This document shows positions 1 through 64,000 of a DNA stretch of 64,000 nucleotides, in pieces. The position numbers and the translations under genes are program-made. The stretch is from Phycisphaerae bacterium. Lineage in GTDB: Bacteria; Planctomycetota; Phycisphaerae; SM23-33. Position 1 is the first letter of the stretch. Every line of letters begins with the position of its first letter. Location of the stretch: positions 2,201 through 66,200 of the forward strand of contig JBAZTO010000016.1 of the NCBI GenBank assembly GCA_041661865.1. Reading direction: 5' to 3'. The notes below the pieces were generated by a model that saw nothing but the letters and a program-made list of their open reading frames with translations, searched no databases and was not told the origin of the DNA.

Positions 1-1067
1 CCCGCCGCGCGGTTCATCACCGTGCCCAGTTGCCCGGTCCGCTCGCCCGCGGCGATCATCTGGGTGATGGGCTGGGGCATCAGCGGGGCGTTCTGAAGCT
101 CGTCGGTCAGCGACGCGCCCTCCTCCACCTTGCCGGCCGTCTGCCGCCACATCAGGCTGAAGTAGTGATTGCCCGCGACCTCCGCCGTCAGGTTCAGCGC
201 GTCCAGCATGCTCACGCCGGTGTTAATCATCGTGGCCAGCGTCCGCAGCGAGCGGGCCATGCAGGCCTTGCGGATCATAGGCCCGATGACCGGAAGCTTC
301 AGGCGGATATCGTCCAGGGCCAACTGTCCGCGCGGGGTTTTTTGCAGGTAATAGATGCCGCAGCCAATGCCCGCCAGACCGACCACGACCACCGGCCAGT
401 AATTCACCAGGCCGTTGCTGGCGCCCAGCAGTATCCGCGTGGGCAGCGGCAGCACCGCGCCCTTGCCGGCGTAGATCTTCTCGAACCGGGGCAGCACGAA
501 CACCAGCAGCGCCGTGACCACCAGCACGCAGAAACCCAACATGCAGGCGGGATAGATCATGGCCCCCTTGACCCGCTTGCGAACGTCGCGGTCCTGTTCA
601 AGGTACTCGCTGACGCGCTGGAGCATGGTGCCCAGCATGCCCGAGGCCTCCGACGCCCGCACCATCGCGACGAACAGCTTGTTGAAGACCCTGGGGTGCT
701 TCTCCAACGCCCCCGAAAAGTCCGAGCCGCCCTTGACCTGCTCGCTGATGTCGCAGATCACATCCCGCATTCCGCCGGGCGAGCTCCCCTGCACGATGCT
801 GTCCAGCGAGTCCGACAGCGGCACGCCGGTATCGACCATCACGGCCAACTGGGAGCAAAAGAAGATCACGTCGTCCTTCTTGACCTTCATTTTGCCGCCG
901 GCGCAACGAGCCTTGGCCTTGATCTGCTGCCTCCCCTCGGGAGCCAGCGCCACGATGGTCTTGCCGTCGCGTCGGAGCAGGCGAGAGGCGTCGGCCAGGT
1001 CGTTGGCCGTCAGAACGCCGGCCACCGACTGCCCGGCGTTGTCGCGTGCCTGGAATTTGAATCGCAT
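1..1067 (-). CDS. pilC: Type IV pilus/T2SS inner-membrane platform protein PilC/GspF (3' end runs off the window)
   Basis: Translated by hand from ATG at 1067: MRFKFQARDNAGQSVAGVLTANDLADASRLLRRDGKTIV..., with later T2SSF-type segments (LATMVDTGVP, LVRASEASGML, IYPACM). Missing from the ORF track because it is open at the window edge. Directly follows pilT. Confidence 0.93.
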   Translation of the reverse strand, partial: MRFKFQARDNAGQSVAGVLTANDLADASRLLRRDGKTIVALAPEGRQQIKAKARCAGGKMKVKKDDVIFFCSQLAVMVDTGVPLSDSLDSIVQGSSPGGMRDVICDISEQVKGGSDFSGALEKHPRVFNKLFVAMVRASEASGMLGTMLQRVSEYLEQDRDVRKRVKGAMIYPACMLGFCVLVVTALLVFVLPRFEKIYAGKGAVLPLPTRILLGASNGLVNYWPVVVVGLAGIGCGIYYLQKTPRGQLALDDIRLKLPVIGPMIRKACMARSLRTLATMINTGVSMLDALNLTAEVAGNHYFSLMWRQTAGKVEEGASLTDELQNAPLMPQPITQMIAAGERTGQLGTVMNRAA

Positions 1068-1083
1068 AAGGAACCTTCTTTGT

Positions 1084-2142
1084 TCAGGCCACCAGCCGTG
1101 CCAGCTTCTCGGGGTTCTGCGACTTGGCCAGACCCTCGGCCAGGCTGACCTTGCCTGATGAGATCAGCTCGGCGATGGCCATGTCGATGCTCTGCATGCC
1201 CACGGACCTGCCCGTCTCGATCATGCCGGCGATCAGGTGCGTCTCGTTGTCGCGAATGGCCCGGCGGATGGCCGGGTTGGGGATCATAATCTCGACGGCC
1301 GGCACCAGGCCGCCGTCGCTCTCGTCGCGGAAAAGCCGCTGGCAGATCACGCCCTGGAGCGTGCAGGCCAGTTGCACGCGGACCTGGTTCTGCTGGTCGG
1401 CCGGGAAGACGTCGATGATGCGGTTGATCGTCTCGACGGTGTTGCAGGTGTGCAGCGAGGCCAGCACCAGGTGCCCGATCTCCGCCGCCGTCAGCGTGGC
1501 CGAGATGGTCTCCAGATCCCGCATCTCGCCGACCATGACCACGTCGGGGCGCTGGCGGACGATGTGCCGCAAGGCCGAGCCGAACGACTCGCTGTCCTGG
1601 CCGATCTGGCGCTGCTCGATGAGGCTCTTGCCGTGGACAAAGGTGAACTCCACCGGGTCTTCCATGGTGATGACGTGGTAGGCGTAGGTGGCATTGACGT
1701 GGCCGATGAGCGAGGCCAGCGTGGTGCTCTTGCCCGTCCCGGTCCCCCCGGCCACCAGGACCATGCCGTGCGGCAGGTCGGCCAGGTCGCGAACGCGCGG
1801 CGGCAGCTTGAGCTTGTCGAACTCCGGCACCGCGTGCGGTATGTACCTCATGGCCGCCGACAACGTCCCCCGCTGCCGGTGGAGGTTAACGCGCACGCGC
1901 CCCACGCCGGCACGCCCCACGGAGAAATCCACGTCCCCGGTGCGGTCGAGCCGCTCCCGCTGCTCGGCGCTGAGCTGCGGATGAAAGCACTCGGCAATGT
2001 CCGACTCGCCCAGCGGCTCGGTTCCGATCGGCTGCATCTGGCCGACCACCCACAAGGCCGGCGGCGCCCCGGTCACGAAAAGCATATCCGAGCCACGCCT
2101 TTGCACCATCGTTTCGAGTACTCTGTCGATTGTCCAGGACAC
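1084..2142 (-). CDS. pilT: Type IV pilus retraction ATPase PilT
   Basis: Walker A GGTGTGKSTT, TMEDPVEF, LRHIVRQRPDVVMVGEMRD, AAEIGHLVLASLHT and a C-terminal AIRRAIRD (AIRNLIRE-like) motif. Confidence 0.93.
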   Translation of the reverse strand: MSWTIDRVLETMVQRRGSDMLFVTGAPPALWVVGQMQPIGTEPLGESDIAECFHPQLSAEQRERLDRTGDVDFSVGRAGVGRVRVNLHRQRGTLSAAMRYIPHAVPEFDKLKLPPRVRDLADLPHGMVLVAGGTGTGKSTTLASLIGHVNATYAYHVITMEDPVEFTFVHGKSLIEQRQIGQDSESFGSALRHIVRQRPDVVMVGEMRDLETISATLTAAEIGHLVLASLHTCNTVETINRIIDVFPADQQNQVRVQLACTLQGVICQRLFRDESDGGLVPAVEIMIPNPAIRRAIRDNETHLIAGMIETGRSVGMQSIDMAIAELISSGKVSLAEGLAKSQNPEKLARLVA

Positions 2143-2169
2143 GTTATGGTCTCCCGTCGTGTTAAAACA

Positions 2170-3882
<1,713 letters not shown>

Positions 3883-3908
3883 ATCGTTTCGACCCGCTCA
3901 CTTGTCTG

Positions 3909-4250
3909 CTACGACCGCACGGACTTGACGGCCTCCGCGGCGGTATCCAGAACCTCGAAGTATGTCAGCAAATGCGTGATCTCCAGGATTTTTCTGATGT
4001 TCTCATCGCAGTTGGTCAGCTTGACCTGCCCCATTCTCTGGGCCAACTGGTCCTGGAGGTCCATCAGGCACTCCAGGGACGCACTGTCGATAAACGGCAC
4101 CTGCTCCATATTCAGGATCAGGTCCACGATCCCATTGCCGGCCAACTGGTGATCCACCGCCTGCTTGAAGGCGACCAGACAATCTTCGGTCAGTTCACCC
4201 TTGATGTTGAGAATGACCGCGTGCCCATAACTTTCGGCGGCTACTTGCAT
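3909..4250 (-). CDS. STAS domain protein (anti-sigma-factor antagonist-like)
   Basis: 113 aa; IKGEL, DLILNMEQVPFIDSASL (STAS phosphoserine motif), VKLTNCDENIRKILEIT. Confidence 0.88.
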   Translation of the reverse strand: MQVAAESYGHAVILNIKGELTEDCLVAFKQAVDHQLAGNGIVDLILNMEQVPFIDSASLECLMDLQDQLAQRMGQVKLTNCDENIRKILEITHLLTYFEVLDTAAEAVKSVRS

Positions 4251-5896
4251 TCTTTGCTCCCTATCGCATCCAGGCCCAACGGGTTGGGCACCAGGATGCT
4301 CAGTTCATCCATAAAGGCGCTAAGGTCCATACTCAGCAGCTTGTCCACCAGCACCGCGTCCAGCTGGGTGCCGGCGTTACGCTTGATTTCGTCGGTGACG
4401 GCCGTCAGGGACATCGCCCGCCGGTAGGTTCGGTCGGAGGTCATGGCGTCGAAGCTGTCGGCCAGCCCGAGGATTCTGCCTTCCAGCGGCACCTGGTCGC
4501 CCTTGAGCCCGCGGGGATAGCCGCGCCCGTCGAGGCGTTCGTGATGCGTGACGATGCCCTCCACCACATCCTCCAACTGGCGGATGCCTCCGAGGATCCT
4601 GGCCCCGATGGCCGGGTGGCGCTTGACACTGTCGTACTCCTCGTCGGTCAGGCGGCCTGGCTTTCGCAGGACGCTCTCGGGCACGCCGATCTTGCCCACG
4701 TCGTGGAGCAGCCCGGCCAGGTAGATCCTCTGCGCGTGCTCGGCCGACAGGCCGCACGCCTCGGCCAGTCGCTTGGAAATGATCGCCACCCGCTGCGAAT
4801 GGCCGCAGGTGTAGGGATCCTTGGCGTCGATAGAGGCCGTCATCGCGTGCAAGACGCCCATCAACAGATCCTTCATGTCCGCGTAAAGCCGGCTGTACTC
4901 CAGAAAGACGGCCGTCTGCGTGCCCAGCGAACTGATGAGCTTGACATCGACGCTGTTGAAGTCGCCGCTGCGTTTGTTGAAGCCCATGAGCACGCCGATG
5001 GTCCGCTCGTCGCTGACCAGCGGGACAGCGATGAGGTTGCGGATATTGCCGGCGGCGCCGTAGGCGTGGCCGAAGTCGTTCTCGATGGCCGGATCCTGGT
5101 CCCGGATGAGCTTGCGGGCCACGAACTCGTCGGCCAGCAGCTTGATCTGCACGGCGTCGAGATTCATGTCCCCGGCGACCACGACGATCTCGTCCTCGGA
5201 GGGCCGCTTGGCATGAACCACCGCGGCGGCGGCGGAGATATTCATCACCTCCAGGATCTGCGAGCAGACGTTCTGGAGGAAATCTCGCGGCTGGCGGTTG
5301 ATGTTCATCGAGCCGGTAATGGCGTAGAGCAGGCCCAGTTCCTCGTAGGTGCTGGCCAGGTTGGCGCTGAGATTGCCCAACTCTTCCTGGCTGGTCTGGA
5401 CGGCCTGTTCGCGGGCGAGCATCCAGCCCAGGATTTTCAGGAAGTCGTCGGCCTGCGACAGCTCGTGCCGGCAGAAGGGCTGGGCCATGCCGAGGGCGGC
5501 CTGGCGGTCGATCTTGAGGCGGTCGCAGAGGCGGTTGAAGGCCTCGTCCTCCACCAACGAGCGAGGCAGGTAGCAGGCCACCGCCGCGCCCAACAGGCGT
5601 CGGCGTTGGTAGATGGGCACTCCAATCAGAGAGCAGCCGCAGGGAGAGACGCTTTGGGCCTGCCGGCCGTCATGCATCAGTTTGATGGCCAGGGACTCGG
5701 CGGCCTCGATGCAGCCGGCACGGCTTTCCTGGGCCATCTGGCAGAATTGACAAGGCGTCTGGAACTTGCCGGCCAGGCGTCCATTCTCGTCCCACACCGA
5801 GAGGTTCAGCCCGATCTCGCGCAACTGCGTCCGCAGTTGGGTCAACGCCCTGCCCATGGTCAGAAGCACACCGGGTTTTGCCGTGGTCGTCGTCAC
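4241..5896 (-). CDS. PocR-like sensor - GAF - HD-GYP c-di-GMP phosphodiesterase
   Basis: N-terminal CQFCQ...C...PCGCSLIGVPI (PocR-like); central LIAVPL...IGVLMGFNK...F (GAF); C-terminal DPYTCGHSQRV, HDVGK, HHERLDGRGYP, ADSFDAMTSDRTYR (intact HD-GYP). Confidence 0.9.
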   Translation of the reverse strand: MTTTTAKPGVLLTMGRALTQLRTQLREIGLNLSVWDENGRLAGKFQTPCQFCQMAQESRAGCIEAAESLAIKLMHDGRQAQSVSPCGCSLIGVPIYQRRRLLGAAVACYLPRSLVEDEAFNRLCDRLKIDRQAALGMAQPFCRHELSQADDFLKILGWMLAREQAVQTSQEELGNLSANLASTYEELGLLYAITGSMNINRQPRDFLQNVCSQILEVMNISAAAAVVHAKRPSEDEIVVVAGDMNLDAVQIKLLADEFVARKLIRDQDPAIENDFGHAYGAAGNIRNLIAVPLVSDERTIGVLMGFNKRSGDFNSVDVKLISSLGTQTAVFLEYSRLYADMKDLLMGVLHAMTASIDAKDPYTCGHSQRVAIISKRLAEACGLSAEHAQRIYLAGLLHDVGKIGVPESVLRKPGRLTDEEYDSVKRHPAIGARILGGIRQLEDVVEGIVTHHERLDGRGYPRGLKGDQVPLEGRILGLADSFDAMTSDRTYRRAMSLTAVTDEIKRNAGTQLDAVLVDKLLSMDLSAFMDELSILVPNPLGLDAIGSKECK

Positions 5897-5904
5897 TATC
5901 GCCC

Positions 5905-6309
5905 CTAGTTCGTTTGGATGGACTCACTCTCGATCGTCTCGTGCTCGCCCAGCAACTCGTGGACCTTCTGGAGTACTTCGCGCGGCGCGAACGGTTTGGC
6001 CAGGATCACCGAGATGCCCGCCTGCTGAAGCTCCGCCGGCTCGATATCGAACTCCCGCGCCGTCAGCATCATGGCCGGGATGTGGCGCGTGTCCTCGTGG
6101 CGGCGAAGTTCCCCGCAGAACTTCAGGCCGCTCATGAAAGGCATCTGGCAGTCCGTGATCACCAGGTCGGGCCTTTCCATCAGGCACAAGTCCAACGCCT
6201 CCTCGCCGTCCACCGCCGTCACCACGTCGTAACCGGCGTTCTTGAGCTTAAGTGACAGCACGTGCAGGATATGCGCCTCGTCGTCGGCAATCAGTATCTT
6301 CTTACTCAT
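5905..6309 (-). CDS. Single-domain response regulator (receiver only)
   Basis: ILIADDE, DLVITDCQMP (phospho-Asp), MLTA, KPF; no output domain. Confidence 0.93.
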   Translation of the reverse strand: MSKKILIADDEAHILHVLSLKLKNAGYDVVTAVDGEEALDLCLMERPDLVITDCQMPFMSGLKFCGELRRHEDTRHIPAMMLTAREFDIEPAELQQAGISVILAKPFAPREVLQKVHELLGEHETIESESIQTN

Positions 6310-6391
6310 ATGTCACCCGTTCAGACCCGCCGAGGTGTCCGTCAGTAGCCTCCGAGGCTCCGTCTCCAGACACATCGACACTTTTTGACCC

Positions 6392-7834
6392 TCATGCCAG
6401 TAACGGCAGTTCAAAACTGAAAGTGCTTCCCTTGCCCACTTCGCTGGTGACGGCCAGCTTGCCCTCGTGCGCCGTCTCGATGATGTGTTTGACCAGCGTC
6501 AGGCCCAGCCCGGTGCCCTTGGCCAGCTTGTTGTTGGCCTTGACCCGGTAGAACTTGTCGAAGATGCGGGGCAGATCCTGGGCGGGGATGCCCGCGCCGG
6601 TATCGGTGACCTCGCACACGGCCATGCCCCGCCGCTCGTCGGCCGAGACGCTTACGGTGATCGTGCCGCCGTCGGGGGTGTACTTGATGGCGTTGGAGAT
6701 CAGGTTCAGCGCCGCCTGGTAGATCATGTCGCGGTCGGCCTCCACCAGGTAGTACACCGGCGCGAGGCGCTCGACGACCTTGAGGGTCTTGGCCCGGGCC
6801 TGCGGGGCGGCCACGTCCAGGACCTTCCTGACCACCTCGGTCAGCACGATCGGCTCGCGGACCATCTTCACCACGCCCGACTCGATGCGGGAGATATTCA
6901 GAATGTTCTCGATGAGCCGGTGGAGACGGTCGGTCTCGCTGGAGATGATCTCGTAGAACTCGCGCTGGGTCTTGTCGTCCTTGGCCTCGCCGTCCACCAG
7001 CATCTCCACATAGGCCTTGATGGAGGCCAGCGGCGTCTTGAGTTCGTGCGAGACGTTGGAGACGAAGTCGGACTTCATCTTGGCGATTTCTTTCTCGCGC
7101 GTCACGTCATGCAGCACGGCCACCACGCCCGAGACCTCCTCGTTGGTGTTGACCACGCAGCTCAGGGTGATGTTGAAGGTTCGCGGGGTGCCCTTCTGGT
7201 CAATACTGTGTTCGACGACGTTTCGCGTGTGGCTTCGGCCGTGGCTGCGCGTCTCGCGAACCAGCCGCACCAGCGTGCCGTCGGAGATGATCTGGTCGAT
7301 GTTCTTCCGCTGGTTGCCCTCGCACTTGAAGACCAGCAACTTCTCAGCCGCCTCGTTGGCCAGGATCAGTTCGTCAAAACGGTTGGTCACGATCACGCCG
7401 TCGGAAATGGAGAAGATGATCGCCTCGGTGTGGTTCTTCTCGGCGGCGGAAATGCGGGCCTGGATCTGGAGTTCGCGATTCTCGGCCTGGATTTCGTCCA
7501 TCCGGCTGCGCGTGAGCGAAAGAAGCTGGTTGAGCGGCCGGACGACCTGTCCCAACTCGCAGGCGTCCTCGGCCAGCACCAGGCCGTACTGCCCGGTGCG
7601 GCACATCGTCTCGATCTGCCGGGCGACGGAGGTCAGCTCGCGGTAGACCCGCCGCCAGAAGGCCAGCAGGATCAGGATCGTCAGCACGGCCACCAGCGCG
7701 TAGACCAGGCCGTTAAGCCCTTTGCCTCCGGCGAGATGGCCTTGCACAACCATCATGGTGGCGTAGTAAGCGGCGCTGGCGCCCAGCACGACGAGCGTGA
7801 TGCTTGCCAGCCCCAGTCTTTTGGCGATTGTCAC
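6392..7834 (-). CDS. Membrane PAS-domain sensor histidine kinase
   Basis: H-box SHELKTPL, N-box NLISNAIKY, DTGAGI, GTGLGL; PAS region (ISDGVIVTN...LANEAA); two N-terminal hydrophobic helices. Start moved from the track's 8065 to GTG at 7834, which has a GGAGG SD upstream. Confidence 0.92.
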   Translation of the reverse strand: MTIAKRLGLASITLVVLGASAAYYATMMVVQGHLAGGKGLNGLVYALVAVLTILILLAFWRRVYRELTSVARQIETMCRTGQYGLVLAEDACELGQVVRPLNQLLSLTRSRMDEIQAENRELQIQARISAAEKNHTEAIIFSISDGVIVTNRFDELILANEAAEKLLVFKCEGNQRKNIDQIISDGTLVRLVRETRSHGRSHTRNVVEHSIDQKGTPRTFNITLSCVVNTNEEVSGVVAVLHDVTREKEIAKMKSDFVSNVSHELKTPLASIKAYVEMLVDGEAKDDKTQREFYEIISSETDRLHRLIENILNISRIESGVVKMVREPIVLTEVVRKVLDVAAPQARAKTLKVVERLAPVYYLVEADRDMIYQAALNLISNAIKYTPDGGTITVSVSADERRGMAVCEVTDTGAGIPAQDLPRIFDKFYRVKANNKLAKGTGLGLTLVKHIIETAHEGKLAVTSEVGKGSTFSFELPLLA

Positions 7835-7923
7835 GTTGGCAGCCTCCACAAAAAGGGTCCAGCCGGCCCCTGGCGGTGGGAACGAGTCTTGCCCGCCAGA
7901 GGACCGGAAGGCCCGCAGTACAC

Positions 7924-9110
7924 TTAAGGAACGCTTACGGCGTTGGAATTGCCCGACAAGGCCTTGGCCAGCGCGTTGTTGGGCTCGAGCTTCAGGGCCA
8001 GGCTGTAGCACTGTGCCGCCTGGTCCGTCTGGCCGCTGAGGGCGTGGGCCTTGCCCAGCAGGCACTGATCGTGCCGCTGGTGGAATTGGCCGCGGCCAGG
8101 GGTTCGAGCACCCTGATGGCCTGATCGGCCTGCCCCTGGCTGATCAACGCGTAGCCCAGGACGATGCCCGCCTCAACATTGGTGGAATCCAGCTTGAGGA
8201 CCTCCTTGGCGTTGAGGAGGGCCCGTCGGCCGTCGGCCATGGCCAGCGAGGCCTTGGCGATGCCCAGCCACGCGGCGGCATTGTTGGGTTCCAGTTCGGC
8301 GGCTCGGGAGAAGGCCTCCCGGGCGGCTGGGGCGCGTTTCATGCCCAGCAGGGCCGAACCCAGCGAGGTCTGAACCCAGGCCTGGGTCTTGTACTCGGGA
8401 ATCTCCGCCAGGCGCGTGAACGACTCGGCCGCCTTGCCGTACTGGCCGCCCAATAGCTGAGCCCGTCCCAACGCCTCCAGGTAGGAGGGGTTCTTGTAGT
8501 CCAGGGCACGGGCCGACTGGTAATACTTCTGCGCCTTGTCGTACGCGCCGCGCATCATGGCCAGGCGACCCGCCAGCTCGTAGAGGCCCGGGTTGTTGCC
8601 GGCATCCTCGATGCGGGCCTCGACCTCCACCTGCGCCTCTTCCACTTTGCCCATCTGGACCAGCACCTCGCCGATGGCAATGACCGTCTCCAGCGACTGG
8701 GGGTCCAGCACCGCGGCCTGGCGGTAACTGGCCAGCGCCTGCTCAAACTTACCCGCCTTCTCCTGGGCCACGCCCAGCAGGTAGCAGGCCTCGCTCGACT
8801 GCGGGCGCGCCTGGCAGACCTGCTGCAACTCGCTGCCGGCCGAATCGTATTCTCCCTGCTCTATGTAGGCCCGGCCCAGCAGCGTCCGGGCGTCGGAGTT
8901 GTCCTTCTCCAGCGCCAAGGATTCCTTGGCCGCCTTGGCGGCGTTGTCCACCTGGCCGACCTTGAGGTACTCGCTGGCCAGCCCGCACAAAACGTTCGAC
9001 CGGGCGTGATACCACCTCTTGTAGGCCTCCTCCTTGGAAACCTTCTGCGAGGCGGCTTGGCATCCAGCCAGCAGAGCCACAACCATTGCTGTAAAAATCC
9101 ATCGGGCCAT
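7924..9110 (-). pseudogene. TPR-repeat lipoprotein (pilotin PilF/PilW- or MshN-like) with an apparent 1-nt frameshift near 8067
   Basis: Lipobox LLAGC and many TPRs. The track ORF ends in non-TPR junk at 7992, while another frame from about 8067 reads QCLLGKAHALSGQTDQAAQCYSLALKLEPNNALAKAL... to TAA at 7924-7926, a good final TPR. It could be a sequencing error. Confidence 0.75.
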
Positions 9111-9184
9111 GTGAAGCTCCTATGACTTCATGTTTACCGATATTGCGCAAACAACCTAAATTGACACATGTGAGCAAAAAAAAC

Positions 9185-11269
9185 CTACTCCTTGGCCGGC
9201 TGGGTCGTCAGTGCCTGGGTCGAGACCGCGTTCGGGGCCGGAACCGGGGCCTCTGCCGGGGCCGGGGGCATATGCATCTTGACCTTCCGGTCGGCGCCGC
9301 TGCTGGCGGCGGGCGGCATGATCGGGTCCATCGGCCGCGGCTCGATGTCGAAGGCTTCGCGGACTTCCGGCGCGACGTCCCTGGCATGCAGGGGCTTGTC
9401 GGGAGGAATGATCCGCTGGACGGGCAGGCCCATTTCCTGCATCATCATCCGCTGCACGATGTAGGCGGCGGTGGAATCCTGGTAGTAGTCCGACCAGAAC
9501 GCCTTGCCGGTGATCTGTTCTTTCAGCGCGATGGCCTCGGTGAAGCGAGGTTCCAGGGACAGGGCCATATCGACATTCCACAGGGCCTTGTCTTCCTGCC
9601 CCTCGTTGAGGGCCTGGCGCGCCCAGCCCAGATGCGTTTGGGCCAGACGGTCGCGACCCCACCATTGCACGCCTTTACGCTGGCCGATACGGTAGCGGTT
9701 CACGTCGTCCTTCAGTTGCTCGCTGGTGGCCTCGTCGGCCGCCTGGCGAATAATGTGCGGCGTCAGCAGGATGATCAACTCCTTGCGGCGAGTCTTGTCC
9801 GCGGTCCGGCGGAAGGCCGCCCCGATGACCGGCAGGTTGCCCAGCATCGGGATCTGCGAGCGGTTGTTGTCGGTCTGCTCGCGGAACAGGCCGCCCAACA
9901 CGATGGTGTGGCCGTCGCGGACGAAGATGTTGGTCGTCAGCTCCGTGCTCTTCTTGCTGGGAATGGTATTGCCCGATACCTCCGTGACGCTTCCGGTGCT
10001 GTCCTCGGGATGGATCTCCAGACGCAGGTATCCGTCCTTGGCGATGTACGGCCGCACGATCAGGCGAGTGCCGGTTTGTAGGAACGCCACCGACTGGGTG
10101 ACCTGGCCTTCCGTGGTCGTCGTCGTGAGATAACCCAGTTCGTCACCGACCAGGACTTCGCCGCGTTGCTTGTTGACGATCAGCAGCTTGGGGTTGGCCA
10201 GCACCGTCGTGTCGACCACGCTCTCCAACGCGCTGACGAACGCCGAGACGTTGTTGGTGACAATGCCGAACTTCATGCCGCCCGGCACCGTCGGAAAATC
10301 AGTCCGGAAATTACTGACGGGCGCCTTGCTCATGTTGGCCGTGGACAGCCCGGTATTGGTGATGGTGCCGATGGGATCGCTGGTCGAACCCAGCGTCTCA
10401 AAGTCCACGCCGCACAACGTGGTTAAGTTCACGCCCAGGGCATTGTCTTCCGTCAGTTCGGCGCTGAGGATGGTCGCCTCCAGGAGTACCTGTTCGGGCC
10501 TGACATCCAGCCTGTTGAGGATCTGCTCGACCTGCTTGAGGTTGTCCTCGTAGTCCGTCACGATCAGCACGTCGCCGGAGGCCGTGCTGTTGCCCCCGGT
10601 ATCGGTGTTGCTGGGTCCGATGCCCGTCCCCGCGTCGGGAGTGGTGGAAACCAGGGCCTCCTTCGACAACACCGGGGCGATCAGATCCTTGGTGTCCTTG
10701 GCGTTGATGTAGGACAGGTGGAAGGTGCGGGTGGACACCTTCTGGGCAGCCCTCTCGGCCTCTTCCTTTTGCTTGGGCGTGTAGACGTAGATGAAGCCGT
10801 CCTTCTCCAGGTAGACAAAGCCCGTCGAGCGGAGCACCGCGTCCAGGGCGTCCTTGAAGCTCACGCCGTACAGGTCGGCCGTCACGGTGCCGGCGACGTC
10901 CCGGGTGGCCACGATGTTCTTCTTGCCCTGGGTGCTGAGCAACTGGAGCACGCCGCGAAGGTCGGCGCCTTGGACGTGGATCTCGAACGTGCCGGGCTTG
11001 GTCACGCGGACAGGATCCCCCTCGGCGTTGGGGTCGAGGGAGTTGGCGGCCTGCCGATTCGGCGTGGCGGCCTGGGCCGCCGGCGGAGTGGTTCCAGACA
11101 CTTCGGCGGACTTGGGCGCCACCAGCCCGCTGAGAGTCTTTGACGGAGAGGACGCGGACGGAGAGGACGCGGATTTATCTTCCGCCGCGGCCACCCGGGG
11201 GAGGGTCAACACAATAAGGGCGGCCAATCCAGTCCCCGCCCATAACACCTTTGAGCTCCGCGATATCAT
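9185..11269 (-). CDS. pilQ: Secretin (PilQ/MshL/GspD family) with C-terminal extension
   Basis: Signal peptide; STN/N0-like region (DLRGVLQLLS...KNIVAT...VTADL); N3 region; secretin core (QVLLEATIL, LANPKLLIVN...GE, DGHTIVLGGLF, IPMLGNLPVIGAAFR, ELIILLTPHII). Confidence 0.92.
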   Translation of the reverse strand: MISRSSKVLWAGTGLAALIVLTLPRVAAAEDKSASSPSASSPSKTLSGLVAPKSAEVSGTTPPAAQAATPNRQAANSLDPNAEGDPVRVTKPGTFEIHVQGADLRGVLQLLSTQGKKNIVATRDVAGTVTADLYGVSFKDALDAVLRSTGFVYLEKDGFIYVYTPKQKEEAERAAQKVSTRTFHLSYINAKDTKDLIAPVLSKEALVSTTPDAGTGIGPSNTDTGGNSTASGDVLIVTDYEDNLKQVEQILNRLDVRPEQVLLEATILSAELTEDNALGVNLTTLCGVDFETLGSTSDPIGTITNTGLSTANMSKAPVSNFRTDFPTVPGGMKFGIVTNNVSAFVSALESVVDTTVLANPKLLIVNKQRGEVLVGDELGYLTTTTTEGQVTQSVAFLQTGTRLIVRPYIAKDGYLRLEIHPEDSTGSVTEVSGNTIPSKKSTELTTNIFVRDGHTIVLGGLFREQTDNNRSQIPMLGNLPVIGAAFRRTADKTRRKELIILLTPHIIRQAADEATSEQLKDDVNRYRIGQRKGVQWWGRDRLAQTHLGWARQALNEGQEDKALWNVDMALSLEPRFTEAIALKEQITGKAFWSDYYQDSTAAYIVQRMMMQEMGLPVQRIIPPDKPLHARDVAPEVREAFDIEPRPMDPIMPPAASSGADRKVKMHMPPAPAEAPVPAPNAVSTQALTTQPAKE

Positions 11270-11356
11270 TTTCGTACTCCTTACTAGGGGTGGCTACCTC
11301 TACGAGCAGCCTGGGTTAATCTGTATCCGTAGCGCCTCTTGCGGCGCAAACCAGGG

Positions 11357-11917
11357 CTAACTTCCTTTCATCTCCAAAACGACTTTGACGTCGGCCTTTT
11401 CCAGCGTCACCGACCCGCTGGTGATCTCCATGACCTGGAACCCGCCGATCTGACTTCCGATTTTCAGCACTTTTCCGTTGATGATCGCGGTCGGGCTGGC
11501 CGAGAGGATGGTGCTTTGCAGGGTCATGCCCCGAACCTGGTCATCGGCCGCCTTGGCCGCCTCGTCGTGGTTGTCCGGTTGAACGCTGGCCGCGACCCCC
11601 GAGGGAAACAGCCCGGCCGGCGCCGAGAAGATGTCCCGCTGGATCGTCGTGTCAATCTCCCGCAGGTACTTGTCGCGGCTGGGATCGACGGCAGACTCGT
11701 CGGCGGAGTTCGTCAAGGCCGGCTCGGTCGGGGCAGGGCTCGCCGCCACAACCAGTGGCGCCGCCGCGGCCGAGGAGGGAACACCCTTGAAGATCAGCTT
11801 CCCGAATACCACCAGCCCAACGCAGAGCAGGACGCCCAGGGTCAGGGCCTTCTTCTTGTCCCGCTTCAGCTCGTCGAGCAGTTGGTTCTTGATTCTTGTG
11901 ATGCTGTCGTTTGCCAT
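11357..11917 (-). CDS. MshK/PilP/GspC-like pilus alignment protein
   Basis: One N-terminal TM helix, an RDIF motif and a C-terminal beta domain LQSTIL...AIINGKVLKIGSQIGGFQVMEI...VTL; lies between pilO and the secretin. Confidence 0.6.
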   Translation of the reverse strand: MANDSITRIKNQLLDELKRDKKKALTLGVLLCVGLVVFGKLIFKGVPSSAAAAPLVVAASPAPTEPALTNSADESAVDPSRDKYLREIDTTIQRDIFSAPAGLFPSGVAASVQPDNHDEAAKAADDQVRGMTLQSTILSASPTAIINGKVLKIGSQIGGFQVMEITSGSVTLEKADVKVVLEMKGS

Positions 11918-11933
11918 GGCTACAGATCCCGTC

Positions 11934-12464
11934 TTAGCTCTTGGTGAAGTAAATGTTCATGAAAAGCTCGAATTCCATCGGCTTGTTGTCCTCGCGAGGC
12001 GTCAGGATCATCAGCCGCTGCACCCGCGTCAGACGCTGCATTCGCTCGATGTTTTTCAGGAAGCTCGCCAAGGCCAGGTAAGAGCCCTTGAACTTCATCT
12101 GGATGGGCATCGTGTTGAACAGATCCTCGCTCGTGGGGCTGCCGGTCTCCATCAGGCCGTCGGACAAGGCCGACTCCCGCTGGATGCCCGAGATCTCCTG
12201 GAGGAATCCGCCCAGTTCCTTGCTCTTGGGAAGCTTGCGGTCAAAGTCCTTGTAGCGGTTCTTGAGGCTCTGAACCCTGCGCATCAGGTCGGGAACCACG
12301 GCGGCCTTGTTCCGATCGGCATCCAGCGCCAGACGCTTGGTGGCGATCTCGGTCCGCAGTCCCTCCAACTTGGCGTTCTGCGGGCGATACACCGCCAGCA
12401 GCGAGACGACCGCGACGCTGCCGGCCAGGCCCAGCACGATCCAGTTTTCTTTCGTCAACTTCAT
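11934..12464 (-). CDS. pilO: Type IV pilus alignment protein PilO
   Basis: N-terminal TM helix, coiled coil, KLP...L..FL..I, then PIQMKFKGSYLALASFLKNIERMQRL; follows pilN. Start set at MKLTKEN. Confidence 0.85.
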   Translation of the reverse strand: MKLTKENWIVLGLAGSVAVVSLLAVYRPQNAKLEGLRTEIATKRLALDADRNKAAVVPDLMRRVQSLKNRYKDFDRKLPKSKELGGFLQEISGIQRESALSDGLMETGSPTSEDLFNTMPIQMKFKGSYLALASFLKNIERMQRLTRVQRLMILTPREDNKPMEFELFMNIYFTKS

Positions 12465-12478
12465 GTTTGCTGCCTCTC

Positions 12479-13090
12479 TTAGCGAACCACGTAGCAACTG
12501 GCCTGGAACTCCCGGACGGTCCGGCCGCGGTACTCGACGTTGCGGGAGTAACCCATGCTCACGTCCTCAAACAGCTTGCAGGCCGACATCTGGGCGATAA
12601 AGTTGGCCAGGTCCACGTCCGTCGGGGCCAGACCCGTGAAGGTCAGTTGCACCCGCTTGGTGATTCTCTCGCCGCCCAGGCCCGCCGAGGCGGACCTATC
12701 CGCCGGCTTGACCGGCACGGGCACGGACTTGGCCTCCAGGTTCAGGTTGGTCAGGAAAATCGTTTCGGGCAGCAGCCGTTCCATCTCAGCCAGCACTTCC
12801 AGGGCGTTCACGCGGCTGCCCAACTGGTCGTCGATCCGCTTCTTGATCATCAGGTCGGCCTGCTGACGCTCCAGATCCTGGCGGAAGGACATCTGCTTGT
12901 GGATAGCGGCCGACTGGTCTTCCAGGGCGGCCATCTCGGCGTGGGCCTGGGCGATCTGTCCCTGCCGCAGACCGGCCAGCGCCGCCACGCCCAGCGTCGC
13001 CAGACCCACCAGGATCAACTGGCGAATCATGCTCCTGCGGCTGGCCTGTTGGCGCCGAATGCGTTCAGGCAGAAAGTTTATGTTCAGCAT
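12479..13090 (-). CDS. pilN: Type IV pilus alignment protein PilN
   Basis: Starts MLNINFLP (the PilM-binding INLLP motif), then TM helix, coiled coil and LPETIFLTNL; between pilM and pilO. Confidence 0.87.
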   Translation of the reverse strand: MLNINFLPERIRRQQASRRSMIRQLILVGLATLGVAALAGLRQGQIAQAHAEMAALEDQSAAIHKQMSFRQDLERQQADLMIKKRIDDQLGSRVNALEVLAEMERLLPETIFLTNLNLEAKSVPVPVKPADRSASAGLGGERITKRVQLTFTGLAPTDVDLANFIAQMSACKLFEDVSMGYSRNVEYRGRTVREFQASCYVVR

Positions 13091-14204
13091 GTTGAGCCTC
13101 TGAAGGATTGCGGATCGCGCGAAGCGACATTCCGGCGCACAGCGCCCACTCGGGGAAGCAACCACGCTCGTGCGCCTCGCTTTGCAGGGCCGTGGTGTCC
13201 ACGCCCTGGAGCGGCTGGCCCAGGACGCACTCGACATCGAGATGCTCGCCCAGGATCTTGGAGATCGACGGGTCGTAGGCCTCCCCGCCGCACAGGACGA
13301 TTTGCGAGGGCCTCAGCCCGCGGAAAGTGACCGAACAGTAACGCAGGCACAGGGCTATCTCCGAGGCCAGCGACTCCACCTCGGCCCGAATGGCATCGTG
13401 CATGGTCCAGTCCAGGTTCCCGTCGACGCCGGCCTGGCCCTTGATCATCGCGTCGGATCGCTGGCGGATCATCCGCTGGCGGAGCTGGCAGGCCTCGTCG
13501 AAGCCCAGGCCTAACTGCTTGGAGACCGCCTCGACCATGTGCCTGCCGCCCAGCTCGATGCTCTTGATGAAAACCACCTGCTCGCCGCGCCCCACCACCA
13601 CGCGCGTGCCGCTGTAACCGACATCCACCACCACGCTGATGCCCGGGTCGTCGCTCTTGCGAGGGAGGGAGCGACCCAGAACGCGGTAGACGACAATCGG
13701 GGCCGCCTCGATGAACACGGGCGTCAGTTTCATCTCCGCCAGCAGGGCCGTGTGCGCCTCGATGGTCTTGCCCTCCACCGCCAGCAGGATGATCTCCTGG
13801 CAGGTGTCGTTGCCGGAGCGGACCTCGCCGGCGCTGAGGAAGTTGAACTGGTCGTCGGCCACTTCAAAGCCCAGGCGTTCCTGGGCCTCCCACTTCAGGG
13901 CGTTCCGCATTTCCGCCTCGGGCATGGCCGGCATGCGGAGACTCTTGATGGCCAGCTCCGAGCAGGACAAGGCCGTCACGACCTTCCTGCCCTCGAAGCC
14001 GCCCTGGCGCCTCAATTCCGCCACGCCCGCGACGACCTGCTGACGCCATTGCGCCGGGTCGGCCGTCTTGGCCAGCGGCTTGTAGCCCCAGGCCGCCACG
14101 CGCGGCCCCTGCTTGGTCGAGTCCAACTGGAGCATCTTGATGCTGTCGGCGCCGATGTCCAGTGCGATCGGCTGTCGCTTGTTCTTTGCCCATAAACGTG
14201 TCAT
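13065..14204 (-). CDS. pilM: Type IV pilus actin-like protein PilM
   Basis: IALDIGADSIKMLQL, VVVDVGYSGT, IELGGRHM, IVLCGGEA (actin-like ATPase fold motifs). Confidence 0.92.
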   Translation of the reverse strand: MTRLWAKNKRQPIALDIGADSIKMLQLDSTKQGPRVAAWGYKPLAKTADPAQWRQQVVAGVAELRRQGGFEGRKVVTALSCSELAIKSLRMPAMPEAEMRNALKWEAQERLGFEVADDQFNFLSAGEVRSGNDTCQEIILLAVEGKTIEAHTALLAEMKLTPVFIEAAPIVVYRVLGRSLPRKSDDPGISVVVDVGYSGTRVVVGRGEQVVFIKSIELGGRHMVEAVSKQLGLGFDEACQLRQRMIRQRSDAMIKGQAGVDGNLDWTMHDAIRAEVESLASEIALCLRYCSVTFRGLRPSQIVLCGGEAYDPSISKILGEHLDVECVLGQPLQGVDTTALQSEAHERGCFPEWALCAGMSLRAIRNPSEAQHAEHKLSA

Positions 14205-14226
14205 GTTTGCGATGCCCTTGTTAGCA

Positions 14227-14754
14227 TTACGGTTTCGCCTGCACCGACACTCGGCCGGTCGCCGAGGCCACGTCGATGTAGTAGACGTTTGCCCTGGCCT
14301 GCAACACGATGTTGTGCGTCGCCGGACTCAGCGGCGCCACCGTGCCCGGCGCTCCCAGCACGTCGAACGTCACGGCGCTTCCACCGTTGAAGTTCACCGA
14401 GTAAACATCCACGTTTTCGGTGCCGGGGGTGGTCCTGAAGCCGACCACGTAGTCTGTCTTCGTGATCGGGTTTTTCAGCAGGCCACTTGCGTTAGATAAT
14501 TGGTAACTCTCGGCGCCGGTGTTGAATGTCACCGTCACCGGAACCTGGGTGGTGATGGCGGTGTCCTGGGCGTATTGCAGGTCGGCCGCGAGCATCCTTG
14601 CCGCGCCCATCACCTGCAAATCACTGGCATTGGACAACTTGGGAACAATCACGGCCGCGGCGATGCTCAGAATCACCAGCATCACGATCACTTCGGTGAG
14701 GGTGTAGCCTCGCCGGACGGTCCGATAATTACGGATTGCTGGCCTTGGAGTCAT
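14227..14754 (-). CDS. Minor pilin, FimU/FimT/GspH-like
   Basis: Class III signal RRG|YTLTEVIVMLVILSIAAAVIVP; AARMLAADLQYAQ..AI; C-terminal GRV. Start moved to 14754. Confidence 0.85.
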   Translation of the reverse strand: MTPRPAIRNYRTVRRGYTLTEVIVMLVILSIAAAVIVPKLSNASDLQVMGAARMLAADLQYAQDTAITTQVPVTVTFNTGAESYQLSNASGLLKNPITKTDYVVGFRTTPGTENVDVYSVNFNGGSAVTFDVLGAPGTVAPLSPATHNIVLQARANVYYIDVASATGRVSVQAKP

Positions 14755-15136
14755 TTCCCTCTCCTTCCGTGTAGGTAACACCGCCCTGGACGGGCGCTCC
14801 GGCGGCCGGCGGCGCGCTGCTGGACTGGTCCGCAACGATCTGGAACTTCGCGTTGCCGCTTTCCAGGAGCTTCTTGATCTCATCGAGCTTCTGGTTGGTC
14901 TGGGTCGAGATGCCGACCATTTCGTCCAGGTTCAGGGTGCTGTATTTCTGGTAGCGGTCCGGGGGCGGCGTGAACATCTTGTTGTTGCTATCGGCCGCGA
15001 GGGCCTTGCCCGCCGACGGAACGCCCTCGGCCCACAGGCCCAGCACCACCACTGTCAGCAGCACCATGATGGCCGTCAGGCAAAACCGCGTGTACCAATC
15101 GACCTTCATCCTGATCTGAGTTCTCGTGTCTTTCAT
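14729..15136 (-). CDS. Small membrane-anchored hypothetical protein inside the pilin cluster
   Basis: 135 aa; N-terminal hydrophobic helix (DWYTRFCLTAIMVLLTVVVLGLW) and a short coiled coil; same strand and tightly packed between pilin genes. Confidence 0.6.
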   Translation of the reverse strand: MKDTRTQIRMKVDWYTRFCLTAIMVLLTVVVLGLWAEGVPSAGKALAADSNNKMFTPPPDRYQKYSTLNLDEMVGISTQTNQKLDEIKKLLESGNAKFQIVADQSSSAPPAAGAPVQGGVTYTEGEGNDSKASNP

Positions 15137-15150
15137 ATTTCACTCCGGGT

Positions 15151-16266
15151 CTAGTAGTTCCATCGAACAATCTGAATCTTGGATACCGCGCTGCCGGCGT
15201 CGTGCAGGGTCTGGATGTCGGCGGGGGCCAAAACTTTGTCGAAAATAGCCACTTCGTCCATGCTGCCCTTGAAGAACTGGCTCTCGCCCCACTGGGAGCC
15301 GATGTAGAGGTCGGCCTTCCTGCCGCCGGTGGGTTTCTTTTTCCCCTCGCTATAGTTCCAGACGCCCACCTGGACTCCCTCCAGGTAGACCCGGATGGTG
15401 CGGCTGCTGATCTCCCGCGTGAGCGTCAGGTTGTGCCAGACCCCCGCGCTGATGTTCAGCCCGGTGAAGGTATTGGCATGGTCGCGTCCCTTTTTGTATT
15501 CGTCGAGGTATTCCAGATCCCCGCTTGGGTTGATTACCATCTCGTAAGTGGTGTTATCCCTTTTCCTCTCAGTGTCCTCGCTGCTGGTCACCAGCGTGTA
15601 CTTGTCGCTGGGCAGGCTGTCCATCTTGAACCACATGGACACCGTCATGTCGCCGCGGAGTTGGAGATCCCGAGTCGCGTCCCGGGTCAGGTAGTCGTTG
15701 GCGCCGTCAAGGGTCATGGCCTTGTCCGAGTCGCTCGGCAATGCCCCGGCAGCGCCCATCGTGACGGAGTTCTTGACAGTCAGGTCGTAGTCGTCCGACG
15801 TGGCATCGTCTGCCACATTCCCGGAAATCTCCCCCAGCCGCCAGTAGCCTACCGGAGATTGGGACATGACGGTATTCTGGTAGGCGGGCGGCGCGTAGAC
15901 GAGCATGGAAGGTTTCTGCATGCCCTTGCCAAACGTGGCTTTGCCCGTCAGTACGTAGTAGCCCGGGTTATTGGCATCCGCAGTCCCCCAGAAGTAGTAG
16001 GTGTCGGCGGTGCCGTCGGCGTGAAAAGGCCCCAGCGGGCGGGCTTCGCTGGTGCCGGCGAAGGCGTTGCAGTCCTTCTGCAACTGGTAGAGGGCGTGCT
16101 GGAGGGCCGACTCGCCCAGGTATCGGGCTCTCGCCGCCTGGAGCATGTTGTGACTGGCGGTCATTTTGATGGTGGCGCTGGAGACGTAACTGCCGGCCAG
16201 CACCACGGCCAGTGCCACGGCCAGCAGCACCAGCAACATCGCCATGCCTGTGGATTGTCTTTTCAT
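15151..16266 (-). CDS. PilX/GspK-like minor pilin fused to a LamG (concanavalin A-like lectin) domain
   Basis: MKRQSTG|MAMLLVLLAVALAVV (no Glu5, as in PilX); ARARYLGESALQHA; then PVGYWRL.E, LDGANDY, MTVSMWFK, WHNLTLT, VYLEG, LYIG, FFKGSMDEVAIFDKVL (LamG_3 signature). Confidence 0.85.
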   Translation of the reverse strand: MKRQSTGMAMLLVLLAVALAVVLAGSYVSSATIKMTASHNMLQAARARYLGESALQHALYQLQKDCNAFAGTSEARPLGPFHADGTADTYYFWGTADANNPGYYVLTGKATFGKGMQKPSMLVYAPPAYQNTVMSQSPVGYWRLGEISGNVADDATSDDYDLTVKNSVTMGAAGALPSDSDKAMTLDGANDYLTRDATRDLQLRGDMTVSMWFKMDSLPSDKYTLVTSSEDTERKRDNTTYEMVINPSGDLEYLDEYKKGRDHANTFTGLNISAGVWHNLTLTREISSRTIRVYLEGVQVGVWNYSEGKKKPTGGRKADLYIGSQWGESQFFKGSMDEVAIFDKVLAPADIQTLHDAGSAVSKIQIVRWNY

Positions 16267-16341
16267 CGGGATCGTTACCTCTAGTCCCTCATCGGCGCAA
16301 TCGCGCCCCCAGATAATTAGCGATTTCGGCTTGGGAGGCCT

Positions 16342-16466
16342 CACAGGCGTCTCGCCTGTGTCCGGGGGTAGCACAGGCTTTCCAGCCTGTGCGTGACACC
16401 GCTTGGAAAAGCTGTGCCACCTGTTGGGACGGCCTCTTAATGCACAGGCGAGACGCCTGTGCTACC
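16342..16466. repeat. Cluster of REP-like palindromes (CACAGGC..GCCTGTG family)
   Basis: CACAGGCGTCTCGCCTGTG (16342-16360), GGTAGCACAGGCTTTCCAGCCTGTG (16367-16391), a degenerate partner at 16401-16421 and GCACAGGCGAGACGCCTGTGCTACC (16442-16466). Confidence 0.85.
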
Positions 16467-16483
16467 ATCGCGGCCTCTGGAGG

Positions 16484-17119
16484 TTAGCCGCCTATCAGGA
16501 CGTATTGTCCGCCGGAAATGCCCACCTTGCTCGTCAAACCGGCGCGGGTGGAAGCGGCGCTGCGAAGCGTGATCTTTTGCGTGCCCACGCCGACGGTCAT
16601 GTTGACCTTCACCAGCGTCGCCAGGGGCGGAGTGGGCGTGGCGCTGAAAATGCAACTGCTGACGTCGGTGGTCAGGAGCTGGGCGGGGGCGTAAGTGCTG
16701 TTGAGAATCTGCGGCACGATGCTCGTCGCGTTGGTCAGCGACGACAGCGGGACGGCCGTATTCAGGGCGGCCTGGATATTGGCGGGGAAACTGCATCGGG
16801 AGAACTTGATCTGGCCGGAGGCAAACGATATCACGCCGATCTCGTCCATGTTGACAAGGTTGTTGCCGTTGGTGTCGTCCAGCCAGAGTACGACCGTGTT
16901 GGCGCTGCAATAGGTCGCCAGTTTGGAACTCTGCACGAGGCTCTGGATCTTGAGCATGGCGCTTCGGCCGGTCTGGATGGACTGGTAGTAGTCCTCGGTG
17001 CTGGCGTGGGCCTTGGAGATGGCCATGGTCACCCCGGCCACCGAGAGGCTGGTGATGGACATAATCAAGATCGAGAGCGTCAGTTCCAACGCGGTGAATC
17101 CGGTCCTGCGTCGCGTCAT
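16484..17119 (-). CDS. Minor pilin, PilW/GspJ-like
   Basis: MTRRRTG|FTALELTLSILIMSI class III signal with Glu5. Confidence 0.8.
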   Translation of the reverse strand: MTRRRTGFTALELTLSILIMSITSLSVAGVTMAISKAHASTEDYYQSIQTGRSAMLKIQSLVQSSKLATYCSANTVVLWLDDTNGNNLVNMDEIGVISFASGQIKFSRCSFPANIQAALNTAVPLSSLTNATSIVPQILNSTYAPAQLLTTDVSSCIFSATPTPPLATLVKVNMTVGVGTQKITLRSAASTRAGLTSKVGISGGQYVLIGG

Positions 17120-17134
17120 GTAAAACTCCTTCAA

Positions 17135-17638
17135 CTAGAGCGTCAGGCAGATCAGGCGGCTGAGCGTGATCAAGGTCGTGCCGCGGTGCTTGACCGTGAC
17201 GGTCACGCGGTAGAAGTCCGCCGGCTTGCTGGTGTCCTGCCCGTCCAACCAGGCGTAGGCGACGGTGGTTTCGCGTGACAGGCCCGAGGACAAGGGGCTC
17301 TTGATGATCGCGCCGCCGGCGTCGGCGATCTGCCCGGCCGCCTCGGTCACAGTCTTGTAGTCGTTGACGTCGTCGTAGCGGCTGCGCGTGACCTCGCCCG
17401 CGTCGGGGCCGAAAGCCGTTCCGCCCTGGGGGTCTTTCACCGGCTTGGACAGGACTTCTTCCATCATTTCCTGGGCCAGCCCTGTGGCCAGGGTCATCCG
17501 GCCGTCGGTCTCCTCGTTGCGTGCCCCGGCGGCGAACGGCATGGTGATGGCCGTGATGGCCACCGTCAGCACCACCGCGGCCATGAGGGACTCGACGAGC
17601 GTAAAAGCCTTCGTGCCAGTCTGTTGTAGTCGGTCCAT
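17135..17638 (-). CDS. Minor pilin, PilV/GspI/MshD-like
   Basis: TKA|FTLVESLMAAVVL; ATGLAQEMMEEVLSK; YDDVNDY; C-terminal VTVTV. Confidence 0.82.
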   Translation of the reverse strand: MDRLQQTGTKAFTLVESLMAAVVLTVAITAITMPFAAGARNEETDGRMTLATGLAQEMMEEVLSKPVKDPQGGTAFGPDAGEVTRSRYDDVNDYKTVTEAAGQIADAGGAIIKSPLSSGLSRETTVAYAWLDGQDTSKPADFYRVTVTVKHRGTTLITLSRLICLTL

Positions 17639-17651
17639 ATCCCCTTCTCCG

Positions 17652-18155
17652 TCAATAACTGAAGAAAGCGACTCCCGCGTTGTCGCTGCCCTGCGAATCA
17701 GCTTTCAGCCTGTCGATGGAGGGTTGGTAAACCCAGCCGTGCGAATCGTCCGCGGCTCCGGGCAGGCTGCCACCGTCGGGAATGATCTCAACGGTCTTCT
17801 TGCCGTTGACGGGGTTGGCGGGGATCTCTCGCAGGTAGGGACCGTAGGGATAGCCGGCCGTTCCCGCCGCGGCGCACTCCCCGTTCCCCTTGGAGGCGCT
17901 GATCATTTGCAGGACCAGTGCCGCCTCGGTCGGCGCGACCGCCGGGTCGCAGCCGGGATACCCTGCCGCAACGTTGTGCTGGCCCTTAAAAACAGCCAAC
18001 TGCGTGCGGAAGGTCCGAAGGTCGTCGGCCAGCATGCTGGCCCTGGCGGTAGCCGCCGCATTGGACACCTTAGGCAGCACAATCGCCGCCAGAATGCCCA
18101 GGATGAGGACCACGATCAGGATTTCGACCAGCGTAAATGCCATCTGTTTCTTCAT
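17652..18155 (-). CDS. Major pilin paralog 2 (GspG/PilA-like)
   Basis: QMA|FTLVEILIVVLILGILAAIVLP; paralogous to 18301-18792 along its length. Confidence 0.88.
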   Translation of the reverse strand: MKKQMAFTLVEILIVVLILGILAAIVLPKVSNAAATARASMLADDLRTFRTQLAVFKGQHNVAAGYPGCDPAVAPTEAALVLQMISASKGNGECAAAGTAGYPYGPYLREIPANPVNGKKTVEIIPDGGSLPGAADDSHGWVYQPSIDRLKADSQGSDNAGVAFFSY

Positions 18156-18300
18156 AGTTGGCTCACTCGCTTCATGTCCTCCAGACCCGATTAGGGGCCA
18201 GGAGAACCTTTACAGAAACGACTCCAGGCCGGGGCCGACTATCTGTCAGCCCCGGCCGGGAAGCCGCAACTCATGCCATGTGGGTCTCAAGCCACATGGG

Positions 18301-18792
18301 TTACAGCCCGCTGAAGGCAACACCCGCGGAGTTGTTGCCCGTATTGTCCGCGGACAGGCGACCCGAGTTGGGGTCGAAGTGCCAGGCGTCGGTGCCCGCA
18401 CCGGCCGCAGCGCCAGCCACGCGAACGGTCGTTCTGCCGCTGATCGCGTTGGTCGGGAAGCTCTGCATGTACGGGCCAAAAGCGCCCGCGGTTCCGTTGG
18501 CAACGATATTGCCGTACTGGTCGGTCTGGCTGGTCAACTTGACGGCGAAGTTGGCGTCAGCCACCCAAGTCGCGCCGCTGTCAGCCGACTTGACATTGGG
18601 ATAGTGGTCGTTGTGCTGGATGTTGTACAGCTCCAACTGGCTGCGCAGCGTCTGAAGGTCGCTGGTCAGTGAAGACTCGCGGGCGTCCTGGGACGCCGAG
18701 CTGAACTGCGGGATCACGATCGCGGCCAAGATGCCCAGAATGATCACAACGATCAGAATTTCAACCAAAGTAAAACCTTTATTGCTAGTCAT
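18301..18792 (-). CDS. Major pilin paralog 1 (GspG/PilA-like)
   Basis: MTSNKG|FTLVEILIVVIILGILAAIVIPQF; GGAGG SD upstream of ATG 18792; first gene of the cluster. Confidence 0.9.
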   Translation of the reverse strand: MTSNKGFTLVEILIVVIILGILAAIVIPQFSSASQDARESSLTSDLQTLRSQLELYNIQHNDHYPNVKSADSGATWVADANFAVKLTSQTDQYGNIVANGTAGAFGPYMQSFPTNAISGRTTVRVAGAAAGAGTDAWHFDPNSGRLSADNTGNNSAGVAFSGL

Positions 18793-18928
18793 GAAACTGC
18801 CTCCAAAATCTGGATTCATACTCTTGTCATTGCCCCATCAGGGGCGCCAAACATCTCGAACATTCATCCGTGTCCTGACCTGTCTACTCCATTTATCTCT
18901 GTGTCGGCTTGCCTTCAGGCCGACGCCC

Positions 18929-18953
18929 GGTACCACAGGCCTCTGGCCTGTGA
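18929..18953. repeat. REP-like palindrome (CACAGGC family)
   Basis: GGTACCACAGGCCTCTGGCCTGTGA, the same architecture as the 16342-16466 units. Confidence 0.65.
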
Positions 18954-19544
18954 CTTCTCCCGGCACTCCGGCGCCTTGGCCGGCGAGGGAACATGAAGCT
19001 CCCGTTGCGTCATTGCCCATTGCAGCATCCGCGTTCACTGACCCGGCATGTCCACCCTCGCGTCACCTCCTCTCAGGACTGCCTCCTGATCAAAATCGTG
19101 CCAGTCGAATGCGTCGCTCCTGAACCGAGCCGACCCACTGTCACACCGATCCAACTTGCTTATCGGTTGGTTCGGCAGTGGCCTTAATTAAGCAAAATTC
19201 AAGATAAGAACAGGTTGTCAGCGACTGCTTCGGGGAGCCGGGCCAGGTGACCTAAGACTTGTCACAATCGTAGGATATGGCCGCGAAACGCTCAGGATTC
19301 CCCAAGGCCCGTTCTCAGCACGGGCCAAGAGCAGTCCAATACGCCTCTGCGGCGCGGTGGGGGCATCTCTCAATGCCGACCCCTCAGCCCTCTGGCTGGG
19401 GGTCTAAGGGCAAGATAAGATTCCCTCGACATAAAGCAAATCTTGAAATACTCTGGTGTCACAGTCGTTATAGCTACAGTGGGCCTTGCGCCGGGCGGGC
19501 CCCGACGGGAACTTGAGATACCGCAACCTGTTGGCGATTCGCCC

Positions 19545-20615
19545 ATGAGCAAGAACACCATGCAAGGGATCCCGTGGCAGATCGGCAGGATAATCCTGGC
19601 CGTGGCCCTTCCCGCGCTGGCCCTGGGCGGGTGCGGGACCTATCGGGGCATCCCCTCGCACGGCGGCGGAAAGAGGTTCGACGAGGAACAGCGAATCGTC
19701 GCCAATTCCGTCCGCAAGGCCCTGGCCGACATGGACCTGAAGGAACTCAAGGGCAAGAGGGTCCAGATCGTGCTGGAGAGCATCGCCGCCGATGGCGGGG
19801 GTACCATCATCTGGCCGGGCTTGCAGAGCTTCAGCCTCGGCGGCAGCGTCGGGCGTAACCTCTACAATAATACACCGTTTAGCATGTCTAGAAACCCCGA
19901 TCCCAACGTAGTGGCGACTTTCACCCCGCTGCAAGAGGACAGTACCACCTTCAGCGGCACCGGGAGCATGAATGTCCAGGTCAAACCTACCTATTCCCCC
20001 AGCGTCTTTTCCACCCAGGGCGACCTGAGCTATCTGCGGGCCTGCCTGGAGATGAAAGTCCGGCACGAGGAGATCGTCCCGGCCGCCGACCGCATCGAGG
20101 CCGTGCTGTTTGTGCTGGTGGACGTGATGGGCACCAACCGCAGCCAGACCCAAAAGGGCTTCATGGAGTCCGACGATTACGAGGCCTCCTGCGAGATGAC
20201 CTACTACGCGGTGGACCCGGCCACCGACAAGATTCTGCTGCGCCAGCGGCAGGTCAGTGCCGTCTCAAATTACACCGAGACGCGATCCTTGTCAGGACTG
20301 GAGATTGATCGCCAGACCCAGGCCACCACGCCGATGATCCTGCCGACAGATCCGACCACCAGGCCGGCGAGCATGCCCGCCACGGCGCCGGCGGCAGCGA
20401 CCGAGCCCCCGCCTGCGGCCCCGCCGGTGACGGTGTTCAACGTGGCAATGACCCAAATCCCCGCCAGCCAGCCGACTACCGCCCCGACCACCGCACCGGC
20501 CAGTCCAGAGAGCCAGCCGACCACCGCGCCAACCAGTGCGCCGGCCACCATGGCCAGCCAACCGGTGACAACTCTGCCGGCGACGGCGACCAGTACTCTG
20601 TCAGGCATGGATTGA
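19545..20615 (+). CDS. MafA-like lipoprotein with Pro/Thr/Ala-rich C-terminal tail
   Basis: Lipobox LGGC followed by GTYRGIPSHGGGKRFDEEQRIV...ADMDLKELKGKRV, closely matching the Neisseria MafA N-terminus as I recall it (CGTLTGIPSHGGGKRF..EQ.LV...DMDL..L.GRKV). Also VDVMGTNRS and YYAVD...KILL (MafA IDVFGTIR, YFAVD...KLLI). Confidence 0.8.
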   Translation: MSKNTMQGIPWQIGRIILAVALPALALGGCGTYRGIPSHGGGKRFDEEQRIVANSVRKALADMDLKELKGKRVQIVLESIAADGGGTIIWPGLQSFSLGGSVGRNLYNNTPFSMSRNPDPNVVATFTPLQEDSTTFSGTGSMNVQVKPTYSPSVFSTQGDLSYLRACLEMKVRHEEIVPAADRIEAVLFVLVDVMGTNRSQTQKGFMESDDYEASCEMTYYAVDPATDKILLRQRQVSAVSNYTETRSLSGLEIDRQTQATTPMILPTDPTTRPASMPATAPAAATEPPPAAPPVTVFNVAMTQIPASQPTTAPTTAPASPESQPTTAPTSAPATMASQPVTTLPATATSTLSGMD

Positions 20616-20616
20616 T

Positions 20617-20672
20617 GGGTGGCACAGGCTTTCGAGCCTGTGCATGCATGTGCTTGGAAAGGCTGTGCCACC
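20617..20672. repeat. REP-like doublet (GGTGGCACAGGC...GCTGTGCCACC)
   Basis: Inverted arms GGTGGCACAG/CTGTGCCACC with an internal CAGGCTTTCGAGCCTG hairpin, immediately after the MafA-like stop codon. Confidence 0.8.
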
Positions 20673-20824
20673 GGAGGGCACGTCCATCAGTTGACGGCTG
20701 GCAGACCGCCAGCCCCGCTACGGCCAAGGCGATTTAACCCTCGCGGCAGTTCCGCCACAATGTCCTTGCCCAAACCGCGTTACGGTCGCGGCTTGGGCGG
20801 TCGATACGTGGCCCACGCCAGCGC

Positions 20825-20859
20825 AAAGAAAAAGGCCAAGGGCTTGTTTGCCTTTGGCC
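20825..20859 (-). terminator. Intrinsic terminator downstream of tRNA-Asn
   Basis: Minus strand GGCCAAAGGC-AAACAA-GCCCTTGGCC followed by TTTTTCTTT. Confidence 0.75.
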
Positions 20860-20863
20860 CGAT

Positions 20864-20935
20864 CTCCCCGATTAGGATTTGAACCTAAAACCTGCCGGTT
20901 AACAGCCGGCCGCTCTACCGTTGAGCTATCGGGGA
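20864..20935 (-). tRNA. tRNA-Asn(GTT)
   Basis: TCCCCGA TAGCTCAACGGTAGAGC G GCCGG CTGTTAA CCGGC AGGTT TTAGGTTCAAATCCTAA TCGGGGA G: complete cloverleaf, CCA not encoded. Confidence 0.97.
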
Positions 20936-21026
20936 ATAGCTCGCCACGAAGCGATCAAGCGTTACAGCTTACTTTATCGGCACGCGATGTCAAGGGTTTT
21001 AGAATTTAGAGAGACTGGTATTGACG

Positions 21027-21812
21027 TCAATTCCGGGTCGCGTTTCGGCCGGTGGAAGCACGGGTGACACTCGGCGGCATGCCGGTGTGATGACGAAAGA
21101 CGCGACTGAAATGATACTCGTCGGCAAAGCCCACCTGCCGGGCGATTGCCTTCATCGGCAGCGGCGTCCTCAGCAGCGTCCGGGCCACACCCACTCGCAG
21201 GGCGGTGACGAATCGCATGGGGCTCTGTCCCGAGGCCTGGCGGAAGAGGCGGGCAAAGTGGAACTTGCTCAGTCCAATGACGGAAGCAAGATCGTCCAAG
21301 GTTATCCGCTCGGCGAGATGGGCCCGAACGTGCCTCCGGACCGCCTGGACCATCTGGCTCTCGGCCGGTTCGGTAGCGCGGCGAAACTCCAGGATCACCA
21401 TCTTGCCCAAGGCCTGCAGCATGTCCTTCTCGACGGGGTGTCGTGCGGGGAAAAGGTCCAGCATCCATCGCAGAGACCATTCAATGCGTCCCAGAGGGTC
21501 GTTGGCGCGTAAGGGCCAGGGCTGCTGCGGGTGCAGACCGGTGGACGGGAGATGCCTGAAGCCGAAATAGAGCGTTTCAAGTGGTTCGGGACCATCGGCA
21601 TGCTCTTGGTGGACCTCCATGCAGGGATACAACAACACCTGACTCTTGGAGGCTGTCAGTTCCTGCCCGGCTATACGTGTCACCAGGCGCCCACCGACGA
21701 CCAGAATCATCTCGTGGATGTCCCGGTGGGCGTGAGGTCGCATTTCCCAGTCTCGCTGTGGACCGACTCGCCCGCAGACCAGCACGGCGGGACGGAAGGT
21801 GTCTTTTGGCAT
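21027..21812 (-). CDS. AraC family transcriptional regulator (cupin + double HTH)
   Basis: PHAHRDIHEMILV cupin; ITLDDLASVIGLSKFHFARLFR; IARQVGFADEYHFSRVFR..TGMPPS; divergent from the sugar operon. Confidence 0.93.
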   Translation of the reverse strand: MPKDTFRPAVLVCGRVGPQRDWEMRPHAHRDIHEMILVVGGRLVTRIAGQELTASKSQVLLYPCMEVHQEHADGPEPLETLYFGFRHLPSTGLHPQQPWPLRANDPLGRIEWSLRWMLDLFPARHPVEKDMLQALGKMVILEFRRATEPAESQMVQAVRRHVRAHLAERITLDDLASVIGLSKFHFARLFRQASGQSPMRFVTALRVGVARTLLRTPLPMKAIARQVGFADEYHFSRVFRHHTGMPPSVTRASTGRNATRN

Positions 21813-21984
21813 AGCAAGATTAGATAAGGATTCCGCAAGAAAAGCAATCCAATTGTTCGGGCCGGCAGGTTCTGATGAAGCCTGAGGCAAGGGTGTGGCA
21901 GCGGAATGGACAAATGCCCGCAGGGCCGGCCGGACGCGCCAGGGTCCGACCGAGTGTTAACAGTCATAAGGAGCGGGTAGATTT

Positions 21985-23037
21985 ATGAGCAAGATCAGGA
22001 TCGGTTTTGTCGGTGTGGGGGCAATGGGCCAGATGGCTCACCTCCGCAATTACGTCAACATCGACGACTGCCAGGTCGTCGCCCTGGCTGAGCTGAGACA
22101 AGAGACGGCCAGGCTTGTCGCAGCCCGGTACGGAGTCCCCAAGGTGTACGCGGACCATCGGGAAATGCTCGCGGTTGAGAAGCTGGACGGCATCGTGGCC
22201 AGTCAGCCGTTTCCGCGGCACGCCGTGCTGTTGCCGGAACTCTACAAGGCGGTGAAGTTCCTCTTTACCGAAAAGCCTGTGGCGGTGGGCGTTTCGGCCG
22301 GGGAGATGCTGGCCCAGCAGGCTGCCGCAGCCGGCTGTACGCACATGGTCGGGTATCACAAGCGTTCGGACCCAGCCACCGCGTACGCCAAGGGTGTCAT
22401 AGACCGGTGGCGATCGACACACGAAATGGGGGCGATGAAGTACGTTCGCATTCTCATGCCCGCCGGTGACTGGACCGCCAACGGATTTGCAGGCCTGCTT
22501 AACGCCGGCGACCCGTCGCCGACTCTGGAAACCGAACCCGCCGCGGCGGACATGGATGCCGCCACCGCGGCGCAGTACGTCAGCTTCGTCAATTACTACA
22601 TCCATCAGGTCAACCTGATGCGGCACCTGTTGGGCGAAACCTACCGCGTGACCTACGCTGAAAAAAGCGGTGTGCTGCTGGCGGTGGAGAGCAAGTCCGG
22701 CGTTGCGGGCGTCATCGAGATGACGCCTTACCAGACCACGGTCGCCTGGGAGGAGTCGGCGCTGGTCGCCTTCGAGAAGGGCTACGTCAAACTCTCGCTG
22801 CCGGCCCCGCTGACCAGGAACCGTTGCGGGAAGGTAGAAGTGTACGAGGACCGCGGTGAAGGCGCCACGCCGACCCGCACGCAGCCGACGTTGCCCTGGA
22901 TTGACGCCATGGCCCAGCAGGCTGCCAATTTCGTGAAGGTCTGCAGGGGCCAGATGTCTCCACCGTGCGCCGCCGCGGAGGCCGTGGAGGACCTGAAGAT
23001 CGCCCGCGACTATATCCGCATGCGGCTGGGAGATTAA
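21985..23037 (+). CDS. Gfo/Idh/MocA family NAD(P)-dependent oxidoreductase
   Basis: IRIGFVGVGAMG Rossmann fold, FTEKP, HMVGYHKR. Confidence 0.9.
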   Translation: MSKIRIGFVGVGAMGQMAHLRNYVNIDDCQVVALAELRQETARLVAARYGVPKVYADHREMLAVEKLDGIVASQPFPRHAVLLPELYKAVKFLFTEKPVAVGVSAGEMLAQQAAAAGCTHMVGYHKRSDPATAYAKGVIDRWRSTHEMGAMKYVRILMPAGDWTANGFAGLLNAGDPSPTLETEPAAADMDAATAAQYVSFVNYYIHQVNLMRHLLGETYRVTYAEKSGVLLAVESKSGVAGVIEMTPYQTTVAWEESALVAFEKGYVKLSLPAPLTRNRCGKVEVYEDRGEGATPTRTQPTLPWIDAMAQQAANFVKVCRGQMSPPCAAAEAVEDLKIARDYIRMRLGD

Positions 23038-23072
23038 CCCGCCCAACCTGACGCCAGACGAAGGAGATAACC

Positions 23073-24176
23073 ATGCCTCCCTTACGATTCCAGAAGATCC
23101 TGATATCCGACGAGCGTTACGAATCCGCCGCCATTTTCGATGTCAACAACGACGGTATCCCCGACATCGTCAGCGGCGCCTATTGGTATCCGGGGCCGAA
23201 GTTCGACCGCAAGTGCAAGGTCGGCGAGGTCAAGGCCATCGGGGAGTACTTCGACGATTTTTCCAATATCCCGATAGACATCAACGGCGACGGGTACCTG
23301 GACTTTGTCACCGGTGGCTGGTGGAGCGACGCCCTCCACTGGCGGGAGAATCCCCAGGGCGACCCGTCGAAGCCCTGGCTGGAGCATGCGATTGCCAAGG
23401 TCGGCAACATCGAGACCACCCGCGCCTGGGACATCGACGGCGACGGGCGGCTGGAGGTCGTGCCCAATACGCCGGGCGGCCCGCAGAGAGTCTTCAAACT
23501 TGTCACGGATTCAGCCGGCAAGGGCACGGGACAATTCAAGGAGTTTGTCATCTATGACGCCCAGAGCGGTCATGGCCTGGGCTTTGGCGATGTCAATGGC
23601 GACGGCCGGGGCGATATCATCCTGACCAAGGGGTGGCTGGAGCAGCCGGCGACGGGACTGGAGGGGAAGTGGACTTTCCACCCGGAGTTCGACCTCGGAT
23701 CGGCCAGCGTGCCCATTCTGGTCGTGGATGTCAACGGCGACGGTCTGAACGACCTGATTGTCGGCCAAGCGCATGGATACGGTCTGGACTGGTGGGAGCA
23801 GCGTCGGGACGGTGGCAAGCGAACGTGGATCAAGCACCCCATCGACCCGTTCAACAGCCAATACCACGACCTGATCTGGGCGGACATCGACGGTGACGGT
23901 CAGTGCGAGTTGATCACCGGCAAGCGTTATCGCGCCCATTGCGGCCACGATCCCGGCGAATACGACCCGGTCGGACTGTATTATTTCAAGTGGACCGGCG
24001 AAGGCTTCGCCAAACAGGTCATTGACTTTGGCCCGCTGCGCGTGGGCAAGGGGTGCGGCATCCACTTTGCGGTGGCCGACCTGCAGGGCTGCGGGCGATT
24101 GGATATCGTCGCTCCAGGCAAGGATGGGCTGTACTTGTTCAGGAACCTTGGATATGCGGAGAACATGGGCGAGTGA
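23073..24176 (+). CDS. FG-GAP/VCBS repeat beta-propeller protein (no signal peptide)
   Basis: Repeated DVNNDGIPDIV, DINGDGYLDFV, DIDGDGRLEVV, DVNGDGRGDII, DVNGDGLNDLI, DIDGDGQCELI. Confidence 0.88.
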   Translation: MPPLRFQKILISDERYESAAIFDVNNDGIPDIVSGAYWYPGPKFDRKCKVGEVKAIGEYFDDFSNIPIDINGDGYLDFVTGGWWSDALHWRENPQGDPSKPWLEHAIAKVGNIETTRAWDIDGDGRLEVVPNTPGGPQRVFKLVTDSAGKGTGQFKEFVIYDAQSGHGLGFGDVNGDGRGDIILTKGWLEQPATGLEGKWTFHPEFDLGSASVPILVVDVNGDGLNDLIVGQAHGYGLDWWEQRRDGGKRTWIKHPIDPFNSQYHDLIWADIDGDGQCELITGKRYRAHCGHDPGEYDPVGLYYFKWTGEGFAKQVIDFGPLRVGKGCGIHFAVADLQGCGRLDIVAPGKDGLYLFRNLGYAENMGE

Positions 24177-24217
24177 GGCACAGGCCTTGATGCCGAAACG
24201 GCTTGCTTAAGGAGTCA

Positions 24218-25654
24218 ATGATGCCCCGGAAAATTGCAATGATTGGCGCCGGCAGTGTGGTTTTCTGCAAGACTCTCATGAGCGACATTCTGGCGACGCC
24301 CGCGCTGGCCGACAGTGAGATCGCCCTCATGAGCCCGACGGAGACCAAACTCCGGCGTATGGAAGCGTTCGCCAGGCGGATGACCAGGGACAACGGCCTG
24401 CCCGCGAAAGTCTGGGCGACCACCCACCGTACCGAGGCAATCAAGGACGCTGATTTTGTCGTGGTGATGATCCAGGTCGGCGGGATCGAGGCCTTCGGCA
24501 TCGATTACGAGATTCCGCGGAAGTACGGGGTGAACCAGTGCATCGGCGACTCCCTGGGCCCTGGCGGGGCGTTCCGCGGCCTGCGCAGCGTGCCGGTCCT
24601 GATCGACATTGCCCGCGACATGGAACGGTCGGCCAAGCCTGGGGCGATCATGCTTCAGTACGCCAACCCGATGGCCGGCAACTGCCTGGCACTGGGCAAG
24701 GCCACCAACGTCGCGTTCACCGGGCTCTGTCACGGCGTGCAGACCACGCTGGACCTGATCGCGGGGTATTGCGGTGTGCCCAAGGCGGAGATCACCTACA
24801 CCTGCGGCGGCATCAACCACATGGACTGGTTCCTCACGCTGGAGCACAAGGGACGCGACCTGTATCCCGCTCTCCGCGAGGTCTTCGAGAAGCCGGAGTA
24901 CTACAAGAACGAAAAAGTGCGCGGCGAGGTCTTCCGCCATTTCGGCTTCTTCATGACCGAGTCGACCGGCCACCTGAGCGAATACGTGCCGTGGTTCCGC
25001 AAGAACAAGAAGGCCCTGGACCTCTATTGCGACGAGCCCGGCTTCGGTGGCCAGAGCGGGGCCTACTACACGTACTGCAAAGCCCTGGCCGCCAAGTATG
25101 CCAAGCACGACCCCTTGGAGTATGAAGGCTCCCGGATCACCGAACGAAGCGCGGAATACTGCTCGTACATCATGGAGGCTGTTGTCACGGGCAAGCCATT
25201 CCGGTTCATGGGGAATGTCCGGAATGATGGATACATCGATAACCTGCCCGATGGCTGCTGCGTGGAAGTTCCCACCTTTGCCGATGACAGCGGCCTGCAT
25301 CCCACGCGGGTGGGCGTCTTGCCGCCTCAGTGCGCCGCGGCCTGCATGACCAATGTCAACGTCCAGATACTGTCGGGGCAGGCTGCTCTCCACGGTGACA
25401 CCGAGGCTATCGTCCACGCGCTGGCCCTGGACCCCCTGACGGCGGCGGTGCTGACCCTGAAGGAGATCCGCGACATGGCCGGCGAGATGCTGGAGGCCCA
25501 GCGGAAATGGCTGCCGCAGTTTGAGGGCAAGAAGATCGCGCCCCGGCCGACCATTATCATACCCAGGGATTGCGTGCCCGTGGATGTTCCATTAGACCCA
25601 GCCTTGGCCATCAACAAGCGATTCGGTACACTCATCAGCCAGAAAACGGACTGA
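24218..25654 (+). CDS. Glycoside hydrolase family 4 (alpha-galactosidase/alpha-glucosidase, MelA-like)
   Basis: KIAMIGAGS, DYEIPRKYGV.QCIGDSLGPGG, QYANPM, GLCHGV, CGGINHMDW, TESTGHLSEY. Confidence 0.93.
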   Translation: MMPRKIAMIGAGSVVFCKTLMSDILATPALADSEIALMSPTETKLRRMEAFARRMTRDNGLPAKVWATTHRTEAIKDADFVVVMIQVGGIEAFGIDYEIPRKYGVNQCIGDSLGPGGAFRGLRSVPVLIDIARDMERSAKPGAIMLQYANPMAGNCLALGKATNVAFTGLCHGVQTTLDLIAGYCGVPKAEITYTCGGINHMDWFLTLEHKGRDLYPALREVFEKPEYYKNEKVRGEVFRHFGFFMTESTGHLSEYVPWFRKNKKALDLYCDEPGFGGQSGAYYTYCKALAAKYAKHDPLEYEGSRITERSAEYCSYIMEAVVTGKPFRFMGNVRNDGYIDNLPDGCCVEVPTFADDSGLHPTRVGVLPPQCAAACMTNVNVQILSGQAALHGDTEAIVHALALDPLTAAVLTLKEIRDMAGEMLEAQRKWLPQFEGKKIAPRPTIIIPRDCVPVDVPLDPALAINKRFGTLISQKTD

Positions 25655-25706
25655 TCGACGGCGGGAGGGATGCTCTAAGCCCGCGGGGCAGAAATGAGGC
25701 GACAAA

Positions 25707-26702
25707 GTGCGTGCAAACACTGACTGGTTCCGCGACGCCAAGTGGGGCGTGTTCTTTCATTACCTGGCCGACGTCGCCAGCGCCACCACCGCGGTGGACA
25801 TCAGCGTCGATCAGTGGAACCGGAGGATCGATGCGTTCGACGTCGAGGGGCTGGCCCAGCAATTGACCGAGGTTCGCGCCGGCTACTTCTTCATCACGCT
25901 GGGCCAAAACTCCGGGTTCCTCCTCTCTCCCAATGAAACCTATGACTCGCTGGTGAAACGCTCCCCCAGCCATTGCAGCCGCCGCGACCTGGTGGCCGAT
26001 CTGGTCAAGGCCCTGGCGCCCCGGGGCATTCCCGTGATGGTATACCTGCCCTGCCACGCCCCGGCGCTGGACCGCCAGGCGGTTGAAGGTCTGGCCTGCA
26101 CTCCGGACTGGGATGCATCCTGCTGGCAGCTCAGGCCCGGGAATTATCTGCGAGCGCAGCCGGTCGACGCACGGTTGACGGAGTTTCAACGTCATTGGGA
26201 AGCCGTCATCCGCGAATGGTCGCTGCGGTGGGGCAGCGGTGTACGCGGCTGGTGGTTTGACGGCTGCTACAAGGCCGACCGGATGTATCGCCATCCCGAT
26301 GAGCCCAACTTTGCCAGCTTCGCCGCGGCGGCCAAGGCAGGCAACGGCCAAAGCCTGGTGGCCTTCAACGATGGCGTGAATACGCCGGTGACCTGCCTGA
26401 CTGAGTACGAGGACTATACCGCCGGCGAACTCAGCCATGCGTTCCCAGCCACCTTGCGCGCCTCATACACTCCGCCCCTGACGCGCTTCATCGGCGGCGC
26501 GCAATACCATGTCCTGAGTTTCCTGGGGGACTGGTGGGGGCAGGGCAATCCTCGGTTCTGCGAGGAGTTCGTGGTGGGCTTCACGAAGAACATCAACGCC
26601 TTCGAGGGTGTGGTGACCTGGGATGTCCCGCCCACACCCACGGGGCGGATTCCCGATGATTTCATCCGGCAGCTTGCGGCGTTGCGGAAGGTCACGCGTT
26701 GA
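25707..26702 (+). CDS. GH29-like alpha-L-fucosidase (cytoplasmic, short)
   Basis: WFRDAKWGVFFHY, FD...A...AGY..IT, RDLVADLVKA, WWFDG nucleophile region; no signal peptide. Confidence 0.7.
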   Translation: MRANTDWFRDAKWGVFFHYLADVASATTAVDISVDQWNRRIDAFDVEGLAQQLTEVRAGYFFITLGQNSGFLLSPNETYDSLVKRSPSHCSRRDLVADLVKALAPRGIPVMVYLPCHAPALDRQAVEGLACTPDWDASCWQLRPGNYLRAQPVDARLTEFQRHWEAVIREWSLRWGSGVRGWWFDGCYKADRMYRHPDEPNFASFAAAAKAGNGQSLVAFNDGVNTPVTCLTEYEDYTAGELSHAFPATLRASYTPPLTRFIGGAQYHVLSFLGDWWGQGNPRFCEEFVVGFTKNINAFEGVVTWDVPPTPTGRIPDDFIRQLAALRKVTR

Positions 26703-26774
26703 CACTCCGGCGGGCGAGATTCCGCGGGGGCCCAGTGTGACCGAGATGGGATCATCACCAACCGGGATGACGAC

Positions 26775-28817
26775 ATGTCCGTCCGAGCGATAGTTCTGGG
26801 TGTGCTGGTGGCGGTGGCCATAGCCGCCGGCGGCTACATCAATGACCAGATCTTTCGGCTCAACCAGGTGGTTGGCAGCCATTTCCCGATTATTGTCTTC
26901 GGGCCCCTGATCGGTCTGGCGCTGCTGGTGAACCCTCTGCTGGCCAGGCTTGGCCACGGTTGGAAGTTTCGGCCCGCCGAGTTGGCCATGATCGTCACGC
27001 TTGCCTTTGCCGGCTGCGCCATCCCGGGCAGCGGACTGATGCGGTTTTTCTCCCGCACGCTGGGCGTTCCGATTGTGTTCGCACATAACGAGACGGGCTG
27101 GCGGAAGTGGGAAGTGATGAGCTACGTGCCCCCGCAGATGCTGCCCGGTTCGGGCGGCTATGACGAGCGCGTAGCCAACGGGTTCATGTATGGGCTGGGA
27201 GACCCCGATCACCCTATCGGCATCGGGGCCGTTCCCTGGGCCCAATGGCAGGGTCCGCTGGTAACATGGATGCCGATCGTCGCACTGCTCGCCATTGCCT
27301 CCATCTGCCTTTCCCTGGTGGTCCATCGGCAATGGGTACACCACGAGCGGCTGCGTTATCCGGTGGTGGATTTCATGGAATCCCTGCTGGGCTCGACCGG
27401 CGGGCAGCCCCACACTTCCATCATCCGCAACAAGTTGTTCTGGGCGGGACTGGCCTTGATGATGTGCCTTCATCTCGTCAACGGCGCCGCGGCCTGGTTC
27501 CCGAACAGTATTTCCATACCGCTATCCTTCGACCTGTGGCCGCTGGTACAGGCATTCCCCGTCCTGGCCGAGCTTCATTGGCGATGGCAGCTTCTGACTC
27601 CCGCGCTGTGGCCTATTGCGGTGGCTTTCGCCTTCTTCCTGGCCTCGGATATCGGGCTGAGCCTGGGAGTCTCGCAGATATTCTATTTCATCGCGTCGGC
27701 GGCATGCTTCAAGGCCGGCCTGCACATCGAGTCCGACACCCTCAGGGGCGGGATCTTCGTCTGGGAGCGTTTGGGCGGCAGCGTGGCCTTTGCATTGATA
27801 CTCATATACGTCGGACGGCGGTATTACTGGCAAGTCGTCAGGCAGTCCCTGGGGGTGGCCCGGCAACAGGAGAAGGTCGAGCCGCACGTGAGGTGGGCTT
27901 TCCGGATCCTCATTGCCAGCATTGCCGGGCTGGTGGCGCTTTTCGTGGCTCATGGCCTGGATTGGACGCTGGCCATCCCCGTCGTGCTGCTGAGTCTGAT
28001 GGTGTTCCTGGTCCTGGCACGTCTCAACGCCGAGGCCGGCTTGATCCTCGTGCAGGTGGATTGGACGCCGATGGCCGCCTTGGTTGGCCTGCTGGGATTG
28101 GGGGCCATCGGTCCGCAGAACTACATGATCGTGGCTTTGCTGATCTGCCTGACGACGCTGGATCCGCGGGAGTGTCTGCTGCCATTCCTGGTCAACGGTT
28201 TCAAGATCGGCGGGGACTATCGGATTCCGCTTGGCAGAATCGGTGTGTCGATGGCCGCGGCGTTCCTGCTGGCCCTTGCAGTGGCCATCCCCGTGGGACT
28301 GTGGGCCGACTATAACTTCGGTGTTGGCTCCGGAGAGCCCTGGGCCACCAACGACGCGCCGCGAATCCCGTTTGACAGTGCGACGCAAATTGTTAACAAC
28401 CTCGCCGTAACCGGGGAACTGGAAAAGTCCGAGCAACTTGGCCCGCTGCAGCGGATCGCGGCCATGGAGCCCGGCAAGACCTTCCTGTGGTCGGCTGGCG
28501 CCGGCGTGGCGCTTGTCTTGCTCTTTAGCATCGCCCGATTGCGATTTGCCTGGTGGCCGCTGCACCCGCTGATCTTTATCATTGGCGGAACGTGGGCAAC
28601 GGCGGAGTTCATGTACTCCTTCCTTTTCGGCTGGCTGGTGAAGACCGCCGTCATGCGGCTTGGCGGGATCGCGGTCTATCGACAGGCGAAAGTCTTCATG
28701 ATCGGAGTGATCGCGGGCGACCTGCTGGGCGGACTGATCTTCATGGTGATCGGCATGGCCTACCGCATCTCCACCGGCATTGTCCCGCCGCTCTACCGCA
28801 TCATGCCGGGGGGCTGA
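26775..28817 (+). CDS. Polytopic membrane protein, DUF6785/DUF6784 (OPT-like putative transporter)
   Basis: Many TM helices; SVRAIVLG, ELAMI, PW..W..PL..W, QWVHHERLRYP, WPLHP, W....FLFGWLVK..V.R.GG...YR....F.IG motifs typical of this family. Confidence 0.75.
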   Translation: MSVRAIVLGVLVAVAIAAGGYINDQIFRLNQVVGSHFPIIVFGPLIGLALLVNPLLARLGHGWKFRPAELAMIVTLAFAGCAIPGSGLMRFFSRTLGVPIVFAHNETGWRKWEVMSYVPPQMLPGSGGYDERVANGFMYGLGDPDHPIGIGAVPWAQWQGPLVTWMPIVALLAIASICLSLVVHRQWVHHERLRYPVVDFMESLLGSTGGQPHTSIIRNKLFWAGLALMMCLHLVNGAAAWFPNSISIPLSFDLWPLVQAFPVLAELHWRWQLLTPALWPIAVAFAFFLASDIGLSLGVSQIFYFIASAACFKAGLHIESDTLRGGIFVWERLGGSVAFALILIYVGRRYYWQVVRQSLGVARQQEKVEPHVRWAFRILIASIAGLVALFVAHGLDWTLAIPVVLLSLMVFLVLARLNAEAGLILVQVDWTPMAALVGLLGLGAIGPQNYMIVALLICLTTLDPRECLLPFLVNGFKIGGDYRIPLGRIGVSMAAAFLLALAVAIPVGLWADYNFGVGSGEPWATNDAPRIPFDSATQIVNNLAVTGELEKSEQLGPLQRIAAMEPGKTFLWSAGAGVALVLLFSIARLRFAWWPLHPLIFIIGGTWATAEFMYSFLFGWLVKTAVMRLGGIAVYRQAKVFMIGVIAGDLLGGLIFMVIGMAYRISTGIVPPLYRIMPGG

Positions 28818-28840
28818 TTTCCTGCGGACGCACCGCAGCC

Positions 28841-31333
28841 TTACGGCGAGTCCCAATGCCTGGGGAAGTCGTCCGTGAGGCCGACGCCGCGAAGGTCGAT
28901 GTCCTGAAATCCCAGCTTCAGGGCGGGCGATTGGGGCTTGAGCCGGTAGTCGCGGCGCTCTGGGGCGACAAACATCGGATCGGCCACCAGGCTGTTCTGG
29001 TCGTACTTCCCGCCCAGTATGCCCTTCCAGTTTTCCAGGCTCCCCTTCTGTTCGCCGCTGATGCCCACCGTACCGTCGCGATCCCAGAACAGGTTATGGT
29101 CCGATTCGGTGATTCGGTCGTCCGACCAGTTTATGAAGTGATAGGCCGATTTCATATTGGGTCCATCTGGGGCATGGGTCTCAGCCTGCACCACGATCAG
29201 GTGTCCGCTGGCAGGATTGACGGTCCGTCGGCCGCCAGGCGTCCAGTTGGGGTCGCTGCACAAGGCCCAGGCATCGAATATGATCGTTCCGCCCTGGAGA
29301 TTCTCCCACGTCACATCGGCCCGGCCCTTCTGTAGATCCACCGATCCGGCGCAGGCCCATGCGAAGGTGTGCCAATCGCCCGTATCCTTCAGGTTCATCA
29401 ACGTGACAGGCCGGCTGGACCCGATAGTCAAGGAGGAGTGTCCGCTATAGTCGATCAGTCCGGACTTGGCGTTACTCATCGAATAGAGGATCCACACCCG
29501 GTAGTTGGCGTCGGCCGGGATCGCGACGCCCGGCCACGACAGTCGGCTCCCGATCTTGTGGTCAACCGCGACACCCTGATTGAAGCCGCCGGGAGGCCTG
29601 TCGCCCGAATCGAAACAGATTATGTTACGGCTGTACGTGTGCTGGTAGGCAGGAACGTTGCTGTAGGCGAAAGAGACGATCCCAACGCTGCAGACCCCGT
29701 CACCGACGATGATGTTGTTCTCGATCCTGTTGCCGATGCCCTTGGTGGTGATGGCGCTGGCCCCTCCGGAAGCCCGGATGCCGTATATCACGTTGTTCGT
29801 GATCGTCCAGCGATCGGACCCGTCGTCGAGGTATATGCCACACTGCGTGTCAATCTCCAGGTGGCCGCTGTCGTGTATCAGGTTGTGGTCGAGGCTGTTG
29901 CCGGGTCCGGAGCACCAACTTTCGCAGGCCCCGGTGTCCTGGCTGTCCTCGTTCACGTGGTGGACGTGGTTGTAGGCGATCCGGTTATTCCGCGACCAGT
30001 TGCCCGCGTAGCGTGTCGCCTCATCGATGCCGCTCGGCTGTGTCCGCGCCGAGGAGAGCGGGCCCTTGACCGAGATGCCGTAACGCGGCATGTTGTGCAC
30101 AAGGTTATGAAGGATCTCGTTGCTTCCGCTCTGCCGAAGGCAAATTCCACCCCCGTGCCCCACGAGGCGTCCGCAATGGTGGATATGGTTGTTGACGATC
30201 CGGTTGCCCTTGCAGACATCGGCAGTGGTCAGTCCCTCCAGCGACACGCCGTCCTGCCCGTTGTACTGGATAAGATTGCCATAGACCTCGCACCGCTGAA
30301 CGTAGCCCTGGAGGTGGACGCCGTGCGTGAAGGCGTTTTCCACCTTGCAGAAGCGAATCGAGCAATCCTCCGCGCCGGAAAGGCGCACGGCCTGGGCGTT
30401 GGCGATGGAGAGGTCCAGATTCGCGAAGTGGATATTGCGCACGGGCCGTTGTTCAGTGCCCAGAATCCGGATGACATTATCGGCGGTCGCGGCCACCAAT
30501 TCGCCTTGCTGCGGCTGGCCCTTCACGGGCCAGACGTATATCTTGCCCTCCGACCAGGCGATCTTGCATTCCCCCGGCCGATCCAGCAGCGCCAGAACGT
30601 TCCGAACGCGATAGCGATTGCCGGGACGAAAGGCGGACATGGGCTCGAAATGCAGCACGCGGTTGGCCGGATCAATGCTCTTGATCGGCTTGTCGTCGCT
30701 GAACCAGTCGTTTGTCGGCCAGGCAAACAGGCGGGCGTCGCCCCAGTCCCAGTTGGGATCCAGGTCGCCGTCAAAGTAGACCAGCGAACTGGTCTCCTGG
30801 CCGTCGAGAATCCCCGCGACCTCCAGGTATCCTGACTGCGGCGCAGCGGCCAAGTCCAAGCGACGATTGTCCTCGAACACCTGTTGTGGGACTTTTCCCG
30901 CGGGGATGGGACACTGCCAGATTCCCTTCTGCCACAATTCCCACTGCCCCAGCCTGACGCCCCCGACCAGGCGGGCCGTCTCGCCCGGATAGGAGGCATA
31001 CGTGATGGAATGGCTCTGGTCGCCAGAGTCCTCGGCTTCCAGACGCAAGCCGTCAGGAAGGTAGTAGGTGCCCGCGCGGAAGTAGACACCTACATCGCGC
31101 CGCAGCCCTTCGGCGATCAGCTTGCGTACCGCCTGTTTTGCCCGCTCAGCCGATGCAAAGGGCCCGTCAGTTCCCTCTGTGTTGGACAAGGCCAGGCAAC
31201 CCGTCCAGGCGTCGTTTCCCGCTGGAGAGACATACAGATGATCCTGGTCGTCCGGCAGCCGCGCGGGGGCCGACTGAGCCATCACGAGGGCAGGGAACAG
31301 AAACAACAACGTTGGTATCAGCATCCATTTCAT
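28841..31333 (-). CDS. Secreted right-handed beta-helix glycan-active enzyme (GH141-like) with an inserted CBM-like domain
   Basis: Signal peptide; LYVSPAGND..G...DGPFAS; YPGE.A.L.GG; Asn-ladder repeats (NLIQY, NHIHH, NLVHN, NHVHH, DTGA, GIYLDDGS); C-terminal DP.FV.PE.RDYRLKP.SPALKLGF. The track start at 31417 overlaps tRNA-Val and was moved. Confidence 0.8.
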   Translation of the reverse strand: MKWMLIPTLLFLFPALVMAQSAPARLPDDQDHLYVSPAGNDAWTGCLALSNTEGTDGPFASAERAKQAVRKLIAEGLRRDVGVYFRAGTYYLPDGLRLEAEDSGDQSHSITYASYPGETARLVGGVRLGQWELWQKGIWQCPIPAGKVPQQVFEDNRRLDLAAAPQSGYLEVAGILDGQETSSLVYFDGDLDPNWDWGDARLFAWPTNDWFSDDKPIKSIDPANRVLHFEPMSAFRPGNRYRVRNVLALLDRPGECKIAWSEGKIYVWPVKGQPQQGELVAATADNVIRILGTEQRPVRNIHFANLDLSIANAQAVRLSGAEDCSIRFCKVENAFTHGVHLQGYVQRCEVYGNLIQYNGQDGVSLEGLTTADVCKGNRIVNNHIHHCGRLVGHGGGICLRQSGSNEILHNLVHNMPRYGISVKGPLSSARTQPSGIDEATRYAGNWSRNNRIAYNHVHHVNEDSQDTGACESWCSGPGNSLDHNLIHDSGHLEIDTQCGIYLDDGSDRWTITNNVIYGIRASGGASAITTKGIGNRIENNIIVGDGVCSVGIVSFAYSNVPAYQHTYSRNIICFDSGDRPPGGFNQGVAVDHKIGSRLSWPGVAIPADANYRVWILYSMSNAKSGLIDYSGHSSLTIGSSRPVTLMNLKDTGDWHTFAWACAGSVDLQKGRADVTWENLQGGTIIFDAWALCSDPNWTPGGRRTVNPASGHLIVVQAETHAPDGPNMKSAYHFINWSDDRITESDHNLFWDRDGTVGISGEQKGSLENWKGILGGKYDQNSLVADPMFVAPERRDYRLKPQSPALKLGFQDIDLRGVGLTDDFPRHWDSP

Positions 31334-31358
31334 AGCCGGCCTACCAAGTGGGACAGAC

Positions 31359-31432
31359 TGGGCACGACAGGACTCGAACCTGTGACATCTTCCTTGTAAG
31401 GGAAGCGCTCTAGCCAACTGAGCTACGCGCCC
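31359..31432 (-). tRNA. tRNA-Val(TAC)
   Basis: GGGCGCG TAGCTCAGTTGGCTAGAGC G CTTCC CTTACAA GGAAG ATGTC ACAGGTTCGAGTCCTGT CGTGCCC A. Confidence 0.97.
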
Positions 31433-31515
31433 GTCAAGATGGTCAGTATATCCGCCCTTCCATTCCCTGCCAAGCGGCTAGGAGCGGGGTTGCATCACGG
31501 GAGTCGATTGCGTTT

Positions 31516-31746
31516 GTGCCGGCCCACGCCCTGCCACTCATCACCAACCCCGCCGCCGCGGCCTTCCTGCTGGTCAAGGGCTCTGGCCGGGTGATGGCGC
31601 TGGCCTCGGTGCTGGGCGCGGTCAGCGGACTGGGCGGGTTCCTGCTCTCAGCGGCCACCGACCTGCCCAGCGGCGCGGTGATCGTGCTGCTTTCCTCGGC
31701 CTTGGTGGGCCTGGCTGCGTTGGTGGCGCGACTGCGGCGTTCGTAG
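31516..31746 (+). pseudogene. 3' fragment of an ABC-3 family (ZnuB/MntB-like) metal transporter permease
   Basis: LITNPAAAAFLL...ALASVLGAVSGLGGFLLS...DLPSGAVIVLL matches the last TM helices of ABC-3 permeases. The 5' three-quarters is absent because tRNA-Val lies immediately upstream. Confidence 0.65.
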
Positions 31747-31748
31747 CG

Positions 31749-33206
31749 CTACTTCCCGCTATCCACCTGTTCCAGAACTGGTTGGCCGTCCCGCACAGAG
31801 GCACGGTACACCGACCCGCTTGCTCGGGCCTGCACGGCCACTGGCCCAAGTTCCAGAATTGTCACGGTCACCTCACGGTCATCGCCATCAGCCGCCCAGG
31901 CTGTGATCAGCCACTCGGCCCGCTGCCGGTGCTTCCGTGCGACCACGCGGGCCGTGACGTCGCCCGTGGGAAACTCGTACGCAGGCAAGTCATGGGACCA
32001 GCGGTGCCGGTCCGGGCCAGGCAAGAGGTCACCCTGTCGCAGGAATTCCTCGAGGTGAGAGAAGGTTGCATGAACGCGGGCCAGGACCATCATCTGGCCC
32101 AGCCAATGCGGCGGTTCGGCGCCGGTGTCGACATCGCCATCCGAAGGATTCGAGAAATAGCCGGCCACGCCGCCGGTCATACCGGCTGTGTACAAGCACT
32201 TCAGGAAGCCCTTATATCGATTCAGATCGCCCCAAAAACCGCCCTCGCCCCATGCGTTGCGCGGCCAGCCGCCACTGAGCCAGTTATATGAAAGCGGATC
32301 GCCCAGCGGGATCTGCTGCGCGGCGGCGTTAAGCGCCTGGGTGAGCATGTCATTGTGCCCCGTCCAGCCGGAGCAAAGGTGCCGGTAGTAAATACTGCTG
32401 GAGGGCAGATCACTGACCGGCCGCATGAAACGGTATTCCCAGTCCCAATCCTCCCAGCCCTTGTAGCGATAGCGTTGCACACAACCATCGGTGTAGTAGT
32501 AGATGTACAGCAGCCGACCGGGACAGGCCTTGCGGAAAGCGTCGGTGACAATGCCTTCCTGGTGCGCCTTCCCGCGGGAGATGTATTCGTGCCAACTCAT
32601 GTCGCCCTTGGCCTTGACGACCCGCTCATCCTTCTCCCAGATCTTGCCGTCATGGCCGTAGACCTTCAGGGCATACTCCCCATAATTAAGGATAACAGCC
32701 ACGGGCGCTTTGGCCATGACCTTCCGTAGCGGCTCGATGGCTGCCTCCGCCGACTGTTGGAACACCAGGTCCGGCGCCTCGGGACTCCAGACCTTCTTGC
32801 CTTCAGGCCCTACACACCACGTCTCCGGCGGCAGCGTCCTGGTGAAATCCTCGGAGTGGCAGGGCGAATAGGCTACAACGGCGAGGGGGTAGTGTTTGGG
32901 ATCGGAAGCCGCCAAGGCACACAACCGAGAGGCTGCGCTGTTGGGGTCGTCCAACTCCCTGGCCAGTTCATTATTGGCCGTCCCCAGTTCCAGGGCATAG
33001 CCCCAGTGCTTGGACAACTCAATGCGAAACTCAGGCGAGAGCCTGACGGTGCTGCAACGGGCCAGCGGAGGAAGCGTGTGTCCCTGGCGAAAAACCGGCT
33101 GGCTCGCCGCCCGCAGATGCTCCAGAGGCGTGGCCCCGGCTGCAAACGGGGCAAGGGCTGTCGCCAGGACCGTCAGCAGCGATAGGCCGAACATTCGTGG
33201 GGTCAT
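31749..33206 (-). CDS. Secreted hypothetical protein (485 aa, aromatic-rich)
   Basis: Signal peptide (MTPRMFGLSLLTVLATALAPFAAG); globular composition; no family recognised. Confidence 0.7.
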   Translation of the reverse strand: MTPRMFGLSLLTVLATALAPFAAGATPLEHLRAASQPVFRQGHTLPPLARCSTVRLSPEFRIELSKHWGYALELGTANNELARELDDPNSAASRLCALAASDPKHYPLAVVAYSPCHSEDFTRTLPPETWCVGPEGKKVWSPEAPDLVFQQSAEAAIEPLRKVMAKAPVAVILNYGEYALKVYGHDGKIWEKDERVVKAKGDMSWHEYISRGKAHQEGIVTDAFRKACPGRLLYIYYYTDGCVQRYRYKGWEDWDWEYRFMRPVSDLPSSSIYYRHLCSGWTGHNDMLTQALNAAAQQIPLGDPLSYNWLSGGWPRNAWGEGGFWGDLNRYKGFLKCLYTAGMTGGVAGYFSNPSDGDVDTGAEPPHWLGQMMVLARVHATFSHLEEFLRQGDLLPGPDRHRWSHDLPAYEFPTGDVTARVVARKHRQRAEWLITAWAADGDDREVTVTILELGPVAVQARASGSVYRASVRDGQPVLEQVDSGK

Positions 33207-33412
33207 GTGATCCTCTCCTCAATCCGTAGTTCTTGGTGGCCATTCACGAGTCTGGGGCCCATCGTATGGACGGACCACTGGGAATCAAGCATCATCTTCC
33301 ATCCGCCCCGCGCGGCTGGCAAATGATGAAGAGGTCTGCTATCTTGGCCGCCGACACACAAGTGCCACGATGGCCTCAGAAGGATATAGGAATCCTGTTA
33401 GGCGAGAATTCC

Positions 33413-35074
33413 ATGAACATGGAGACACCGGCCGGCAAACTCGACCCCCGAGTCAGGCGCTTTGTGACGCCCAAGCGGATCGTCTGGCAGAACCAGGGCG
33501 CCGACGCCCCGCAGAACGCCACGATGCTGCTGAAGGAAGACGACGGCCAGGCGCTGCTGTCCCTGGATAGACCCTGCGTGCTGGAAAACACGGGCGATGG
33601 CGCGCCGGGCCTGCTGCTGGACTTCGGGGTCGAACTCAACGGCGGCGTGCAGATTGTCACCTGTCGCAGTGGCGACGCAATGCCGGTGACCGTTCGGGTT
33701 CGCTTCGGCGAGTCAGCCAGCGAGGCGATGGGCATCACCAACAATGACCACGCCATGCACGACCAGGTCGTGCGGCTTCCCATCATGGGCAATCACGAAG
33801 TGGGCTCCACGGGCTTCCGCTTCGTCCGCATCGACCTGGTGCAGGAGAACGCACGGATCGAGATCAAGTCCATCCGGGCCGTCTTTCTCTATCGCGAGCT
33901 GGAGTACCATGGCTCCTTCGCGTGCAGCGACGAGCGGCTGAGCCGCATCTGGGCCGTCGGCGCCCGCACCGTCCATCTGTGCATGCAGGATTTTTTGTGG
34001 GACGGCATCAAGCGCGACCGCCTGGTGTGGATCGGCGACATGCATCCCGAGACGGCGGTCATCGCCAGCCTCTTCGGAGCCCACCCGATCGTGCCGGCCA
34101 GCCTGGACATGGTCCGCGACACCACGCCGCTGCCCCAATGGATGAATGGCATCAGTTCCTATTCCATCTGGTGGGTGCTCATCCACGAATACTGGTACGC
34201 CTACCAGGGCGACCTCGACTACCTGCGTCGCCAGCGGACCTACCTGCTGGGCGTGCTCGACCTGCTGCAAAGCCGCATCGGCCCCGATGGCGCCGAGGCC
34301 CTGGACGGCATGCGGTTCCTGGATTGGCCCAGCCAGGCCAACCCGTCCGCCGTGCATGCCGGCCTGCAATCGCTAATGGTGCTGGCGATGGACGCCGGTG
34401 CGCGGCTGTGCGAGGTTCTGGGCGAAAGTGACGCGGCGCTCCGATGCGCCGACGCCGCGGCCAGGCTCCGCCGCCACGTCCCGCAGGCCGGGATGAGCAA
34501 GCAGGCCAACGCGCTGCTGGCGCTGTCAGGCCTGGCCGACGCGGCCGAGACCAACCGCCGCGTCCTGGCCAACGAGCCGCTGTCGAAACTCTCGACCTTC
34601 TACGGCTACTATGTCCTCCAGGCCCGCGCGCGGGCCGGCGACTACGACGGCTGCCTGGAGGTGATCCGCAAGTATTGGGGCGCGATGCTCGATCTGGGGG
34701 CGACGAGTTTCTGGGAGGACTTCAGCCTGGACTGGACCGCCGGGGCCGCGGGCATCGAAGACCTCGTGCCGCCGGGCATGAAGGACATTCACGGCGATTT
34801 CGGCGACTACTGCTACAAGGGCTTCCGCCACAGTCTCTGCCACGGCTGGGCCGCCGGGCCGACGGCCTGGCTCAGCGAGCACGTGCTGGGCGTGCGTCCC
34901 ACCCAACCGGGCTTTGCGGAGGTCGCGATACGGCCGCACCTGGGCGGCCTGGAATGGGCGGAAGGCACGTTCCCCACGCCCCGCGGCCTGATCTGCGTCA
35001 GCCACAAGCGCCGCGGCGACGGGACAATCGACAGCAGGATCGACGCACCGGCCGGGGTGAAGGTCGTTCGGTGA
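33413..35074 (+). CDS. Alpha-L-rhamnosidase (GH78)
   Basis: LLDFGVEL.GG, GFRFVR, FACSDERLSRIW, DGIKRDRLVWIGD, GATSFWE, SLCHGWAAGP, PTPRGLI. Confidence 0.9.
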   Translation: MNMETPAGKLDPRVRRFVTPKRIVWQNQGADAPQNATMLLKEDDGQALLSLDRPCVLENTGDGAPGLLLDFGVELNGGVQIVTCRSGDAMPVTVRVRFGESASEAMGITNNDHAMHDQVVRLPIMGNHEVGSTGFRFVRIDLVQENARIEIKSIRAVFLYRELEYHGSFACSDERLSRIWAVGARTVHLCMQDFLWDGIKRDRLVWIGDMHPETAVIASLFGAHPIVPASLDMVRDTTPLPQWMNGISSYSIWWVLIHEYWYAYQGDLDYLRRQRTYLLGVLDLLQSRIGPDGAEALDGMRFLDWPSQANPSAVHAGLQSLMVLAMDAGARLCEVLGESDAALRCADAAARLRRHVPQAGMSKQANALLALSGLADAAETNRRVLANEPLSKLSTFYGYYVLQARARAGDYDGCLEVIRKYWGAMLDLGATSFWEDFSLDWTAGAAGIEDLVPPGMKDIHGDFGDYCYKGFRHSLCHGWAAGPTAWLSEHVLGVRPTQPGFAEVAIRPHLGGLEWAEGTFPTPRGLICVSHKRRGDGTIDSRIDAPAGVKVVR

Positions 35075-35091
35075 CCGCGGTGAACAAGCTA

Positions 35092-35157
35092 AGCCGCGAA
35101 TGACGCGAACTGTCCAGATACCTACATATTACTAGCCGCGAGCGCAAAGCGAGCGGG
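35092..35157. repeat. GCCGCGAA-type repeat end plus a GCCGCGAGCGCAAAGCGAGCGG palindromic unit
   Basis: AGCCGCGAATGACGCGAAC at 35092-35110 and TAGCCGCGAGCGCAAAGCGAGCGGG just downstream, between convergent genes. Confidence 0.55.
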
Positions 35158-35203
35158 AATTTGGATGGCGAAACTGCCTCGGCGTCCCTTGCCCGGCACT
35201 CGT

Positions 35204-37069
35204 TTACTTCGCACTCCGCACTTCGCACTCCGCACTCTCTTCAATGGCCGGCAGTTCGAGTTCCACCGGGCTCTTGCGTGCGGCGCGGAACCACTTGGGG
35301 ATCGCGTCGATCAGGATGATGGCGGCGCTGGCCATGATGACCGTCGTCAGGACCAGGTTGATGATGCCCTGAAGCTGCTTGCCCGGCAGCGAAAGCTGCG
35401 GCAGGTAGATGCCGCGGATGTTCATCCACCCCGCCGTCAGCGTCGTGACGCCGACGAACGCCATCGGCACGATCGTCACCCACGCGTAGCGTGCTCGGCC
35501 GCGGTTGATGATGAACGATGTTCCCACGGCCAGGGCGATGCAGGCCAGCAGTTGGTTGGCCGTGCCGAACATCGGCCAGATCGTCGAGATGCTGCCGGTG
35601 TAGATGAAGTAGCCCCAGGCCAGCACGACCAGGGCGCTGGCCAGCAGATTGCCCACCAGCCAGTCGGTGCGGGCAAAGGGCCTGTAGACCTTGCCCAAGG
35701 CCTCCTGGAGGATGAAGCGGGCGATTCGCGTGCCGGCGTCGATGGTGGTCAGGATGAACAGGGCCTCGAACATGATGGCGAAGTGGTACCAATAGGACAT
35801 CAGGGACGACAGGCCGGGAATGGACGAAAAGACCTGCGCCATGCCGACAGCCAGCGAGACGGCCCCGCCGGGCCGGCCAGCGATCTTCTCGTTGACCTCC
35901 CGGGCCAGTTCCGGCAGGTTGGAAGTGGCAAATCCCATGGCCTGGAGTTGGGGCAGGAACTTCTGGAATGTCGCGGGGTCAAGGTTGATCTGGAAGTAGT
36001 CCAGCGGAAAGAGGCTGGTGGCGGCCACCAGGGCCAGGATGCTGACCATGCCCTCGGCCAGCATCGAGCCGACGGCGATGACCTTGATGTCGTGGTGCGA
36101 CATGAGCATCTTGGGCGTGGTGCCCGAGCTGACCAGCGAATGGAACCCGCTGATGGCCCCGCAGGCGATGGTGATGAACAGGTAGGGGAACAATGTGCCG
36201 GGGATGATGGCCCCCCCGCCGGCAGTGAAGGTCGTGAAGGCGGGCATCTTGATCGTCGGGGCCACCACGATGATCCCCACGGCCAGCATGGCCACGACGG
36301 CCAGCTTCATGATCGCGCTGATGTAGTCGCGCGGGGCCAGCAGCAGCCAGACCGGCAGCACCGACGCGCAGAAGCCGTAGCCGCACAGCAGAAGCGTCAG
36401 CGTCTTGCGGTCGAAGGTGAACCATCCCGCCAGCGGCGAGCCGGGGATGTAGCGCCCCAGGATCACGGCCAGGACCAGCAGCGTCACGCCGAAAGCGGTG
36501 GCCTCGCCGGTGTGGCCCTTGCGGAACTTGTACATCCACAGGCCCGTGGCCAGGGCGATGGGGATGGTAGCGGCGATGGTGAAGGTGCCCCACGCGCTCT
36601 CGGCCAGGGCGTTAACCACGACGCTGCCCAGGCCCGCCAGCGCCACGATGATGATGATCAGCACCGCCAGCGACGCAGTCGACCCGCTGATCCGGCCGAT
36701 TTCGCGGCGGGCGATCTCGGCCAGGCTCTTGCCGTCGTGCTGCACCGAGGCGGTCAGGATGACCAGGTCATGCACCGCCCCGGCCATCACCGAGCCGATG
36801 AGCATCCACAGGAAGCCGGGGAAGTAGCCGAACTGGGCGGCCAGCACCGGCCCCACCAGCGGCCCAGCCCCCGCGATGGCGGCGAAATGATGCCCAAAGA
36901 GCACCCACTTGCTGGTGGGATAGTAGTTCTGCCCGTCATAGAGGCGATGGGCCGGCGTCTTGCGGGAGTCCTCCCTGACCGCGACCTTGGCCGCCACGAA
37001 GCCGAAATAGAAACGGTAGGCCAGCGCGAAGACCACCAGGGCCGCGATCACCAGAACCATTGCGTTCAT
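35204..37069 (-). CDS. cstA: Carbon starvation protein A family peptide/pyruvate transporter
   Basis: [77 protein letters not shown]. Confidence 0.95.
35206..35236. repeat. Tandem heptamer (ACTTCGC/ACTCCGC)x4 overlapping the cstA 3' end
   Basis: ACTTCGC ACTCCGC ACTTCGC ACTCCGC ACT; supplies the [10 protein letters not shown] tail of CstA. Confidence 0.8.
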
Positions 37070-37219
37070 GTCAAGTCCGCTCCCGCCGCCCAACTGAAAA
37101 AGTCACCTTTGCGGCCGCTCGCCAAGGCAGCGACGGTCCCATTGTAACAAAGGTTGGAGGTTAGCGATAAGAGATTGGAGGAGCGTCTTCAGGGCAAACG
37201 CATCTAATAAGAGACCTTC

Positions 37220-37340
37220 GCCGCGAATTACGCAGATTACGCGAATTCAAAGATATAAAGAACTGACAGTAAGGCCGGGGAAATTGGTAGGTCGTGCAAC
37301 TTGTTGCACGCGGAATGAAGCTTACGAGCTTTTCGCGGCT
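37220..37340. repeat. GCCGCGAA...TTCGCGGC inverted-end element with 9-bp tandem units
   Basis: Left end GCCGCGAATTACGCAGATTACGCGAATTC; right end TTTCGCGGCT; same family as 42729-42840. Confidence 0.6.
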
Positions 37341-37461
37341 GATTTTTTCGCGACCAACTCATTTCACTCTTAGATGCGATGGCCCAGGGAGCGTCTTGCC
37401 CCCGCCGGCCGAGAATGGTATCTTCTCGCTTTCACGCAAGCGGCCACCCGCAGGAGAGAAC

Positions 37462-38292
37462 ATGATTACCCTCAGCGCCTTTGCCGACGAGATCGACCCC
37501 AGCCTCAAGATCCAGATGGACGTCTGCGCGTCTCACGGCATCGGGTGCATCGACGTCCGCGGCATCGACAACACGAACGTCTCGAAGATGACGCTCGACC
37601 AGGTCCGCCGGTACAGGAAGCAGATGGACGACCGCGGCTTCCGCGTCCCGTGCGTCGGCTCGCCGCTGGGCAAGATCAAGATCGGCGAAGACTTCCAGCC
37701 CCACCTGGAGTTGCTCAGGCACTGCTGCGACGTGGCCAAGGCCTTTGGCACTTCGCTGATCCGCATCTTCAGCTTCTATCCGCCCGAGGGCGGCAACATC
37801 GCCGACCACCGCTCGGCCGTGATGGACCAACTGGCCGCCATGGTCAAGCTGGCCGAGAAGTCCGACGTCATCCTGCTGCACGAGAACGAAAAGGCCATCT
37901 ACGGCGCCAAGCCCGCCGGCGTGCTGGACATCTTCGCGACCGTCAAGTCGCCCGCCCTCCAGGGCTGCTACGACCCCGCCAACTACGTCGAGGAAGGCAT
38001 CGCGCCGTACGACCAGGGCTGGAAGGCCGGCCTGGACAAGATTACTCACTACTTCCACATCAAGGACAAGAACCCCACCGAGAACACCTGCGTGCCGGCC
38101 GGGAAAGGCCAGGGGCAAATCGAAGAGGTCTTCCGCGAACTGAAGACCCGCAACTGGAGTGGCATAATGACGTTAGAGCCTCACATGCAGGCCGCCGGCC
38201 AGTTCCAGGGCTTCACCGGCCCCGACCTGTTCGCCCAGGCCGTCGGCGGACTCAAGGGCCTGCTCGACCGCGTGGGCCTGCCGTATCAATGA
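37462..38292 (+). CDS. Sugar phosphate isomerase/epimerase (AP_endonuc_2 TIM barrel)
   Basis: ITLSAFADEI, IRIFSFY, LLHENE, YDPANY, FHIKD, GKGQGQI, MTLEPH; AGGAG SD before ATG 37462. Confidence 0.88.
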   Translation: MITLSAFADEIDPSLKIQMDVCASHGIGCIDVRGIDNTNVSKMTLDQVRRYRKQMDDRGFRVPCVGSPLGKIKIGEDFQPHLELLRHCCDVAKAFGTSLIRIFSFYPPEGGNIADHRSAVMDQLAAMVKLAEKSDVILLHENEKAIYGAKPAGVLDIFATVKSPALQGCYDPANYVEEGIAPYDQGWKAGLDKITHYFHIKDKNPTENTCVPAGKGQGQIEEVFRELKTRNWSGIMTLEPHMQAAGQFQGFTGPDLFAQAVGGLKGLLDRVGLPYQ

Positions 38293-38499
38293 TGTCACAT
38301 TGCAACACGCAATGTTGATCTGAAGCAACAATTGGCCATGTCACCCTATCTGTTTGCGTTAGGATTGCCAGAATTAAAAGAATAGGGCAACCCTAGCGCT
38401 GGCAGTGCGTTGCGATCTTTTTGTCTCGCCGCGGACGACTTTCTCGTTCGGGAGGCACTATGATTGCGTAAATGTAGTCGCGATTGAAAGGGGAATCAC

Positions 38500-38832
38500 A
38501 TGAAAGGAAAGGAACGCCGCACGGATCGCCGCCTGCGACTCCGTGTGCCACTATCGTGCAATCTCACCCACGCTGACCATACCGTGGTGACAACCAATAT
38601 TTCAACCGGCGGAATGTACATTCAGCTTTCTAAAGGGGTCAGAATCAAGAGCGGCTCTGACTTGAATTTTGAACTCCTCATGCCGCCGGGGGATGGTTAT
38701 TCCCACATCAAGGGGAAGGTCAAGGGCAGCGGAAAGATCGTCCGTGTTGACGCCCTGGCCGCGGGCCATTCGGGCCTGGCTGTGCAGTTCACTCACCCGT
38801 TGACGCTGAGCTTTCCAGCGTCTTACACATGA
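38500..38832 (+). CDS. Stand-alone PilZ domain protein
   Basis: ERRTDRR (RxxxR) and NISTGG (D/NxSxxG) c-di-GMP motifs; G.VVR...G.A.QF. Confidence 0.85.
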   Translation: MKGKERRTDRRLRLRVPLSCNLTHADHTVVTTNISTGGMYIQLSKGVRIKSGSDLNFELLMPPGDGYSHIKGKVKGSGKIVRVDALAAGHSGLAVQFTHPLTLSFPASYT

Positions 38833-38872
38833 CGGCGGCCAGATTGGCGCCCATCTCCGCGAAGCCTCCGCC

Positions 38873-40597
38873 TCAACCGCCGGAGCCGTGCAGGCAACTG
38901 TCCATCTCCTGTTGCTTGCGTTCCCTTGACTGGCCAAAATGGCTCAGGAGGTAGCCGATCTGGCTGTCGGTGATGGACCACAGGCGCCCGCGGTGGGCCG
39001 GCTGGTCGATGTCCAGGGTGACTTCGGAGGCCGCGGTCACTTTTTCGCGCTGGGCCAGGCGTTCAAGTTCCTCCAGGGTGGCGACGGTCACGGGCGAACT
39101 CTTGCCTTCCACTGTCGCGGTGTAGCCGACGCGGCGATTATTCCAGATGGTCATGCTGTAGCCCCAGCCCCCCAGCACCTGCACCAGCACCGACCAGCCC
39201 ACAAGCACGGCCACGACGATCAGCACGGCGCGCCGGCGAAAAACCCAGTCGGTCGCCGGGATCAGCAGCACCGCGAAGATCGGCATGGCGTCCACGATGG
39301 GCCGGTAGCCAAAGCTCCAGCCGCCCCACCAGTCGAACCACTTGAAGGCTATGACCAGCAGTGCCGCCAGGGCCACCACCAGCGGGCGGAGGAATGCGTA
39401 CTCCTTGCGGCGCCAACACTGGACGATTCCGACGGCGGCGAGCGCCACGAAGGGCGAAAACACCAGCAGCCCGCGCGAAGGGCTCACCAGCAGCCCCGCC
39501 GCCCCCAGCCACAAGGGCGTCTGCCAAAGTTCGCCGCTGCCGGTTTTCTGCATCGCCACGATCGCCCCGGCCGAGGCCTGGCCGAAGTTCTGCGGCGCGC
39601 CGAGATAGTAAGTGTTGTAGGCCGCCAATGCCACGGCCACCGGCAGGCAGGCCAGCGCGTAGACCAGCAGCGCCCTGCGATTGACGATCAGCAGGTAGGC
39701 CCCCACCGCCGCCACCACGATCAGGCTGGTCGGGCGGCAGGCCACCGCCGCGGAATAGGCCAGGCCGCAGCCGATCGTCCAGCGCCAGCGGCCAAGCACA
39801 CCCTCCACGCGCCCGCCGTCGCACACTGCGGGCTCGGCGGTGCGGGGGCGGAAGATTCGCGAGAGACACAGCGTCCCCAGGGCCAGGAAGAACTCGTTGG
39901 GCCCGTGCTGCCAGAGCGTCTGAGAGCTGATGCTCCACACGCAGGTGCCCAGGCCGTAAGCCAGGGCGATCAGGGCCGAGCGGCCGATGCCGGTGTACGC
40001 GCACGCGGTCAGGAAAATAAACGCCGCCGAGCCGGCCACCAGGGCCGAGGCGGTAAACTTCGCGCCGTACCACATCGCGACCACATTGCCAGTCAGCTTC
40101 TCCACGAACAACTTCAGCACCGCAAAGACCGGCAAGGCCGTCGCGGCGGCCCCGGGCCCGAACGTGTTGACGTACAGCGGCTGGCCGTTGGCGTCGCGGC
40201 GCACGCTGGGGACCAGGTAGTATCGGTGCTGTGCCGACGTCAAGGCCCCCAGGCGGCGTAGTTCGCGATACGTGGGAGCGTTGGGATCATCCACGGGCCG
40301 CTGGTCCCAGTTCTTGAACTGCAGTTGCACCGGGCCTTGGCGCGTCGATGCCGTCCAGACGAACATGGAGGGCGCATCATTGGGGTTGAACGTCATGCCT
40401 CGGCCTTCGAGCAAACCCGCGGCCAGGTAGGTGCTGGGAACCGCGTCGTTGCCGACAAGGATATCGCCGTTGATCTGGTAAACCCCCAGCAGGAGGAGGA
40501 AGATCAACCACCCGACGCGGCTGGGACGTGAAAAGAACCGCCGGATGAACGGGGCCTTCTCCGCTGGGGAGCTTCGCTGTTGCGTCGGATTAGCCAT
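38873..40597 (-). CDS. GT-C fold polytopic glycosyltransferase-like membrane protein
   Basis: Multi-TM; early GND acidic loop; GTCVWSISSQTLWQHGP; ACRP; SPSRGLL.FSP; W.GGWSFGYR. Confidence 0.7.
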   Translation of the reverse strand: MANPTQQRSSPAEKAPFIRRFFSRPSRVGWLIFLLLLGVYQINGDILVGNDAVPSTYLAAGLLEGRGMTFNPNDAPSMFVWTASTRQGPVQLQFKNWDQRPVDDPNAPTYRELRRLGALTSAQHRYYLVPSVRRDANGQPLYVNTFGPGAAATALPVFAVLKLFVEKLTGNVVAMWYGAKFTASALVAGSAAFIFLTACAYTGIGRSALIALAYGLGTCVWSISSQTLWQHGPNEFFLALGTLCLSRIFRPRTAEPAVCDGGRVEGVLGRWRWTIGCGLAYSAAVACRPTSLIVVAAVGAYLLIVNRRALLVYALACLPVAVALAAYNTYYLGAPQNFGQASAGAIVAMQKTGSGELWQTPLWLGAAGLLVSPSRGLLVFSPFVALAAVGIVQCWRRKEYAFLRPLVVALAALLVIAFKWFDWWGGWSFGYRPIVDAMPIFAVLLIPATDWVFRRRAVLIVVAVLVGWSVLVQVLGGWGYSMTIWNNRRVGYTATVEGKSSPVTVATLEELERLAQREKVTAASEVTLDIDQPAHRGRLWSITDSQIGYLLSHFGQSRERKQQEMDSCLHGSGG

Positions 40598-40693
40598 GAT
40601 CCTTGTATCGGAACAAGCCGGAATATCTGAACCCGAAATCAATGCAGGAACCATCGCGGGTAATACCGCTGCATTTCCTCAGCCGCGTTAGCG

Positions 40694-40856
40694 GCGTCTT
40701 GCTTAGCCCCACGCGGAAGCGTGGGGTTTCCCGGCACGAACAAGCACAAGCCCCAACGGGGCGCCTTGGTCGTGCGAATCGTCAAGACGCTCCTACGGAG
40801 CTAGACCACATCGGACAATCTCACCCCGGGCTTCCGCCCGAGGCTAAGAAAGACGC
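40694..40856. mobile_element. MITE/BIME-like element with imperfect terminal inverted repeats
   Basis: Left GCGTCTTGCTTAGCCCC versus right reverse complement GCGTCTTTCTTAGCCTC (15/17 identical); internal hairpins CCCCACGCGGAAGCGTGGGG, GCCCCAACGGGGC and GCTCCTACGGAGC. Confidence 0.6.
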
Positions 40857-40958
40857 ACCTGTGGTGCTCAATCAACAGCCACAGTAACCTTACATGTCAT
40901 CACCGACAAGGCAATGGTGTTGCTCGGATCTGTAGCCCACACTTGCAGCTCGCGATTC

Positions 40959-42704
40959 TCACATCTGCTCAGCCGTGTCGATGCCCAGCAGGCCCAGGCC
41001 CGTCTTGATCGTCCGGGCGGTAAGCTTGCAGAGCATCAGGCGGGCCGAGCGGGTCGGCTCCTCGGATTGCAGCACGGGGCAGTTTTCGTAAAAGCCCATG
41101 AACGCGCCGGCCAGGTCGTACAGGTAAGCGCACAGCACGTTGGGCGTGCAGTCGGCCGCGACGGCGGCGATGGTCTCGGGGAACTGCACCAGCTTGACCG
41201 CCAGGGCCCGCTCCGCCGCCTCGGTCACGACGATCGGCCCGGACAGGTCGGCCTCGTTCACGCCGGCCTTGCGGAAAATGCTTTTGATGCGGGCGTAAGC
41301 GTACTGCATGTAGGGCGCGGTGTTGCCCTCCAGCGAGAGCATCTTCTCCCACGAAAAGACGTAATCGCTCGTGCGGTTCTGCGACAAGTCGGCGTACTTG
41401 ACCGCGCCGATGCCCACGATGCGGGCGATCTCCCGCCGCTGCTCCTCGCTGAGCTCGGGGCTCTTGGCACTGACCAGATCGTAGGCCCGCTTGACGGCCT
41501 CCTCGAGCAGGTCCATCAGCTTGACCGTCCCACCGGCGCGAGTCTTGAACGGCTTGCCGTCCTTGCCGAGCATGACGCCAAAGCCGGCATGTTCGACTGA
41601 AACATTATCAGGCAGGAAGCCGGCGATCTTTCCGACGGCAAAGACTTGGCGCAGATGCAGCGTCTGTCGGGCATCAACCACGTACAGAAGGCGATTGGCG
41701 TGCAGCGTGCCGACTCGATAGCGCATGGCCGCCAGGTCCGTCGTGGCGTAGAGGTAGCCCTCATCAGACTTCTGCACGATCACCGGCAGCGGCTCACCGT
41801 CCTTGGCCTTGAACTCAGGCAGGAACACGCACTGGGCGCCCTGTGACTCCGTCAGCAACCCCTTGGCCTTCAACTCTTCGACAACCTTGGGCAGGTCATC
41901 ATTGAATGCACTCTCACCTCGCAAATCCTTTGCCGTAAGCGAGACGTTCAAGCGGTCATAAACCTGCTGGCAGTGCCCCAACGAGGTGCCCACGTACTGT
42001 CGCCACAACTCGATGAGCCGGTCGTGCAGCGAACCGATACCCGACTGCAACTCGAAGACGTACTTTCGGGCAACATCCGCAAAGGCAGGGTCCGCATCAA
42101 ACAGACGCTTGGCCTTGACGTAGAACTCTTCAAGATCCGAAAGCTCTCCGCTGTATTCCTGCCCCGAGGCGGCCAGCCGCTCCATGTAGGCCAGTAGCAT
42201 GCCGAACTGCGTACCCCAGTCGCCGACGTGGTTCTGGCGGATGACATTCAGTCCGCAGAATTCCAGGACACGAGCCAGAGCGTCACCAATGATCGTGCTC
42301 CGCAGGTGACCGACGTGCATCTCTTTGGCCAGATTGGGATGAGAGTAATCAATAACGATGGTCTGCGGGTTCGCCGGTTGATTCACGCCCAGGTGCTCGT
42401 CGGCGAGCAGGCTTGTGGTCTGCTGGGCCAGCCAGGCCGGGGCGAGGCGGACGTTGATGAAGCCCGGGCCGGCGACCTCGAGCTTGCCGGCCAGGGTGGA
42501 CAGGTCGGCGGCGGCGACGACCTTGTCAGCCAGTTCGCGCGGCTTGGTCTTGAGCGCCTTGGCCGCGGCCATCACGCCGTTGGCCTGGTAGTCGCCCAAT
42601 TCGGCGCGGGCCGAGGTGGCCACCAGGGCCGGGCTGCCCGGGGCCGCTCCAGCCGATTCCAGCGCCGCGGAGATCCGCCGTTCCAATTCCGCTTTGACGT
42701 TCAT
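40959..42704 (-). CDS. argS: Arginine--tRNA ligase
   Basis: GDYQANG, GPGFIN, IDYSHPNLAKEMHVGHLRSTIIGD, NHVGDWGTQFG, KSDEGYLY.TTDLAA, KPFKTR, GNTAPYMQYAYARI.SI. Confidence 0.98.
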   Translation of the reverse strand: MNVKAELERRISAALESAGAAPGSPALVATSARAELGDYQANGVMAAAKALKTKPRELADKVVAAADLSTLAGKLEVAGPGFINVRLAPAWLAQQTTSLLADEHLGVNQPANPQTIVIDYSHPNLAKEMHVGHLRSTIIGDALARVLEFCGLNVIRQNHVGDWGTQFGMLLAYMERLAASGQEYSGELSDLEEFYVKAKRLFDADPAFADVARKYVFELQSGIGSLHDRLIELWRQYVGTSLGHCQQVYDRLNVSLTAKDLRGESAFNDDLPKVVEELKAKGLLTESQGAQCVFLPEFKAKDGEPLPVIVQKSDEGYLYATTDLAAMRYRVGTLHANRLLYVVDARQTLHLRQVFAVGKIAGFLPDNVSVEHAGFGVMLGKDGKPFKTRAGGTVKLMDLLEEAVKRAYDLVSAKSPELSEEQRREIARIVGIGAVKYADLSQNRTSDYVFSWEKMLSLEGNTAPYMQYAYARIKSIFRKAGVNEADLSGPIVVTEAAERALAVKLVQFPETIAAVAADCTPNVLCAYLYDLAGAFMGFYENCPVLQSEEPTRSARLMLCKLTARTIKTGLGLLGIDTAEQM

Positions 42705-42728
42705 GAGTGTCTTTCCGCCAAAAAAGAT

Positions 42729-42840
42729 AGCCGCGAATCACACCAATTACACGAATTCAAACTTGAGTCAAGATCGGCCTGGTTGCTGCAGCCGTCTTTC
42801 TCTACTCAATTTCTTCGCGTAATTCGCGTAATTCGCGGCT
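42729..42840. repeat. AGCCGCGAAT...ATTCGCGGCT inverted-end element with 9-bp tandem units
   Basis: Left AGCCGCGAATCACACCAATTACACGAATTC; right CTTCGCGTAATTCGCGTAATTCGCGGCT; sits between rsfS and argS. Confidence 0.8.
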
Positions 42841-42844
42841 GGTA

Positions 42845-43228
42845 TTACTTCTTACTGGCCGGCTTCCGCCATCGCACGCGGGGCGCTTCGCCCCAGATCA
42901 GTTCCAGGTCGTAGTAGCGGCGGTGCGACGCGTCGAAAATATGCACCACCACATCCACGAAGTCCAGCACGATCCAGTCGCCGGACTGCTTTCCGGCCAC
43001 GTGCCAGACCTTCTGCCCGATCTTCGCGCCGCACTCGGCCACGTCGTCGGCGACCGTCCGCATCTGCCGGTCGGAAGTCCCGGTGCAGATGACGAAGTAC
43101 TGCGTGATCGGGCTGATCCCTCGCAGGTCCAGGACGATAATATCGTCGGCATTATCGTCCAGGGCGATTCGAGCCGCCTCGATCGCCAGCAGCCGTGCGG
43201 GGTCGTCTTTGCGTGCGCGCTTGGCCAA
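42845..43228 (-). CDS. rsfS: Ribosome silencing factor RsfS
   Basis: DIIVLDLRGIS.ITQYFVICTGTSDRQM, WIVLDFVDVVVHIF...RRYYDLE.IWG. Confidence 0.96.
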   Translation of the reverse strand: MAKRARKDDPARLLAIEAARIALDDNADDIIVLDLRGISPITQYFVICTGTSDRQMRTVADDVAECGAKIGQKVWHVAGKQSGDWIVLDFVDVVVHIFDASHRRYYDLELIWGEAPRVRWRKPASKK

Positions 43229-43241
43229 CTTTGATACCTTA

Positions 43242-45812
<2,571 letters not shown>

Positions 45813-46013
45813 TGCCACTTTTCCTGTTTCCCCCCAGGCCTTTTGCTCTTGCCCCTCTTGCTCGGAACAAATCCGACCAAGACTCGCCTGGTCACAAAAC
45901 CTGGGTCAAGTTACTGTTGATTGCTTAACCGCAGCGGCCAAGTGACGCTTGCGTCACCCGGCCGGTGTGGAAAAAACTATTGCAGAGTGCGCGTGCCACT
46001 CAAGCGGGAATCC

Positions 46014-46196
46014 CTACATCGGGAACATGGTCCGCTTGAAGCTCTTGCGAGCCCGGCGACGACGACGCTCGGAGGGCTTTTCGTAGTAGCTGTTGCGCTT
46101 GATGTCTTTGACCAGACCTTCTTTTTCGCACATCTTCTTGAAACGCCTGATCATCTGCTGGACCGACTCGTTGCCTCTGGACTTAACTTTAATCAT
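46014..46196 (-). CDS. rpsU: 30S ribosomal protein bS21
   Basis: ESVQQMIRRFKK.CEKEGL......YYEKPSERRRR. Confidence 0.95.
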   Translation of the reverse strand: MIKVKSRGNESVQQMIRRFKKMCEKEGLVKDIKRNSYYEKPSERRRRRARKSFKRTMFPM

Positions 46197-46445
46197 TCTG
46201 CAATCACTTTGCCTTTCACCTCGGATGCTCTTTTACCCGATCAAGAGTCCGTCTATGATAGGCATCGCCTTGAGCAGTTCAAGCTATTTTCGCACTTTTT
46301 GCGGACCGACCCCGGCGGGCCTTGACGGGGCCCCCCTCCGCCCTAGAATAGCAGCCTGGGAAAGCAGGATGCGTACAACCTTTTCCACGCCCGCAGGCGA
46401 GGTTTTGCCCCCTCCTGCCCCCCGGCGGCCAGGAAAGCGACAAAA

Positions 46446-46868
46446 ATGACACAACCCACACAAGCCATTGATCTTGAGATCCGAGTCCGCTACGTCGAGG
46501 CCGACCAGATGGGCGTGCTACACCACAGCCGCTACTGGGTCTATTTTGAGATGGGCCGAACCGAACTCCTTAGGGCAGCAGGGATTGTGTATCGCGACCT
46601 CGAAGAGGCCGGCGTTTTGTTCGTAGTGGCCCGCTGTAGCGCCAAGTACCACGCCCCAGCCCGCTACGACGACCTGCTGACGCTGACGACCCGCATCGCC
46701 CGCATGGGGGCGGCCAAGATCGACCACGAGTACGAACTCCGCCGCAAGAGCGACGGCCTGCTGCTGGCCACCGCCCAGACGACTTTGGCCTGTGTCGACC
46801 GAAGCGGCCAGGTGATAGAAATCCCGGCGGCGATACGCGAAGGCAAGGGACTTGGGGGGCAGCGCTAG
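46446..46868 (+). CDS. Acyl-CoA thioesterase (YbgC/4HBT hotdog family)
   Basis: IRVRYVEADQMGVLHHSRYWVYFEMGRTE, Y.APARYDDLL. Confidence 0.9.
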   Translation: MTQPTQAIDLEIRVRYVEADQMGVLHHSRYWVYFEMGRTELLRAAGIVYRDLEEAGVLFVVARCSAKYHAPARYDDLLTLTTRIARMGAAKIDHEYELRRKSDGLLLATAQTTLACVDRSGQVIEIPAAIREGKGLGGQR

Positions 46869-47758
46869 GCCCAGATGAATCGCTGGCCGGTCAAGCGGGT
46901 GTAGGCCTCGATGTATCGCTCGCGCGTGGCCTGGACGATTTCCAGCGGCAGCAGCGGACCGGGCGCCTGGCGGTCGAAACCGATTTCATCGAGCCAGTCG
47001 CGGAGAGGCTGCTTGTCGAAACTGGGCTGATCCTTGCCCGGCTCGTAAGCGTCGGCCGGCCAGAAGCGGGAGGAATCGGGCGTGAGGACTTCGTCGATGA
47101 GGATGATCGAACCGTCGGCCAGGCGGCCCCACTCGAACTTCGTGTCGGCCACGATGATGCCGCGCTGCGCGGCGTAGCTGCGGGCCCGGTTGTAGATGGC
47201 CAGGGACTTCTCGCGGACGATGTTCATCGTATCGGCGCCGACCAGTTCGCAGGCGACCTGGAAGGAGATGTTCTCGTCGTGGCCCTGGGAGGCCTTGGTC
47301 GAAGGGGTGAAGATCGGCTCGGGCAACTTGGAACACTGCTTGAGCTTCTTGGGCAGCTTGACCCCGCAGACCTCGCCGCTCTCCTTGTATTCCTTCCACG
47401 CGCTGCCGGCGAGGTAACCCCGCACGACACACTCGATGGGGATCACGTCGGCCTTGCGGCAAAGCATGAAGCGGCCTTCAATTTCCTCGTCGCGGCAGTC
47501 CTCGGGCAAGTCTTCCATTCGCGTGGAGACCAGGTGGTTGGCCACGATGTCGTCCAGCAGTTCAAACCAGAAGGCGCTGATCTGCGTCAACACCCGGCCC
47601 TTGTCGGGAATGCCGTTGGGCATCACCACGTCATAGGCGCTGATGCGGTCGGTGGCAACGATCAGTAGTTGCTCGGGCAATTCGTAGATGTCGCGAACCT
47701 TGCCCGATCTCTTGGGATAGTTGCCGATGGAGGTTGTCAGCAGGGCCGTTGATTTCAT
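46865..47758 (-). CDS. purC: SAICAR synthetase
   Basis: GKVRDIY, ATDRISAYD, IPIECVVRGYLAGS, IFTPSTKA..GHDENI, ADTKFEWG, LIDEVLTPDSSRFW, FDKQ.LRDWL. Confidence 0.98.
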   Translation of the reverse strand: MKSTALLTTSIGNYPKRSGKVRDIYELPEQLLIVATDRISAYDVVMPNGIPDKGRVLTQISAFWFELLDDIVANHLVSTRMEDLPEDCRDEEIEGRFMLCRKADVIPIECVVRGYLAGSAWKEYKESGEVCGVKLPKKLKQCSKLPEPIFTPSTKASQGHDENISFQVACELVGADTMNIVREKSLAIYNRARSYAAQRGIIVADTKFEWGRLADGSIILIDEVLTPDSSRFWPADAYEPGKDQPSFDKQPLRDWLDEIGFDRQAPGPLLPLEIVQATRERYIEAYTRLTGQRFIWA

Positions 47759-47810
47759 GGCGTTTCTTTTACTCCTCCCCGCCGTCGCCCGTCAAGGGGT
47801 TGCTCGCCGC

Positions 47811-48611
47811 TCAGCGGTGGGCCAGGTAGGCCAGGAAGAAGGCGATCTGGGTCAGCAGGTTGTTGGCCAGCAGGACCTTGCGGGTCAGGGCCCCCTGCCG
47901 CGCGCCCAGGGCCAGCCCCCCGCCGACGGCCGTCAGCATGGCCGTGGCCGGGATGCCCAGTTGCGTCCAGGGCCAGTGGTTGAAGTACATGATGGTGGCA
48001 GAAAGCACCGCGGCCAGCGAAAGGGTCGTCGCCAGCGGCGAGCAGCCCCGCGCGAAGGCTGCGACGGCCGGCTCGGTCGCCTGCGAGGGCTTGCGGAACT
48101 GGCAGGTGACCAGCATGGCCCAGCCGCCCCAGATCGGGGCCAGCAGCAGCGGGCGGAACATCGTCTGGGGGCGAACCCACCACCACACGCGCGGCCAATA
48201 CTGCGGCCAGTCGGGGTCCCAGCACTTGAGGCCCAGCAAGGCCAGGGCCAGTACCAGCAGTATGACGCTCGTGGCCACGGCCTGGCCCGGGCCCGACCCG
48301 CCCAGCGCCTCGGCCAACGCCGCCACCGCGCGCCGGTAGACCAGCAGCATTCCAATGGCCAGCACTACCGCCACGGGCATCAGCGGGATGCCCGAGTAGT
48401 CGCCGAACAATCCCCACGTCCAGCTCCACAGTTGCATGGACATTCCGCCCCAGAGCACCGAAACGATCATCAGCTCCAGCCACGCGGCGGCAAAACGCGG
48501 CGCCGGCTGGGATGCCAAGGCCTCGTCGCCGGCCGTGAGCAGCAGCACCGCCGGCCGGTGGGCCAGCCATCGCGTCAGGGCCTTGCCGAGTTGGAAAACC
48601 TTCGAGAGCAT
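47811..48611 (-). CDS. CobS-like membrane protein (adenosylcobinamide-GDP ribazoletransferase-like, degenerate)
   Basis: Multi-TM with a CobS-like pattern (LLLAP.WG.WAM; C-terminal R.G.LT..VL.A.N.L.Q), but the LHxDG..D..DG motif is not visible. Confidence 0.55.
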   Translation of the reverse strand: MLSKVFQLGKALTRWLAHRPAVLLLTAGDEALASQPAPRFAAAWLELMIVSVLWGGMSMQLWSWTWGLFGDYSGIPLMPVAVVLAIGMLLVYRRAVAALAEALGGSGPGQAVATSVILLVLALALLGLKCWDPDWPQYWPRVWWWVRPQTMFRPLLLAPIWGGWAMLVTCQFRKPSQATEPAVAAFARGCSPLATTLSLAAVLSATIMYFNHWPWTQLGIPATAMLTAVGGGLALGARQGALTRKVLLANNLLTQIAFFLAYLAHR

Positions 48612-48636
48612 CGTGGGTTTCTCGTGCGTAATGGCG

Positions 48637-49296
48637 TCAGTTCTTCTTCATGGCCGCGCGAGTCTCGGCCACGATCTTGACGTATCGGCGGGCCAGATCT
48701 TCGATCTCGCCGAAGTTGCCGCTCTCCAGGGCGGCCTTGGTCACCAGCGACGAGCCGATGCCGAGGGCCACCGCGCCGGCCTTGATCCAGTCGGCGGCAG
48801 TCGTCAGGTCCACCCCGCCGGTGGGCGAAAGTTTCAGGTGCGGCATGGGGGCCAGGACGTCCTTGAAGTAGCTGGGGCCAAACTGCCCGCCGGGAAAAAC
48901 CTTGACGATGTCGGCCCCGGCGTTGGAGGCGTTGAGAATCTCCGTCGGCGTCAGCGCGCCGGCGATCACCGGCAGGTCGGCGGCGTGGGCCCGCGCGATG
49001 ACCTCGGGATTGAAGATCGGAGAGACCACGAACTGCGCCCCGGCGGCGATGGCCTTGTCGGCCGTCGAGCCGTCCAGCACGCTGCCCACGCCGATCATCG
49101 CCGCGCCCAAGGCCGAGCGGCAATCGCTGATAACCTTCAGGGCGTTGGGAGTGGTCATCGTGATCTCGATGCACTCGACCCCGCCGGCCAGCAACGACTT
49201 GGCCACGTCAATAAGCTGCTCGCTACTCCTGGCACGGACAACCGCCACCACGCCCGTGGCACAAAGCCTCTCCACCGCTGCCGAACGATTGGACAT
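48637..49296 (-). CDS. eda: KDPG/KHG aldolase
   Basis: VVAVVR, GGV.CIEITM.TP, IGVGSVL, AGAQFVVSP, GALTPTEI, VKVFP, PTGGV, ALGIGS.L. Confidence 0.93.
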   Translation of the reverse strand: MSNRSAAVERLCATGVVAVVRARSSEQLIDVAKSLLAGGVECIEITMTTPNALKVISDCRSALGAAMIGVGSVLDGSTADKAIAAGAQFVVSPIFNPEVIARAHAADLPVIAGALTPTEILNASNAGADIVKVFPGGQFGPSYFKDVLAPMPHLKLSPTGGVDLTTAADWIKAGAVALGIGSSLVTKAALESGNFGEIEDLARRYVKIVAETRAAMKKN

Positions 49297-49639
49297 TGAT
49301 GCATTTCCTTTCGCCTTGAAACCATAGTAGGAGGCCCGTTGACAGTCAATCGGTTAATCGGACGACAGATGGAATCAGCTGGCGGGCCAGGCAGGCTGGT
49401 TGCACGTTCTGCCAACTGCGGGCCTCTTTCAAAATGGGTTGTCCTTATTAATTTCCGGGATTTCTTTGACAAATTGCGCAAAAGATATTATATAGGGGTG
49501 GCTTTCCCGATGCCGTTGGTGGCAGTGCGGTTCCGCCAGACTTCGGGAGTTTTACACGAGGGTCCAGCGCTTAGCCCAAGGCACCCATCAAAGGGCCCTT
49601 TGGGAGACCCTCCCAGAGAATCTCTTGGAGGAGAGAACC

Positions 49640-51052
49640 ATGCTTACCGGAATGTTGCGCGCGGGCATGCGTTGTGCCATATGTTTCTCGGCACTACTCA
49701 TCTGGTCGCTTCCTTCGCAGGCCCTGATCGCCTTCCCCGGCGCGGAGGGATTCGGCGCCAATGCCATTGGCGGCCGGTATGGCGACGTCTATCACGTGAC
49801 CTCGCTGGCTGACACCTATGTCCCCGGCACGCTGCGGTATGGCGTTTATTCCGCGCCGTCGGCCGGGAGGACAATCGTCTTCGACATCTCCGGCACCATT
49901 AACATGGCCCAGTACTTGAGCATTGCGCGCGACAAGGTCACCATTGCCGGCCAAACCGCTCCGGGCGACGGGATCACGATGGCCGGGTATGGCGTGTACA
50001 TTGATGCCAACGACGTCATTCTCCGCGACATGCGGTTCCGCCTGGGCACGGCCAACAACCAGGAGGCCGACACCCTGGGCATCAACAACGGCTCGAACAT
50101 CATTGTGGATCACTGTTCGGCCTCCTGGAGTGTGGATGAGACGCTTTCGGTGGCCGGCACGGCCCGCAACGTCACTGTGCAGTGGACGACGATTTCCGAA
50201 AGCCTCGACCACTCCATTCACAGTAAAGGCGCACACGGCTACGGGTCGCTGATCAGGCCGGATGTCGACGCCAGCTATACCTTCCACCACAACCTTTACG
50301 CCCACAACCGAAGCCGCAATCCCAGGCCCGGCACCTATAACGGCAAGCTCCTTCAGTTCGATTTTCGCAACAACGTGGTCTACGATTGGGGCCAGGCCGG
50401 CTACGGAGCCTACGACGGCGAGTACGTGAACATGAATTACGTCGGCAACTACCTGGTCGCGGGGCAGTCGACGAAGCCCGAAAACTTGGGCGACGCCTTC
50501 GCAGGCGGCAGCGTGGACACGCACATCTACCAATCCGGCAACATGATTGACAGCGACCGCGACGGCAATCACGACGGTGTGGACACCGGCTGGGGCATGA
50601 TCACCGACACTTACACGAAGGTCTTGTCTCCGTACAACTATGCGTCCGTGGCCACAGACACAGCCGACGTGGCTTACACGAGGGTGCTGGGCGATGTCGG
50701 GGCCCGGCCCTGGGCACGCGACCCGGTGGACCTTCGCATCATCAACGACGTCAAGAACGAGACTGGGCACGTCATCGACGCCACCTCGGAGGTCGGAGGC
50801 TTCCCGACACTGGCTTCGATCCTCCGGCCAACGGACTTTGATACCGACCTCGACGGCATGCCCAATTTCTGGGAGACGCTCTACGGCACCAACCCCAGCC
50901 TCGCCGATAACAGCGGCGATAGAGACGGCGACGGCTACACGAATCTTGAAGCCTACCTCGCCTACGCAGCCGTGCCCGAACCGGTCACCATGAGCCTGCT
51001 GATCCTGGGTGGCACGATGCTGCTGAGAAGGCGAAACTCTCGGCAGATTTGA
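49640..51052 (+). CDS. Pectate lyase (PL1-like) with PEP-CTERM sorting signal
   Basis: AFPGAEGFG..A.GGR.G.VYHVTSL.D..PGTLR, IAGQTAPGDGI, DHCSASWSVDE, HGYG, HNRSRNPR, DTDLDGMP..WE, C-terminal VPEP-hydrophobic-RRR. Confidence 0.9.
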   Translation: MLTGMLRAGMRCAICFSALLIWSLPSQALIAFPGAEGFGANAIGGRYGDVYHVTSLADTYVPGTLRYGVYSAPSAGRTIVFDISGTINMAQYLSIARDKVTIAGQTAPGDGITMAGYGVYIDANDVILRDMRFRLGTANNQEADTLGINNGSNIIVDHCSASWSVDETLSVAGTARNVTVQWTTISESLDHSIHSKGAHGYGSLIRPDVDASYTFHHNLYAHNRSRNPRPGTYNGKLLQFDFRNNVVYDWGQAGYGAYDGEYVNMNYVGNYLVAGQSTKPENLGDAFAGGSVDTHIYQSGNMIDSDRDGNHDGVDTGWGMITDTYTKVLSPYNYASVATDTADVAYTRVLGDVGARPWARDPVDLRIINDVKNETGHVIDATSEVGGFPTLASILRPTDFDTDLDGMPNFWETLYGTNPSLADNSGDRDGDGYTNLEAYLAYAAVPEPVTMSLLILGGTMLLRRRNSRQI

Positions 51053-51064
51053 CGGAAAGCATGT

Positions 51065-52768
51065 TCACGGGTTCCATTCCGCCGGCGCGGTGGAGACCGA
51101 CTCCAAGGCCTGGACATTCTCGCGCGGCGGCTCCAGGCCGAGTTTGCGGCACTGGATCAGGTCCGCCCAGGCTCGGTCGTACTGCTTCGGGTCGCGCTGC
51201 CCCAGGCGGAAGCAGCAACCGGCGCGAGCCATGTACGCGCCGGCCAGCTTCGGCCGAAGTTCGATCACGCGGGAATAGTCGTGTGCGGCCTGGTCGAACC
51301 GGCCTAGCTTCTTGAGGAGGTTTCCGCGATACATGAAGATTTCCCAGTCATTCGGATCGAGCCGCGCGGCGATGTCGTACTCGCCCATCGCCTCGTCGAG
51401 CCGCCCCGCCTGTTCGAGGTGCAGCCCCAGGCAGTTGTGCGCCCGCTGGTTATCGGGGCGCAGCGTCAGCGTCTGCCGCCAGATGACGATGGCGCTGCGG
51501 TAGTCCTCGTTCCGCTGGCGCGTGCCGACCAGGAGCGCCGTGACAATCCCGACGGCCCCCAGCGCCATGCCCACGGCGACCATCGCCCCCGGCACCCGGC
51601 CGCTCGCGAGCAGGCCCATGAGCAGGGATGCGCCGACCACCACGACTGAGACCAGGGCCGCCAGCGGCAGGTACATCCGGTGCTCGAAGGCCAGGTCCGC
51701 CAGCGGGATGAAGCTCGATGTCGGCGCCAGCACCATGAAGAACACTGCCCCCGCGAAGCCCCATCTCGGCCGGCGAACCAGGGCCCACAGCGTCGCGCCC
51801 AGCAGCGTGCAGATCACGATCGCGCCCGGCACGACTTCCCCAGCCGAGCGGGCGAGCTTCCAGTCGTAGTCCAGGCACAGCGGGTGCGGCCAGAATGAAA
51901 GCGACAGGTAGTGCAGCACCACGCCCGCCTCCGTGGCCGCGTACACCAGCGGGTTGGCGGCGGCTGCACCGGCGGTCCCGCCGCGGTCTCCGCTGACAAA
52001 CGCCAGTGCCACCAGCAGGCCCCACGTCGCCGCAAGCGCCAAGTACAGCCCCCATCGGGCCGACAACGCCTTGCGGAACGAGCCGGCGATGAACGCCCGA
52101 TCGAGCAGCAGCACCGCCAGCGGCACCGAGGCCATCGGCTCCTTGGTCGCCATTCCGGCGGCACACGCCGCCACGGAGGCCACGTACCACCACGCCGCTC
52201 GACGCGACGCGCTGCCGCGCAGCATGCAGTAGAGCGTCAGCAGATACAGCAGCGCCATCATCGACTCGACGCGCTGGATCACATACGTCACGGCCGCCGT
52301 CGTCAGCGGGTGGACCGCCCAGATCATGGCCGTCGCCAGCGCCAGCCAGCCGGCCGACTGTCGCAGCCGCGGCGGCATGCCGGGCGTACGCAGCAATCGA
52401 TTGAGCAGGCCGAATAAGGCCAGTGCCGCCAACACGTGCATGGCGACGTTGAAGACATGATACGAGAACACATCCAGGCCGCTGATTGCGTAGTTGGCCG
52501 CGAGCGAAAGCACGAGCAGGGGCCGGCCCTGCGTGGTGCTGCCGGGCTCCTGCCGGGCGGCCAGCAGCTCATGCACCGGCCAGCAGCGGCGGATCGTCGC
52601 GTTGTCCGTGATCGAGCCGGTATCGTCCAGGACGAACTCGCCCCACAGTCCGTTGGAGTAGGCGGCCACGGTCACGATCACCAGGAACGCGCCGCCCAGC
52701 CATGCGAACCCTCGCGGCGGGCGGGCCGTGGCGGACGAGTCCGAACTTGTTCGTTTGGGACCGGGCAT
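51065..52768 (-). CDS. TMTC-like GT-C membrane protein with C-terminal TPRs (putative protein O-mannosyltransferase)
   Basis: EFVLDD, GRPL, HVFNVAMH, WAVHPLTT.AV.Y..QR.E, KE, FWPHPL..DY, FEHRMYLP, RNEDYRS...W, TPR repeats. Confidence 0.82.
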   Translation of the reverse strand: MPGPKRTSSDSSATARPPRGFAWLGGAFLVIVTVAAYSNGLWGEFVLDDTGSITDNATIRRCWPVHELLAARQEPGSTTQGRPLLVLSLAANYAISGLDVFSYHVFNVAMHVLAALALFGLLNRLLRTPGMPPRLRQSAGWLALATAMIWAVHPLTTAAVTYVIQRVESMMALLYLLTLYCMLRGSASRRAAWWYVASVAACAAGMATKEPMASVPLAVLLLDRAFIAGSFRKALSARWGLYLALAATWGLLVALAFVSGDRGGTAGAAAANPLVYAATEAGVVLHYLSLSFWPHPLCLDYDWKLARSAGEVVPGAIVICTLLGATLWALVRRPRWGFAGAVFFMVLAPTSSFIPLADLAFEHRMYLPLAALVSVVVVGASLLMGLLASGRVPGAMVAVGMALGAVGIVTALLVGTRQRNEDYRSAIVIWRQTLTLRPDNQRAHNCLGLHLEQAGRLDEAMGEYDIAARLDPNDWEIFMYRGNLLKKLGRFDQAAHDYSRVIELRPKLAGAYMARAGCCFRLGQRDPKQYDRAWADLIQCRKLGLEPPRENVQALESVSTAPAEWNP

Positions 52769-52956
52769 GATTCGCGACGCCGATTCTACACGTTTGGGCC
52801 TGGAGACGATACTGAAGTGTCCGGCTTGGTTGGCTGAATCAAATCGTGCGTAGAGAACCTGATATGCGGGGAGGACGACGGGCCCCCTACGGCGATCTGA
52901 GCAGAGAGGCCGACACTACCGACAATCGACCGGTGATCTCACAAGAGACGCGGAGA

Positions 52957-54282
52957 TCAGCCGCCGGCGACTTCCCTGACTCGGAAGAGCGTTCGGCAAC
53001 CGTCCACGCTCAGCCCGACTCGGCCGGTGGTCGGCAAGGTGGCGATCTTTTCGCCATTGGCCCAAAGTGTCGTGGAACCGCCCTCCTGGCTCACCTTCAG
53101 GACATCGTCGCCGTTGCCCCGTTTGAGATCGCTCTCGGAGACCGTCGCCCATGCGCCACCCTGGCGGTGCATGATTCGGATCTTGTGATCGCCAATCACC
53201 TGGAAGAGGTGAAACTCCGTCGGCGACTGGTAAGCGAAGACCAGGCCCGCCGCGCCGCCCGCCGTCTGCGGCTGGATGTCCACCGTCAGGGCCTGGGGTG
53301 TCTGTTTCAGGATAGTCATGGCGTTGGCCTTGGATTCGCTCTCAATGGCCTCGCCCCGCTGCTGCCAGCCAATCCAGACGATCTGCCACGGCTGGGAGTG
53401 ACTGACGATCCATTCGCGATACTCCTGGGAAAAACTGGCATAATCGCGACCAAAGGCCCGCTTCCAGGTCTCGTCCGCGTCGGCTCGTTGATCGAGCCCC
53501 GCGCTGAGTTGACGGAACTGGTCGGGGTACTTGTTCACGAGGAAGTGCACCAGGGCCCACGATTCCGGCCGCCCGGCGCGGGGAAGCATAGCACCCAGGT
53601 CGCTGCCGGCCGCTTCAAATTTCCAAAGCGCCTTGGCAGGATAATCCTCCAGCGTGATGGCTGGAATGACGCCGGTCTGAAGGCGCCGGCCATCCCAGTT
53701 GTGCATCGCGAAATACTCCGCGAGGCCCTCGGTATACCAGTTGGTCGATGGAAACTGGTTGCCCGTGGATGTGAGCCAATGGAACTGGTGAGTGGCTTCG
53801 TGCAACAGCACATGCCTCGTGAAGTAGGCCGACGGCTGGACCCAGACGTAGGCCTTTCGTGTGGCTGGAGCATAGTACCCACCGGCATACAACACTGCCT
53901 GGCCATCGGCCTGAAGGGCTGCGGCCCACTTCTCGCGCGTGGCGTAGAGGGCCAGGGGCAGGCGTCCCGAGGGAGCGGATCCAAAATACCGGGTGAGCTG
54001 CGCGTGGAGCTGTTCGAGCATGTTGCCGACCTCGGCTGCGTCCAACCCTTCGACGTAAAGGTCGTAATGCTCGGTTCGCAGCTCCGTGCCGGACCCGCCG
54101 GCAGGCTGGGCCACCACCGACGACGCCACAGCGCTTTGAACGCAGGCGCCCAGGCAGATTACTGCCGCCAGCACCCTTGCCAGGCTGCCAGGGGCGAGGG
54201 AGAAAGGCGGGAAGCTCAACGGCCCGGCCGAGGGAATGCTTTCCGCGAAACGAGAATGCAGAATTCGTTTTGCGTCTGTCAC
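52957..54282 (-). CDS. DUF1570/peptidase MA-like protein (HExxH) with C-terminal beta-sandwich domain
   Basis: GGYY, LLHEATHQF, WYTEGLAEYF, SWALVHFL; C-terminal AGLVF...V.....NG beta domain. Confidence 0.72.
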   Translation of the reverse strand: MTDAKRILHSRFAESIPSAGPLSFPPFSLAPGSLARVLAAVICLGACVQSAVASSVVAQPAGGSGTELRTEHYDLYVEGLDAAEVGNMLEQLHAQLTRYFGSAPSGRLPLALYATREKWAAALQADGQAVLYAGGYYAPATRKAYVWVQPSAYFTRHVLLHEATHQFHWLTSTGNQFPSTNWYTEGLAEYFAMHNWDGRRLQTGVIPAITLEDYPAKALWKFEAAGSDLGAMLPRAGRPESWALVHFLVNKYPDQFRQLSAGLDQRADADETWKRAFGRDYASFSQEYREWIVSHSQPWQIVWIGWQQRGEAIESESKANAMTILKQTPQALTVDIQPQTAGGAAGLVFAYQSPTEFHLFQVIGDHKIRIMHRQGGAWATVSESDLKRGNGDDVLKVSQEGGSTTLWANGEKIATLPTTGRVGLSVDGCRTLFRVREVAGG

Positions 54283-54284
54283 GA

Positions 54285-55253
54285 TTACTCTCCTAGGGAC
54301 CGCTGAAAATCTCTCTCCAACGGTTCAATGGGGCCAAAAACTTCGGCGAATCGTCGCTCGGGGGATTGGCGGCTTTTCGGCCACCCGCTTATGTATTCCT
54401 TGAGTTCCTGACGGTGATGCAGGAACAAGTAGCGAAACAGGCCCCAGGCCTGGGCATACGCGTCTCGGGCGCTTTGGTCCTGCCCTGAGGACAGGCTCAT
54501 CATCCTGACAAAGCTGCTCAGTGGAATTAATCGGCCATTTGCCTTGAGTTGGATCAGCCGGGATCGGTAGCCGGCATCGCTCCGAGACAGGCCGTACGCG
54601 CCCGATTCATCGGCCTCGAAGTTCGTGGCCAGCCCCTCGGTGACCCAAAACGGGTAGTTGACGCCCCTTTGCTGCAGCCCGCTATTGAAGGCCAATTGAT
54701 GGGCCAGTTCGTGGGTGACGGTCCTGAGATTCAGGCCGTCGCTGCCTGAGCCGCTGTAAGATCCGCTGGGGGCGGCGCTAACCGCCGATTGCGCGGAGAT
54801 GCGATTGGACATCCCTCTCGCGCCGCCGGGGAAACGGACGATGGCCACGCGATTGGTGCGGTGCGAATAGTATCCGCCCATCCACGACGCCTCCACGTCG
54901 TCGACCAGACGCGCGTAACTGTCCAACTGCGAATAAGAATCGACGCAGACGCAGACGAGTTTGTCTGACGAAGGCCGGGGCAGGAAGCCCGCGCCCGCAA
55001 AAGATGCGTAAAACTGCTGTCGCACCTGCTCAAGGAAAACGCCCGTGGCGGCCGCCGATGCACCGTCGGCCGAGGACAGCAGAACAAAATGATCCGTTGG
55101 GTGGGCTTGAAGGCTCGCACCGCTTTGGGCTGCCTCGCTGATGCAACGATCAGCATCATTGACCGACGCCGCGATGCCCGTTCCGGAATTGGCGATACGG
55201 CCCCCTGTGAGCAAAGCCAGCGCCACAGCTAACAACCGACGCTTTTGATGCAC
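54285..55253 (-). CDS. DUF1570 domain protein (HExxH zincin-like)
   Basis: Signal peptide; GGYYS, TVTHELAHQLAFNSGL, PFWVTEGLAT.FE, YAQAWGLF.YL. Confidence 0.8.
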   Translation of the reverse strand: MHQKRRLLAVALALLTGGRIANSGTGIAASVNDADRCISEAAQSGASLQAHPTDHFVLLSSADGASAAATGVFLEQVRQQFYASFAGAGFLPRPSSDKLVCVCVDSYSQLDSYARLVDDVEASWMGGYYSHRTNRVAIVRFPGGARGMSNRISAQSAVSAAPSGSYSGSGSDGLNLRTVTHELAHQLAFNSGLQQRGVNYPFWVTEGLATNFEADESGAYGLSRSDAGYRSRLIQLKANGRLIPLSSFVRMMSLSSGQDQSARDAYAQAWGLFRYLFLHHRQELKEYISGWPKSRQSPERRFAEVFGPIEPLERDFQRSLGE

Positions 55254-55774
55254 GCGAACCTCTCAACTCTAACTGCTTAGGCGTAAGGGAAACCAGTACG
55301 CTCGCGTAGGACTACTCTGTAGGCCGTCACAAGTCAAGTCCCTGGCCGTAGCGTCGAGTCGGCAAATCGGGGGGATCGTCAGGCGGCTTGACATGGCAAG
55401 CTCGGCCAAGTCAAGACCGACGGGAGGGTTGAGAGGATTCGCAGGCCGGCAAGCGGCGCGAATTCAACAGGAGAAAAAAAGTGAGAAAAATAGAGAGAAA
55501 GGCGGAAACGGCAAGAGTGCCCCTATGGATCGCAAAAAATAGCCTCCACGCTACAATCTGTCGTAGCATGGAGGCGAGGACTCCACATGCGGTGCCATCA
55601 GCACTCGCGGTGTGACCTGCGTGTCCTTTGGCGTGAGCCCCCCAATCCAGGGGGCGGCTGAGCCACACTTCTTCAGCGGGCCGCTGCCCGGCATCTCCTC
55701 AGCTATAGCCCTGCCGAGGAGTCCCGGGCAGCGTCCACCGCTTGCAGGCCACTTGGTCTTGTCCGCTGCAAGGC

Positions 55775-56752
55775 TTACGGGCCAGTCATGATGAGCACTT
55801 CAACGCGCCCTTCGCGCCGCAGCTTGGGATCGCCGAAAGCGCCGACCTTGATCCTGTCGGACGGCACCCCGTTCTGGATCAGCGAGTCACGCACCGCATC
55901 GACGCGCTGTTCGTTCAGATCCCGGCGAGAACCCGTGTAGCCGTCGATCCCGAGCGTCAGCGACGGGTTGCGCTTCACGTAGTCCGCCATCTCCGCCGTC
56001 ATGCTCCTCTGGGAATCAAGGATGTCGGCGCTGCCGCTGTTGAACCAGAACTCCCTGTAAGAAACCCAGCACGGGACGATGCCCGCAGGGCCTTGCGGAC
56101 CTTTTTCACCCGCAGGGCCTGTGGAGCCTGGAGGGCCTGCCGGTCCCGGCGGGCCGGCTACGACCGCACCAACCGGACCTTGGTTGCCGACCTCACCCGC
56201 AGGGCCTGCAGGGCCGGCAAAACCTGTCGGACCGGCGGGGCCCGCAGGGCCGACCAGCGTTGGCCCCCTATCGCCCACCTCACCGTACGGGCCTGTGGCG
56301 CCTTTAGGTCCGGGCGGACCCACTGGGCCTGTCGGGGCCATTGCCGTTGGGCCCGACTCGCCAAGCGGTCCGGCAGCACCTTCTGGGCCTCGCTGCCCCA
56401 TCGGGCCCACTGGACCCATCGGACCTACTGCAATTTCGCCTGCCGGGCCTCTGGCTCCCGTGGGGCCCTGGTCACCCATCGGACCGGGAGGGCCTTGCGG
56501 TCCAGGAGCACCGACCATCGTGGCCCCCACCGGGCCGCCAGGTCCTGCTGCACCTTGACCGCCCATGGGACCCGCGGGCCCCTGTGGGCCTCGCGCACCC
56601 ACAAAGTCAATCATGCAAACTTCCGGCCGCAGTGAAGGCTCCACCTTGGCACTTGGCTTGCAAATGGGACAGTTGGCACATCCGGCCAGGAACACGGCCG
56701 TCAGGGCCAGCGCCCCTCCTCTCATAATCGCTCTTCGTTCCATCATGTTCAT
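55775..56752 (-). CDS. Lipoprotein: Cys-rich N-terminus - segmented collagen (Gly-X-Y) rod - OmpA-like C-terminal domain
   Basis: Lipobox FLAGC; about 55 Gly-X-Y triplets in six blocks; C-terminal [10 protein letters not shown]...LGIDGYT...[19 protein letters not shown]...RVEV. Confidence 0.88.
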
Positions 56753-57184
56753 CCTACCTTTCTGGCCTGCCGACGGGCCACCCGCAACGTTTGATAACCC
56801 AATTCGAACGCAGTTTTGGGGCCGGCCGATCCTGAAGCGTGCCAGCCTTACGCCTCGGAACCAGCCGTGCTCCACGCGTAAGTCTACGCGGGTGCGAGTG
56901 CGCTTCCGTCGAGCAGCATCCCTGATTCTGTCGTCGGGGCCTTGCTATCCCGCATGCAGGGAAATTCCCGTGGATAATCAAGATTTGCCCCTAAAGGCCA
57001 CGCCGCACACTGCCGGCTGCCCACCTCCATTCCCGCGCCGCGTGTTCGATGTTCCCCCTCGGCGGAGAATATGCCGCTCCCATCTCATCCCTCAAGGAAG
57101 CATGGCCCGGACGGGCTGAAGACATGGAGAATTACACATGAGCTATTTGGGCTCCCCGCGGCCTCCGTGGAGGCCTGCCCCAAA

Positions 57185-57571
57185 TCATGTGGCATCCTGG
57201 CGCAAGTACTCCTGGTATCGATGTGCGTCCATCAGGCTCGCCAATTCGTCGGCGTCCGAAAGCGACATTTCGTAGAGCCACCCCTTTCCATAGGGGTCGG
57301 AGTTGACCAGTCCGGGGGCATCGGCCAACGCCTCATTGACTGTTACGATCGCTCCCGAAACCGGTACATCGAGGCCGACGCTTGCTTTCGACGACTCCAC
57401 GGCCGCCGCTTCCTCACCCTTGGCCAGCCTCTTGCCGACGGGCGGAAGTTCCACATGGATGATCTCCCCCAGGGTCTCCTGGCCGTGGTCGGTCAAACCG
57501 ACAACAACGGTCGAATCGCGACGGGCAACCCATTCGTGTTGGCGGGTATACAATAAGGTCTCAGGCGTCAC
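57185..57571 (-). CDS. gcvH: Glycine cleavage H (lipoyl carrier) protein, orphan
   Basis: YTRQHEWV, VGLTDHGQ..LG.I..VELP.VG, VESSKA (lipoyl Lys), PVSG.I..VN..L...P.LVN.DPYG.GWL. Confidence 0.92.
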   Translation of the reverse strand: MTPETLLYTRQHEWVARRDSTVVVGLTDHGQETLGEIIHVELPPVGKRLAKGEEAAAVESSKASVGLDVPVSGAIVTVNEALADAPGLVNSDPYGKGWLYEMSLSDADELASLMDAHRYQEYLRQDAT

Positions 57572-57769
57572 TCTGTCAGACTCCTTTATTGCCTTGACGG
57601 TTCGGTTCGTGCCTGCCGATACTCAAATACACAGGGATTCTGCCTGCCATGTGTCAAGATGGCAGAAGACCCTTGCTTGAAGCACGAAGCCGTGTACGTC
57701 GATTATCTATCATATACTGGCCGTATGCGTTGCACACAAGACCGGAACCTGTTCGGAGAAGCATGAACG

Positions 57770-58987
57770 ATGTTTGGAATGCGAATTGTCGTTGTGACGT
57801 TCTGCGTCACGGCAATCCTGTCGGCCGTGGCCTACGCGGCCGGTGCGCAGGGAACCCAGCCCACTTCCGTCCCGGCTGAAACCCACTTACGAATCGTCTA
57901 TTTCTACAGCCCCACATGCCTCAAATGCGAGGAACTCAAGAAGGTTCTCGACCGCGCGGAAAAACGATGGGGCGACGGGATCTCCATTGAGCGTCACAAC
58001 ATCCAGGAAGCCAAGGGCCTGGACCTGATGCTCGAGTACGAAGACCGGTATGGATCGGAAGAGGCGGCGGCCCCGAAGATATTCCTGGGCAGGCAATACC
58101 TCGCGGGGGCGGACAACATCATGCGGCGCCTCGACGATGTGATCGCCAAGGAACTTCCAGCGGCGCCCACGACCCAGAGCATGCCGGCCAGCACCCCCGC
58201 CGCGACCACTTCGGCCGCAACGACCCGCACGGATTCGGCGGATGAGCAACCCTTGTTCATCAAGCGGTTCGGCTCCTTCCGCGTGGCGGCCCTGATTTCC
58301 GCCGGGCTGATAGACGGGGTCAACCCCTGCGCGTTCACGACGGTCGTGTTTCTGCTCTCCACCCTCACCTACCTGCACAAGAGCCGTCGCGATGTGGCCA
58401 TCGTGGGGACCAGTTTCACCGTTGCCGTCTTTGTGACCTATCTGCTCCTGGGCCTTGGCATGTTCGGCGCCATCAAGGTGTTCGCCGTCTCGCACGGCGT
58501 CTCGGCGGCTCTGACCTACGTCATCGGGGCCTTGACGCTCGCATTGGCGGTCTGGAGCTTCATCGACGGCGTGCGATTCGTCCGGACGGGCAAGGTGCCG
58601 GCCGGTGCCCTGGGCATGCCCCAGTGGGCCAAGAAAGGCGTCCACAAGGTGATCCGGACGGGACTCAAGACCTCCAGCCTGGCCATCGGCTCCTTTGGCA
58701 TGGGATGCCTGGTGTCCCTGTTGGAGTCCGTTTGCACGGGGCAGGTCTACCTGCCCACCATCATGCTCGTCGTCCGAACGCCCGGCCTGAGCCTTCACGC
58801 CTTCGGCTACCTGATCCTGTACAACGTGATGTTCATCCTGCCTCTGGTCGCGATCCTCATTGCCAGCTACTGGTTCACCGGCTCCGACCGCCTAGGCCGG
58901 TTGATGCAACGTCACCTCGGGGCGGCCAAGTTTCTCCTGGCTGCATTGTTCCTGGGGCTGGGCCTGCTGCTGCTGGCAACGGTGTGA
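57770..58987 (+). CDS. Thioredoxin/glutaredoxin-like (CxxC) domain fused to a CcdA/DsbD-like transmembrane domain
   Basis: Signal peptide; YFYSPTCLKC; AGLIDGVNPCAF and LLESVCTGQVY (the two TM Cys); YLILYN.MF.LPL. Confidence 0.85.
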   Translation: MFGMRIVVVTFCVTAILSAVAYAAGAQGTQPTSVPAETHLRIVYFYSPTCLKCEELKKVLDRAEKRWGDGISIERHNIQEAKGLDLMLEYEDRYGSEEAAAPKIFLGRQYLAGADNIMRRLDDVIAKELPAAPTTQSMPASTPAATTSAATTRTDSADEQPLFIKRFGSFRVAALISAGLIDGVNPCAFTTVVFLLSTLTYLHKSRRDVAIVGTSFTVAVFVTYLLLGLGMFGAIKVFAVSHGVSAALTYVIGALTLALAVWSFIDGVRFVRTGKVPAGALGMPQWAKKGVHKVIRTGLKTSSLAIGSFGMGCLVSLLESVCTGQVYLPTIMLVVRTPGLSLHAFGYLILYNVMFILPLVAILIASYWFTGSDRLGRLMQRHLGAAKFLLAALFLGLGLLLLATV

Positions 58988-59007
58988 GTTAGAAACTACC
59001 TCCGAAC

Positions 59008-59058
59008 GTAGCATGGGCATCTTGCCCATGAGTATCACGGGCGAGACGCCCGTGCTAC
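59008..59058. repeat. REP-like doublet (GTAGCA..GGG family)
   Basis: GTAGCATGGGCATCTTGCCCATG-AGTAT-CACGGGCGAGACGCCCGTGCTAC, between convergent genes; related to 16442-16466. Confidence 0.85.
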
Positions 59059-59076
59059 GGGTTTTGAGATAGTCCC

Positions 59077-59670
59077 TCAGTCCTTCACGCGGCACTTGAC
59101 CCACAGGGAGATTTGTTTCCGCCGCGGATCATCGGTGACAAGAATCAGCCTGGACACGTAGGGCACGGCCACGTTCGGGGCAACAAATTTAACTTTCACG
59201 CGGGTGGCGCCTGTCGCCGCCAGTTCCTTGGGCGGGTTGACGGCTGTGATGCACCCGCAATCGCCGCGAATCTTGCTGATTCGTACCGTACGGCCTGAGG
59301 GGTTTTCGATCGTGAACGTGACGGTGTGCTTGCTGTCCTTGCGGATCTCCCCGAGATTGCATGTGGCTTCCGTCCCGAAAAACGACGGCATGTGCTTGGC
59401 GGTTCCCTCCACCGGCGCCGGAGCTGTCGCCGTCGTCGGGCCGGAGGACGCCACGGGTTGGGTTGCCTGCACTTCACTGCCGGCCGGGCGCGACTCGGCC
59501 GTCGCGACAGGGCGCACCGACGTCGCCGACGCCACATCGCAGCCCATGAGGATGCTGAGAGTCTCCCACAGCAGGAGTACTGCCGTCAGGCTCAGCAGGC
59601 CCAAGGCGAGTTTACAGCCCGTAACGGTCTGATAGACGCACTTGGCGCCCGCCGGGTCGAACCTTCTCAT
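59077..59670 (-). CDS. DUF1573 (Ig-like) domain exported protein
   Basis: N-terminal TM helix, Pro/Thr linker, NLGEI....H.VTFTIEN.S...V.I..I.GDCGCIT. Confidence 0.78.
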   Translation of the reverse strand: MRRFDPAGAKCVYQTVTGCKLALGLLSLTAVLLLWETLSILMGCDVASATSVRPVATAESRPAGSEVQATQPVASSGPTTATAPAPVEGTAKHMPSFFGTEATCNLGEIRKDSKHTVTFTIENPSGRTVRISKIRGDCGCITAVNPPKELAATGATRVKVKFVAPNVAVPYVSRLILVTDDPRRKQISLWVKCRVKD

Positions 59671-60068
59671 AACGACCTCTTTTCCTTGGCGCCTGCCGGG
59701 CCGACCGGCCCTCGCGACGCCCCCATCCGTCCGGCCATTTTATCGCGAGATACCACAAACCTTCAAGGAACAGGATATCCCAGCAAGTCGGCATGAATTG
59801 AGCATGACCGAAATCGCTTCCCGGGCGGAAGCCGCAGCCAACCCGCGTGGGCATTGGCATCGGCCACGTAATCGGGGCTCGCGGCGAGAATCTGTCGCCA
59901 ACAGGCGCCACACCGTCATGCCGCGGATAGCACAAATATAATGTGTGCTTTGCGGCCTCGCCCCCAGCAGGGAAAGGCGTAAAGGCATAAGTGCCGATAA
60001 TTGTTTTGTGGGCAAGGATCTGTTTGTTACAGTAATTGGTGATTACTGTTTGCGAAGGAGAGAACGCG

Positions 60069-60746
60069 ATGATATCAGCCGCAATCCACAGCACCGGTTC
60101 GATCACCATCCCCCGTGCGGTTTCCGCTTGTGCCTGCTTCCTGGCTTGCACAGCCCTGGCCATTGGGAGCGCCGGCTGCGCCGAGGGCAACATCAGGCCC
60201 GTCAGCGAAACGGCGGACTTTCACAGGCAAATCGCCCGGTCCGACCGGCCGGTCCTGGTGGACTTCTACAAGGACAACTGCCCGACGTGCGTCATTCAAG
60301 AAGCTGAGCTGGATCAATTGCAGCAGGAGTATGGCGGCCGCGTGACGTTCATCAAGTTCAAGATCCGCGAAGCCACCATGGAGAGCGCCAGCCCGGAAGT
60401 CATGGACGAGTACAACCTGTTCTGGGTGCCGACGGTGATCCTCTTCGTCAAGGGTCAGGAAAAGCAACGCTGGGTTTTCAATCACCTCGCCGCGGAGTTT
60501 CGAGACCCCCTGGACCTGGCCCTGGCCAAGACGTCGCCGCAGGTCGCCGCGGGCAGGCCGGGGCAAGTGCCGGCCGGGAATACCACCCCCCCTGCCCCTA
60601 CAGGGTCAGCCCAGGTGCTGGCCAAGAAACCCGTACCCCCCGCTGCTCCTCCAGCAGCCGGCACGTGTACGGGGCAGGGATGCCCTCTTTACAGACCAGG
60701 CCCATCGGCCAATCTGGGAGCATTGGACCCAAGGAGTCCTAAATGA
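60069..60746 (+). CDS. Thioredoxin-fold lipoprotein (CPTC)
   Basis: SAGC lipobox-like; RPVLVDFYKDNCPTC; VPTVILFVKGQE; Pro-rich tail. Confidence 0.85.
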   Translation: MISAAIHSTGSITIPRAVSACACFLACTALAIGSAGCAEGNIRPVSETADFHRQIARSDRPVLVDFYKDNCPTCVIQEAELDQLQQEYGGRVTFIKFKIREATMESASPEVMDEYNLFWVPTVILFVKGQEKQRWVFNHLAAEFRDPLDLALAKTSPQVAAGRPGQVPAGNTTPPAPTGSAQVLAKKPVPPAAPPAAGTCTGQGCPLYRPGPSANLGALDPRSPK

Positions 60747-61294
60747 CAGACTTGTCTTCCGTGCTCGCCCGCACATTTCTGTCCGATGATCTCAAAGCGG
60801 CTAGGCAGCCTGGAAGCCGGGCAAAGCCTGGCTCCAGCCGCGTCGGGACAGTGGCCTGCGTCCTGCTGCTGGCCCTGGCCGGAGGATGTGGCGGCGGTGG
60901 GAAGGCCGTAGTGCTCAAGAACGCCGACGAGGTCAATGCCGCCATCTACGGCGACCCGCCTTCCCTCGTGATGTTTTACAAGCAGGGCTGCGCGACGTGC
61001 GTGGCGCTGGAGCCCACGTTCGACAAGTTGGCCAAGGAGTATAAAGGCCGGGCACTAGTCTCCAAGTACATGATCTACACGTTCACGTTCCACGTGAATT
61101 CGTGGGAACTCAAGAAGAAGTACGACATTGCCTTCGTTCCCACGGTCTTACTATTCGTGGATGGGCAAGAGAAGAAACGCTGGGTCGTGGACTACAAGAT
61201 CAACGACTATCGCAAGGCGCTAGACGAGGTTGTAGCCCCCACGGAGACCCAACCCTCCTCACAACTATCCTCAAGCCCGGCTGGAAAGCCCTGA
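60743..61294 (+). CDS. Thioredoxin-fold lipoprotein (CATC)
   Basis: LAGGC lipobox-like; LVMFYKQGCATCVALEP.F.KLA; VPTVLLFVDGQE; overlaps the previous gene by 4 nt. Confidence 0.85.
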   Translation: MTDLSSVLARTFLSDDLKAARQPGSRAKPGSSRVGTVACVLLLALAGGCGGGGKAVVLKNADEVNAAIYGDPPSLVMFYKQGCATCVALEPTFDKLAKEYKGRALVSKYMIYTFTFHVNSWELKKKYDIAFVPTVLLFVDGQEKKRWVVDYKINDYRKALDEVVAPTETQPSSQLSSSPAGKP

Positions 61295-61522
61295 GGCCCA
61301 ACGGCAAGGTCTTCTCCTGAAAGCCCGGACGCCGCGACGGCCCGTGGCGGTTGTTGGTCCCAGGATCAAACAGCCTCAAATTCTGTTGCGTTCCACATCT
61401 CTCAGTGCTTAAATTGCCGCGTACATTTCAGCGAGGCCCGGGGATGAAAAAGGCATCGTCGAAAGTTCGGCGAGTCAGTGTCCTGAGCCCCGGCCGGGTG
61501 TCATGACAAGGAGATTGCCGGT

Positions 61523-63070
61523 ATGAAGCTATCTAACCTGGGCCTCTGCAATATCGCCACCTGCCGCGCAAGGGTGCCCGCCGAGTTCTTTTTCCGCGAC
61601 AATCAGGTCTGGATTCGGAAGATTTGCCCCACCTGCGGCCCCAGCGAGTCGCTGGTCAGTTCAGACGCGGGCGTCTGGCAGGCCAAGCGGGACCTGTGGC
61701 AGTACGTTCCCACGGACCCTGAAGTCTGCACCCTCAACTGCGACCGGTGCGGCAAAGACCACAAGCCCAACATGGTCTTCCTGGACGTCACCAACCACTG
61801 CAACATGAACTGCCCCATCTGCATCGCCACGATTCGCGGCATGGGCTTCGACTTCAACCCGCCGCTGTCGTATTTCGAGAAGATCTTCGCTGAACTGGGC
61901 CGGATGCAGCCCCAGCCGGTCGTCCAGCTCTTCGGCGGGGAGCCCACCATGCGAGAGGATCTGCTGGAGATCATCGCCATCGCCAAGAAGAATGGCCTCA
62001 GGCCGCACGTCGTCACCAACGGCCTTCGCCTGGCCGACGAGGAGTACTGCCGCAAGCTGTGCGAGGCCAAGGTTCCCATGCGATTCGCCTTTGACGGGCG
62101 CAGCGCGGACATCTATGAGCGCCTGCGCAACAACCGCGGCGCCTACGACAAGAAGATGAAGGCCCTGGAGAACCTCAAGAAGCACAGCCGGCGGAGGCAC
62201 GCCATCATTGCCTGCGCGGCCTGGGGCATCAACGACCATCTTATCGGGGACATGTTCCAATATTGCCATGACAACCGGGATCTGATCTCCGATGTCGGCA
62301 TCATCCCGCTGACGGAAAACTGGGAGCCCGGCACCTTTGACGCCGCCAAGACCACCACCATGGAAGATGTCGAGAAGATGGTCCAGCAGGCCATCCCCGG
62401 CGGAGAGGTGGAGTTTATCCCGGCAGGATTGGCTTACGCCCTGAAGAAGCCGCGGTCGTTCTTCCGCGCCAACCCGCGATCCGAGGTGCTCCTGCTGGCC
62501 GGCGTGCACCCCAACTGCGAGGCGATGACCTTGCTGATCTCCGACGGCAAGGCCTACCGCGGCATCAACCACTATCTGACCAAGCCCTTCAGCCAGGTGG
62601 CCGTGGAGTGCGCAACCCTGTGCAGGAAGATCGAGCCCAAACTCGACCGCCTGGATCCCACAAAATACTGGCAACGTCTGCGCGGGCGGATGTTGCTCAT
62701 CCGGACCCTCGGGCCGTGGGTGCTGCGTACCATCCGGTTCGGGCGATTGTGGGGCAATCCGATCACGGCCGTGGTCAAGCCCCTCGTCGCCCGGCTGCGC
62801 CGCAAGTATGGCGAGCATTCCGCCAACCGCCTCCCACGGCGAATCCTCCGCGTCGGCATGCTGCCCTTCGAGGAACAACATTCGGTCGATGCCGCCCGCA
62901 TGGAGAACTGCAAGGCCGTCTTTGCCTACGAAGACGTCGATGACGGCAAGGTCAAGTACATCCCGGCCTGTCTGTGGTATCCCTACCGCAACGCGTTCCT
63001 GGAGAAACTGTCGACAAAGTACGGTGTGGCCGGCAAGAAGTCCGCGGCGCCGTCGCCCGCCTCCGTCTGA
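61523..63070 (+). CDS. Radical SAM enzyme of the MJ0619/Tes (tetraether lipid synthase)/Mss family
   Basis: N-terminal C-x4-C...K.CPTCG metal site; C-x3-C-x2-C-x3-H; DVTNHCNMNCPIC (SAM cluster); GGEPT, TNG, FDG; HPNC; D..R...C...G...IPAC C-terminal motif. Confidence 0.8.
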   Translation: MKLSNLGLCNIATCRARVPAEFFFRDNQVWIRKICPTCGPSESLVSSDAGVWQAKRDLWQYVPTDPEVCTLNCDRCGKDHKPNMVFLDVTNHCNMNCPICIATIRGMGFDFNPPLSYFEKIFAELGRMQPQPVVQLFGGEPTMREDLLEIIAIAKKNGLRPHVVTNGLRLADEEYCRKLCEAKVPMRFAFDGRSADIYERLRNNRGAYDKKMKALENLKKHSRRRHAIIACAAWGINDHLIGDMFQYCHDNRDLISDVGIIPLTENWEPGTFDAAKTTTMEDVEKMVQQAIPGGEVEFIPAGLAYALKKPRSFFRANPRSEVLLLAGVHPNCEAMTLLISDGKAYRGINHYLTKPFSQVAVECATLCRKIEPKLDRLDPTKYWQRLRGRMLLIRTLGPWVLRTIRFGRLWGNPITAVVKPLVARLRRKYGEHSANRLPRRILRVGMLPFEEQHSVDAARMENCKAVFAYEDVDDGKVKYIPACLWYPYRNAFLEKLSTKYGVAGKKSAAPSPASV

Positions 63071-63103
63071 GATCGCCAATCACCCAAAGGAGGTTATGGC
63101 ATA

Positions 63104-63727
63104 ATGTTCTCGCCCAGAGCATTCATCGGCCTTGTATTGCTTAGCGCCCTGTTGCCGGCCTGCGGACAAGGCGAGTCATCACACAAGAGCACAGCGGTCA
63201 TCGCTGAGCAGTTGTTCGCAGCCAAATCGCCCATGCTCCAGAAGCCAGCGCCCGATTTCACGCTGATGGACCCGAACAACAAGCCGGTTACTTTGAGCGC
63301 CCTGCGCGGCAAGTGGGTGGTACTCTACTTCTATCCGTCGGAGGACACGCCGCCCTGCGTCTGCGACGCCACGGAGTTCACCAAGACGCTTGCCGATCTG
63401 CGTGGCCTACAGGCCGAGGTCTACGGTATCAATCCGGATACGCCCCAGGCCCATCAAGCCTTGGTAACAGCCTACGCCCTCGAACTCAGACTACTGAGCG
63501 ATCCGGACCACCAGGTGGCCCAGCAGTATGGCGCATGGCTACAGACAACCTTGGACGGCGGTGCTTACGGCCGGGTCATCCGCGGCACCGTGATCGTCGA
63601 TCCACAAGGGATGGTCCTTCAGCATTGGCCGGAGGTAGTGCCGCTGGGACACGCTCAGCGCGTCAAAACTAAACTGGCTGAACTTCAGGCCCAATCGCCC
63701 CGGCTACGGGATGAGAACGAAAAGTGA
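63104..63727 (+). CDS. Peroxiredoxin (BCP/PrxQ-like), predicted lipoprotein
   Basis: LLPAC lipobox; APDFTL; GKWVVLYFYPSEDTPPC (PxxxTxxC); VYGINPD; LLSD; R.TVIVD..G. Confidence 0.88.
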   Translation: MFSPRAFIGLVLLSALLPACGQGESSHKSTAVIAEQLFAAKSPMLQKPAPDFTLMDPNNKPVTLSALRGKWVVLYFYPSEDTPPCVCDATEFTKTLADLRGLQAEVYGINPDTPQAHQALVTAYALELRLLSDPDHQVAQQYGAWLQTTLDGGAYGRVIRGTVIVDPQGMVLQHWPEVVPLGHAQRVKTKLAELQAQSPRLRDENEK

Positions 63728-63977
63728 TCTCCACCTGGCCTGACGCATAACGGACAAGCCCGGCCGCAAGACCTCAATCCGCTAAACACGCCCCGACAGC
63801 CCGCTCGCGCGGACAGGTCCAGAGCCCATCGGCGTGTGCGGCCACGATAGCCGCTGAGGAGGCGGAGGCGGTCGGTTTTCATCTGCAACCACAGGTCGCT
63901 CGGTGCCCCCGCCGCCGGCGGCGACAACCGAGTCCGGCCGGTCAAAGCAGTCTAAGTTTGGATAATGACATTGGGCC

Positions 63978-64000
63978 GGGTGGCGCAGGCTTTCCAGCCT
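63978..64000. repeat. Start of another GGTGGC(A/G)CAGGCTTTCCAGCCT REP-like unit (truncated by the window end)
   Basis: GGGTGGCGCAGGCTTTCCAGCCT matches 16367-16390 and 20617-20640. Confidence 0.7.

Follow-up and report, generated by a model that had tools for sequence, protein, structure and literature searches.

In Myxococcus, Geobacter and cyanobacteria the type IV pilus genes pilB, pilT and pilC are usually adjacent, whereas in Vibrio and Pseudomonas pilT lies elsewhere; the statement in a preliminary description of the DNA studied here that pilT is normally found elsewhere thus applies to the latter two but not to the former. Two-component genes are also present within the pil region of Myxococcus and Geobacter. 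Type IVa pili (T4aP) are polyphyletic, and pili of the MSH (MSHA) family have so far been reported only from Gammaproteobacteria, Epsilonproteobacteria and Chrysiogenetes (PMC6668835). Type IV pilus proteins are abundant in the proteome of Phycisphaera (PMC7029141), and a literature search turned up no study on the function of such pili in Phycisphaerae. The locus described here probably encodes a type IVa-like pilus machine that is complete and belongs to a Phycisphaerae-specific lineage, with a signalling cassette inside the operon that would act on the motor.

Layout and conservation of the locus

The locus occupies positions 1-18819 of the window, which is the whole stretch of 64,000 nucleotides that was analysed, and comprises 20 tightly packed genes, all on the minus strand (Table 1). 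Genes were identified with Pfam and NCBIfam models, and the ORF map places every one of the 20 ORFs where the preliminary description had it, with the inventory and order it gave. Two genes for major-type pilins are followed by those for four minor pilins and a small membrane protein, and then by pilM, pilN and pilO, the gene for a bitopic protein that has a GspB-like domain, the secretin gene and the gene for a TPR lipoprotein. The cassette comes next and encodes, in turn, a histidine kinase with a PAS domain, a regulator that consists of REC only, a protein with PocR, GAF and HD-GYP domains, and a STAS protein. The last three genes are those for PilB, whose N-terminus is of the MshEN type, for PilT and for PilC; the latter is cut by the window edge and is the final gene of the cluster in relatives. 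Apart from 145 nt between the pilin genes and 217 nt at 16267-16483, intergenic gaps range from -26 to +87 nt, and the coding strand showed no convincing terminator within the locus. Judged from this, the genes would form a single operon or a small number of closely linked operons. The non-coding region upstream contains neither a sigma-70 or sigma-54 consensus nor an Rfam riboswitch, and beyond it a divergent lipoprotein gene begins at 19443 (+). Pilin-region transcripts are present in a freshwater metatranscriptome, in which two contigs match positions 18199-18524 with 96-98% identity.

Table 1 Features of the pilus locus, in the order of transcription.
Feature	Position	Strand	Evidence
Upstream non-coding region with presumed operon promoter	18793..19442	-	ORF map
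Pilin 1, major-type, leader MTSNKG/FTLVE	18301..18792	-	N_methyl 31.6 bits
Pilin 2, major-type paralogue, leader MKKQMA/FTLVE, Ala at -1	17652..18155	-	39% identical to pilin 1
Minor pilin, PilV/GspI-like	17135..17638	-	Class III signal KA/FTLVE; weak PilV and HpsB model matches
Minor pilin, PilW/GspJ-like position	16484..17119	-	Class III signal G/FTALE
Nested palindromic REP/MITE-like insertion within operon, in 217-nt gap	16330..16470	.	RNA fold -84 kcal/mol, z = -6.7
Modular minor pilin, GspK/PilX-like N-terminus and LamG/concanavalin-type lectin module	15151..16266	-	Laminin_G_3 90 bits
Small single-pass membrane protein, 135 aa, conserved	14729..15136	-	No family match
Minor pilin, GspH/FimU-like	14227..14754	-	Pfam GspH 30 bits; G/YTLTE
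PilM, cytoplasmic actin-like alignment protein	13065..14204	-	PilM_2 88 bits; TIGR01175 102 bits, cutoff 133 not reached
PilN	12479..13090	-	Pfam PilN 32.6 bits
PilO	11934..12464	-	Pfam PilO 63.8 bits vs T2SSM_b 19.3
Bitopic inner-membrane protein (186 aa), PilP/MshK position, C-terminal GspB/HR-like beta domain	11357..11917	-	Weak T2SSB, CdsD_C and GspC matches
Secretin: N0/STN, one N domain, secretin domain	9185..11269	-	Pfam/NCBIfam
TPR lipoprotein, lipobox LAGC	7924..9110	-	Reads through as 395 aa once G is restored after 8066
PAS histidine kinase (PAS-HisKA-HATPase), membrane-anchored, two TM helices, very short loop	6392..7849	-
REC-only (CheY-like) response regulator	5905..6309	-	Phospho-acceptor Asp and Lys conserved
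PocR-like, GAF and HD-GYP phosphodiesterase-type protein	4241..5896	-	HD_5 143 bits
STAS protein, anti-sigma-antagonist type	3909..4250	-	Asp-Ser site conserved
PilB-type extension ATPase: MshEN/GSPII N-terminal domain, Walker A, tetracysteine motif	2170..3882	-	T2SSE and MshEN
PilT retraction ATPase	1084..2142	-	TIGR01420 397.5 bits, above cutoff 319
PilC/GspF-family platform, 355 of about 404 aa	1..1067 (ORF 3-1067)	-	T2SSF, two matches

Relatives have a short gap where the REP/MITE-like insertion stands here. A related copy lies at 20618-20672, and public contigs show a form of the insertion that lacks 69 nt (16366-16434). Since public reads show an additional G after position 8066, the window carries a 1-nt deletion at this place, by which the TPR gene is truncated and the start of the kinase gene is blurred.

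The host is an uncultured groundwater planctomycete of the class Phycisphaerae; this origin, proposed from the sequence at the outset, is supported by the named relatives of the secretin, all of which belong to Phycisphaerae or Planctomycetota. The same gene order recurs in 80 independent Phycisphaerae MAG loci, Tepidisphaerales included, and this puts the arrangement far beyond chance. Synteny in relatives, which had been named as a check, is very strong, and the single-locus layout holds. Indeed, the whole four-gene cassette is kept in all 42 loci that span the secretin to PilB, in agreement with the regulation inside the operon that had been suggested. The term retractile, in turn, fits this genome, in which PilT is present, but not the family: of 37 related loci, 11 have PilT between PilB and PilC, and the other 26 lack it in the cluster, so that retraction is not a core family property. 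As the preliminary description had stated for the window, a Pfam scan of its 52 called genes found neither a prepilin peptidase (PilD) nor PilY1; PilD was likewise found neither in the cluster nor downstream of PilC in relatives. CAZyme genes are abundant in the neighbourhood of the locus.

Components of the probable pilus

Six proteins carry a class III signal, and together they make up a T4aP-type set of major pilins and FimU/PilV/PilW/PilX-type minor pilins, in which the placing of the minor pilins in individual families is weak. For pilin 1, an alternative upstream ATG at 18819 is possible. It matches the GspG model with 54 bits, over residues 14-76 only and below the model cutoff, and the match of its profile to solved pilins is confined to the N-terminal helix. 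In this helix (about 60 residues) geopilin, MshA (47.1 bits) and PulG are matched equally, and the profile of the globular part matches nothing; the earlier label of GspG-like major pilins is therefore right for the helix but not for the globular part. The PilV/GspI-like minor pilin is conserved in 43 and that in the PilW/GspJ position in 38 of 50 loci. The 135-aa membrane protein, with a conserved N-terminal and C-terminal helix, was detected in 31 of the 50. In the LamG pilin Glu5 is lacking, the GspK model covers residues 42-105 and the motif RARYLAESG is conserved. It joins a GspK-type pilin module to a domain that is not pilus-specific (Laminin_G_3) and is thus a modular pilin; the combination of a pilin with PF13385 is a frequent architecture of such proteins (PMC8179133). 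It is likely a tip adhesin.

PilM, PilN and PilO are encoded separately, as in T4aP. The protein in the PilP position is bitopic and not a lipoprotein, and its family profile matches no PilP in the PDB. Its C-terminal domain was predicted by AF2 with a pLDDT of 81-91 (four-sequence alignment), and the top Foldseek match is Dickeya GspB (4WFW; probability 1.00, rmsd 2.0 Å over 48 columns, with a weak E = 0.15). As modelled, the domain of this protein, labelled MshK-like in the preliminary description, is best described as GspB/HR-like. Among solved structures the secretin is closest to Pseudomonas PilQ (PilQ 118.5, 114 and 110 bits; GspD 104 and 103 bits). With NCBIfam models it scores 216 bits for PilQ (cutoff 284), about 216 for GspD and 127 for MshL (TIGR02519; cutoff 250). 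Its C-terminal extension of about 185 aa is conserved and matched no family. The TPR lipoprotein is a candidate pilotin of the PilF/PilW/Tgl/MshN-like type.

The closest solved relatives of PilB are the proteins from Geobacter (518 bits) and Myxococcus (506 bits) over the full length; with the core only, the values are 430 and 429 vs 419.5 bits for EpsE. The NCBIfam equivalog gives 604 bits, below its cutoff of 676. The N-terminus matches the MshEN/GSPII domains of PilF, PilB and MshE (MshE N-domain 5HTL, 44.7 bits), as had been recognised in the preliminary description, and has no significant match to the N-domain of XpsE. PilC is closest to Myxococcus PilC among solved structures (198 bits); among models GspF is best with 299.5 vs 262 bits for the Myxococcus PilC model. 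For PilB, the secretin and PilC, T4aP and T2SS models score about equally, all below the curated cutoffs. By gene content the locus is type IVa-like: it has pilM and pilN as individual genes as well as a PilT, and its PilB and PilC have their closest solved counterparts in Myxococcus and Geobacter. A PilB-type extension ATPase, a PilC platform, a secretin whose best solved relatives are from T4aP and a PilT retraction ATPase are all encoded, and the pilus itself is an ordinary kind of machine.

According to the model that we propose, the prepilins would be cleaved by a peptidase encoded elsewhere and, by analogy, the H-, I-, J- and K-like minor pilins would prime assembly and sit at the tip. 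PilB would polymerise the pilin through the secretin, whose assembly is probably aided by the TPR lipoprotein. The LamG lectin module of the K-like tip pilin would bind glycans or particles, and PilT, where present, would retract the fibre.

The signalling cassette and the motor

Orthologues of the kinase, REC, HD-GYP and STAS proteins retain the catalytic and phospho-acceptor motifs. The motifs HDxGK and HHExxDGxGYP, conserved in 48 orthologues, predict an HD-GYP phosphodiesterase, and the REC gene matches one half and the HD-GYP gene the other half of a single REC-HD-GYP model (NF053512). Since all four proteins are without a DNA-binding domain, the cassette would act on the motor post-translationally. 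The most likely route would be phosphotransfer from the kinase to REC, which together with the GAF and PocR sensors would set the activity of the HD-GYP phosphodiesterase. This would determine the local level of c-di-GMP, which PilB would sense with its MshEN-type N-terminus; a further input, by partner switching, may come from the STAS protein.

The MshEN receptor consists of two 24-residue motifs, (R/K/L)LGxxhhxxGhhxxxxLxxxLxxQ (PMC5013675, PMC11731258). The N-terminus of PilB passes the NCBIfam model of the MshE-related c-di-GMP motif (NF053729; 46.5 bits, cutoff 38). Motif I deviates only at position 1, at which Gln stands in place of the expected Arg, Lys or Leu; in motif II four key positions differ (7, 10, 12 and 24), the terminal Gln included. 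As the second motif is degenerate, we go no further than to call control of PilB by c-di-GMP plausible. The pilus may well be real and the cassette nevertheless act by a way other than binding of c-di-GMP to PilB: the REC and STAS proteins could bind the motor or PilM directly, like PilG/PilH or by a partner switch, or the HD-GYP protein could serve as a scaffold or have a different cyclic dinucleotide as its substrate. This is a possibility to be taken seriously, although not the outcome that we expect. The GSPII-A domain of Thermus, whose motif II is degenerate in a similar way, shows no binding of c-di-GMP (PMC11731258), and such domains can thus fail to bind; the deviations in both motifs of PilB fit this picture. 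Moreover, neither a diguanylate cyclase nor a PilZ protein nor a STAS kinase or phosphatase was found among the cluster genes, and the Asp-Ser site of the STAS protein is conserved all the same. What argues for c-di-GMP is that the receptor model is passed, that the hydrophobic Leu and Gly core is kept in both motifs and that the catalytic residues of HD-GYP are strictly conserved.

Type II secretion, MSH pili and other known systems

Could the locus encode a non-canonical T2SS, in which short GspG-like pilins build a pseudopilus in the periplasm and folded exoproteins, for instance the numerous glycoside hydrolases of these degraders of polysaccharides, are pushed by it through the secretin, with PilT as an occasional add-on? 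The platform scores best on the GspF model, the GspE and GspD models score level with those for PilB and PilQ, the minor pilins match GspH and GspK models, the domain of the 186-aa protein resembles that of GspB, and a bona fide GspE from the T2SS of Comamonas aligns with PilB from residue 17 onward. The frequent absence of PilT from related clusters and the CAZyme genes nearby are also consistent with secretion. We consider this quite unlikely. In a neighbour-joining tree of the ATPases (100 bootstraps; reference set without full-length MshE), the Phycisphaerae proteins form a clade (100/100) that groups with Myxococcus/Geobacter PilB in 49/100 replicates, with the deep nodes unsupported; the GspE core clade is recovered in 100/100, and a placement with GspE, which the preliminary description had named as evidence against its reading, occurred in 0/100. 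PilM and PilN are not fused as in GspL; PilM, PilN and PilO stand in place of GspL/GspM, with a GspM match on PilO of 19 bits. A GspC with a PDZ or coiled-coil domain is lacking, the GspC match being a 25-bit partial one on the 186-aa protein, and none of the curated T2SS cutoffs is reached. The presence of PilT, the MshEN-type N-terminus of PilB, which is not XpsE-like, and the lectin-bearing tip pilin, which suggests extracellular exposure, argue in the same direction. Membership of the T2SS was rejected on the ATPase tree and on GspC and GspL/GspM.

The name MSHA-like, given to the locus earlier, was an overstatement and holds for the layout only. The genes lie in one locus that has no prepilin peptidase, the secretin gene has a gene for a small protein ahead of it and a TPR gene behind it, and the ATPase bears an MshEN domain, all of which are MSH traits (PMC6668835). 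PilT is absent in most relatives, and MshA is among the best pilin matches. A true member or a sister lineage of this family would be a single-locus adhesive pilus with a c-di-GMP-dependent MshE-type ATPase and mostly motorless retraction, and this we regard as very unlikely. MshM, a GspA/ExeA-like ATPase that is mandatory in the MacSyFinder MSH model (PMC6668835), is not found among the 20 cluster genes, PilM and PilN are separate, and the MshL model stays below its cutoff and scores lower than PilQ and GspD. MshEN domains are also present in PilB of Myxococcus, Geobacter and Thermus, and the MshA match, limited to the N-terminal helix, ties with PulG. With MshM absent and MshL below its cutoff, the locus is not a demonstrable member of MSHA. 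It is also unlikely, if somewhat less so, that the loci represent a class-wide new lineage of type IV filaments that branches between T4aP and the MSH/T2SS radiation, mixes PilM, PilN, PilO and an optional PilT with GspB-, GspF- and GspK-like parts, has its motor gated by a dedicated in-operon phosphorelay/HD-GYP module and serves glycan capture (or secretion) in planctomycetes that degrade polysaccharides.

The type IVa-like pilus that we favour shares with the T4aP of Myxococcus xanthus and Geobacter the order pilM-N-O-(P-position)-secretin, the adjacency of pilB, pilT and pilC, the MshEN-type N-terminus of PilB and a TPR lipoprotein helper (Tgl-like match). It differs from them in that the pilins are alike in the N-terminal helix only, the secretin lacks AMIN domains and carries the C-terminal extension, a bitopic GspB-like protein replaces the lipoprotein PilP, and PilD and PilY1 are not in the locus. 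The regulators are REC-only, HD-GYP and STAS proteins and not an NtrC-type PilS/PilR pair, and PilT is optional across the family. With the T2SS the locus has in common the GspF-like platform, the GspH/GspK-like minor pilins, the GspB-like domain, the shortness of the pilins and HMM scores that are equal for ATPase and secretin; however, its ATPase lies outside the well-supported GspE clade, GspC, GspL and GspM are lacking, PilM, PilN, PilO and PilT are encoded, and a single N domain lies between N0 and the secretin core where GspD has N1-N3. Vibrio cholerae MSHA (mshI-Q) is similar in the single locus without a prepilin peptidase, the genes flanking the secretin, the MshEN ATPase and the usual lack of a retraction ATPase in the locus; here PilT is present, MshM is absent, PilM and PilN are unfused, the cutoff of the MshL model is not reached and the c-di-GMP receptor has a degenerate second motif.

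With the known c-di-GMP control of pilus extension ATPases (MshE, Myxococcus PilB, the Xanthomonas PdeR-FimX-PilZ-PilB system and the REC-HD-GYP protein RpfG) the locus shares a motor that carries a receptor domain of the MshEN type and has close to it a phosphodiesterase linked to a phosphorelay. In contrast to these systems, two adjacent genes encode REC and HD-GYP separately here, PocR and GAF sensors are added, the cassette is part of the pilus operon and invariant across the class, and the receptor motifs are off consensus. [quoted passage not shown]

Organization and conservation of the pilus cluster

Judged from its sequence, the cluster is a real, complete and strongly conserved operon of Phycisphaerae, predicted to encode a type IVa-like pilus. 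The preliminary description had counted about twenty tightly packed pilus genes on the minus strand; mapping of the ORFs and assignment of families by Pfam and NCBIfam indeed gave 20 ORFs in succession (see table). Neighboring genes overlap or are at most 87 nt apart, save two gaps of 145 nt and 217 nt, and no credible intrinsic terminator was found on the coding strand within the cluster. A 620-nt non-coding stretch and then a divergent lipoprotein gene lie 5′ of the cluster; a sigma-54 promoter, a sigma-70 consensus and a riboswitch were looked for in the region upstream of pilin 1, and none was found. The sole related metatranscriptome, from freshwater (run X11), provided two short contigs on the pilin genes (151 nt each, 96-98% identity, at 18199-18524), which span the 3′ end of pilin 1, the spacer between pilin 1 and pilin 2, and part of pilin 1. 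They weakly suggest that the pilin genes of a close relative are transcribed, with read-through past the pilin 1 stop codon.

Features of the pilus cluster in transcription order, with a palindromic element inside it (window positions)
Feature	Position	Strand	Assignment
Whole cluster, 20 ORFs	1-18819	-	Pfam and NCBIfam
Pilin 1	18301-18792 (or 18819)	-	class III signal peptide
Pilin 2	17652-18155	-	class III signal peptide
Minor pilin	17135-17638	-	weak PilV match
Minor pilin	16484-17119	-	Pfam/NCBIfam
REP/MITE-like element	16330-16470		nested palindrome
Tip pilin, 371 aa	15151-16266	-	GspK-matching N terminus without Glu5; Laminin_G_3, 90 bits
Membrane protein, 135 aa	14729-15136	-	no family match
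GspH-like pilin		-	Pfam/NCBIfam
PilM, PilN, PilO		-	Pfam/NCBIfam
P186, 186 aa	11357-11917	-	bitopic protein at the PilP/MshK position
Secretin		-	STN/N0, one Secretin_N domain, secretin core
TPR lipoprotein		-	Pfam/NCBIfam
Kinase	6392-7849	-	PAS-HisKA-HATPase
REC-only regulator	5905-6309	-	REC
HD-GYP protein	4241-5896	-	PocR-GAF-HD-GYP
STAS protein	3909-4250	-	STAS
PilB	2170-3882	-	T2SSE 446 bits, MshEN 58 bits
PilT	1084-2142	-	TIGR01420 397.5 bits, above cutoff
PilC/GspF-family protein	1-1067, past window edge	-	Pfam/NCBIfam

The origin in Phycisphaerae, first read from the sequence alone, was borne out: among 774 relatives of the secretin (E ≤ 1e-20; the best 65% identical) all that are named belong to Phycisphaerae or Planctomycetota. 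A scan of one genome per species gave 266 loci, and the best 80 of these, all from Phycisphaerae-type MAGs with Tepidisphaerales among them, were searched by tblastn with the 20 window proteins as queries. The synteny check called for in the preliminary description came out positive in these best 80 loci: the recurrent order is pilin, pilin, minor pilins, LamG pilin, small protein, GspH-like pilin, PilM-N-O, P186 and secretin, followed by TPR, kinase, REC, HD-GYP, STAS, PilB, optionally PilT, and PilC. The TPR gene and all four signaling genes are present in every one of the 42 loci that span secretin to PilB. PilC is the final gene in relatives; the genes beyond vary by genome (dnaJ, tuf, others), and no prepilin peptidase was found downstream of it. 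Neither a prepilin peptidase nor PilY1 was found among the 32 called genes in the rest of the window, as had been stated before.

Some Phycisphaerae (loci L057, L060, L061 and also L065) have a second, paralogous cluster without the signaling genes, in the order secretin, TPR, pilin, PilM ... PilB (about 49% identical), PilT, PilC. A mobile or plasmid-borne island was considered for the window cluster and rejected on account of its even GC content, its flanks of housekeeping and CAZyme genes, and the synteny of the locus throughout the class. Outside the cluster the window holds CAZymes, an AraC regulator, housekeeping genes and planctomycete DUFs. Positions 19443-64000 fit a glycan degrader, with the AraC regulator, GH4, fucosidase-like and rhamnosidase-like proteins, proteins of the pectate-lyase, beta-helix and FG-GAP types, CstA and KDPG aldolase; planctomycete DUF1570 and DUF1573 proteins, H+-pyrophosphatase and ArgRS are also encoded there. 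There are genes for tRNA-Asn (20863-20936) and tRNA-Val (31359-31432), and the latter overlaps the mechanical start of ORF 28841-31417.

At position 8066 the window has a 1-nt deletion that shifts the frame at the 3′ end of the TPR lipoprotein gene and gives the kinase ORF a spuriously long N terminus. All public contigs from two groundwater metagenomes, which cover 99% and 60% of the sequence's words, have an extra G after 8066 (depth 14/14 and 4.1/4.1). With this G restored, the TPR protein has 395 aa with a proper TPR C terminus and a stop at 7924, and GTG 7849 becomes the most likely start of the kinase, in agreement with its orthologues. The overlap of these ORFs in the window is therefore an indel artefact or a variant. 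The REP/MITE-like element lies between two minor-pilin genes (RNA fold -84 kcal/mol, z = -6.7), and related copies are found at 20618-20672 and 63981-63995. Its core motif GGCACAGGCTTTC...GGAAAGCCTGTGCC occurs eight times at ≤3 mismatches, against 2.5 expected. Public contigs hold a variant without 69 nt (16366-16434), and relatives have only short gaps at this site. The element may attenuate or stabilize the transcript downstream of the pilin genes.

Pilins, retraction ATPase and periplasmic components

A profile of both pilin paralogues matched solved pilins in the N-terminal helix alone (geopilin 70 bits, MshA 47.1, PulG 47.0, Streptococcus sanguinis PilE1 46). The earlier designation as GspG-like major pilins is therefore true for about 60 residues only; the remainder has no match. 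Position -1 is Ala instead of Gly in 30-55% of pilin signals in the family; in the window and the 80 related loci this applies to 17/57 for pilin 1, 30/57 for pilin 2 and 26/63 for the GspH-like pilin. In the tip pilin, the Laminin_G_3 lectin-type domain makes up the C-terminal two thirds of the protein, and comparison with PDB sequences gave one weak match only, to an S-layer domain protein. This LamG-bearing K-like pilin is a member of the known class of modular pilins, in which a pilin combined with PF13385 is among the commonest architectures (PMC8179133). The lectin-tipped pilin is a concrete candidate for glycan binding by planctomycetes. The gene of the 135-aa membrane protein sits between the K-like and H-like minor pilin genes and was detected in 31 of 50 related loci. 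The protein has one TM helix with a conserved VDxYTRxCLTxIAVLLTVLIVGLWA and a conserved C-terminal helix (TNxKLDELIxLLKSGxxKVQV); a prepilin motif is absent.

PilT is optional. PilT or a fragment of it lies between PilB and PilC in 11 of the 37 loci spanning both, and in the other 26 PilB directly adjoins PilC, with gaps of 25-224 nt. "Retractile", as the system had been called, therefore describes the present genome, in which PilT is there, and not the family. The PilT-bearing loci are dispersed over the PilB tree, the deepest branch included, and pairwise identities of PilB and PilT correlate moderately (Spearman 0.49), which fits, but does not prove, an ancestral PilT that was lost repeatedly. 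Presence or absence of PilT at one fixed site is a natural experiment on motor-dependent versus motor-independent retraction.

P186 begins with a cytoplasmic stretch, followed by one TM helix and a linker of low complexity; about 50 residues at its C terminus form a conserved domain. Sequence matches are weak (T2SSB E = 0.007, CdsD_C 24.8 bits, GspC 25 bits), one homologue has a precomputed T2SSB match, and the family profile found nothing relevant among PDB sequences. An AF2 model, built on a shallow alignment of four sequences from a word-indexed homologue search, is confident solely for a five-stranded domain at the C terminus (pLDDT 81-91). In a Foldseek search, the periplasmic domain of Dickeya GspB came first (4WFW; probability 1.00, rmsd 2.0 Å over 48 columns, but E = 0.15). 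"GspB/HR-like" is the defensible name. The secretin extends about 185 aa beyond its core (residues ~510-694, window 9185-9740) without a Pfam match; the extension is strongly conserved in 40 homologues (e.g., W487, W515, W543, a TPR-like helix pair). It may be a docking site for the neighboring TPR lipoprotein.

The signaling cassette and c-di-GMP

Conserved across orthologues are the kinase H-box, the REC Asp and Lys, the STAS Asp-Ser site and the HD-GYP motifs HD...HDxGK and HHExxDGxGYP. Because a DNA-binding domain is missing from all four proteins, the output of the cassette is probably post-translational. A single REC-HD-GYP model, NF053512, matches the REC protein with positions 1-118 and the HD-GYP protein with positions 169-353; together they resemble an RpfG-type enzyme divided over two genes, to which PocR and GAF sensors have been added.

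In other systems c-di-GMP is well known to control PilB-type motors (PMC11656802). The PilB described here passes the NCBIfam model for the MshE-related c-di-GMP motif (46.5 bits, cutoff 38). Compared with the published consensus (PMC5013675; extended in PMC11731258), motif I deviates in its first residue only (Gln); motif II keeps the L-L-G and the Leu/Ile core and deviates at positions 7, 10, 12 and 24. In Thermus GSPII-A the second motif is degenerate to a similar extent, and this domain does not bind c-di-GMP (PMC11731258). The most economical reading is that the HD-GYP protein would tune c-di-GMP, which PilB would read, but we give it no more than about an even chance. The main alternative is that the REC or STAS protein exerts control by direct protein-protein contact. 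A conserved single-locus pilus with a built-in sensor cassette would be a compact, testable case of post-translational switching of a pilus motor.

[quoted passage not shown]

HMM scores do not discriminate between T4aP and T2SS for the ATPase (PilB model 604.2 bits, GspE model 602.3), the secretin (PilQ 216.2, GspD 215.5, MshL 127.3) or the platform (PilC 262, GspF 299.5), and all are below the curated cutoffs. The remaining lines of evidence tend towards T4aP. PilM and PilN occur as two proteins, the PilO score far exceeds that for GspM, and the cluster includes PilT. The best solved relatives of full-length PilB are PilB of Geobacter (518 bits) and Myxococcus (506 bits); with the ATPase core only, scores are 430 for Myxococcus, 429 for Geobacter, 419.5 for Vibrio cholerae EpsE and 380 for Thermus PilF. 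Over its first 150 residues the window PilB resembles the MshEN/GSPII domains of PilF, PilB and MshE, and the match to the XpsE N-domain is not significant. Against solved structures the secretin reaches 118.5, 114 and 110 bits with PilQ and 104 and 103 bits with GspD, and the platform protein matches Myxococcus PilC (198 bits). T4bP and Tad systems were ruled out (BfpD only 109 bits, RcpA only 64 bits). T4aP/T2SS calls for Phycisphaera or planctomycetes were looked for in the supplement of Denise et al. (2019), which gave only a Pirellula Tad entry and tree legends.

A T2SS, to which the platform score would point, is unlikely. A neighbor-joining tree was built from 365 columns of the ATPase core, with support counted on bipartitions in 100 bootstraps and with references from PDB alignments and annotated records of Escherichia coli, Comamonas, Cupriavidus, Deinococcus and Acetoanaerobium but none from MSH. 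In this tree the Phycisphaerae ATPases were monophyletic in 100/100 replicates, with PilB of the paralogous cluster as sister in 97/100. The GspE core formed a clade in 100/100. The Phycisphaerae never grouped with GspE (0/100), so that the firm placement among GspE that would have spoken against a pilus is not seen; they grouped with Myxococcus/Geobacter PilB in 49/100. The ATPase stands as a separate lineage, drawn weakly towards the deltaproteobacterial-type T4aP. A canonical-looking T2SS on a Comamonas odontotermitis plasmid (NZ_CP083452.1, 301539-312623; gspE-F-G-H-I-J-K, an L-like gene, gspM, gspD) has a GspE that aligns with the window PilB from residue 17 (45.6% identity), and thus an MshEN-like N terminus; the MshEN N-domain alone therefore does not separate pili from T2SS.

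Phycisphaerae are abundant, mostly uncultured polysaccharide degraders, and we know of no experimental study of their surface machinery. No functional work on a type IV pilus of Phycisphaerae turned up in our literature search. In one metaproteome, type IV pilus proteins were abundant in a Phycisphaera bin (PMC7029141), and adhesion of a Gemmatales planctomycete to chitin by means of pili is cited in a comparative paper (PMC11131199). The cluster can serve as a marker locus for annotation of Phycisphaerae MAGs, in which present names vary between PilQ, GspD and "hypothetical".

MSH systems are encoded at a single locus without a prepilin peptidase, and mshA, E, G, L and M are mandatory (Denise et al. 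2019, PMC6668835). The Phycisphaerae cluster shares these layout traits, but it lacks MshM, its PilM and PilN are unfused and the MshL model is not reached. The MshEN domain does not discriminate MSH either, since PilB of Myxococcus, Geobacter and Thermus also has it; the plasmid collection searched for ATPase references yielded T2SS GspE and a few T4P ATPases, and no MSHA cluster was found in it. "MSHA-like" thus holds for the layout, and as family membership the label is not supported. The distinctive features of the cluster are the invariant in-operon kinase/REC/HD-GYP/STAS cassette, the GspB-like protein at the PilP position, the lectin-tipped K-type pilin, the conserved C-terminal extension of the secretin and the optional PilT.

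Follow-up and report, generated by a model that had tools for sequence, protein, structure and literature searches.

The gene at positions 15151 to 16266 of the window (the whole 64-kb stretch of DNA that was analysed) encodes a K-type (GspK/PilX/ComZ-class) minor pilin of 371 amino acids with a LamG module, designated here K-LamG. On balance, and with some reserve, we favour placing this protein at the K position of a type IVa-pilus-like machine, as its cap minor pilin. The LamG module would then form a head at the tip, most likely glycan-binding, that acts by retraction-coupled capture without PilY1. The binding specificity of type IV pili is a live question, and the answers at hand are PilY1 in the model diderms, modular pilins in Streptococcus and ComZ in Thermus. 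The adhesive effector of P. aeruginosa is PilY1, a protein of its own. All features described below lie on the minus strand.

The open reading frame begins with an ATG at 16266, preceded by GAGG as the SD motif, and terminates at 15151; its description draws on Pfam, NCBIfam and an AF2 model. We considered whether the frame had been called too long and belongs to an overlapping one; its codon position composition (GC3 0.82, GC2 0.45) and conservation across loci led us to reject this. The product consists of four parts: a GspK-type leader, a long α1 helix, a small pilin β-sheet and a complete Laminin_G_3 domain. Direct reading and the alignment of homologue leaders place the prepilin leader MKRQSTG at residues 1-7 (16246-16266), with predicted cleavage at G|M. 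The N-terminus reads MKRQSTG|MAMLLVLLAVAL, so that the mature protein would start with MAMLL, and it has the form of a class III signal peptide (MKRQSTG|MAMLLVLLAVALAVVLAGSYV): a short basic leader with Gly as its last residue and then a hydrophobic α1N of about 20 residues. All homologues have leaders of the form R-x-S-G|F-A-L-V-L-V-L-I, with which it aligns. The fifth residue of the mature protein is Leu, hence there is no Glu5, which is present in the products of all the G, H, I and J genes. The α1 helix (residues 8-64, 16075-16245; helix 3-64 in the AF2 model) contains the invariant RARYLxES motif, and the columns R46, A47, Y49, L50, S53 and H57 are invariant across homologues. It is followed by the antiparallel β-sheet of the pilin domain (residues 78-124, 15895-16035), in which AF2 places strands at 78-82, 89-96, 103-112, 115-117 and 120-124 and which is common to sister proteins of the β-solenoid type. 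NCBIfam GspK (NF037980) matches residues 6-69 with E 1.9e-8 at a sub-threshold 34.2 bits (cut-off 130). In the Pfam scan K-LamG itself gave no match to PilX_N at E ≤ 0.01 and none to N_methyl; PilX_N was recorded in several homologues. K-LamG is probably a cap minor pilin of the GspK/PilX class, one that would cap I-J at the tip.

The LamG/ConA-like jelly-roll module, recognized by Pfam, AF2 and Foldseek, occupies residues ~136-362 (15181-15861) and is acidic (pI 4.7). Pfam Laminin_G_3 (PF13385) matches residues 187-352 at 90.4 bits (cut-off 27.6; E 1.6e-25), covering 151 of 151 profile positions. The AF2 model of K-LamG (pLDDT 80.6) was matched by Foldseek to the LamG/ConA jelly roll, with a probability of 1.00 to LamG-type domains. 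The order of elements in the model is helix, five strands, LamG and a final strand, an order given by secondary structure, the strand pairing being putative. The final strand (residues 365-370, 15157-15174; in K-LamG the tail reads KIQIVRWNY) is conserved in both LamG and β-solenoid types, and presumably returns to the pilin sheet. Since the N-terminal pilin module and a terminal h-x-h-x-W-x-D strand are common to the LamG and β-solenoid forms, the predicted arrangement is probably an insertion of LamG between the pilin sheet and the conserved last strand, as in ComZ, and not a plain C-terminal fusion. The earlier note had described a PilX-type N-terminus without Glu5 fused to a complete LamG domain: the K-type leader, mature Leu5 and full-length Laminin_G_3 match bear out the N-terminus and the completeness of the domain, and the AF2 order together with the shared terminal strand makes an insertion more probable than the fusion.

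The best fold match of the LamG module is domain 4 of the arabinan-binding AbnA, to which it is related in both fold and sequence and which binds arabinopentaose (PMC9110388). The Foldseek matches also include clostridial neurotoxin Hc domains. No ligand-binding residues or sugar-binding motif could be recognized in the module, the invariant columns being the generic PF13385 fold signature. To our knowledge, PF13385 domains are not always lectins. The family is extremely widespread, with 282,795 representative proteins at E ≤ 0.001. A search of the whole library with a profile of the full-length alignment was dominated by giant proteins with many LamG copies, so that it shows nothing beyond PF13385 abundance. 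By analogy, from the fold class and the genomic context, glycan binding by the module is plausible. NCBIfam TafC (NF052521) matched the LamG region with E 1.2e-10 at 41 bits against a cut-off of 410; membership of that family was rejected, as the match is sub-threshold and confined to the LamG region, and TafC belongs to Tat-dependent haloarchaeal fimbriae. The filament association of TafC (PMC11821415) is a likeness, and the similarity stays at the level of the domain: these fimbriae depend on Tat, assemble by strand donation and have no relationship to type IV pilins (PMC11821415).

K-LamG is encoded within a co-oriented operon with the order two GspG-like pilins, I, J, K-LamG, a small membrane protein, GspH-like pilin, PilMNOP, secretin and TPR lipoprotein, continued by histidine kinase, response regulator, HD-GYP protein, PilB, PilT and PilC. 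The two GspG-like pilins, assigned by Pfam and NCBIfam, are encoded at 18301-18792 (G|FTLVEILIVV, the probable major pilin) and 17652-18155 (A|FTLVEILIVV). The I/PilV-like minor pilin (17135-17638, A|FTLVE) gave weak NCBIfam matches to PilV (E 9e-4) and HpsB (E 2e-3); the minor pilin in the J/PilW position (16484-17119, G|FTALE), which has Glu5 and carries a conserved EF-hand/dockerin-like loop, was recognized by a weak N_methyl match, position and size. PDB profile searches with the I- and J-like proteins found no significant pilin match beyond the N-terminal helix, and both assignments are based on leader motif, size and gene order. The unusually long J-K intergenic spacer (16267-16483) contains three CACAGGC-N4-5-GCCTGTG hairpin repeats. 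Between K and H lies a conserved small bitopic membrane protein (14729-15136) with no Pfam or NCBIfam match, detected by tblastn in most syntenic loci and not in L024, L027 and L028. The GspH/FimU-like minor pilin (14227-14754, G|YTLTE) is identified by Pfam GspH (E 8e-7) and NCBIfam GspH/ComGD.

The genes further along the operon provide the type IVa pilus machine set: PilM (13065-14204, Pfam PilM_2 E 8e-25), PilN (12479-13090, Pfam PilN E 8e-8), PilO (11934-12497, Pfam PilO E 2.5e-17), a periplasmic protein in the PilP/GspC position (11357-11917, weak CdsD_C and GspC matches and conserved position), a PilQ/GspD secretin (9185-11269, Pfam Secretin E 1e-40, with ~216 bits for the PilQ model and for the GspD model alike), an extension ATPase, a platform protein and PilT. 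A TPR lipoprotein with a LAGC lipobox (7992-9110), found by Pfam/NCBIfam and sequence, is a PilW/Tgl-like pilotin candidate. The regulatory genes at 4241-8065 encode a PAS histidine kinase (6392-8065), a response regulator (5905-6309) and a GAF-HD-GYP phosphodiesterase (4241-5896); the kinase and HD-GYP protein were matched in the loci of relatives and the response regulator was seen in L001 and L002. The PilB/GspE extension ATPase (2170-3882) has an MshE-type c-di-GMP-binding N-terminus, and the PilC/GspF platform protein (3-1067) is cut by the window edge; both are ambiguous between type IV pilus and type II secretion models, GspE and GspF scoring as well as or better than PilB and PilC. PilT (1084-2142) scores 397.5 bits with TIGR01420, above the cut-off of 319.1, and because of its presence a retractile filament is a reasonable reading. 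Apart from PilMNOP-like proteins, secretin, TPR lipoprotein, kinase, response regulator, HD-GYP protein, PilB and PilT, the stretch between the pilins and PilC holds only a 113-amino-acid ORF (3909-4250), outside the set scanned for domains. Among the scanned ORFs of the window no PilY1 or vWA match was found, and in ~25 syntenic loci PilY1 was not apparent from the conserved gene order, the called genes having been inspected in three of them. ORFs for GH4, fucosidase-like, rhamnosidase-like, β-helix and pectate-lyase proteins lie near the operon. Several propositions of the earlier note accordingly hold for this locus: FimU-, PilV- and PilW-like partners adjoin the gene (H by a Pfam GspH match, I by its weak likeness to PilV, J by its place in the order and its Glu5 leader), the pilus may reasonably be regarded as retractile, no PilY1 lies between the pilins and pilC as far as the scanned ORFs go, and the region is rich in glycan-degrading enzymes.

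About 150 relatives of K-LamG were recovered, and those that could be placed belong to Phycisphaerae/Planctomycetota metagenome-assembled genomes. A genome scan with the single K-LamG protein returned no relative, and an alignment-based scan was required. A word-index search with the N-terminal 133 residues gave zero matches, not even the protein itself, reflecting the limit of the index for short queries. The core of the operon, which runs from the pilin genes as far as the TPR lipoprotein, was found in the same order in ~25 independent loci with 30-50% identity, so the association of K-LamG with the operon is not due to chance. An orphan K-LamG paralogue was located outside any pilus operon, a point that counts against the tip-cap reading. 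Approximately two thirds of the relatives carry a β-solenoid instead of LamG, which makes the LamG form a minority variant. The two families were aligned by hhalign with a probability of 100% over residues 1-148, and C-terminal h-x-h-x-W-x-[DE] tails occur in both. The AF2 model of the sister β-solenoid protein (pLDDT 89.6) has Thermus ComZ (6QVI) as its best PDB match (E 1.3e-6); in sequence, the sister family resembles ComZ only marginally (profile E 0.09).

The LamG modules of the K pilins fall into two lineages with very different loops. Because each lineage lies nearer to LamG repeats from non-pilin proteins than the two lie to one another, their sequences suggest repeated capture of the module. 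We tentatively put forward, with somewhat less confidence than the tip-head function, that the K pilin of a PilY1-less diderm type IVa pilus is an evolutionary 'socket' in which heads have been swapped at one insertion point, either a ComZ-like β-solenoid or LamG, captured at least twice. The scaffold (α1, sheet and terminal W-x-D strand) would stay fixed, with the insertion point between the last two strands; the modules would come from the abundant LamG repeats that giant surface proteins contain, and the operon would otherwise remain constant. If so, pilus-tip specificity evolves by cassette exchange.

Comparison with characterized systems delimits what is particular to K-LamG. It shares with ComZ of Thermus thermophilus (PDB 6QVI; PMC6561018) the K position and a GspK-like pilin domain missed by standard pilin motifs, and differs in having an acidic LamG jelly roll where ComZ has a β-solenoid. 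Its likeness to GspK of the type II secretion system (T2SS) and PilX of P. aeruginosa comprises the G|M-A-hydrophobic leader, lack of Glu5, the GspK N-terminal match, the H/I/J partners and PilX_N in homologues; unlike GspK, it lacks the GspK α-domain and falls below the family cut-off, and its extra module is a LamG, predicted at the ComZ-like site and not between strands 3 and 4. PilC of S. sanguinis is a tip pilin with a ConA-like module that is a demonstrated lectin (PMC9934059), and a published survey of modular pilins counts PF13385 with the commonest modules (PMC8179133). K-LamG resembles PilC and the N_methyl+PF13385 pilins in combining a pilin with a ConA/LamG-like module, displayed at the pilus tip in those proteins. 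However, their class III signal peptide is canonical, Glu5 is present and the module is appended at the C-terminus, whereas K-LamG is a Glu5-less cap subunit; PilC also possesses an Ig domain and belongs to a monoderm host, whereas K-LamG is part of a diderm PilMNOPQ machine. Having no N_methyl match, K-LamG would be invisible to a survey based on IPR012902. With the PilY1/PilC tip adhesins of diderm type IVa pili it would share the role of a tip adhesive effector presented by the minor-pilin complex, but PilY1 is a large non-pilin β-propeller protein and in K-LamG the cap pilin would itself contain the binding domain.

The retractile pilus probably displays a binding domain at its tip, since its cap-type pilin has LamG in place of the β-solenoid of its relatives. 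In the mechanism that we envisage, prepilin peptidase would cleave K-LamG after Gly7, and the Glu5-less α1 would allow it to sit only atop the H-I-J-K priming complex; it would thus enter the filament first and stay at the tip. The LamG jelly roll of ~230 residues, predicted at the same pilin site as the β-solenoid of Thermus ComZ and of the commoner Phycisphaerae relatives, would face outward and serve as the head that binds a ligand, the likeliest being a polysaccharide or another glycan. Extension by PilB and retraction by PilT would let the cell tether to its target or pull itself in, making a PilY1-type adhesin unnecessary.

Other readings of the same data were weighed against this one. 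The same tip pilin might serve as an adhesin or recognition head without being a lectin, if its LamG module binds to proteins of other cells, to mineral or organic surfaces, or to the envelope of the cell itself. The LamG/ConA fold is also a protein-binding one, as the neurotoxin Hc matches illustrate, the loops differ strongly between the two lineages and no sugar-binding motif is recognizable; but among solved relatives of known ligand the nearest is a module that binds glycans, published modular pilins of this fold bind glycans and the genomic setting is glycan-degrading, so that we regard a non-carbohydrate target as unlikely. DNA, taken up by a ComZ-like receptor in natural transformation, is a very improbable ligand: the pilin module is homologous to ComZ-like proteins and has the same operon position, but the DNA-binding solenoid is absent and the acidity of the LamG module in its place (pI 4.7) disfavours it.

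We assign little weight to either of the remaining two readings. K-LamG could cap the short pseudopilus of a T2SS-like or hybrid machine and help to load or push (glyco)proteins, for instance glycoside hydrolases, through the secretin. The major and minor pilins do score best as GspG/H/K, the GspE and GspF models equal or beat those of PilB and PilC, the secretin fits the GspD and PilQ models equally well, and many exo-enzymes are encoded nearby. However, PilT exceeds its curated cut-off, PilM/N/O are found instead of GspL/M/C together with the PilW/Tgl-like TPR lipoprotein, and the sister form resembles ComZ, which is part of a true pilus (PMC6561018). It is likewise improbable that LamG is a bulky structural cap like the GspK α-domain, priming assembly with no external ligand. 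The role of that α-domain is unclear (PMC8179133), and as the identity of the module is not conserved, any bulky domain might do; yet ComZ does bind a ligand, and repeated replacement by classic binding folds (β-solenoid and two LamG lineages) better fits diversification driven by ligands.

The display of a lectin module at the pilus tip is already published (PMC8179133, PMC9934059); K-LamG is a variant of the 'modular pilin' idea and overturns no current model. Our literature search found nothing relevant on minor pilins with LamG or on Phycisphaerae pili. The K-pilin family would add a case in which the cap pilin of a diderm PilMNOPQ machine bears the binding head itself and the head differs between close relatives. 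It would also widen the modular pilin range to Glu5-less K subunits, missed by motif-based surveys, provide a natural system for module exchange at a defined structural site, and suggest a means by which polysaccharide-degrading Planctomycetota tether to particulate glycans. No RNA runs contained the K-LamG sequence; the runs in which it is present are all DNA metagenomes from groundwater and freshwater, and the host is an uncultured groundwater Phycisphaerae bacterium.

The minor pilin with a LamG module (K-LamG) is encoded within one long open reading frame on the minus strand (window 15151-16374). Translation was taken from 16266, the start given in the earlier note, because the ATG at this position is preceded by GAGG and every homologue aligns at the leader, which is basic, ends in Gly and is followed by F/M-A-L/M-hydrophobic. 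The resulting product (15151-16266, 371 amino acids) begins with MKRQSTG followed by MAMLLVLLAVALAVVLAGSYV and has Leu at mature position 5; Glu5 is present in all five adjacent pilin genes (FT(L/A)(V/L)E or YTLTE). The NCBIfam GspK model matched residues 6-69 (E 1.9e-8, far under the family cut-off), Pfam Laminin_G_3 matched residues 187-352 over its entire profile (90.4 bits, E 1.6e-25; cut-off 27.6 bits), and there was no N_methyl match. The AlphaFold2 model, built from a family alignment of 11 sequences (mean pLDDT 80.6), comprises a helix (residues 3-64), five antiparallel strands (78-124), a short helix, a beta-sandwich (140-360) and a last strand (365-370). Foldseek comparison of this model with the PDB returned only LamG/ConA-type jelly rolls, among them domain 4 of AbnA, the lectin domain of trans-sialidase and the Hc domain of clostridial neurotoxin. 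The leader, the two profile matches, the model and the Foldseek matches together confirm the earlier observation of a PilX-type N-terminus without Glu5 joined to a complete LamG domain.

The genes of the K-LamG cluster all share the minus-strand orientation. K-LamG is preceded by two GspG-like pilins (pilin 1, 18301-18792; pilin 2, 17652-18155), an I/PilV-like minor pilin (17135-17638) and a J-position minor pilin (16484-17119), I and J being assigned from leader motifs, size, weak matches and gene order. It is followed by a 135-aa membrane protein without family match (14729-15136), a GspH/FimU-like minor pilin (14227-14754), PilM (13065-14204), PilN (12479-13090), PilO (11934-12497), a PilP/GspC-position protein (11357-11917), a secretin (9185-11269), a TPR lipoprotein (7992-9110), a PAS histidine kinase (6392-8065), a response regulator (5905-6309), a GAF-HD-GYP protein (4241-5896), a 113-aa ORF that lay outside the family scans (3909-4250), PilB/GspE with an MshE-type c-di-GMP motif (2170-3882), PilT (1084-2142) and PilC/GspF, cut at the window edge (3-1067). 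PilT scored 397.5 bits against a curated cut-off of 319.1. Since PilB scored equally with the PilB and GspE models (604 against 602 bits) and PilC scored best as GspF, the machine is intermediate by sequence between T4aP and T2SS; with PilM/N/O, PilT and the TPR lipoprotein, its architecture is that of a T4aP. No match to PilY1, vWA or MshQ-like proteins was found among the scanned ORFs of the 64-kb window, so that the reported lack of PilY1 between the pilins and pilC held. The glycan-degrading setting also proved real, as GH4, fucosidase-like, rhamnosidase-like, beta-helix and pectate-lyase ORFs lie downstream. A 680-aa protein of the uncharacterised DUF6785/DUF6784 family (26775-28817, plus strand) is found in this glycan-utilisation setting amid the GH4, fucosidase-like and beta-helix genes.

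A word-index search with K-LamG retrieved a dozen full-length homologues (27-50% identity), and a profile-guided scan of GTDB genomes gave 29 loci, of which all but one belong to MAGs of Phycisphaerae or other Planctomycetota; the exception, from a Rokubacteria MAG, was the weakest match. The sequence is present in groundwater metagenomes, in DNA metagenomes only. About 25 of these loci keep the order G, G, I, J, K, (a small protein in most), H, PilM, N, O, P, secretin, TPR, histidine kinase. At 14 of them the match was limited to residues 1-125; their K genes are of unchanged length, some with weak bactofilin-like matches, and no LamG was detected among those scanned. Profile-profile comparison of the LamG and non-LamG K groups gave a probability of 100% over residues 1-148 and nothing past 148. 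When the non-LamG group served as the search profile, 149 proteins were collected, and among 96 classified K-like sequences the non-LamG type (66) outnumbered the LamG type (30). Public names include 'PilX N-terminal domain-containing pilus assembly protein', 'LamG-like jellyroll fold domain-containing protein' and 'Tfp pilus assembly protein PilX', or are hypothetical.

The AlphaFold2 model of P0182, a non-LamG member (28 sequences in the alignment, pLDDT 89.6), has the helix and sheet of K-LamG, then a long series of short strands and a last strand. Its best PDB match was Thermus thermophilus ComZ (6QVI; E 1.3e-6, probability 1.00), followed by ice-binding beta-solenoids, the same two comparators as reported in the ComZ paper (PMC6561018). 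ComZ has a GspK-like pilin domain, binds PilA2 and DNA, and has been argued to occupy the pilus tip (PMC6561018). The sister form, with a beta-solenoid in place of LamG, is ComZ-like as modelled. Both K types end with hydrophobic-x-hydrophobic-x-W-x-D/E (IVRWND, VRSWDR, VLSWDD, IIEWND), which forms a beta-strand past the module in both models and, being kept despite about 230 unrelated intervening residues, is most simply part of the shared pilin scaffold. From this common strand we infer that the LamG described earlier as fused to the pilin is indeed carried by it but, as in ComZ, was probably inserted ahead of the pilin's final strand and not simply appended; the ComZ-type insertion site would here hold LamG.

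The LamG-type K proteins split into two groups. The module of K-LamG scored 174-235 bits with most of its own group, 111-115 bits with LamG repeats of giant non-pilin proteins and only 64-77 bits with the second group, whose module gave the reverse pattern. When the N-terminal modules were compared in a neighbour-joining tree (no bootstrap), the LamG types fell into two blocks interleaved with solenoid types, and by PilM identity to the window the second-group loci were not separable from solenoid loci. These relationships suggest that LamG was captured at least twice at the same site.

In H-I-J-K complexes the bulky Glu5-less K subunit is the cap, and the complex primes assembly, remains at the tip and in diderm T4aP presents PilY1 (PMC9934059). 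We propose LamG as the tip head since the cap subunit has a binding-type domain and the operon encodes no PilY1: the module would be the tip-exposed, ligand-binding head of a filament extended and retracted by PilB/PilT. A cap pilin with a LamG module is the far more secure, structural part of this scheme; towards the whole chain, with a glycan ligand and a retractile filament, we lean only slightly. A lectin function of the module itself seems evenly balanced. In its favour may be counted the closest solved relative by sequence and by fold, AbnA domain 4, the precedent of S. sanguinis PilC, the acidic module (pI 4.7) and the glycan-degrading setting. Against it, PF13385 is enormously common, the invariant columns are merely its generic fold signature, and LamG folds bind proteins as well. 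AbnA domain 4 binds arabinopentaose in its aromatic concave cleft (PMC9110388), and S. sanguinis PilC is a pilin with a ConA-like, glycan-binding lectin module (PMC9934059).

Modular pilins and tip lectin pilins have already been published, and K-LamG is a further variant. Raynaud et al. listed N_methyl+PF13385 among the fifteen most frequent modular-pilin architectures and treated ComZ and GspK as examples of an inserted module (PMC8179133), and Shahin et al. showed that a lectin pilin at the pilus tip binds glycans (PMC9934059). The points of difference here are that the module is carried by the Glu5-less K subunit, which a motif-based survey would miss for want of an N_methyl match; that this subunit is part of a PilMNOPQ machine of a diderm; that a LamG probably occupies the ComZ-type insertion site; and that the module varies between close relatives. 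We found no paper on this K-LamG family.

Several other features were observed. P0012, an orphan K-LamG paralogue (locus L003, 10001-11062; L004, 267-1328), lies away from pilin/PilMNOPQ genes beside unannotated ORFs of 235 and 347 aa, so some genomes may hold spare cap pilins. Loci L029-L033 come from Planctomycetaceae, Pirellulaceae and other Planctomycetota MAGs; the K-like proteins of L029-L031 and L033 are much shorter (141-167 aa), with only the alpha1 RARYLAE motif in common, and clusters L029-L032 differ in layout (PilB/GspE upstream, short pilin-like matches). These look like module-less cap pilins of another planctomycete class. The 135-aa protein between the K and H genes is bitopic, lacks Pfam/NCBIfam matches and was found by tblastn in most of the Phycisphaerae loci with this synteny. 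This pilus system may thus have an accessory component not described before. The regulatory genes (4241-8065) are flanked by the secretin/TPR genes on one side and PilB on the other; the histidine kinase and the HD-GYP phosphodiesterase were matched in the relatives and the response regulator was seen in L001/L002. Together with the MshE-type motif of PilB, which scores above its cut-off, they suggest c-di-GMP control of pilus extension.

The J-K spacer (217 nt) has unusually stable predicted folding (z = -5.5); the gap is at most about 40 nt in both relatives checked (L001, L005). Three of five copies of the palindrome CACAGGC-N4-5-GCCTGTG (16342-16360, 16372-16391, 16443-16461, 18934-18952, 20623-20642; none expected by chance) fall in this spacer. 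The palindrome resembles a REP-type hairpin element that has entered the minor-pilin operon, where it could influence how the mRNA is processed or how stable it is. The J-position pilin has at about residues 75-95 a conserved EF-hand/dockerin-like calcium loop (family consensus W-x-D-T-N-G-D-G-x-I-N-x-x-E; here LWLDDTNGNNLVNMDE), with W, D and E invariant in 14 orthologues and weak dockerin and EF-hand PDB matches. The loop deserves attention because other T4aP keep their calcium switch in PilY1, which is missing here. The -1 residue of the prepilin cleavage site is apparently Ala, not Gly, in pilin 2 (MKKQMA/FTLVE) and in the I-like pilin (GTKA/FTLVE).

Follow-up and report, generated by a model that had tools for sequence, protein, structure and literature searches.

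A planctomycetal lipoprotein that carries a periodically interrupted collagen-like rod ahead of an OmpA-like domain may, with a probability that we put at roughly 45%, assemble into a continuous head-to-tail three-stranded rope in which the rods overlap by one third, rather than into simple trimers. Such a rope, read here from conserved features of the family, would be the first sticky-ended collagen from nature, an assembly so far known only from designed peptides. The gene lies in a 64,000-nt window (the whole stretch of DNA analysed, to which all coordinates below refer) that covers positions 2,201 to 66,200 of contig JBAZTO010000016.1, assembly GCA_041661865.1, from a Phycisphaerae bacterium (GTDB lineage Bacteria; Planctomycetota; Phycisphaerae; SM23-33). 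The family to which the protein belongs is undescribed; its members come from MAGs of Planctomycetota, chiefly of Phycisphaerae, and from a single Opitutaceae MAG, and their sources are metagenomes and MAGs from the environment (groundwater, peat, sediment) rather than from hosts. In full-text literature searches no paper brought collagen-like, OmpA and Planctomycetes together, and none described the architecture.

Domain composition of the protein and its gene

The coding sequence, identified from the ORF list, its translation and the Pfam Collagen and OmpA matches, comprises 325 codons plus the stop codon on the minus strand (55775..56752), as do all features given below on that strand, and encodes a lipoprotein with a Cys-rich tether, a Gly-X-Y rod and an OmpA-like domain. 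A GTG upstream at 56875 could open a longer ORF; the homologues begin at the Met-rich signal peptide instead. The N-terminal segment (56678..56752) reads as a signal peptidase II substrate, with a positively charged n-region followed by a hydrophobic h-region and by the lipobox L-A-G-C25 conforming to [LVI][ASTVI][GAS]C; C25, the predicted lipid-modified Cys, is invariant in the alignment, and a lipobox-like motif lies upstream of the rod in 93 of the 134 canonical family members. The tether of 24 residues (26-49; 56606..56677) contains C28, C31 and C46, the last of which sits six residues ahead of the first rod Gly; family tethers are variable and of low complexity, ranging from 9 to 61 residues (median 26). 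The pre-rod dipeptide F50-V51 (56600..56605) resembles a sixth linker and is conserved in the family alignment as [FLIWM]-V, with F, L, I, W or M at position -2 in 68 of 72 sequences and V at position -1 in 57 of 72. The Gly-X-Y rod itself spans residues 52-226 (56075..56599), shows invariant Gly columns in the alignment and matches Pfam Collagen (PF01391) at 65.9 bits against a gathering threshold of 27.2 (E 2.8e-18). It is joined to the OmpA-like domain by P227-C228-W229, in which C228 (56069..56071), two residues past the last triplet, adjoins the W229 that is invariant across the family. An intrinsic-terminator-like hairpin with a 15-bp stem and a T run (55532..55575), about 200 nt past the stop codon, suggests that the gene is monocistronic. 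The neighbour genes are two DUF1570 genes, gcvH and thioredoxin-like genes; no tolB, tolA or tol-pal context was found among them, and neither the window nor four homologue loci showed a conserved operon or partner gene.

The OmpA-like domain (residues 229-325; 55778..56068) matches Pfam OmpA (PF00691, OmpA_C) at 37.7 bits against a gathering threshold of 27.2 (E 2.7e-9) and was also recovered by phmmer against the PDB. AF2 modelled it at a pLDDT of ~95 with the element order E-H-E-H-E-E, and Foldseek placed it with OprF-C, Pal, AbOmpA and MotB at probability 1.0. Translation, Pfam, AF2 and Foldseek thus confirmed the preliminary description of a lipoprotein with a periodic collagen rod and an OmpA-like domain. 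That description had also noted GYTG in place of GHTD, and HMMER alignment to OprF and OmpA chains does set GYTG(271-274) on GHTD, with Gly274 at the position of the canonical Asp; the replacement is, however, no family trait: the loss is lineage-specific, and an 84%-identical relative has GYTD. Across the family this position is D in 37%, N in 25% and another residue in 38% of sequences, and the partner Arg of the diaminopimelate pocket (R283 here) is kept in 134 of 137. Stand-alone OmpA-like proteins of ~137 aa at the top of the domain search were rejected as independent members: they start inside block 5/6 of the rod, often at the Met of an 'MA' linker, and therefore represent truncated gene calls, so that this domain subfamily appears always to be rod-attached.

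Since a lipoprotein and a collagen-like rod are fused directly to an OmpA-like fold, a periplasmic connector from membrane to peptidoglycan is the natural reading, and the lipobox, the OmpA-like fold, the conserved Arg and the BON-bearing relatives fit this role, whichever membrane bears the anchor. In some relatives three BON (membrane-binding) domains stand in place of the lipid anchor, and relatives carry one to three tandem OmpA-like domains. Pal, YiaD, LptF and PA1041 likewise combine an N-terminal lipid anchor with a C-terminal OmpA-like beta-alpha fold and a conserved pocket Arg, and the job of the protein is presumably the same as that of Pal, a non-covalent tie between membrane and sacculus. 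It differs from Pal in having the 175-residue collagen-like rod where Pal has a short flexible linker, in the low conservation of the Asp and in the tandem domains of its relatives, and the NCBIfam Pal models scored only 24 bits against 125 (TIGR02802) and 14 against 261 (PRK10802).

A collagen-like adhesin exposed on the surface, with an OmpA-like domain that no longer binds peptidoglycan, is a very improbable alternative, although most characterised bacterial collagen-like proteins are surface adhesins, Burkholderia collagen-like lipoproteins have been proposed as adhesins (PMC10224339), the canonical Asp is missing in the 325-aa protein and one relative has an ice-binding-like domain. The partial NCBIfam matches to SclA, SclB and Lcl lie far under their cut-offs (51 against 400, 72 against 325 and 59 against 500 for NF038330, NF038329 and NF046116); there is no LPXTG motif, autotransporter, other export module or head domain; the pocket Arg is retained; the family is environmental; and adhesin collagen regions vary in length, whereas the lattice described below is fixed. 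Scl1/Scl2, BclA, Lcl and the Burkholderia Bucl/Bcc-CLP proteins, of which the Bcc-CLPs are lipoproteins too (PMC10224339), share with the family the Gly-X-Y pattern with Pro mainly at X, Thr, Gln or Ala at Y, the lack of hydroxyproline and the PF01391 match. Scl-type proteins are, however, surface adhesins with mostly uninterrupted, strain-variable repeats and globular trimerisation or LPXTG flanks, whereas the family has a fixed lattice (9 triplets plus 2 residues), block numbers of 3k, no trimerisation domain, a periplasmic context and out-of-register covariation.

Conservation of the rod lattice and its block-number variants

The 175-residue rod consists of six blocks parted by hydrophobic dipeptides, five blocks of 9 triplets and a last one of 10. 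The blocks end, and the dipeptides follow, as GAT-MV, GEI-AV, GPT-AM, GPT-LV and GAV-VA. This agrees with the preliminary description, except that the family frame reparses blocks 5 and 6 at the equal total length of 175 residues: instead of 10 triplets, VA and 9 triplets, block 5 has 9 triplets, linker 5 is G195-A196 (56165..56170), and block 6 has 10 triplets starting at V197. Linker 1 is M79-V80 (56513..56518), linker 2 is A108-V109 (56426..56431) and linker 3 is A137-M138 (56339..56344), all set by translation and alignment; a rod Gly is replaced by A139 directly after linker 3 and, in the family frame, by V197. Linker 4, L166-V167 (56252..56257), lies within the most conserved motif of the alignment, T-L-V-G-P-x-G-P, in which T165, G168, P169 and G171 never vary and L166 and P172 hardly do. 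The interruptions are hydrophobic, beta-branched dipeptides of the G4G type. The 29-residue unit of the family reads GPxGPxGPxGPxGxQGxxGxTGAxGxx plus two hydrophobic residues; Gly makes up exactly one third of the rods and only 1.2% of X and Y positions, and Pro occupies 35% of X and 3% of Y, a composition that, like the interruptions, suits an ordinary collagen helix.

Of 173 distinct rods, ~134 (~77%) retain exactly this lattice, 9-2-9-2-9-2-9-2-9-2-10 triplets, although they are only 38-57% identical to the 325-aa protein, and as judged from this alignment the periodicity is far beyond chance. Clean variants have either 3 blocks (P0231, P0101, P0381) or 9 blocks (P0138, L094), each carrying a single additional triplet, so that the repeat becomes 90 = 3 x 30 or 264 = 3 x 88, respectively; no clean form with 4, 5, 7 or 8 blocks was found among the family rods surveyed. 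In 13 of the 173 rods, which form a divergent subfamily, the fifth linker is 3 residues long (E and two more) and the tenth triplet is missing; these rods can be fitted to the lattice only with the Glu bulged out. The lattice is broken in a few irregular forms (P0054, P0047, P0220, P0193, P0068), some of which may be assembly artefacts.

The reading put forward in the preliminary description was a trimeric ruler between membrane and peptidoglycan, analogous to Lpp or Pal. Taken structurally, this would be a blunt, in-register homotrimer of ~50 nm, kinked at five G4G interruptions and acting as a ruler or tether. Lpp is an abundant outer-membrane lipoprotein that forms an alpha-helical coiled-coil trimer of ~8 nm and is covalently bound to peptidoglycan through its C-terminal Lys. 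The length of Lpp sets periplasm width, a precedent for such a ruler (PMC5736177, PMC8824477). In-register trimerisation is thought to be the assembly mode of known bacterial collagen-like proteins, and the one-third Gly, the Pro placement, the Pfam Collagen match and the conserved rod length are all consistent with it; in-register chains would align the interruptions too, irregular length variants would be tolerated, and the extra Cys found right after the lipid Cys in 38 of the 93 lipobox-bearing sequences (C-x-C) could knot a trimer. Of the ruler, the connector composed of lipoprotein, rod and OmpA-like domain is supported, as is the conserved length, whereas the in-register homotrimer of 45-50 nm is not supported by the covariation at separations 59, 118 and 56 described below, and we consider it unlikely. 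Block number, which the preliminary description had proposed to survey in homologues, proved mostly fixed at six, and its clean variants of 3 or 9 are unexplained by an in-register trimer, as are the conserved tenth triplet and the pre-rod [FL]V. A spacer standing perpendicular to the membrane is disfavoured since 50 nm exceeds ordinary periplasm widths and the usual membrane-to-peptidoglycan distances and some tethers have only 9 residues. One Cys per chain at each end, moreover, cannot close a knot. The triplets K-G-E and K-G-D, typical stabilisers of blunt helices (PMC11923368), amount to 0.2% in the family against 3.7% in the other retrieved collagens; as R-G-D and R-G-E (2.1%) partly compensate in these Arg-rich genomes, this rarity is not decisive against a true triple helix. 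The 325-aa protein further differs from Lpp in its collagen-like nature, its OmpA-like attachment and an AF2 model without any helix outside the OmpA-like domain; it ends in ...VLIMTGP, not in Lys, and it would form a staggered polymer rather than a discrete trimer.

Inter-block covariation and coupled cysteines

Covariation was computed on 134 gap-free rods (Neff 60). The strongest separations were 59 (t 7.8), 118 (5.3), 56 (5.1) and 58 (4.4), with i+1 lower at 4.3, and nothing was found at separations 87-89 in this alignment. In every one of 20 random half-sets, separation 59 ranked first among ~142 long-range separations, a column-shuffle null reached a maximum t of 3.3, the bootstrap intervals for the peaks exclude zero, and odd-separation controls were at or below zero. 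As far as the alignment goes, the peaks match the contacts that canonical collagen geometry predicts for three strands in the order n+4, n+2, n with a one-residue stagger, lateral X-Y (59, 118) and axial Y-to-X' (56, 121), here between blocks n, n+2 and n+4, and so give indirect evidence for a triple helix; a blunt trimer predicts contacts only at separations 1, 2 and 5. The top covarying pairs resemble salt bridges. Position 6 of the rod (D/E at Y) and position 124 (R at X) combine as D-R 46 times and as E-R 18 times, and position 55 (D at X) and position 111 (K at Y) as D-K 30 times, a pair of the K-G-D type set between blocks that corresponds to E106-R162 in the 325-aa protein. Opposite-charge enrichment by separation was rejected as a specific test: besides 56, 59 and 118 it is elevated at 31 and 88 as well, and it is too noisy. 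A 58-residue super-repeat was likewise rejected as the origin of the 58-59 signal, as block similarity decays with distance and shows no odd/even classes.

The pre-rod and post-rod Cys are strictly coupled: both occur in 33 sequences and neither in 98, with no true singles, and an NJ tree indicated ~7 independent transitions. Two of the 3-block relatives, P0101 and P0381, also have the pair. Such coupling of residues that would lie 50 nm apart is unexplained by a blunt trimer.

Covariation cannot separate intermolecular from intramolecular contacts, and the peaks at 59 and 118 would equally suit contacts between blocks n and n+2 of one chain. The chain could zig-zag, with blocks 1, 3 and 5 running up and blocks 2, 4 and 6 down, into a pair of antiparallel collagen-like helices, each of three strands, or into a PPII bundle, ~8 nm long; tether and OmpA-like domain would then leave at the same end, where six blocks would also place both Cys for an intrachain C46-C228 staple, and the product would be a compact monomeric strut on peptidoglycan. 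AF2 folds the chain back in both the full protein (pTM 0.60) and the rod alone (pTM 0.40), with pLDDT oscillating at a period of ~58 residues (84-91 at the rod start, linkers 2 and 4 and the rod end) and a bridge from I107-A108 to L166-V167, 59 residues apart. No trimerisation domain would be necessary, and the constancy of the block number would read as a constraint of the fold. At the crossing end, however, AF2 is unconfident (pLDDT below 50 around linkers 1, 3 and 5), and Foldseek recovered only the OmpA-like domain from the full model and no PDB analogue for the rod model. The linkers, two hydrophobic beta-branched residues flanked by Pro (T-LV-G-P), are poor U-turns, and 2 residues are too few for all three strands, set 120 degrees apart, to pass over to an adjacent helix. 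The antiparallel covariation ladder that folding back calls for is absent across the linkers, separations 7-24 averaging ~0, and adjacent-block sum classes reached a maximum t of only 2.6 against 7.8 at separation 59. Relatives with 3 or 9 blocks cannot zig-zag into parallel triplets, and the Cys pair of the 3-block proteins argues against folding back since their ends cannot meet within one folded-back chain; the tenth triplet, too, would be left without a role. We regard the folded-back monomer as doubtful, about on a par with the blunt trimer.

A flat two-layer PPII bundle like the one that snow-flea antifreeze protein forms was rejected. In PPII bundles about two thirds of the residues of the inner helices must be Gly, and the helices are ~10 residues long (bioRxiv 10.1101/2023.11.25.568672). 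The snow-flea protein, the Obg N-domain and phage gp38 likewise join Gly-x-x blocks by short connections; the family blocks have 27 residues and one third Gly, too little for such a bundle to pack, and the scarcity of Gly at X and Y, the hydrophobic beta-branched linkers, the lack of a Foldseek match and the lack of antiparallel covariation all differ from that type.

The long-range contacts and the Cys pair could also lie between triple helices rather than within one, if blunt trimers packed laterally as well as head to tail, at an axial stagger of 59 residues, into a D-periodic fibril or sheet, as in animal collagen. This arrangement would account for the covariation and for Cys paired head to tail, would leave the conventional folding of trimers intact, and would likewise give a staggered polymer tied to membrane and peptidoglycan. 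The covariation is, however, residue-sharp and falls exactly into the intra-helix X-Y lateral and Y-to-X' axial classes, where inter-helix packing should be broader, and a fibril requires neither block numbers in multiples of three nor the extra triplet. Its probability is lower than that of the blunt trimer or the folded-back chain.

A staggered three-stranded rope as candidate assembly

In the rope that we favour, molecules would run head to tail within each of three strands, each offset from the next by 59 residues, that is, two 29-residue blocks plus the one-residue collagen stagger, so that blocks n, n+2 and n+4 from three different molecules wind together and the inter-block contacts become intermolecular. 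This offset would put all hydrophobic two-residue interruptions at consecutive positions, with F50-V51 serving as the sixth, and the three residues added by the tenth triplet of the last block would close the lattice (2 + 175 = 177 = 3 x 59), yielding an unbroken rope that repeats every 177 residues or ~50 nm. At each nick the C228 end of one molecule would meet the C46 end of the next, and in members that have the Cys, the 325-aa protein among them, a C228-C46 disulfide could join the strand covalently. One lipid tether, to the membrane, and one OmpA-like domain, predicted to bind peptidoglycan, would leave each nick, about every 17 nm, and the assembly might act as a cable or belt between membrane and sacculus that ties both at many points. 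Since a blunt in-register trimer aligns the interruptions equally well, the staggered register must be chosen by side-chain pairs; we infer that it would be set jointly by the periodic hydrophobic interruptions, the inter-block salt bridges and the one extra triplet.

Several observations count against the rope. No trimerisation or nucleation domain is evident in the 325-aa protein, the only 3D model is the AF2 monomer, which folds back and is locally confident, the divergent subfamily and the irregular forms depart from the lattice, and the statistics rest on an Neff of ~60; the missing canonical Asp and the lack of conserved gene neighbours hinting at function point the same way. The AF2 model is not decisive, because a monomer model cannot otherwise satisfy contacts at separation 59.

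Symmetric assembly of sticky-ended collagen peptides needs a one-third strand offset, set by axial Lys-Asp bridges, and earlier sticky-ended designs enforced the offset with interstrand disulfides, the product being a continuous triple-helical nanofibre (PMC10797479). The family offers counterparts to both. A uniform one-third offset that keeps the one-residue Gly stagger follows from 59 = 2 x 29 + 1, and holds in the 3- and 9-block forms as well; sequence-specific pairs that would favour the offset between strands are seen as D-K and D/E-R at the covariation peaks, with the bulk charge enrichment being unspecific. The designed peptides, such as (PKG)4(POG)4(DOG)4 of Hartgerink and those of Raines, are thus matched by 177 = 3 x 59, the inter-block pairs and the junction Cys. 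They are synthetic, 33-42 residues long and contain hydroxyproline, whereas the family rods would be natural, genetically encoded and 175 residues long, with interruptions as register marks and a lipid anchor and OmpA-like domain at every nick.

The envelope architecture of Planctomycetota is still debated. If the rope is real, some of these bacteria, and perhaps other PVC bacteria given the one match from an Opitutaceae MAG, would tie membrane to sacculus by a polymeric collagen cable, unlike the discrete tethers Lpp, Pal and OmpA, and the offset-register assembly devised by peptide chemists would prove to have arisen in nature as well. The code of its register, made up of the 29-residue lattice, the extra triplet, the inter-block charge pairs and the junction cysteines, would then be readable and evolutionarily tuned, and could serve recombinant, hydroxyproline-free, self-assembling collagen materials. 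Should the chain fold back instead, an 8-nm single-chain collagen-like domain would be a new fold. Gap-free repeat lattices of this kind may let covariation reveal assembly registers that monomer structure prediction misreads.

Accommodation of the linkers within a helix has a parallel in animal collagens: G4G interruptions (e.g. GAAVM of type IV collagen), in which two additional and typically hydrophobic residues part the Gly-X-Y runs, are reportedly taken up inside a continuous triple helix in the model peptides of Brodsky and colleagues. In animal collagens these interruptions are irregular and chain-specific, whereas in the family they recur every 29 residues at conserved positions. A two-residue gap is also the commonest interruption in the other collagens among the matches.

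Architecture of the lipoprotein and its family

Translation of the minus strand at 55775–56752 gave a stop-free reading of 325 residues, in which a signal peptide with the lipobox L-A-G-C25 is followed by a tether of 26 residues (CANCPIC...C46MIDFV), a 175-residue Gly-X-Y region (residues 52–226), the sequence P227-C228-W229 directly after this rod, and a C-terminal domain of ~97 residues. The preliminary description had divided the rod into six Gly-X-Y blocks separated by five two-residue linkers, with a single Gly replaced by Ala; the translation agreed exactly with this division and located the replacement at A139. By alignment with relatives a better parse was obtained, with 9 triplets in block 5, G195-A196 as the fifth linker and 10 triplets in block 6, the tenth being G224–V226; in this family frame the first Gly of block 6 is Val, and the rod length is the same in either parse. 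Pfam matches to Collagen (E 2.8e-18) and OmpA (E 2.7e-9) both exceeded the gathering scores, and the C-terminal domain was predicted by AF2 at a pLDDT of ~95 and matched OprF-C, Pal, an Acinetobacter OmpA-like domain and MotB in Foldseek with a probability of 1.0. HMMER alignments to these Foldseek-matched chains bore out the earlier remark that the Asp of the GHTD motif is replaced, Gly being found there in the lipoprotein, and indicated that the partner Arg is retained (R283).

A protein search returned ~80 proteins carrying both Collagen and OmpA at 38–57% identity to the lipoprotein, and further members were added by scans of genomes and metagenomes and by a profile search of a 50%-representative library. 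The family comprised 308 members in the protein collection at E ≤ 1e-10 and 257 confirmed metagenome loci; the 15 genome-scan matches were all MAGs, ten from Phycisphaerae, Phycisphaerales or Phycisphaeraceae and one each from Pirellulales, Planctomycetaceae, unclassified Planctomycetota, Opitutaceae and an unclassified bacterium. A lipobox is present in most members, as is a low-complexity tether of 9–61 residues, and the OmpA-like domain occurs in one, two or three tandem copies. In two members (P0160 and P0169) the lipid anchor is swapped for three BON domains, and a third (P0138), with a 9-block rod, has an Ice_binding-like domain (PF11999) in its place, an odd combination of ice-binding-like domain, collagen rod and OmpA-like domain. 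An extra Cys 1–4 residues past the lipid-modified one (C-x-C, C-C or C-x-x-C) was seen in 38 of 93 lipobox-bearing members, and in the lipoprotein residues 26–31 (56660–56677, minus strand) complete the sequence C25-A-N-C28-P-I-C31; such Cys might link chains by disulfides at the membrane or serve as metal ligands.

None of the curated family models covers the lipoprotein, and full-text literature searches returned no description of a lipoprotein combining a collagen rod with an OmpA-like domain. Dozens of database proteins of ~106–150 aa named 'OmpA-like peptidoglycan-associated protein' or 'Pal' (P0261–P0380) are truncated calls whose starts fall within blocks 5 or 6, in many cases on the Met of an 'MA' linker, by which the collagen part of the family is hidden in public annotation; many of those matching the C-terminal domain are ~137 aa long. 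The lipoprotein itself is not Pal, its Pal score lying far below the cut-off and the locus having no tol-pal context. Identity as Lpp, as an Scl/Lcl-type adhesin or as a PPII bundle was rejected.

A gap-free lattice and covariation between blocks

The finding of a segmented collagen rod is real, conserved and unusual. The 175-residue lattice, consisting of five blocks of 9 triplets with two residues after each and then one 10-triplet block, was kept in ~134 of the 173 distinct rods whose N-terminal side is complete. The consensus of its 29-residue unit is GPxGPxGPxGPxGxQGxxGxTGAxGxx plus two hydrophobic residues; Pro occupies 35% of X but 3% of Y positions in the family rods, Y positions hold mainly small residues, and Gly makes up exactly one third of the rod. 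A dipeptide [FLIWM]-V ahead of the first Gly and a motif x-x-W-[TV]-S-Y-R-[DE]-F-W-F behind the rod are also conserved.

Because the lattice is gap-free, covariation could be measured on exact columns, as APC-corrected mutual information over 134 rods with a modest effective sequence number (Neff 60). Peaks were found at separations of 59 (t 7.8), 118 (t 5.3), 56 (t 5.1) and 58 (t 4.4), compared with t 4.3 for i+1, while separation 121 reached t 2.4, covariation at 29 was weak and none was detected at 87–89 in these rods. In each of 20 random half-sets, separation 59 came out on top of ~142 long-range classes, and the median rank of 118 was 2; when columns were shuffled independently, t did not rise above 3.3. 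Bootstrap intervals for the offsets 'two blocks, +1' and 'four blocks, +2' excluded zero, whereas between blocks an odd number apart these offsets were at or below zero. A 58-residue super-repeat was rejected as a spurious source of the signal, none being present in block-to-block similarity. Charge-pair counts alone do not pick out the proposed offsets.

A collagen helix formed by blocks n+4 (leading), n+2 (middle) and n (trailing) with a one-residue stagger predicts same-level X-Y contacts at 59 and 118 and axial Y-to-next-X contacts at 56 and 121. The top covarying pairs are chemically sensible: an Asp/Glu in Y at rod position 6 is coupled to an Arg in X at position 124, and an Asp in X at position 55 to a Lys in Y at position 111, the latter being a K-G-D-type bridge between blocks that corresponds to E106-R162 in the lipoprotein. 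Judged from these sequence patterns, blocks two apart are quite probably neighbours in a collagen-type helix. The in-register homotrimer of the preliminary description, a blunt-ended trimeric ruler between membrane and peptidoglycan, predicts neither the peaks at 59, 118 and 56 in the 134 rods nor the neighbouring of blocks two apart; the general notion of an envelope connector holds, but given this covariation the in-register ruler is not its best reading and is itself unlikely. Blunt trimers packed side by side with a 59-residue stagger seem less likely still, and a surface adhesin is highly improbable.

The block numbers follow a matching arithmetic. The pre-rod dipeptide and the rod together make 2 + 175 = 177 = 3 x 59 residues, so that the tenth triplet adds exactly the three residues required by three one-residue staggers. 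At this length the interruptions of three offset strands fall on consecutive positions at every level, in the sets {linkers 1, 3, 5} and {nick, linkers 2, 4}, where the nick is the junction of successive molecules. Clean variants with 3 blocks (P0231, P0101 and P0381; repeat 90 = 3 x 30) and with 9 blocks (P0138 and L094; repeat 264 = 3 x 88) likewise carry one extra triplet each, and no clean 4-, 5-, 7- or 8-block form was found among the retrieved rods. A Cys 5–9 residues ahead of the rod and another two residues behind it were both present in 33 sequences and both absent from 98, three seeming single-Cys sequences having the lipid-modified Cys only; ~seven independent transitions of the pair were counted on an NJ tree. 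The pair also occurs in two of the 3-block proteins (P0101 and P0381), which share 78% identity and belong to different assemblies, and a head-to-tail nick juxtaposes both Cys at any block number.

A single chain or several

Taken by itself, the contact map is compatible with either of two structures, a single zig-zag chain or many offset chains. The former would be an intramolecular fold-back, with the odd-numbered blocks (1, 3 and 5) running up and the even-numbered ones (2, 4 and 6) running down. AF2 builds this structure from one chain, with a pLDDT period of ~58 residues and I107-A108 bridged to L166-V167, 59 residues away; pTM was 0.60 when the whole protein was modelled and 0.40 when only the rod was. 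Several observations favour many chains instead. The linkers are hydrophobic beta-branched dipeptides flanked by Pro (e.g. T-LV-G-P), which are poor turns and look like G4G interruptions; such interruptions are tolerated by continuous collagen helices, and two-residue gaps were the commonest interruption in other retrieved collagens too. With Gly at only one third, a flat PPII bundle is unable to pack, and the AF2 model is of low confidence at precisely the end at which three chains would need to cross over. No antiparallel covariation ladder was found across the linkers, and the arithmetic closes only for many chains. In a folded-back chain an odd block number would also put the ends at opposite poles, yet 3-block proteins keep the Cys pair. 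A fold-back is unlikely.

We propose, at a rough probability of 0.45, that many chains join head to tail into three strands, which are shifted by 59 residues relative to one another, as a rope in which the contacts between blocks two apart would be intermolecular. With the textbook collagen rise of 0.286 nm per residue, the repeat of 177 residues would span ~50 nm and a nick would recur each 59 residues, or ~17 nm. As each nick would free one lipid-anchored tether and one OmpA-like domain (up to three in relatives), the rope would lie parallel to the envelope, attached to a membrane on one side and to peptidoglycan on the other, with which tethers of as few as 9 residues agree. A disulfide between C46 and C228 could render the strands of the lipoprotein covalent. 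Both peptidoglycan binding by its OmpA-like domain, which lacks the canonical Asp, and a mechanical role of the rope are putative.

Some rods fit the rope less readily. A divergent subfamily (13 of 173 rods; P0059, P0060, P0065, P0069, P0072, P0075, P0076, P0078, P0218 and others) has a three-residue fifth linker of a conserved Glu plus two residues (E-LV, E-MA or E-LY), a last block of 9 triplets with no tenth, and a variable Gly-rich spacer ahead of the Trp, and matches the 177-residue lattice only if the Glu is bulged out and 'A-x-x' replaces the last triplet. A handful of irregular rods violate the lattice, among which the near-duplicate blocks of P0054 suggest misassembly. No nucleation domain is evident.

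The lipoprotein signal, the collagen repeat and the OmpA-like domain are parts of known kinds; new are the fixed 29-residue lattice, the rule of 3k blocks plus one triplet, the coupled junction Cys and the covariation between blocks. Together these features point to an assembly principle seen so far only in designed peptides, of which the rope, if true, would be a natural form that needs no 50-nm-wide periplasm. The rod design of the family matches that of synthetic collagen peptides with sticky-ended symmetric self-assembly, in which the strand offset has to be one third of the peptide and is selected by axial Lys-Asp bridges, and in earlier designs of which interstrand disulfides forced the offset (PMC10797479).

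Gene surroundings and transcription

A strong terminator-like hairpin (15 bp, GC-rich, followed by a T run) lies at 55532–55575 on the minus strand, ~200 nt past the stop codon, which implies that the transcript is monocistronic and has a long 3′ untranslated region. The neighbours include two DUF1570 genes, gcvH, a DUF1573 gene and thioredoxin-like genes, of which those with DUF1570 and DUF1573 hint at a planctomycete origin. Directly downstream on the minus strand are the tandem DUF1570 paralogues (52957–54282 and 54285–55253), which carry a planctomycete-typical domain of unknown function; the motif HELAHQ, of HExxH type, in the 322-aa copy suggests a metallopeptidase-like protein. Just upstream, a small cluster of envelope thiol-redox-type genes occupies 57770–58987 (plus strand), 59077–59670 (minus strand) and 60036–60746 (plus strand). 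Its 405-aa membrane protein, with only a weak NCBIfam match, combines an N-terminal thioredoxin-like CxxC (SPTCLKCEEL) with a DsbD/CcdA-like 'NPCA' membrane part and is adjoined by a thioredoxin-domain protein and a DUF1573 protein; the thioredoxin-like genes could be relevant to a Cys-rich periplasmic protein or be there by coincidence. Two long antisense ORFs of 297 and 159 aa on the plus strand opposite the collagen-coding region (55742–56635 and 56079–56558) are by-products of the GGN-CCN-rich repeat, not genes, and could mislead gene callers.

The sequence originates from a groundwater metagenome, and 5–17% of the gene's 31-mers recur in many metagenomes from peat, freshwater and sediment. 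Natural transcription of the gene, or of a close orthologue, seems to take place, since sediment metatranscriptome contigs from two sequencing runs (X20 and X4) match 55887–56075 and 56166–56455 at 96–98% identity.
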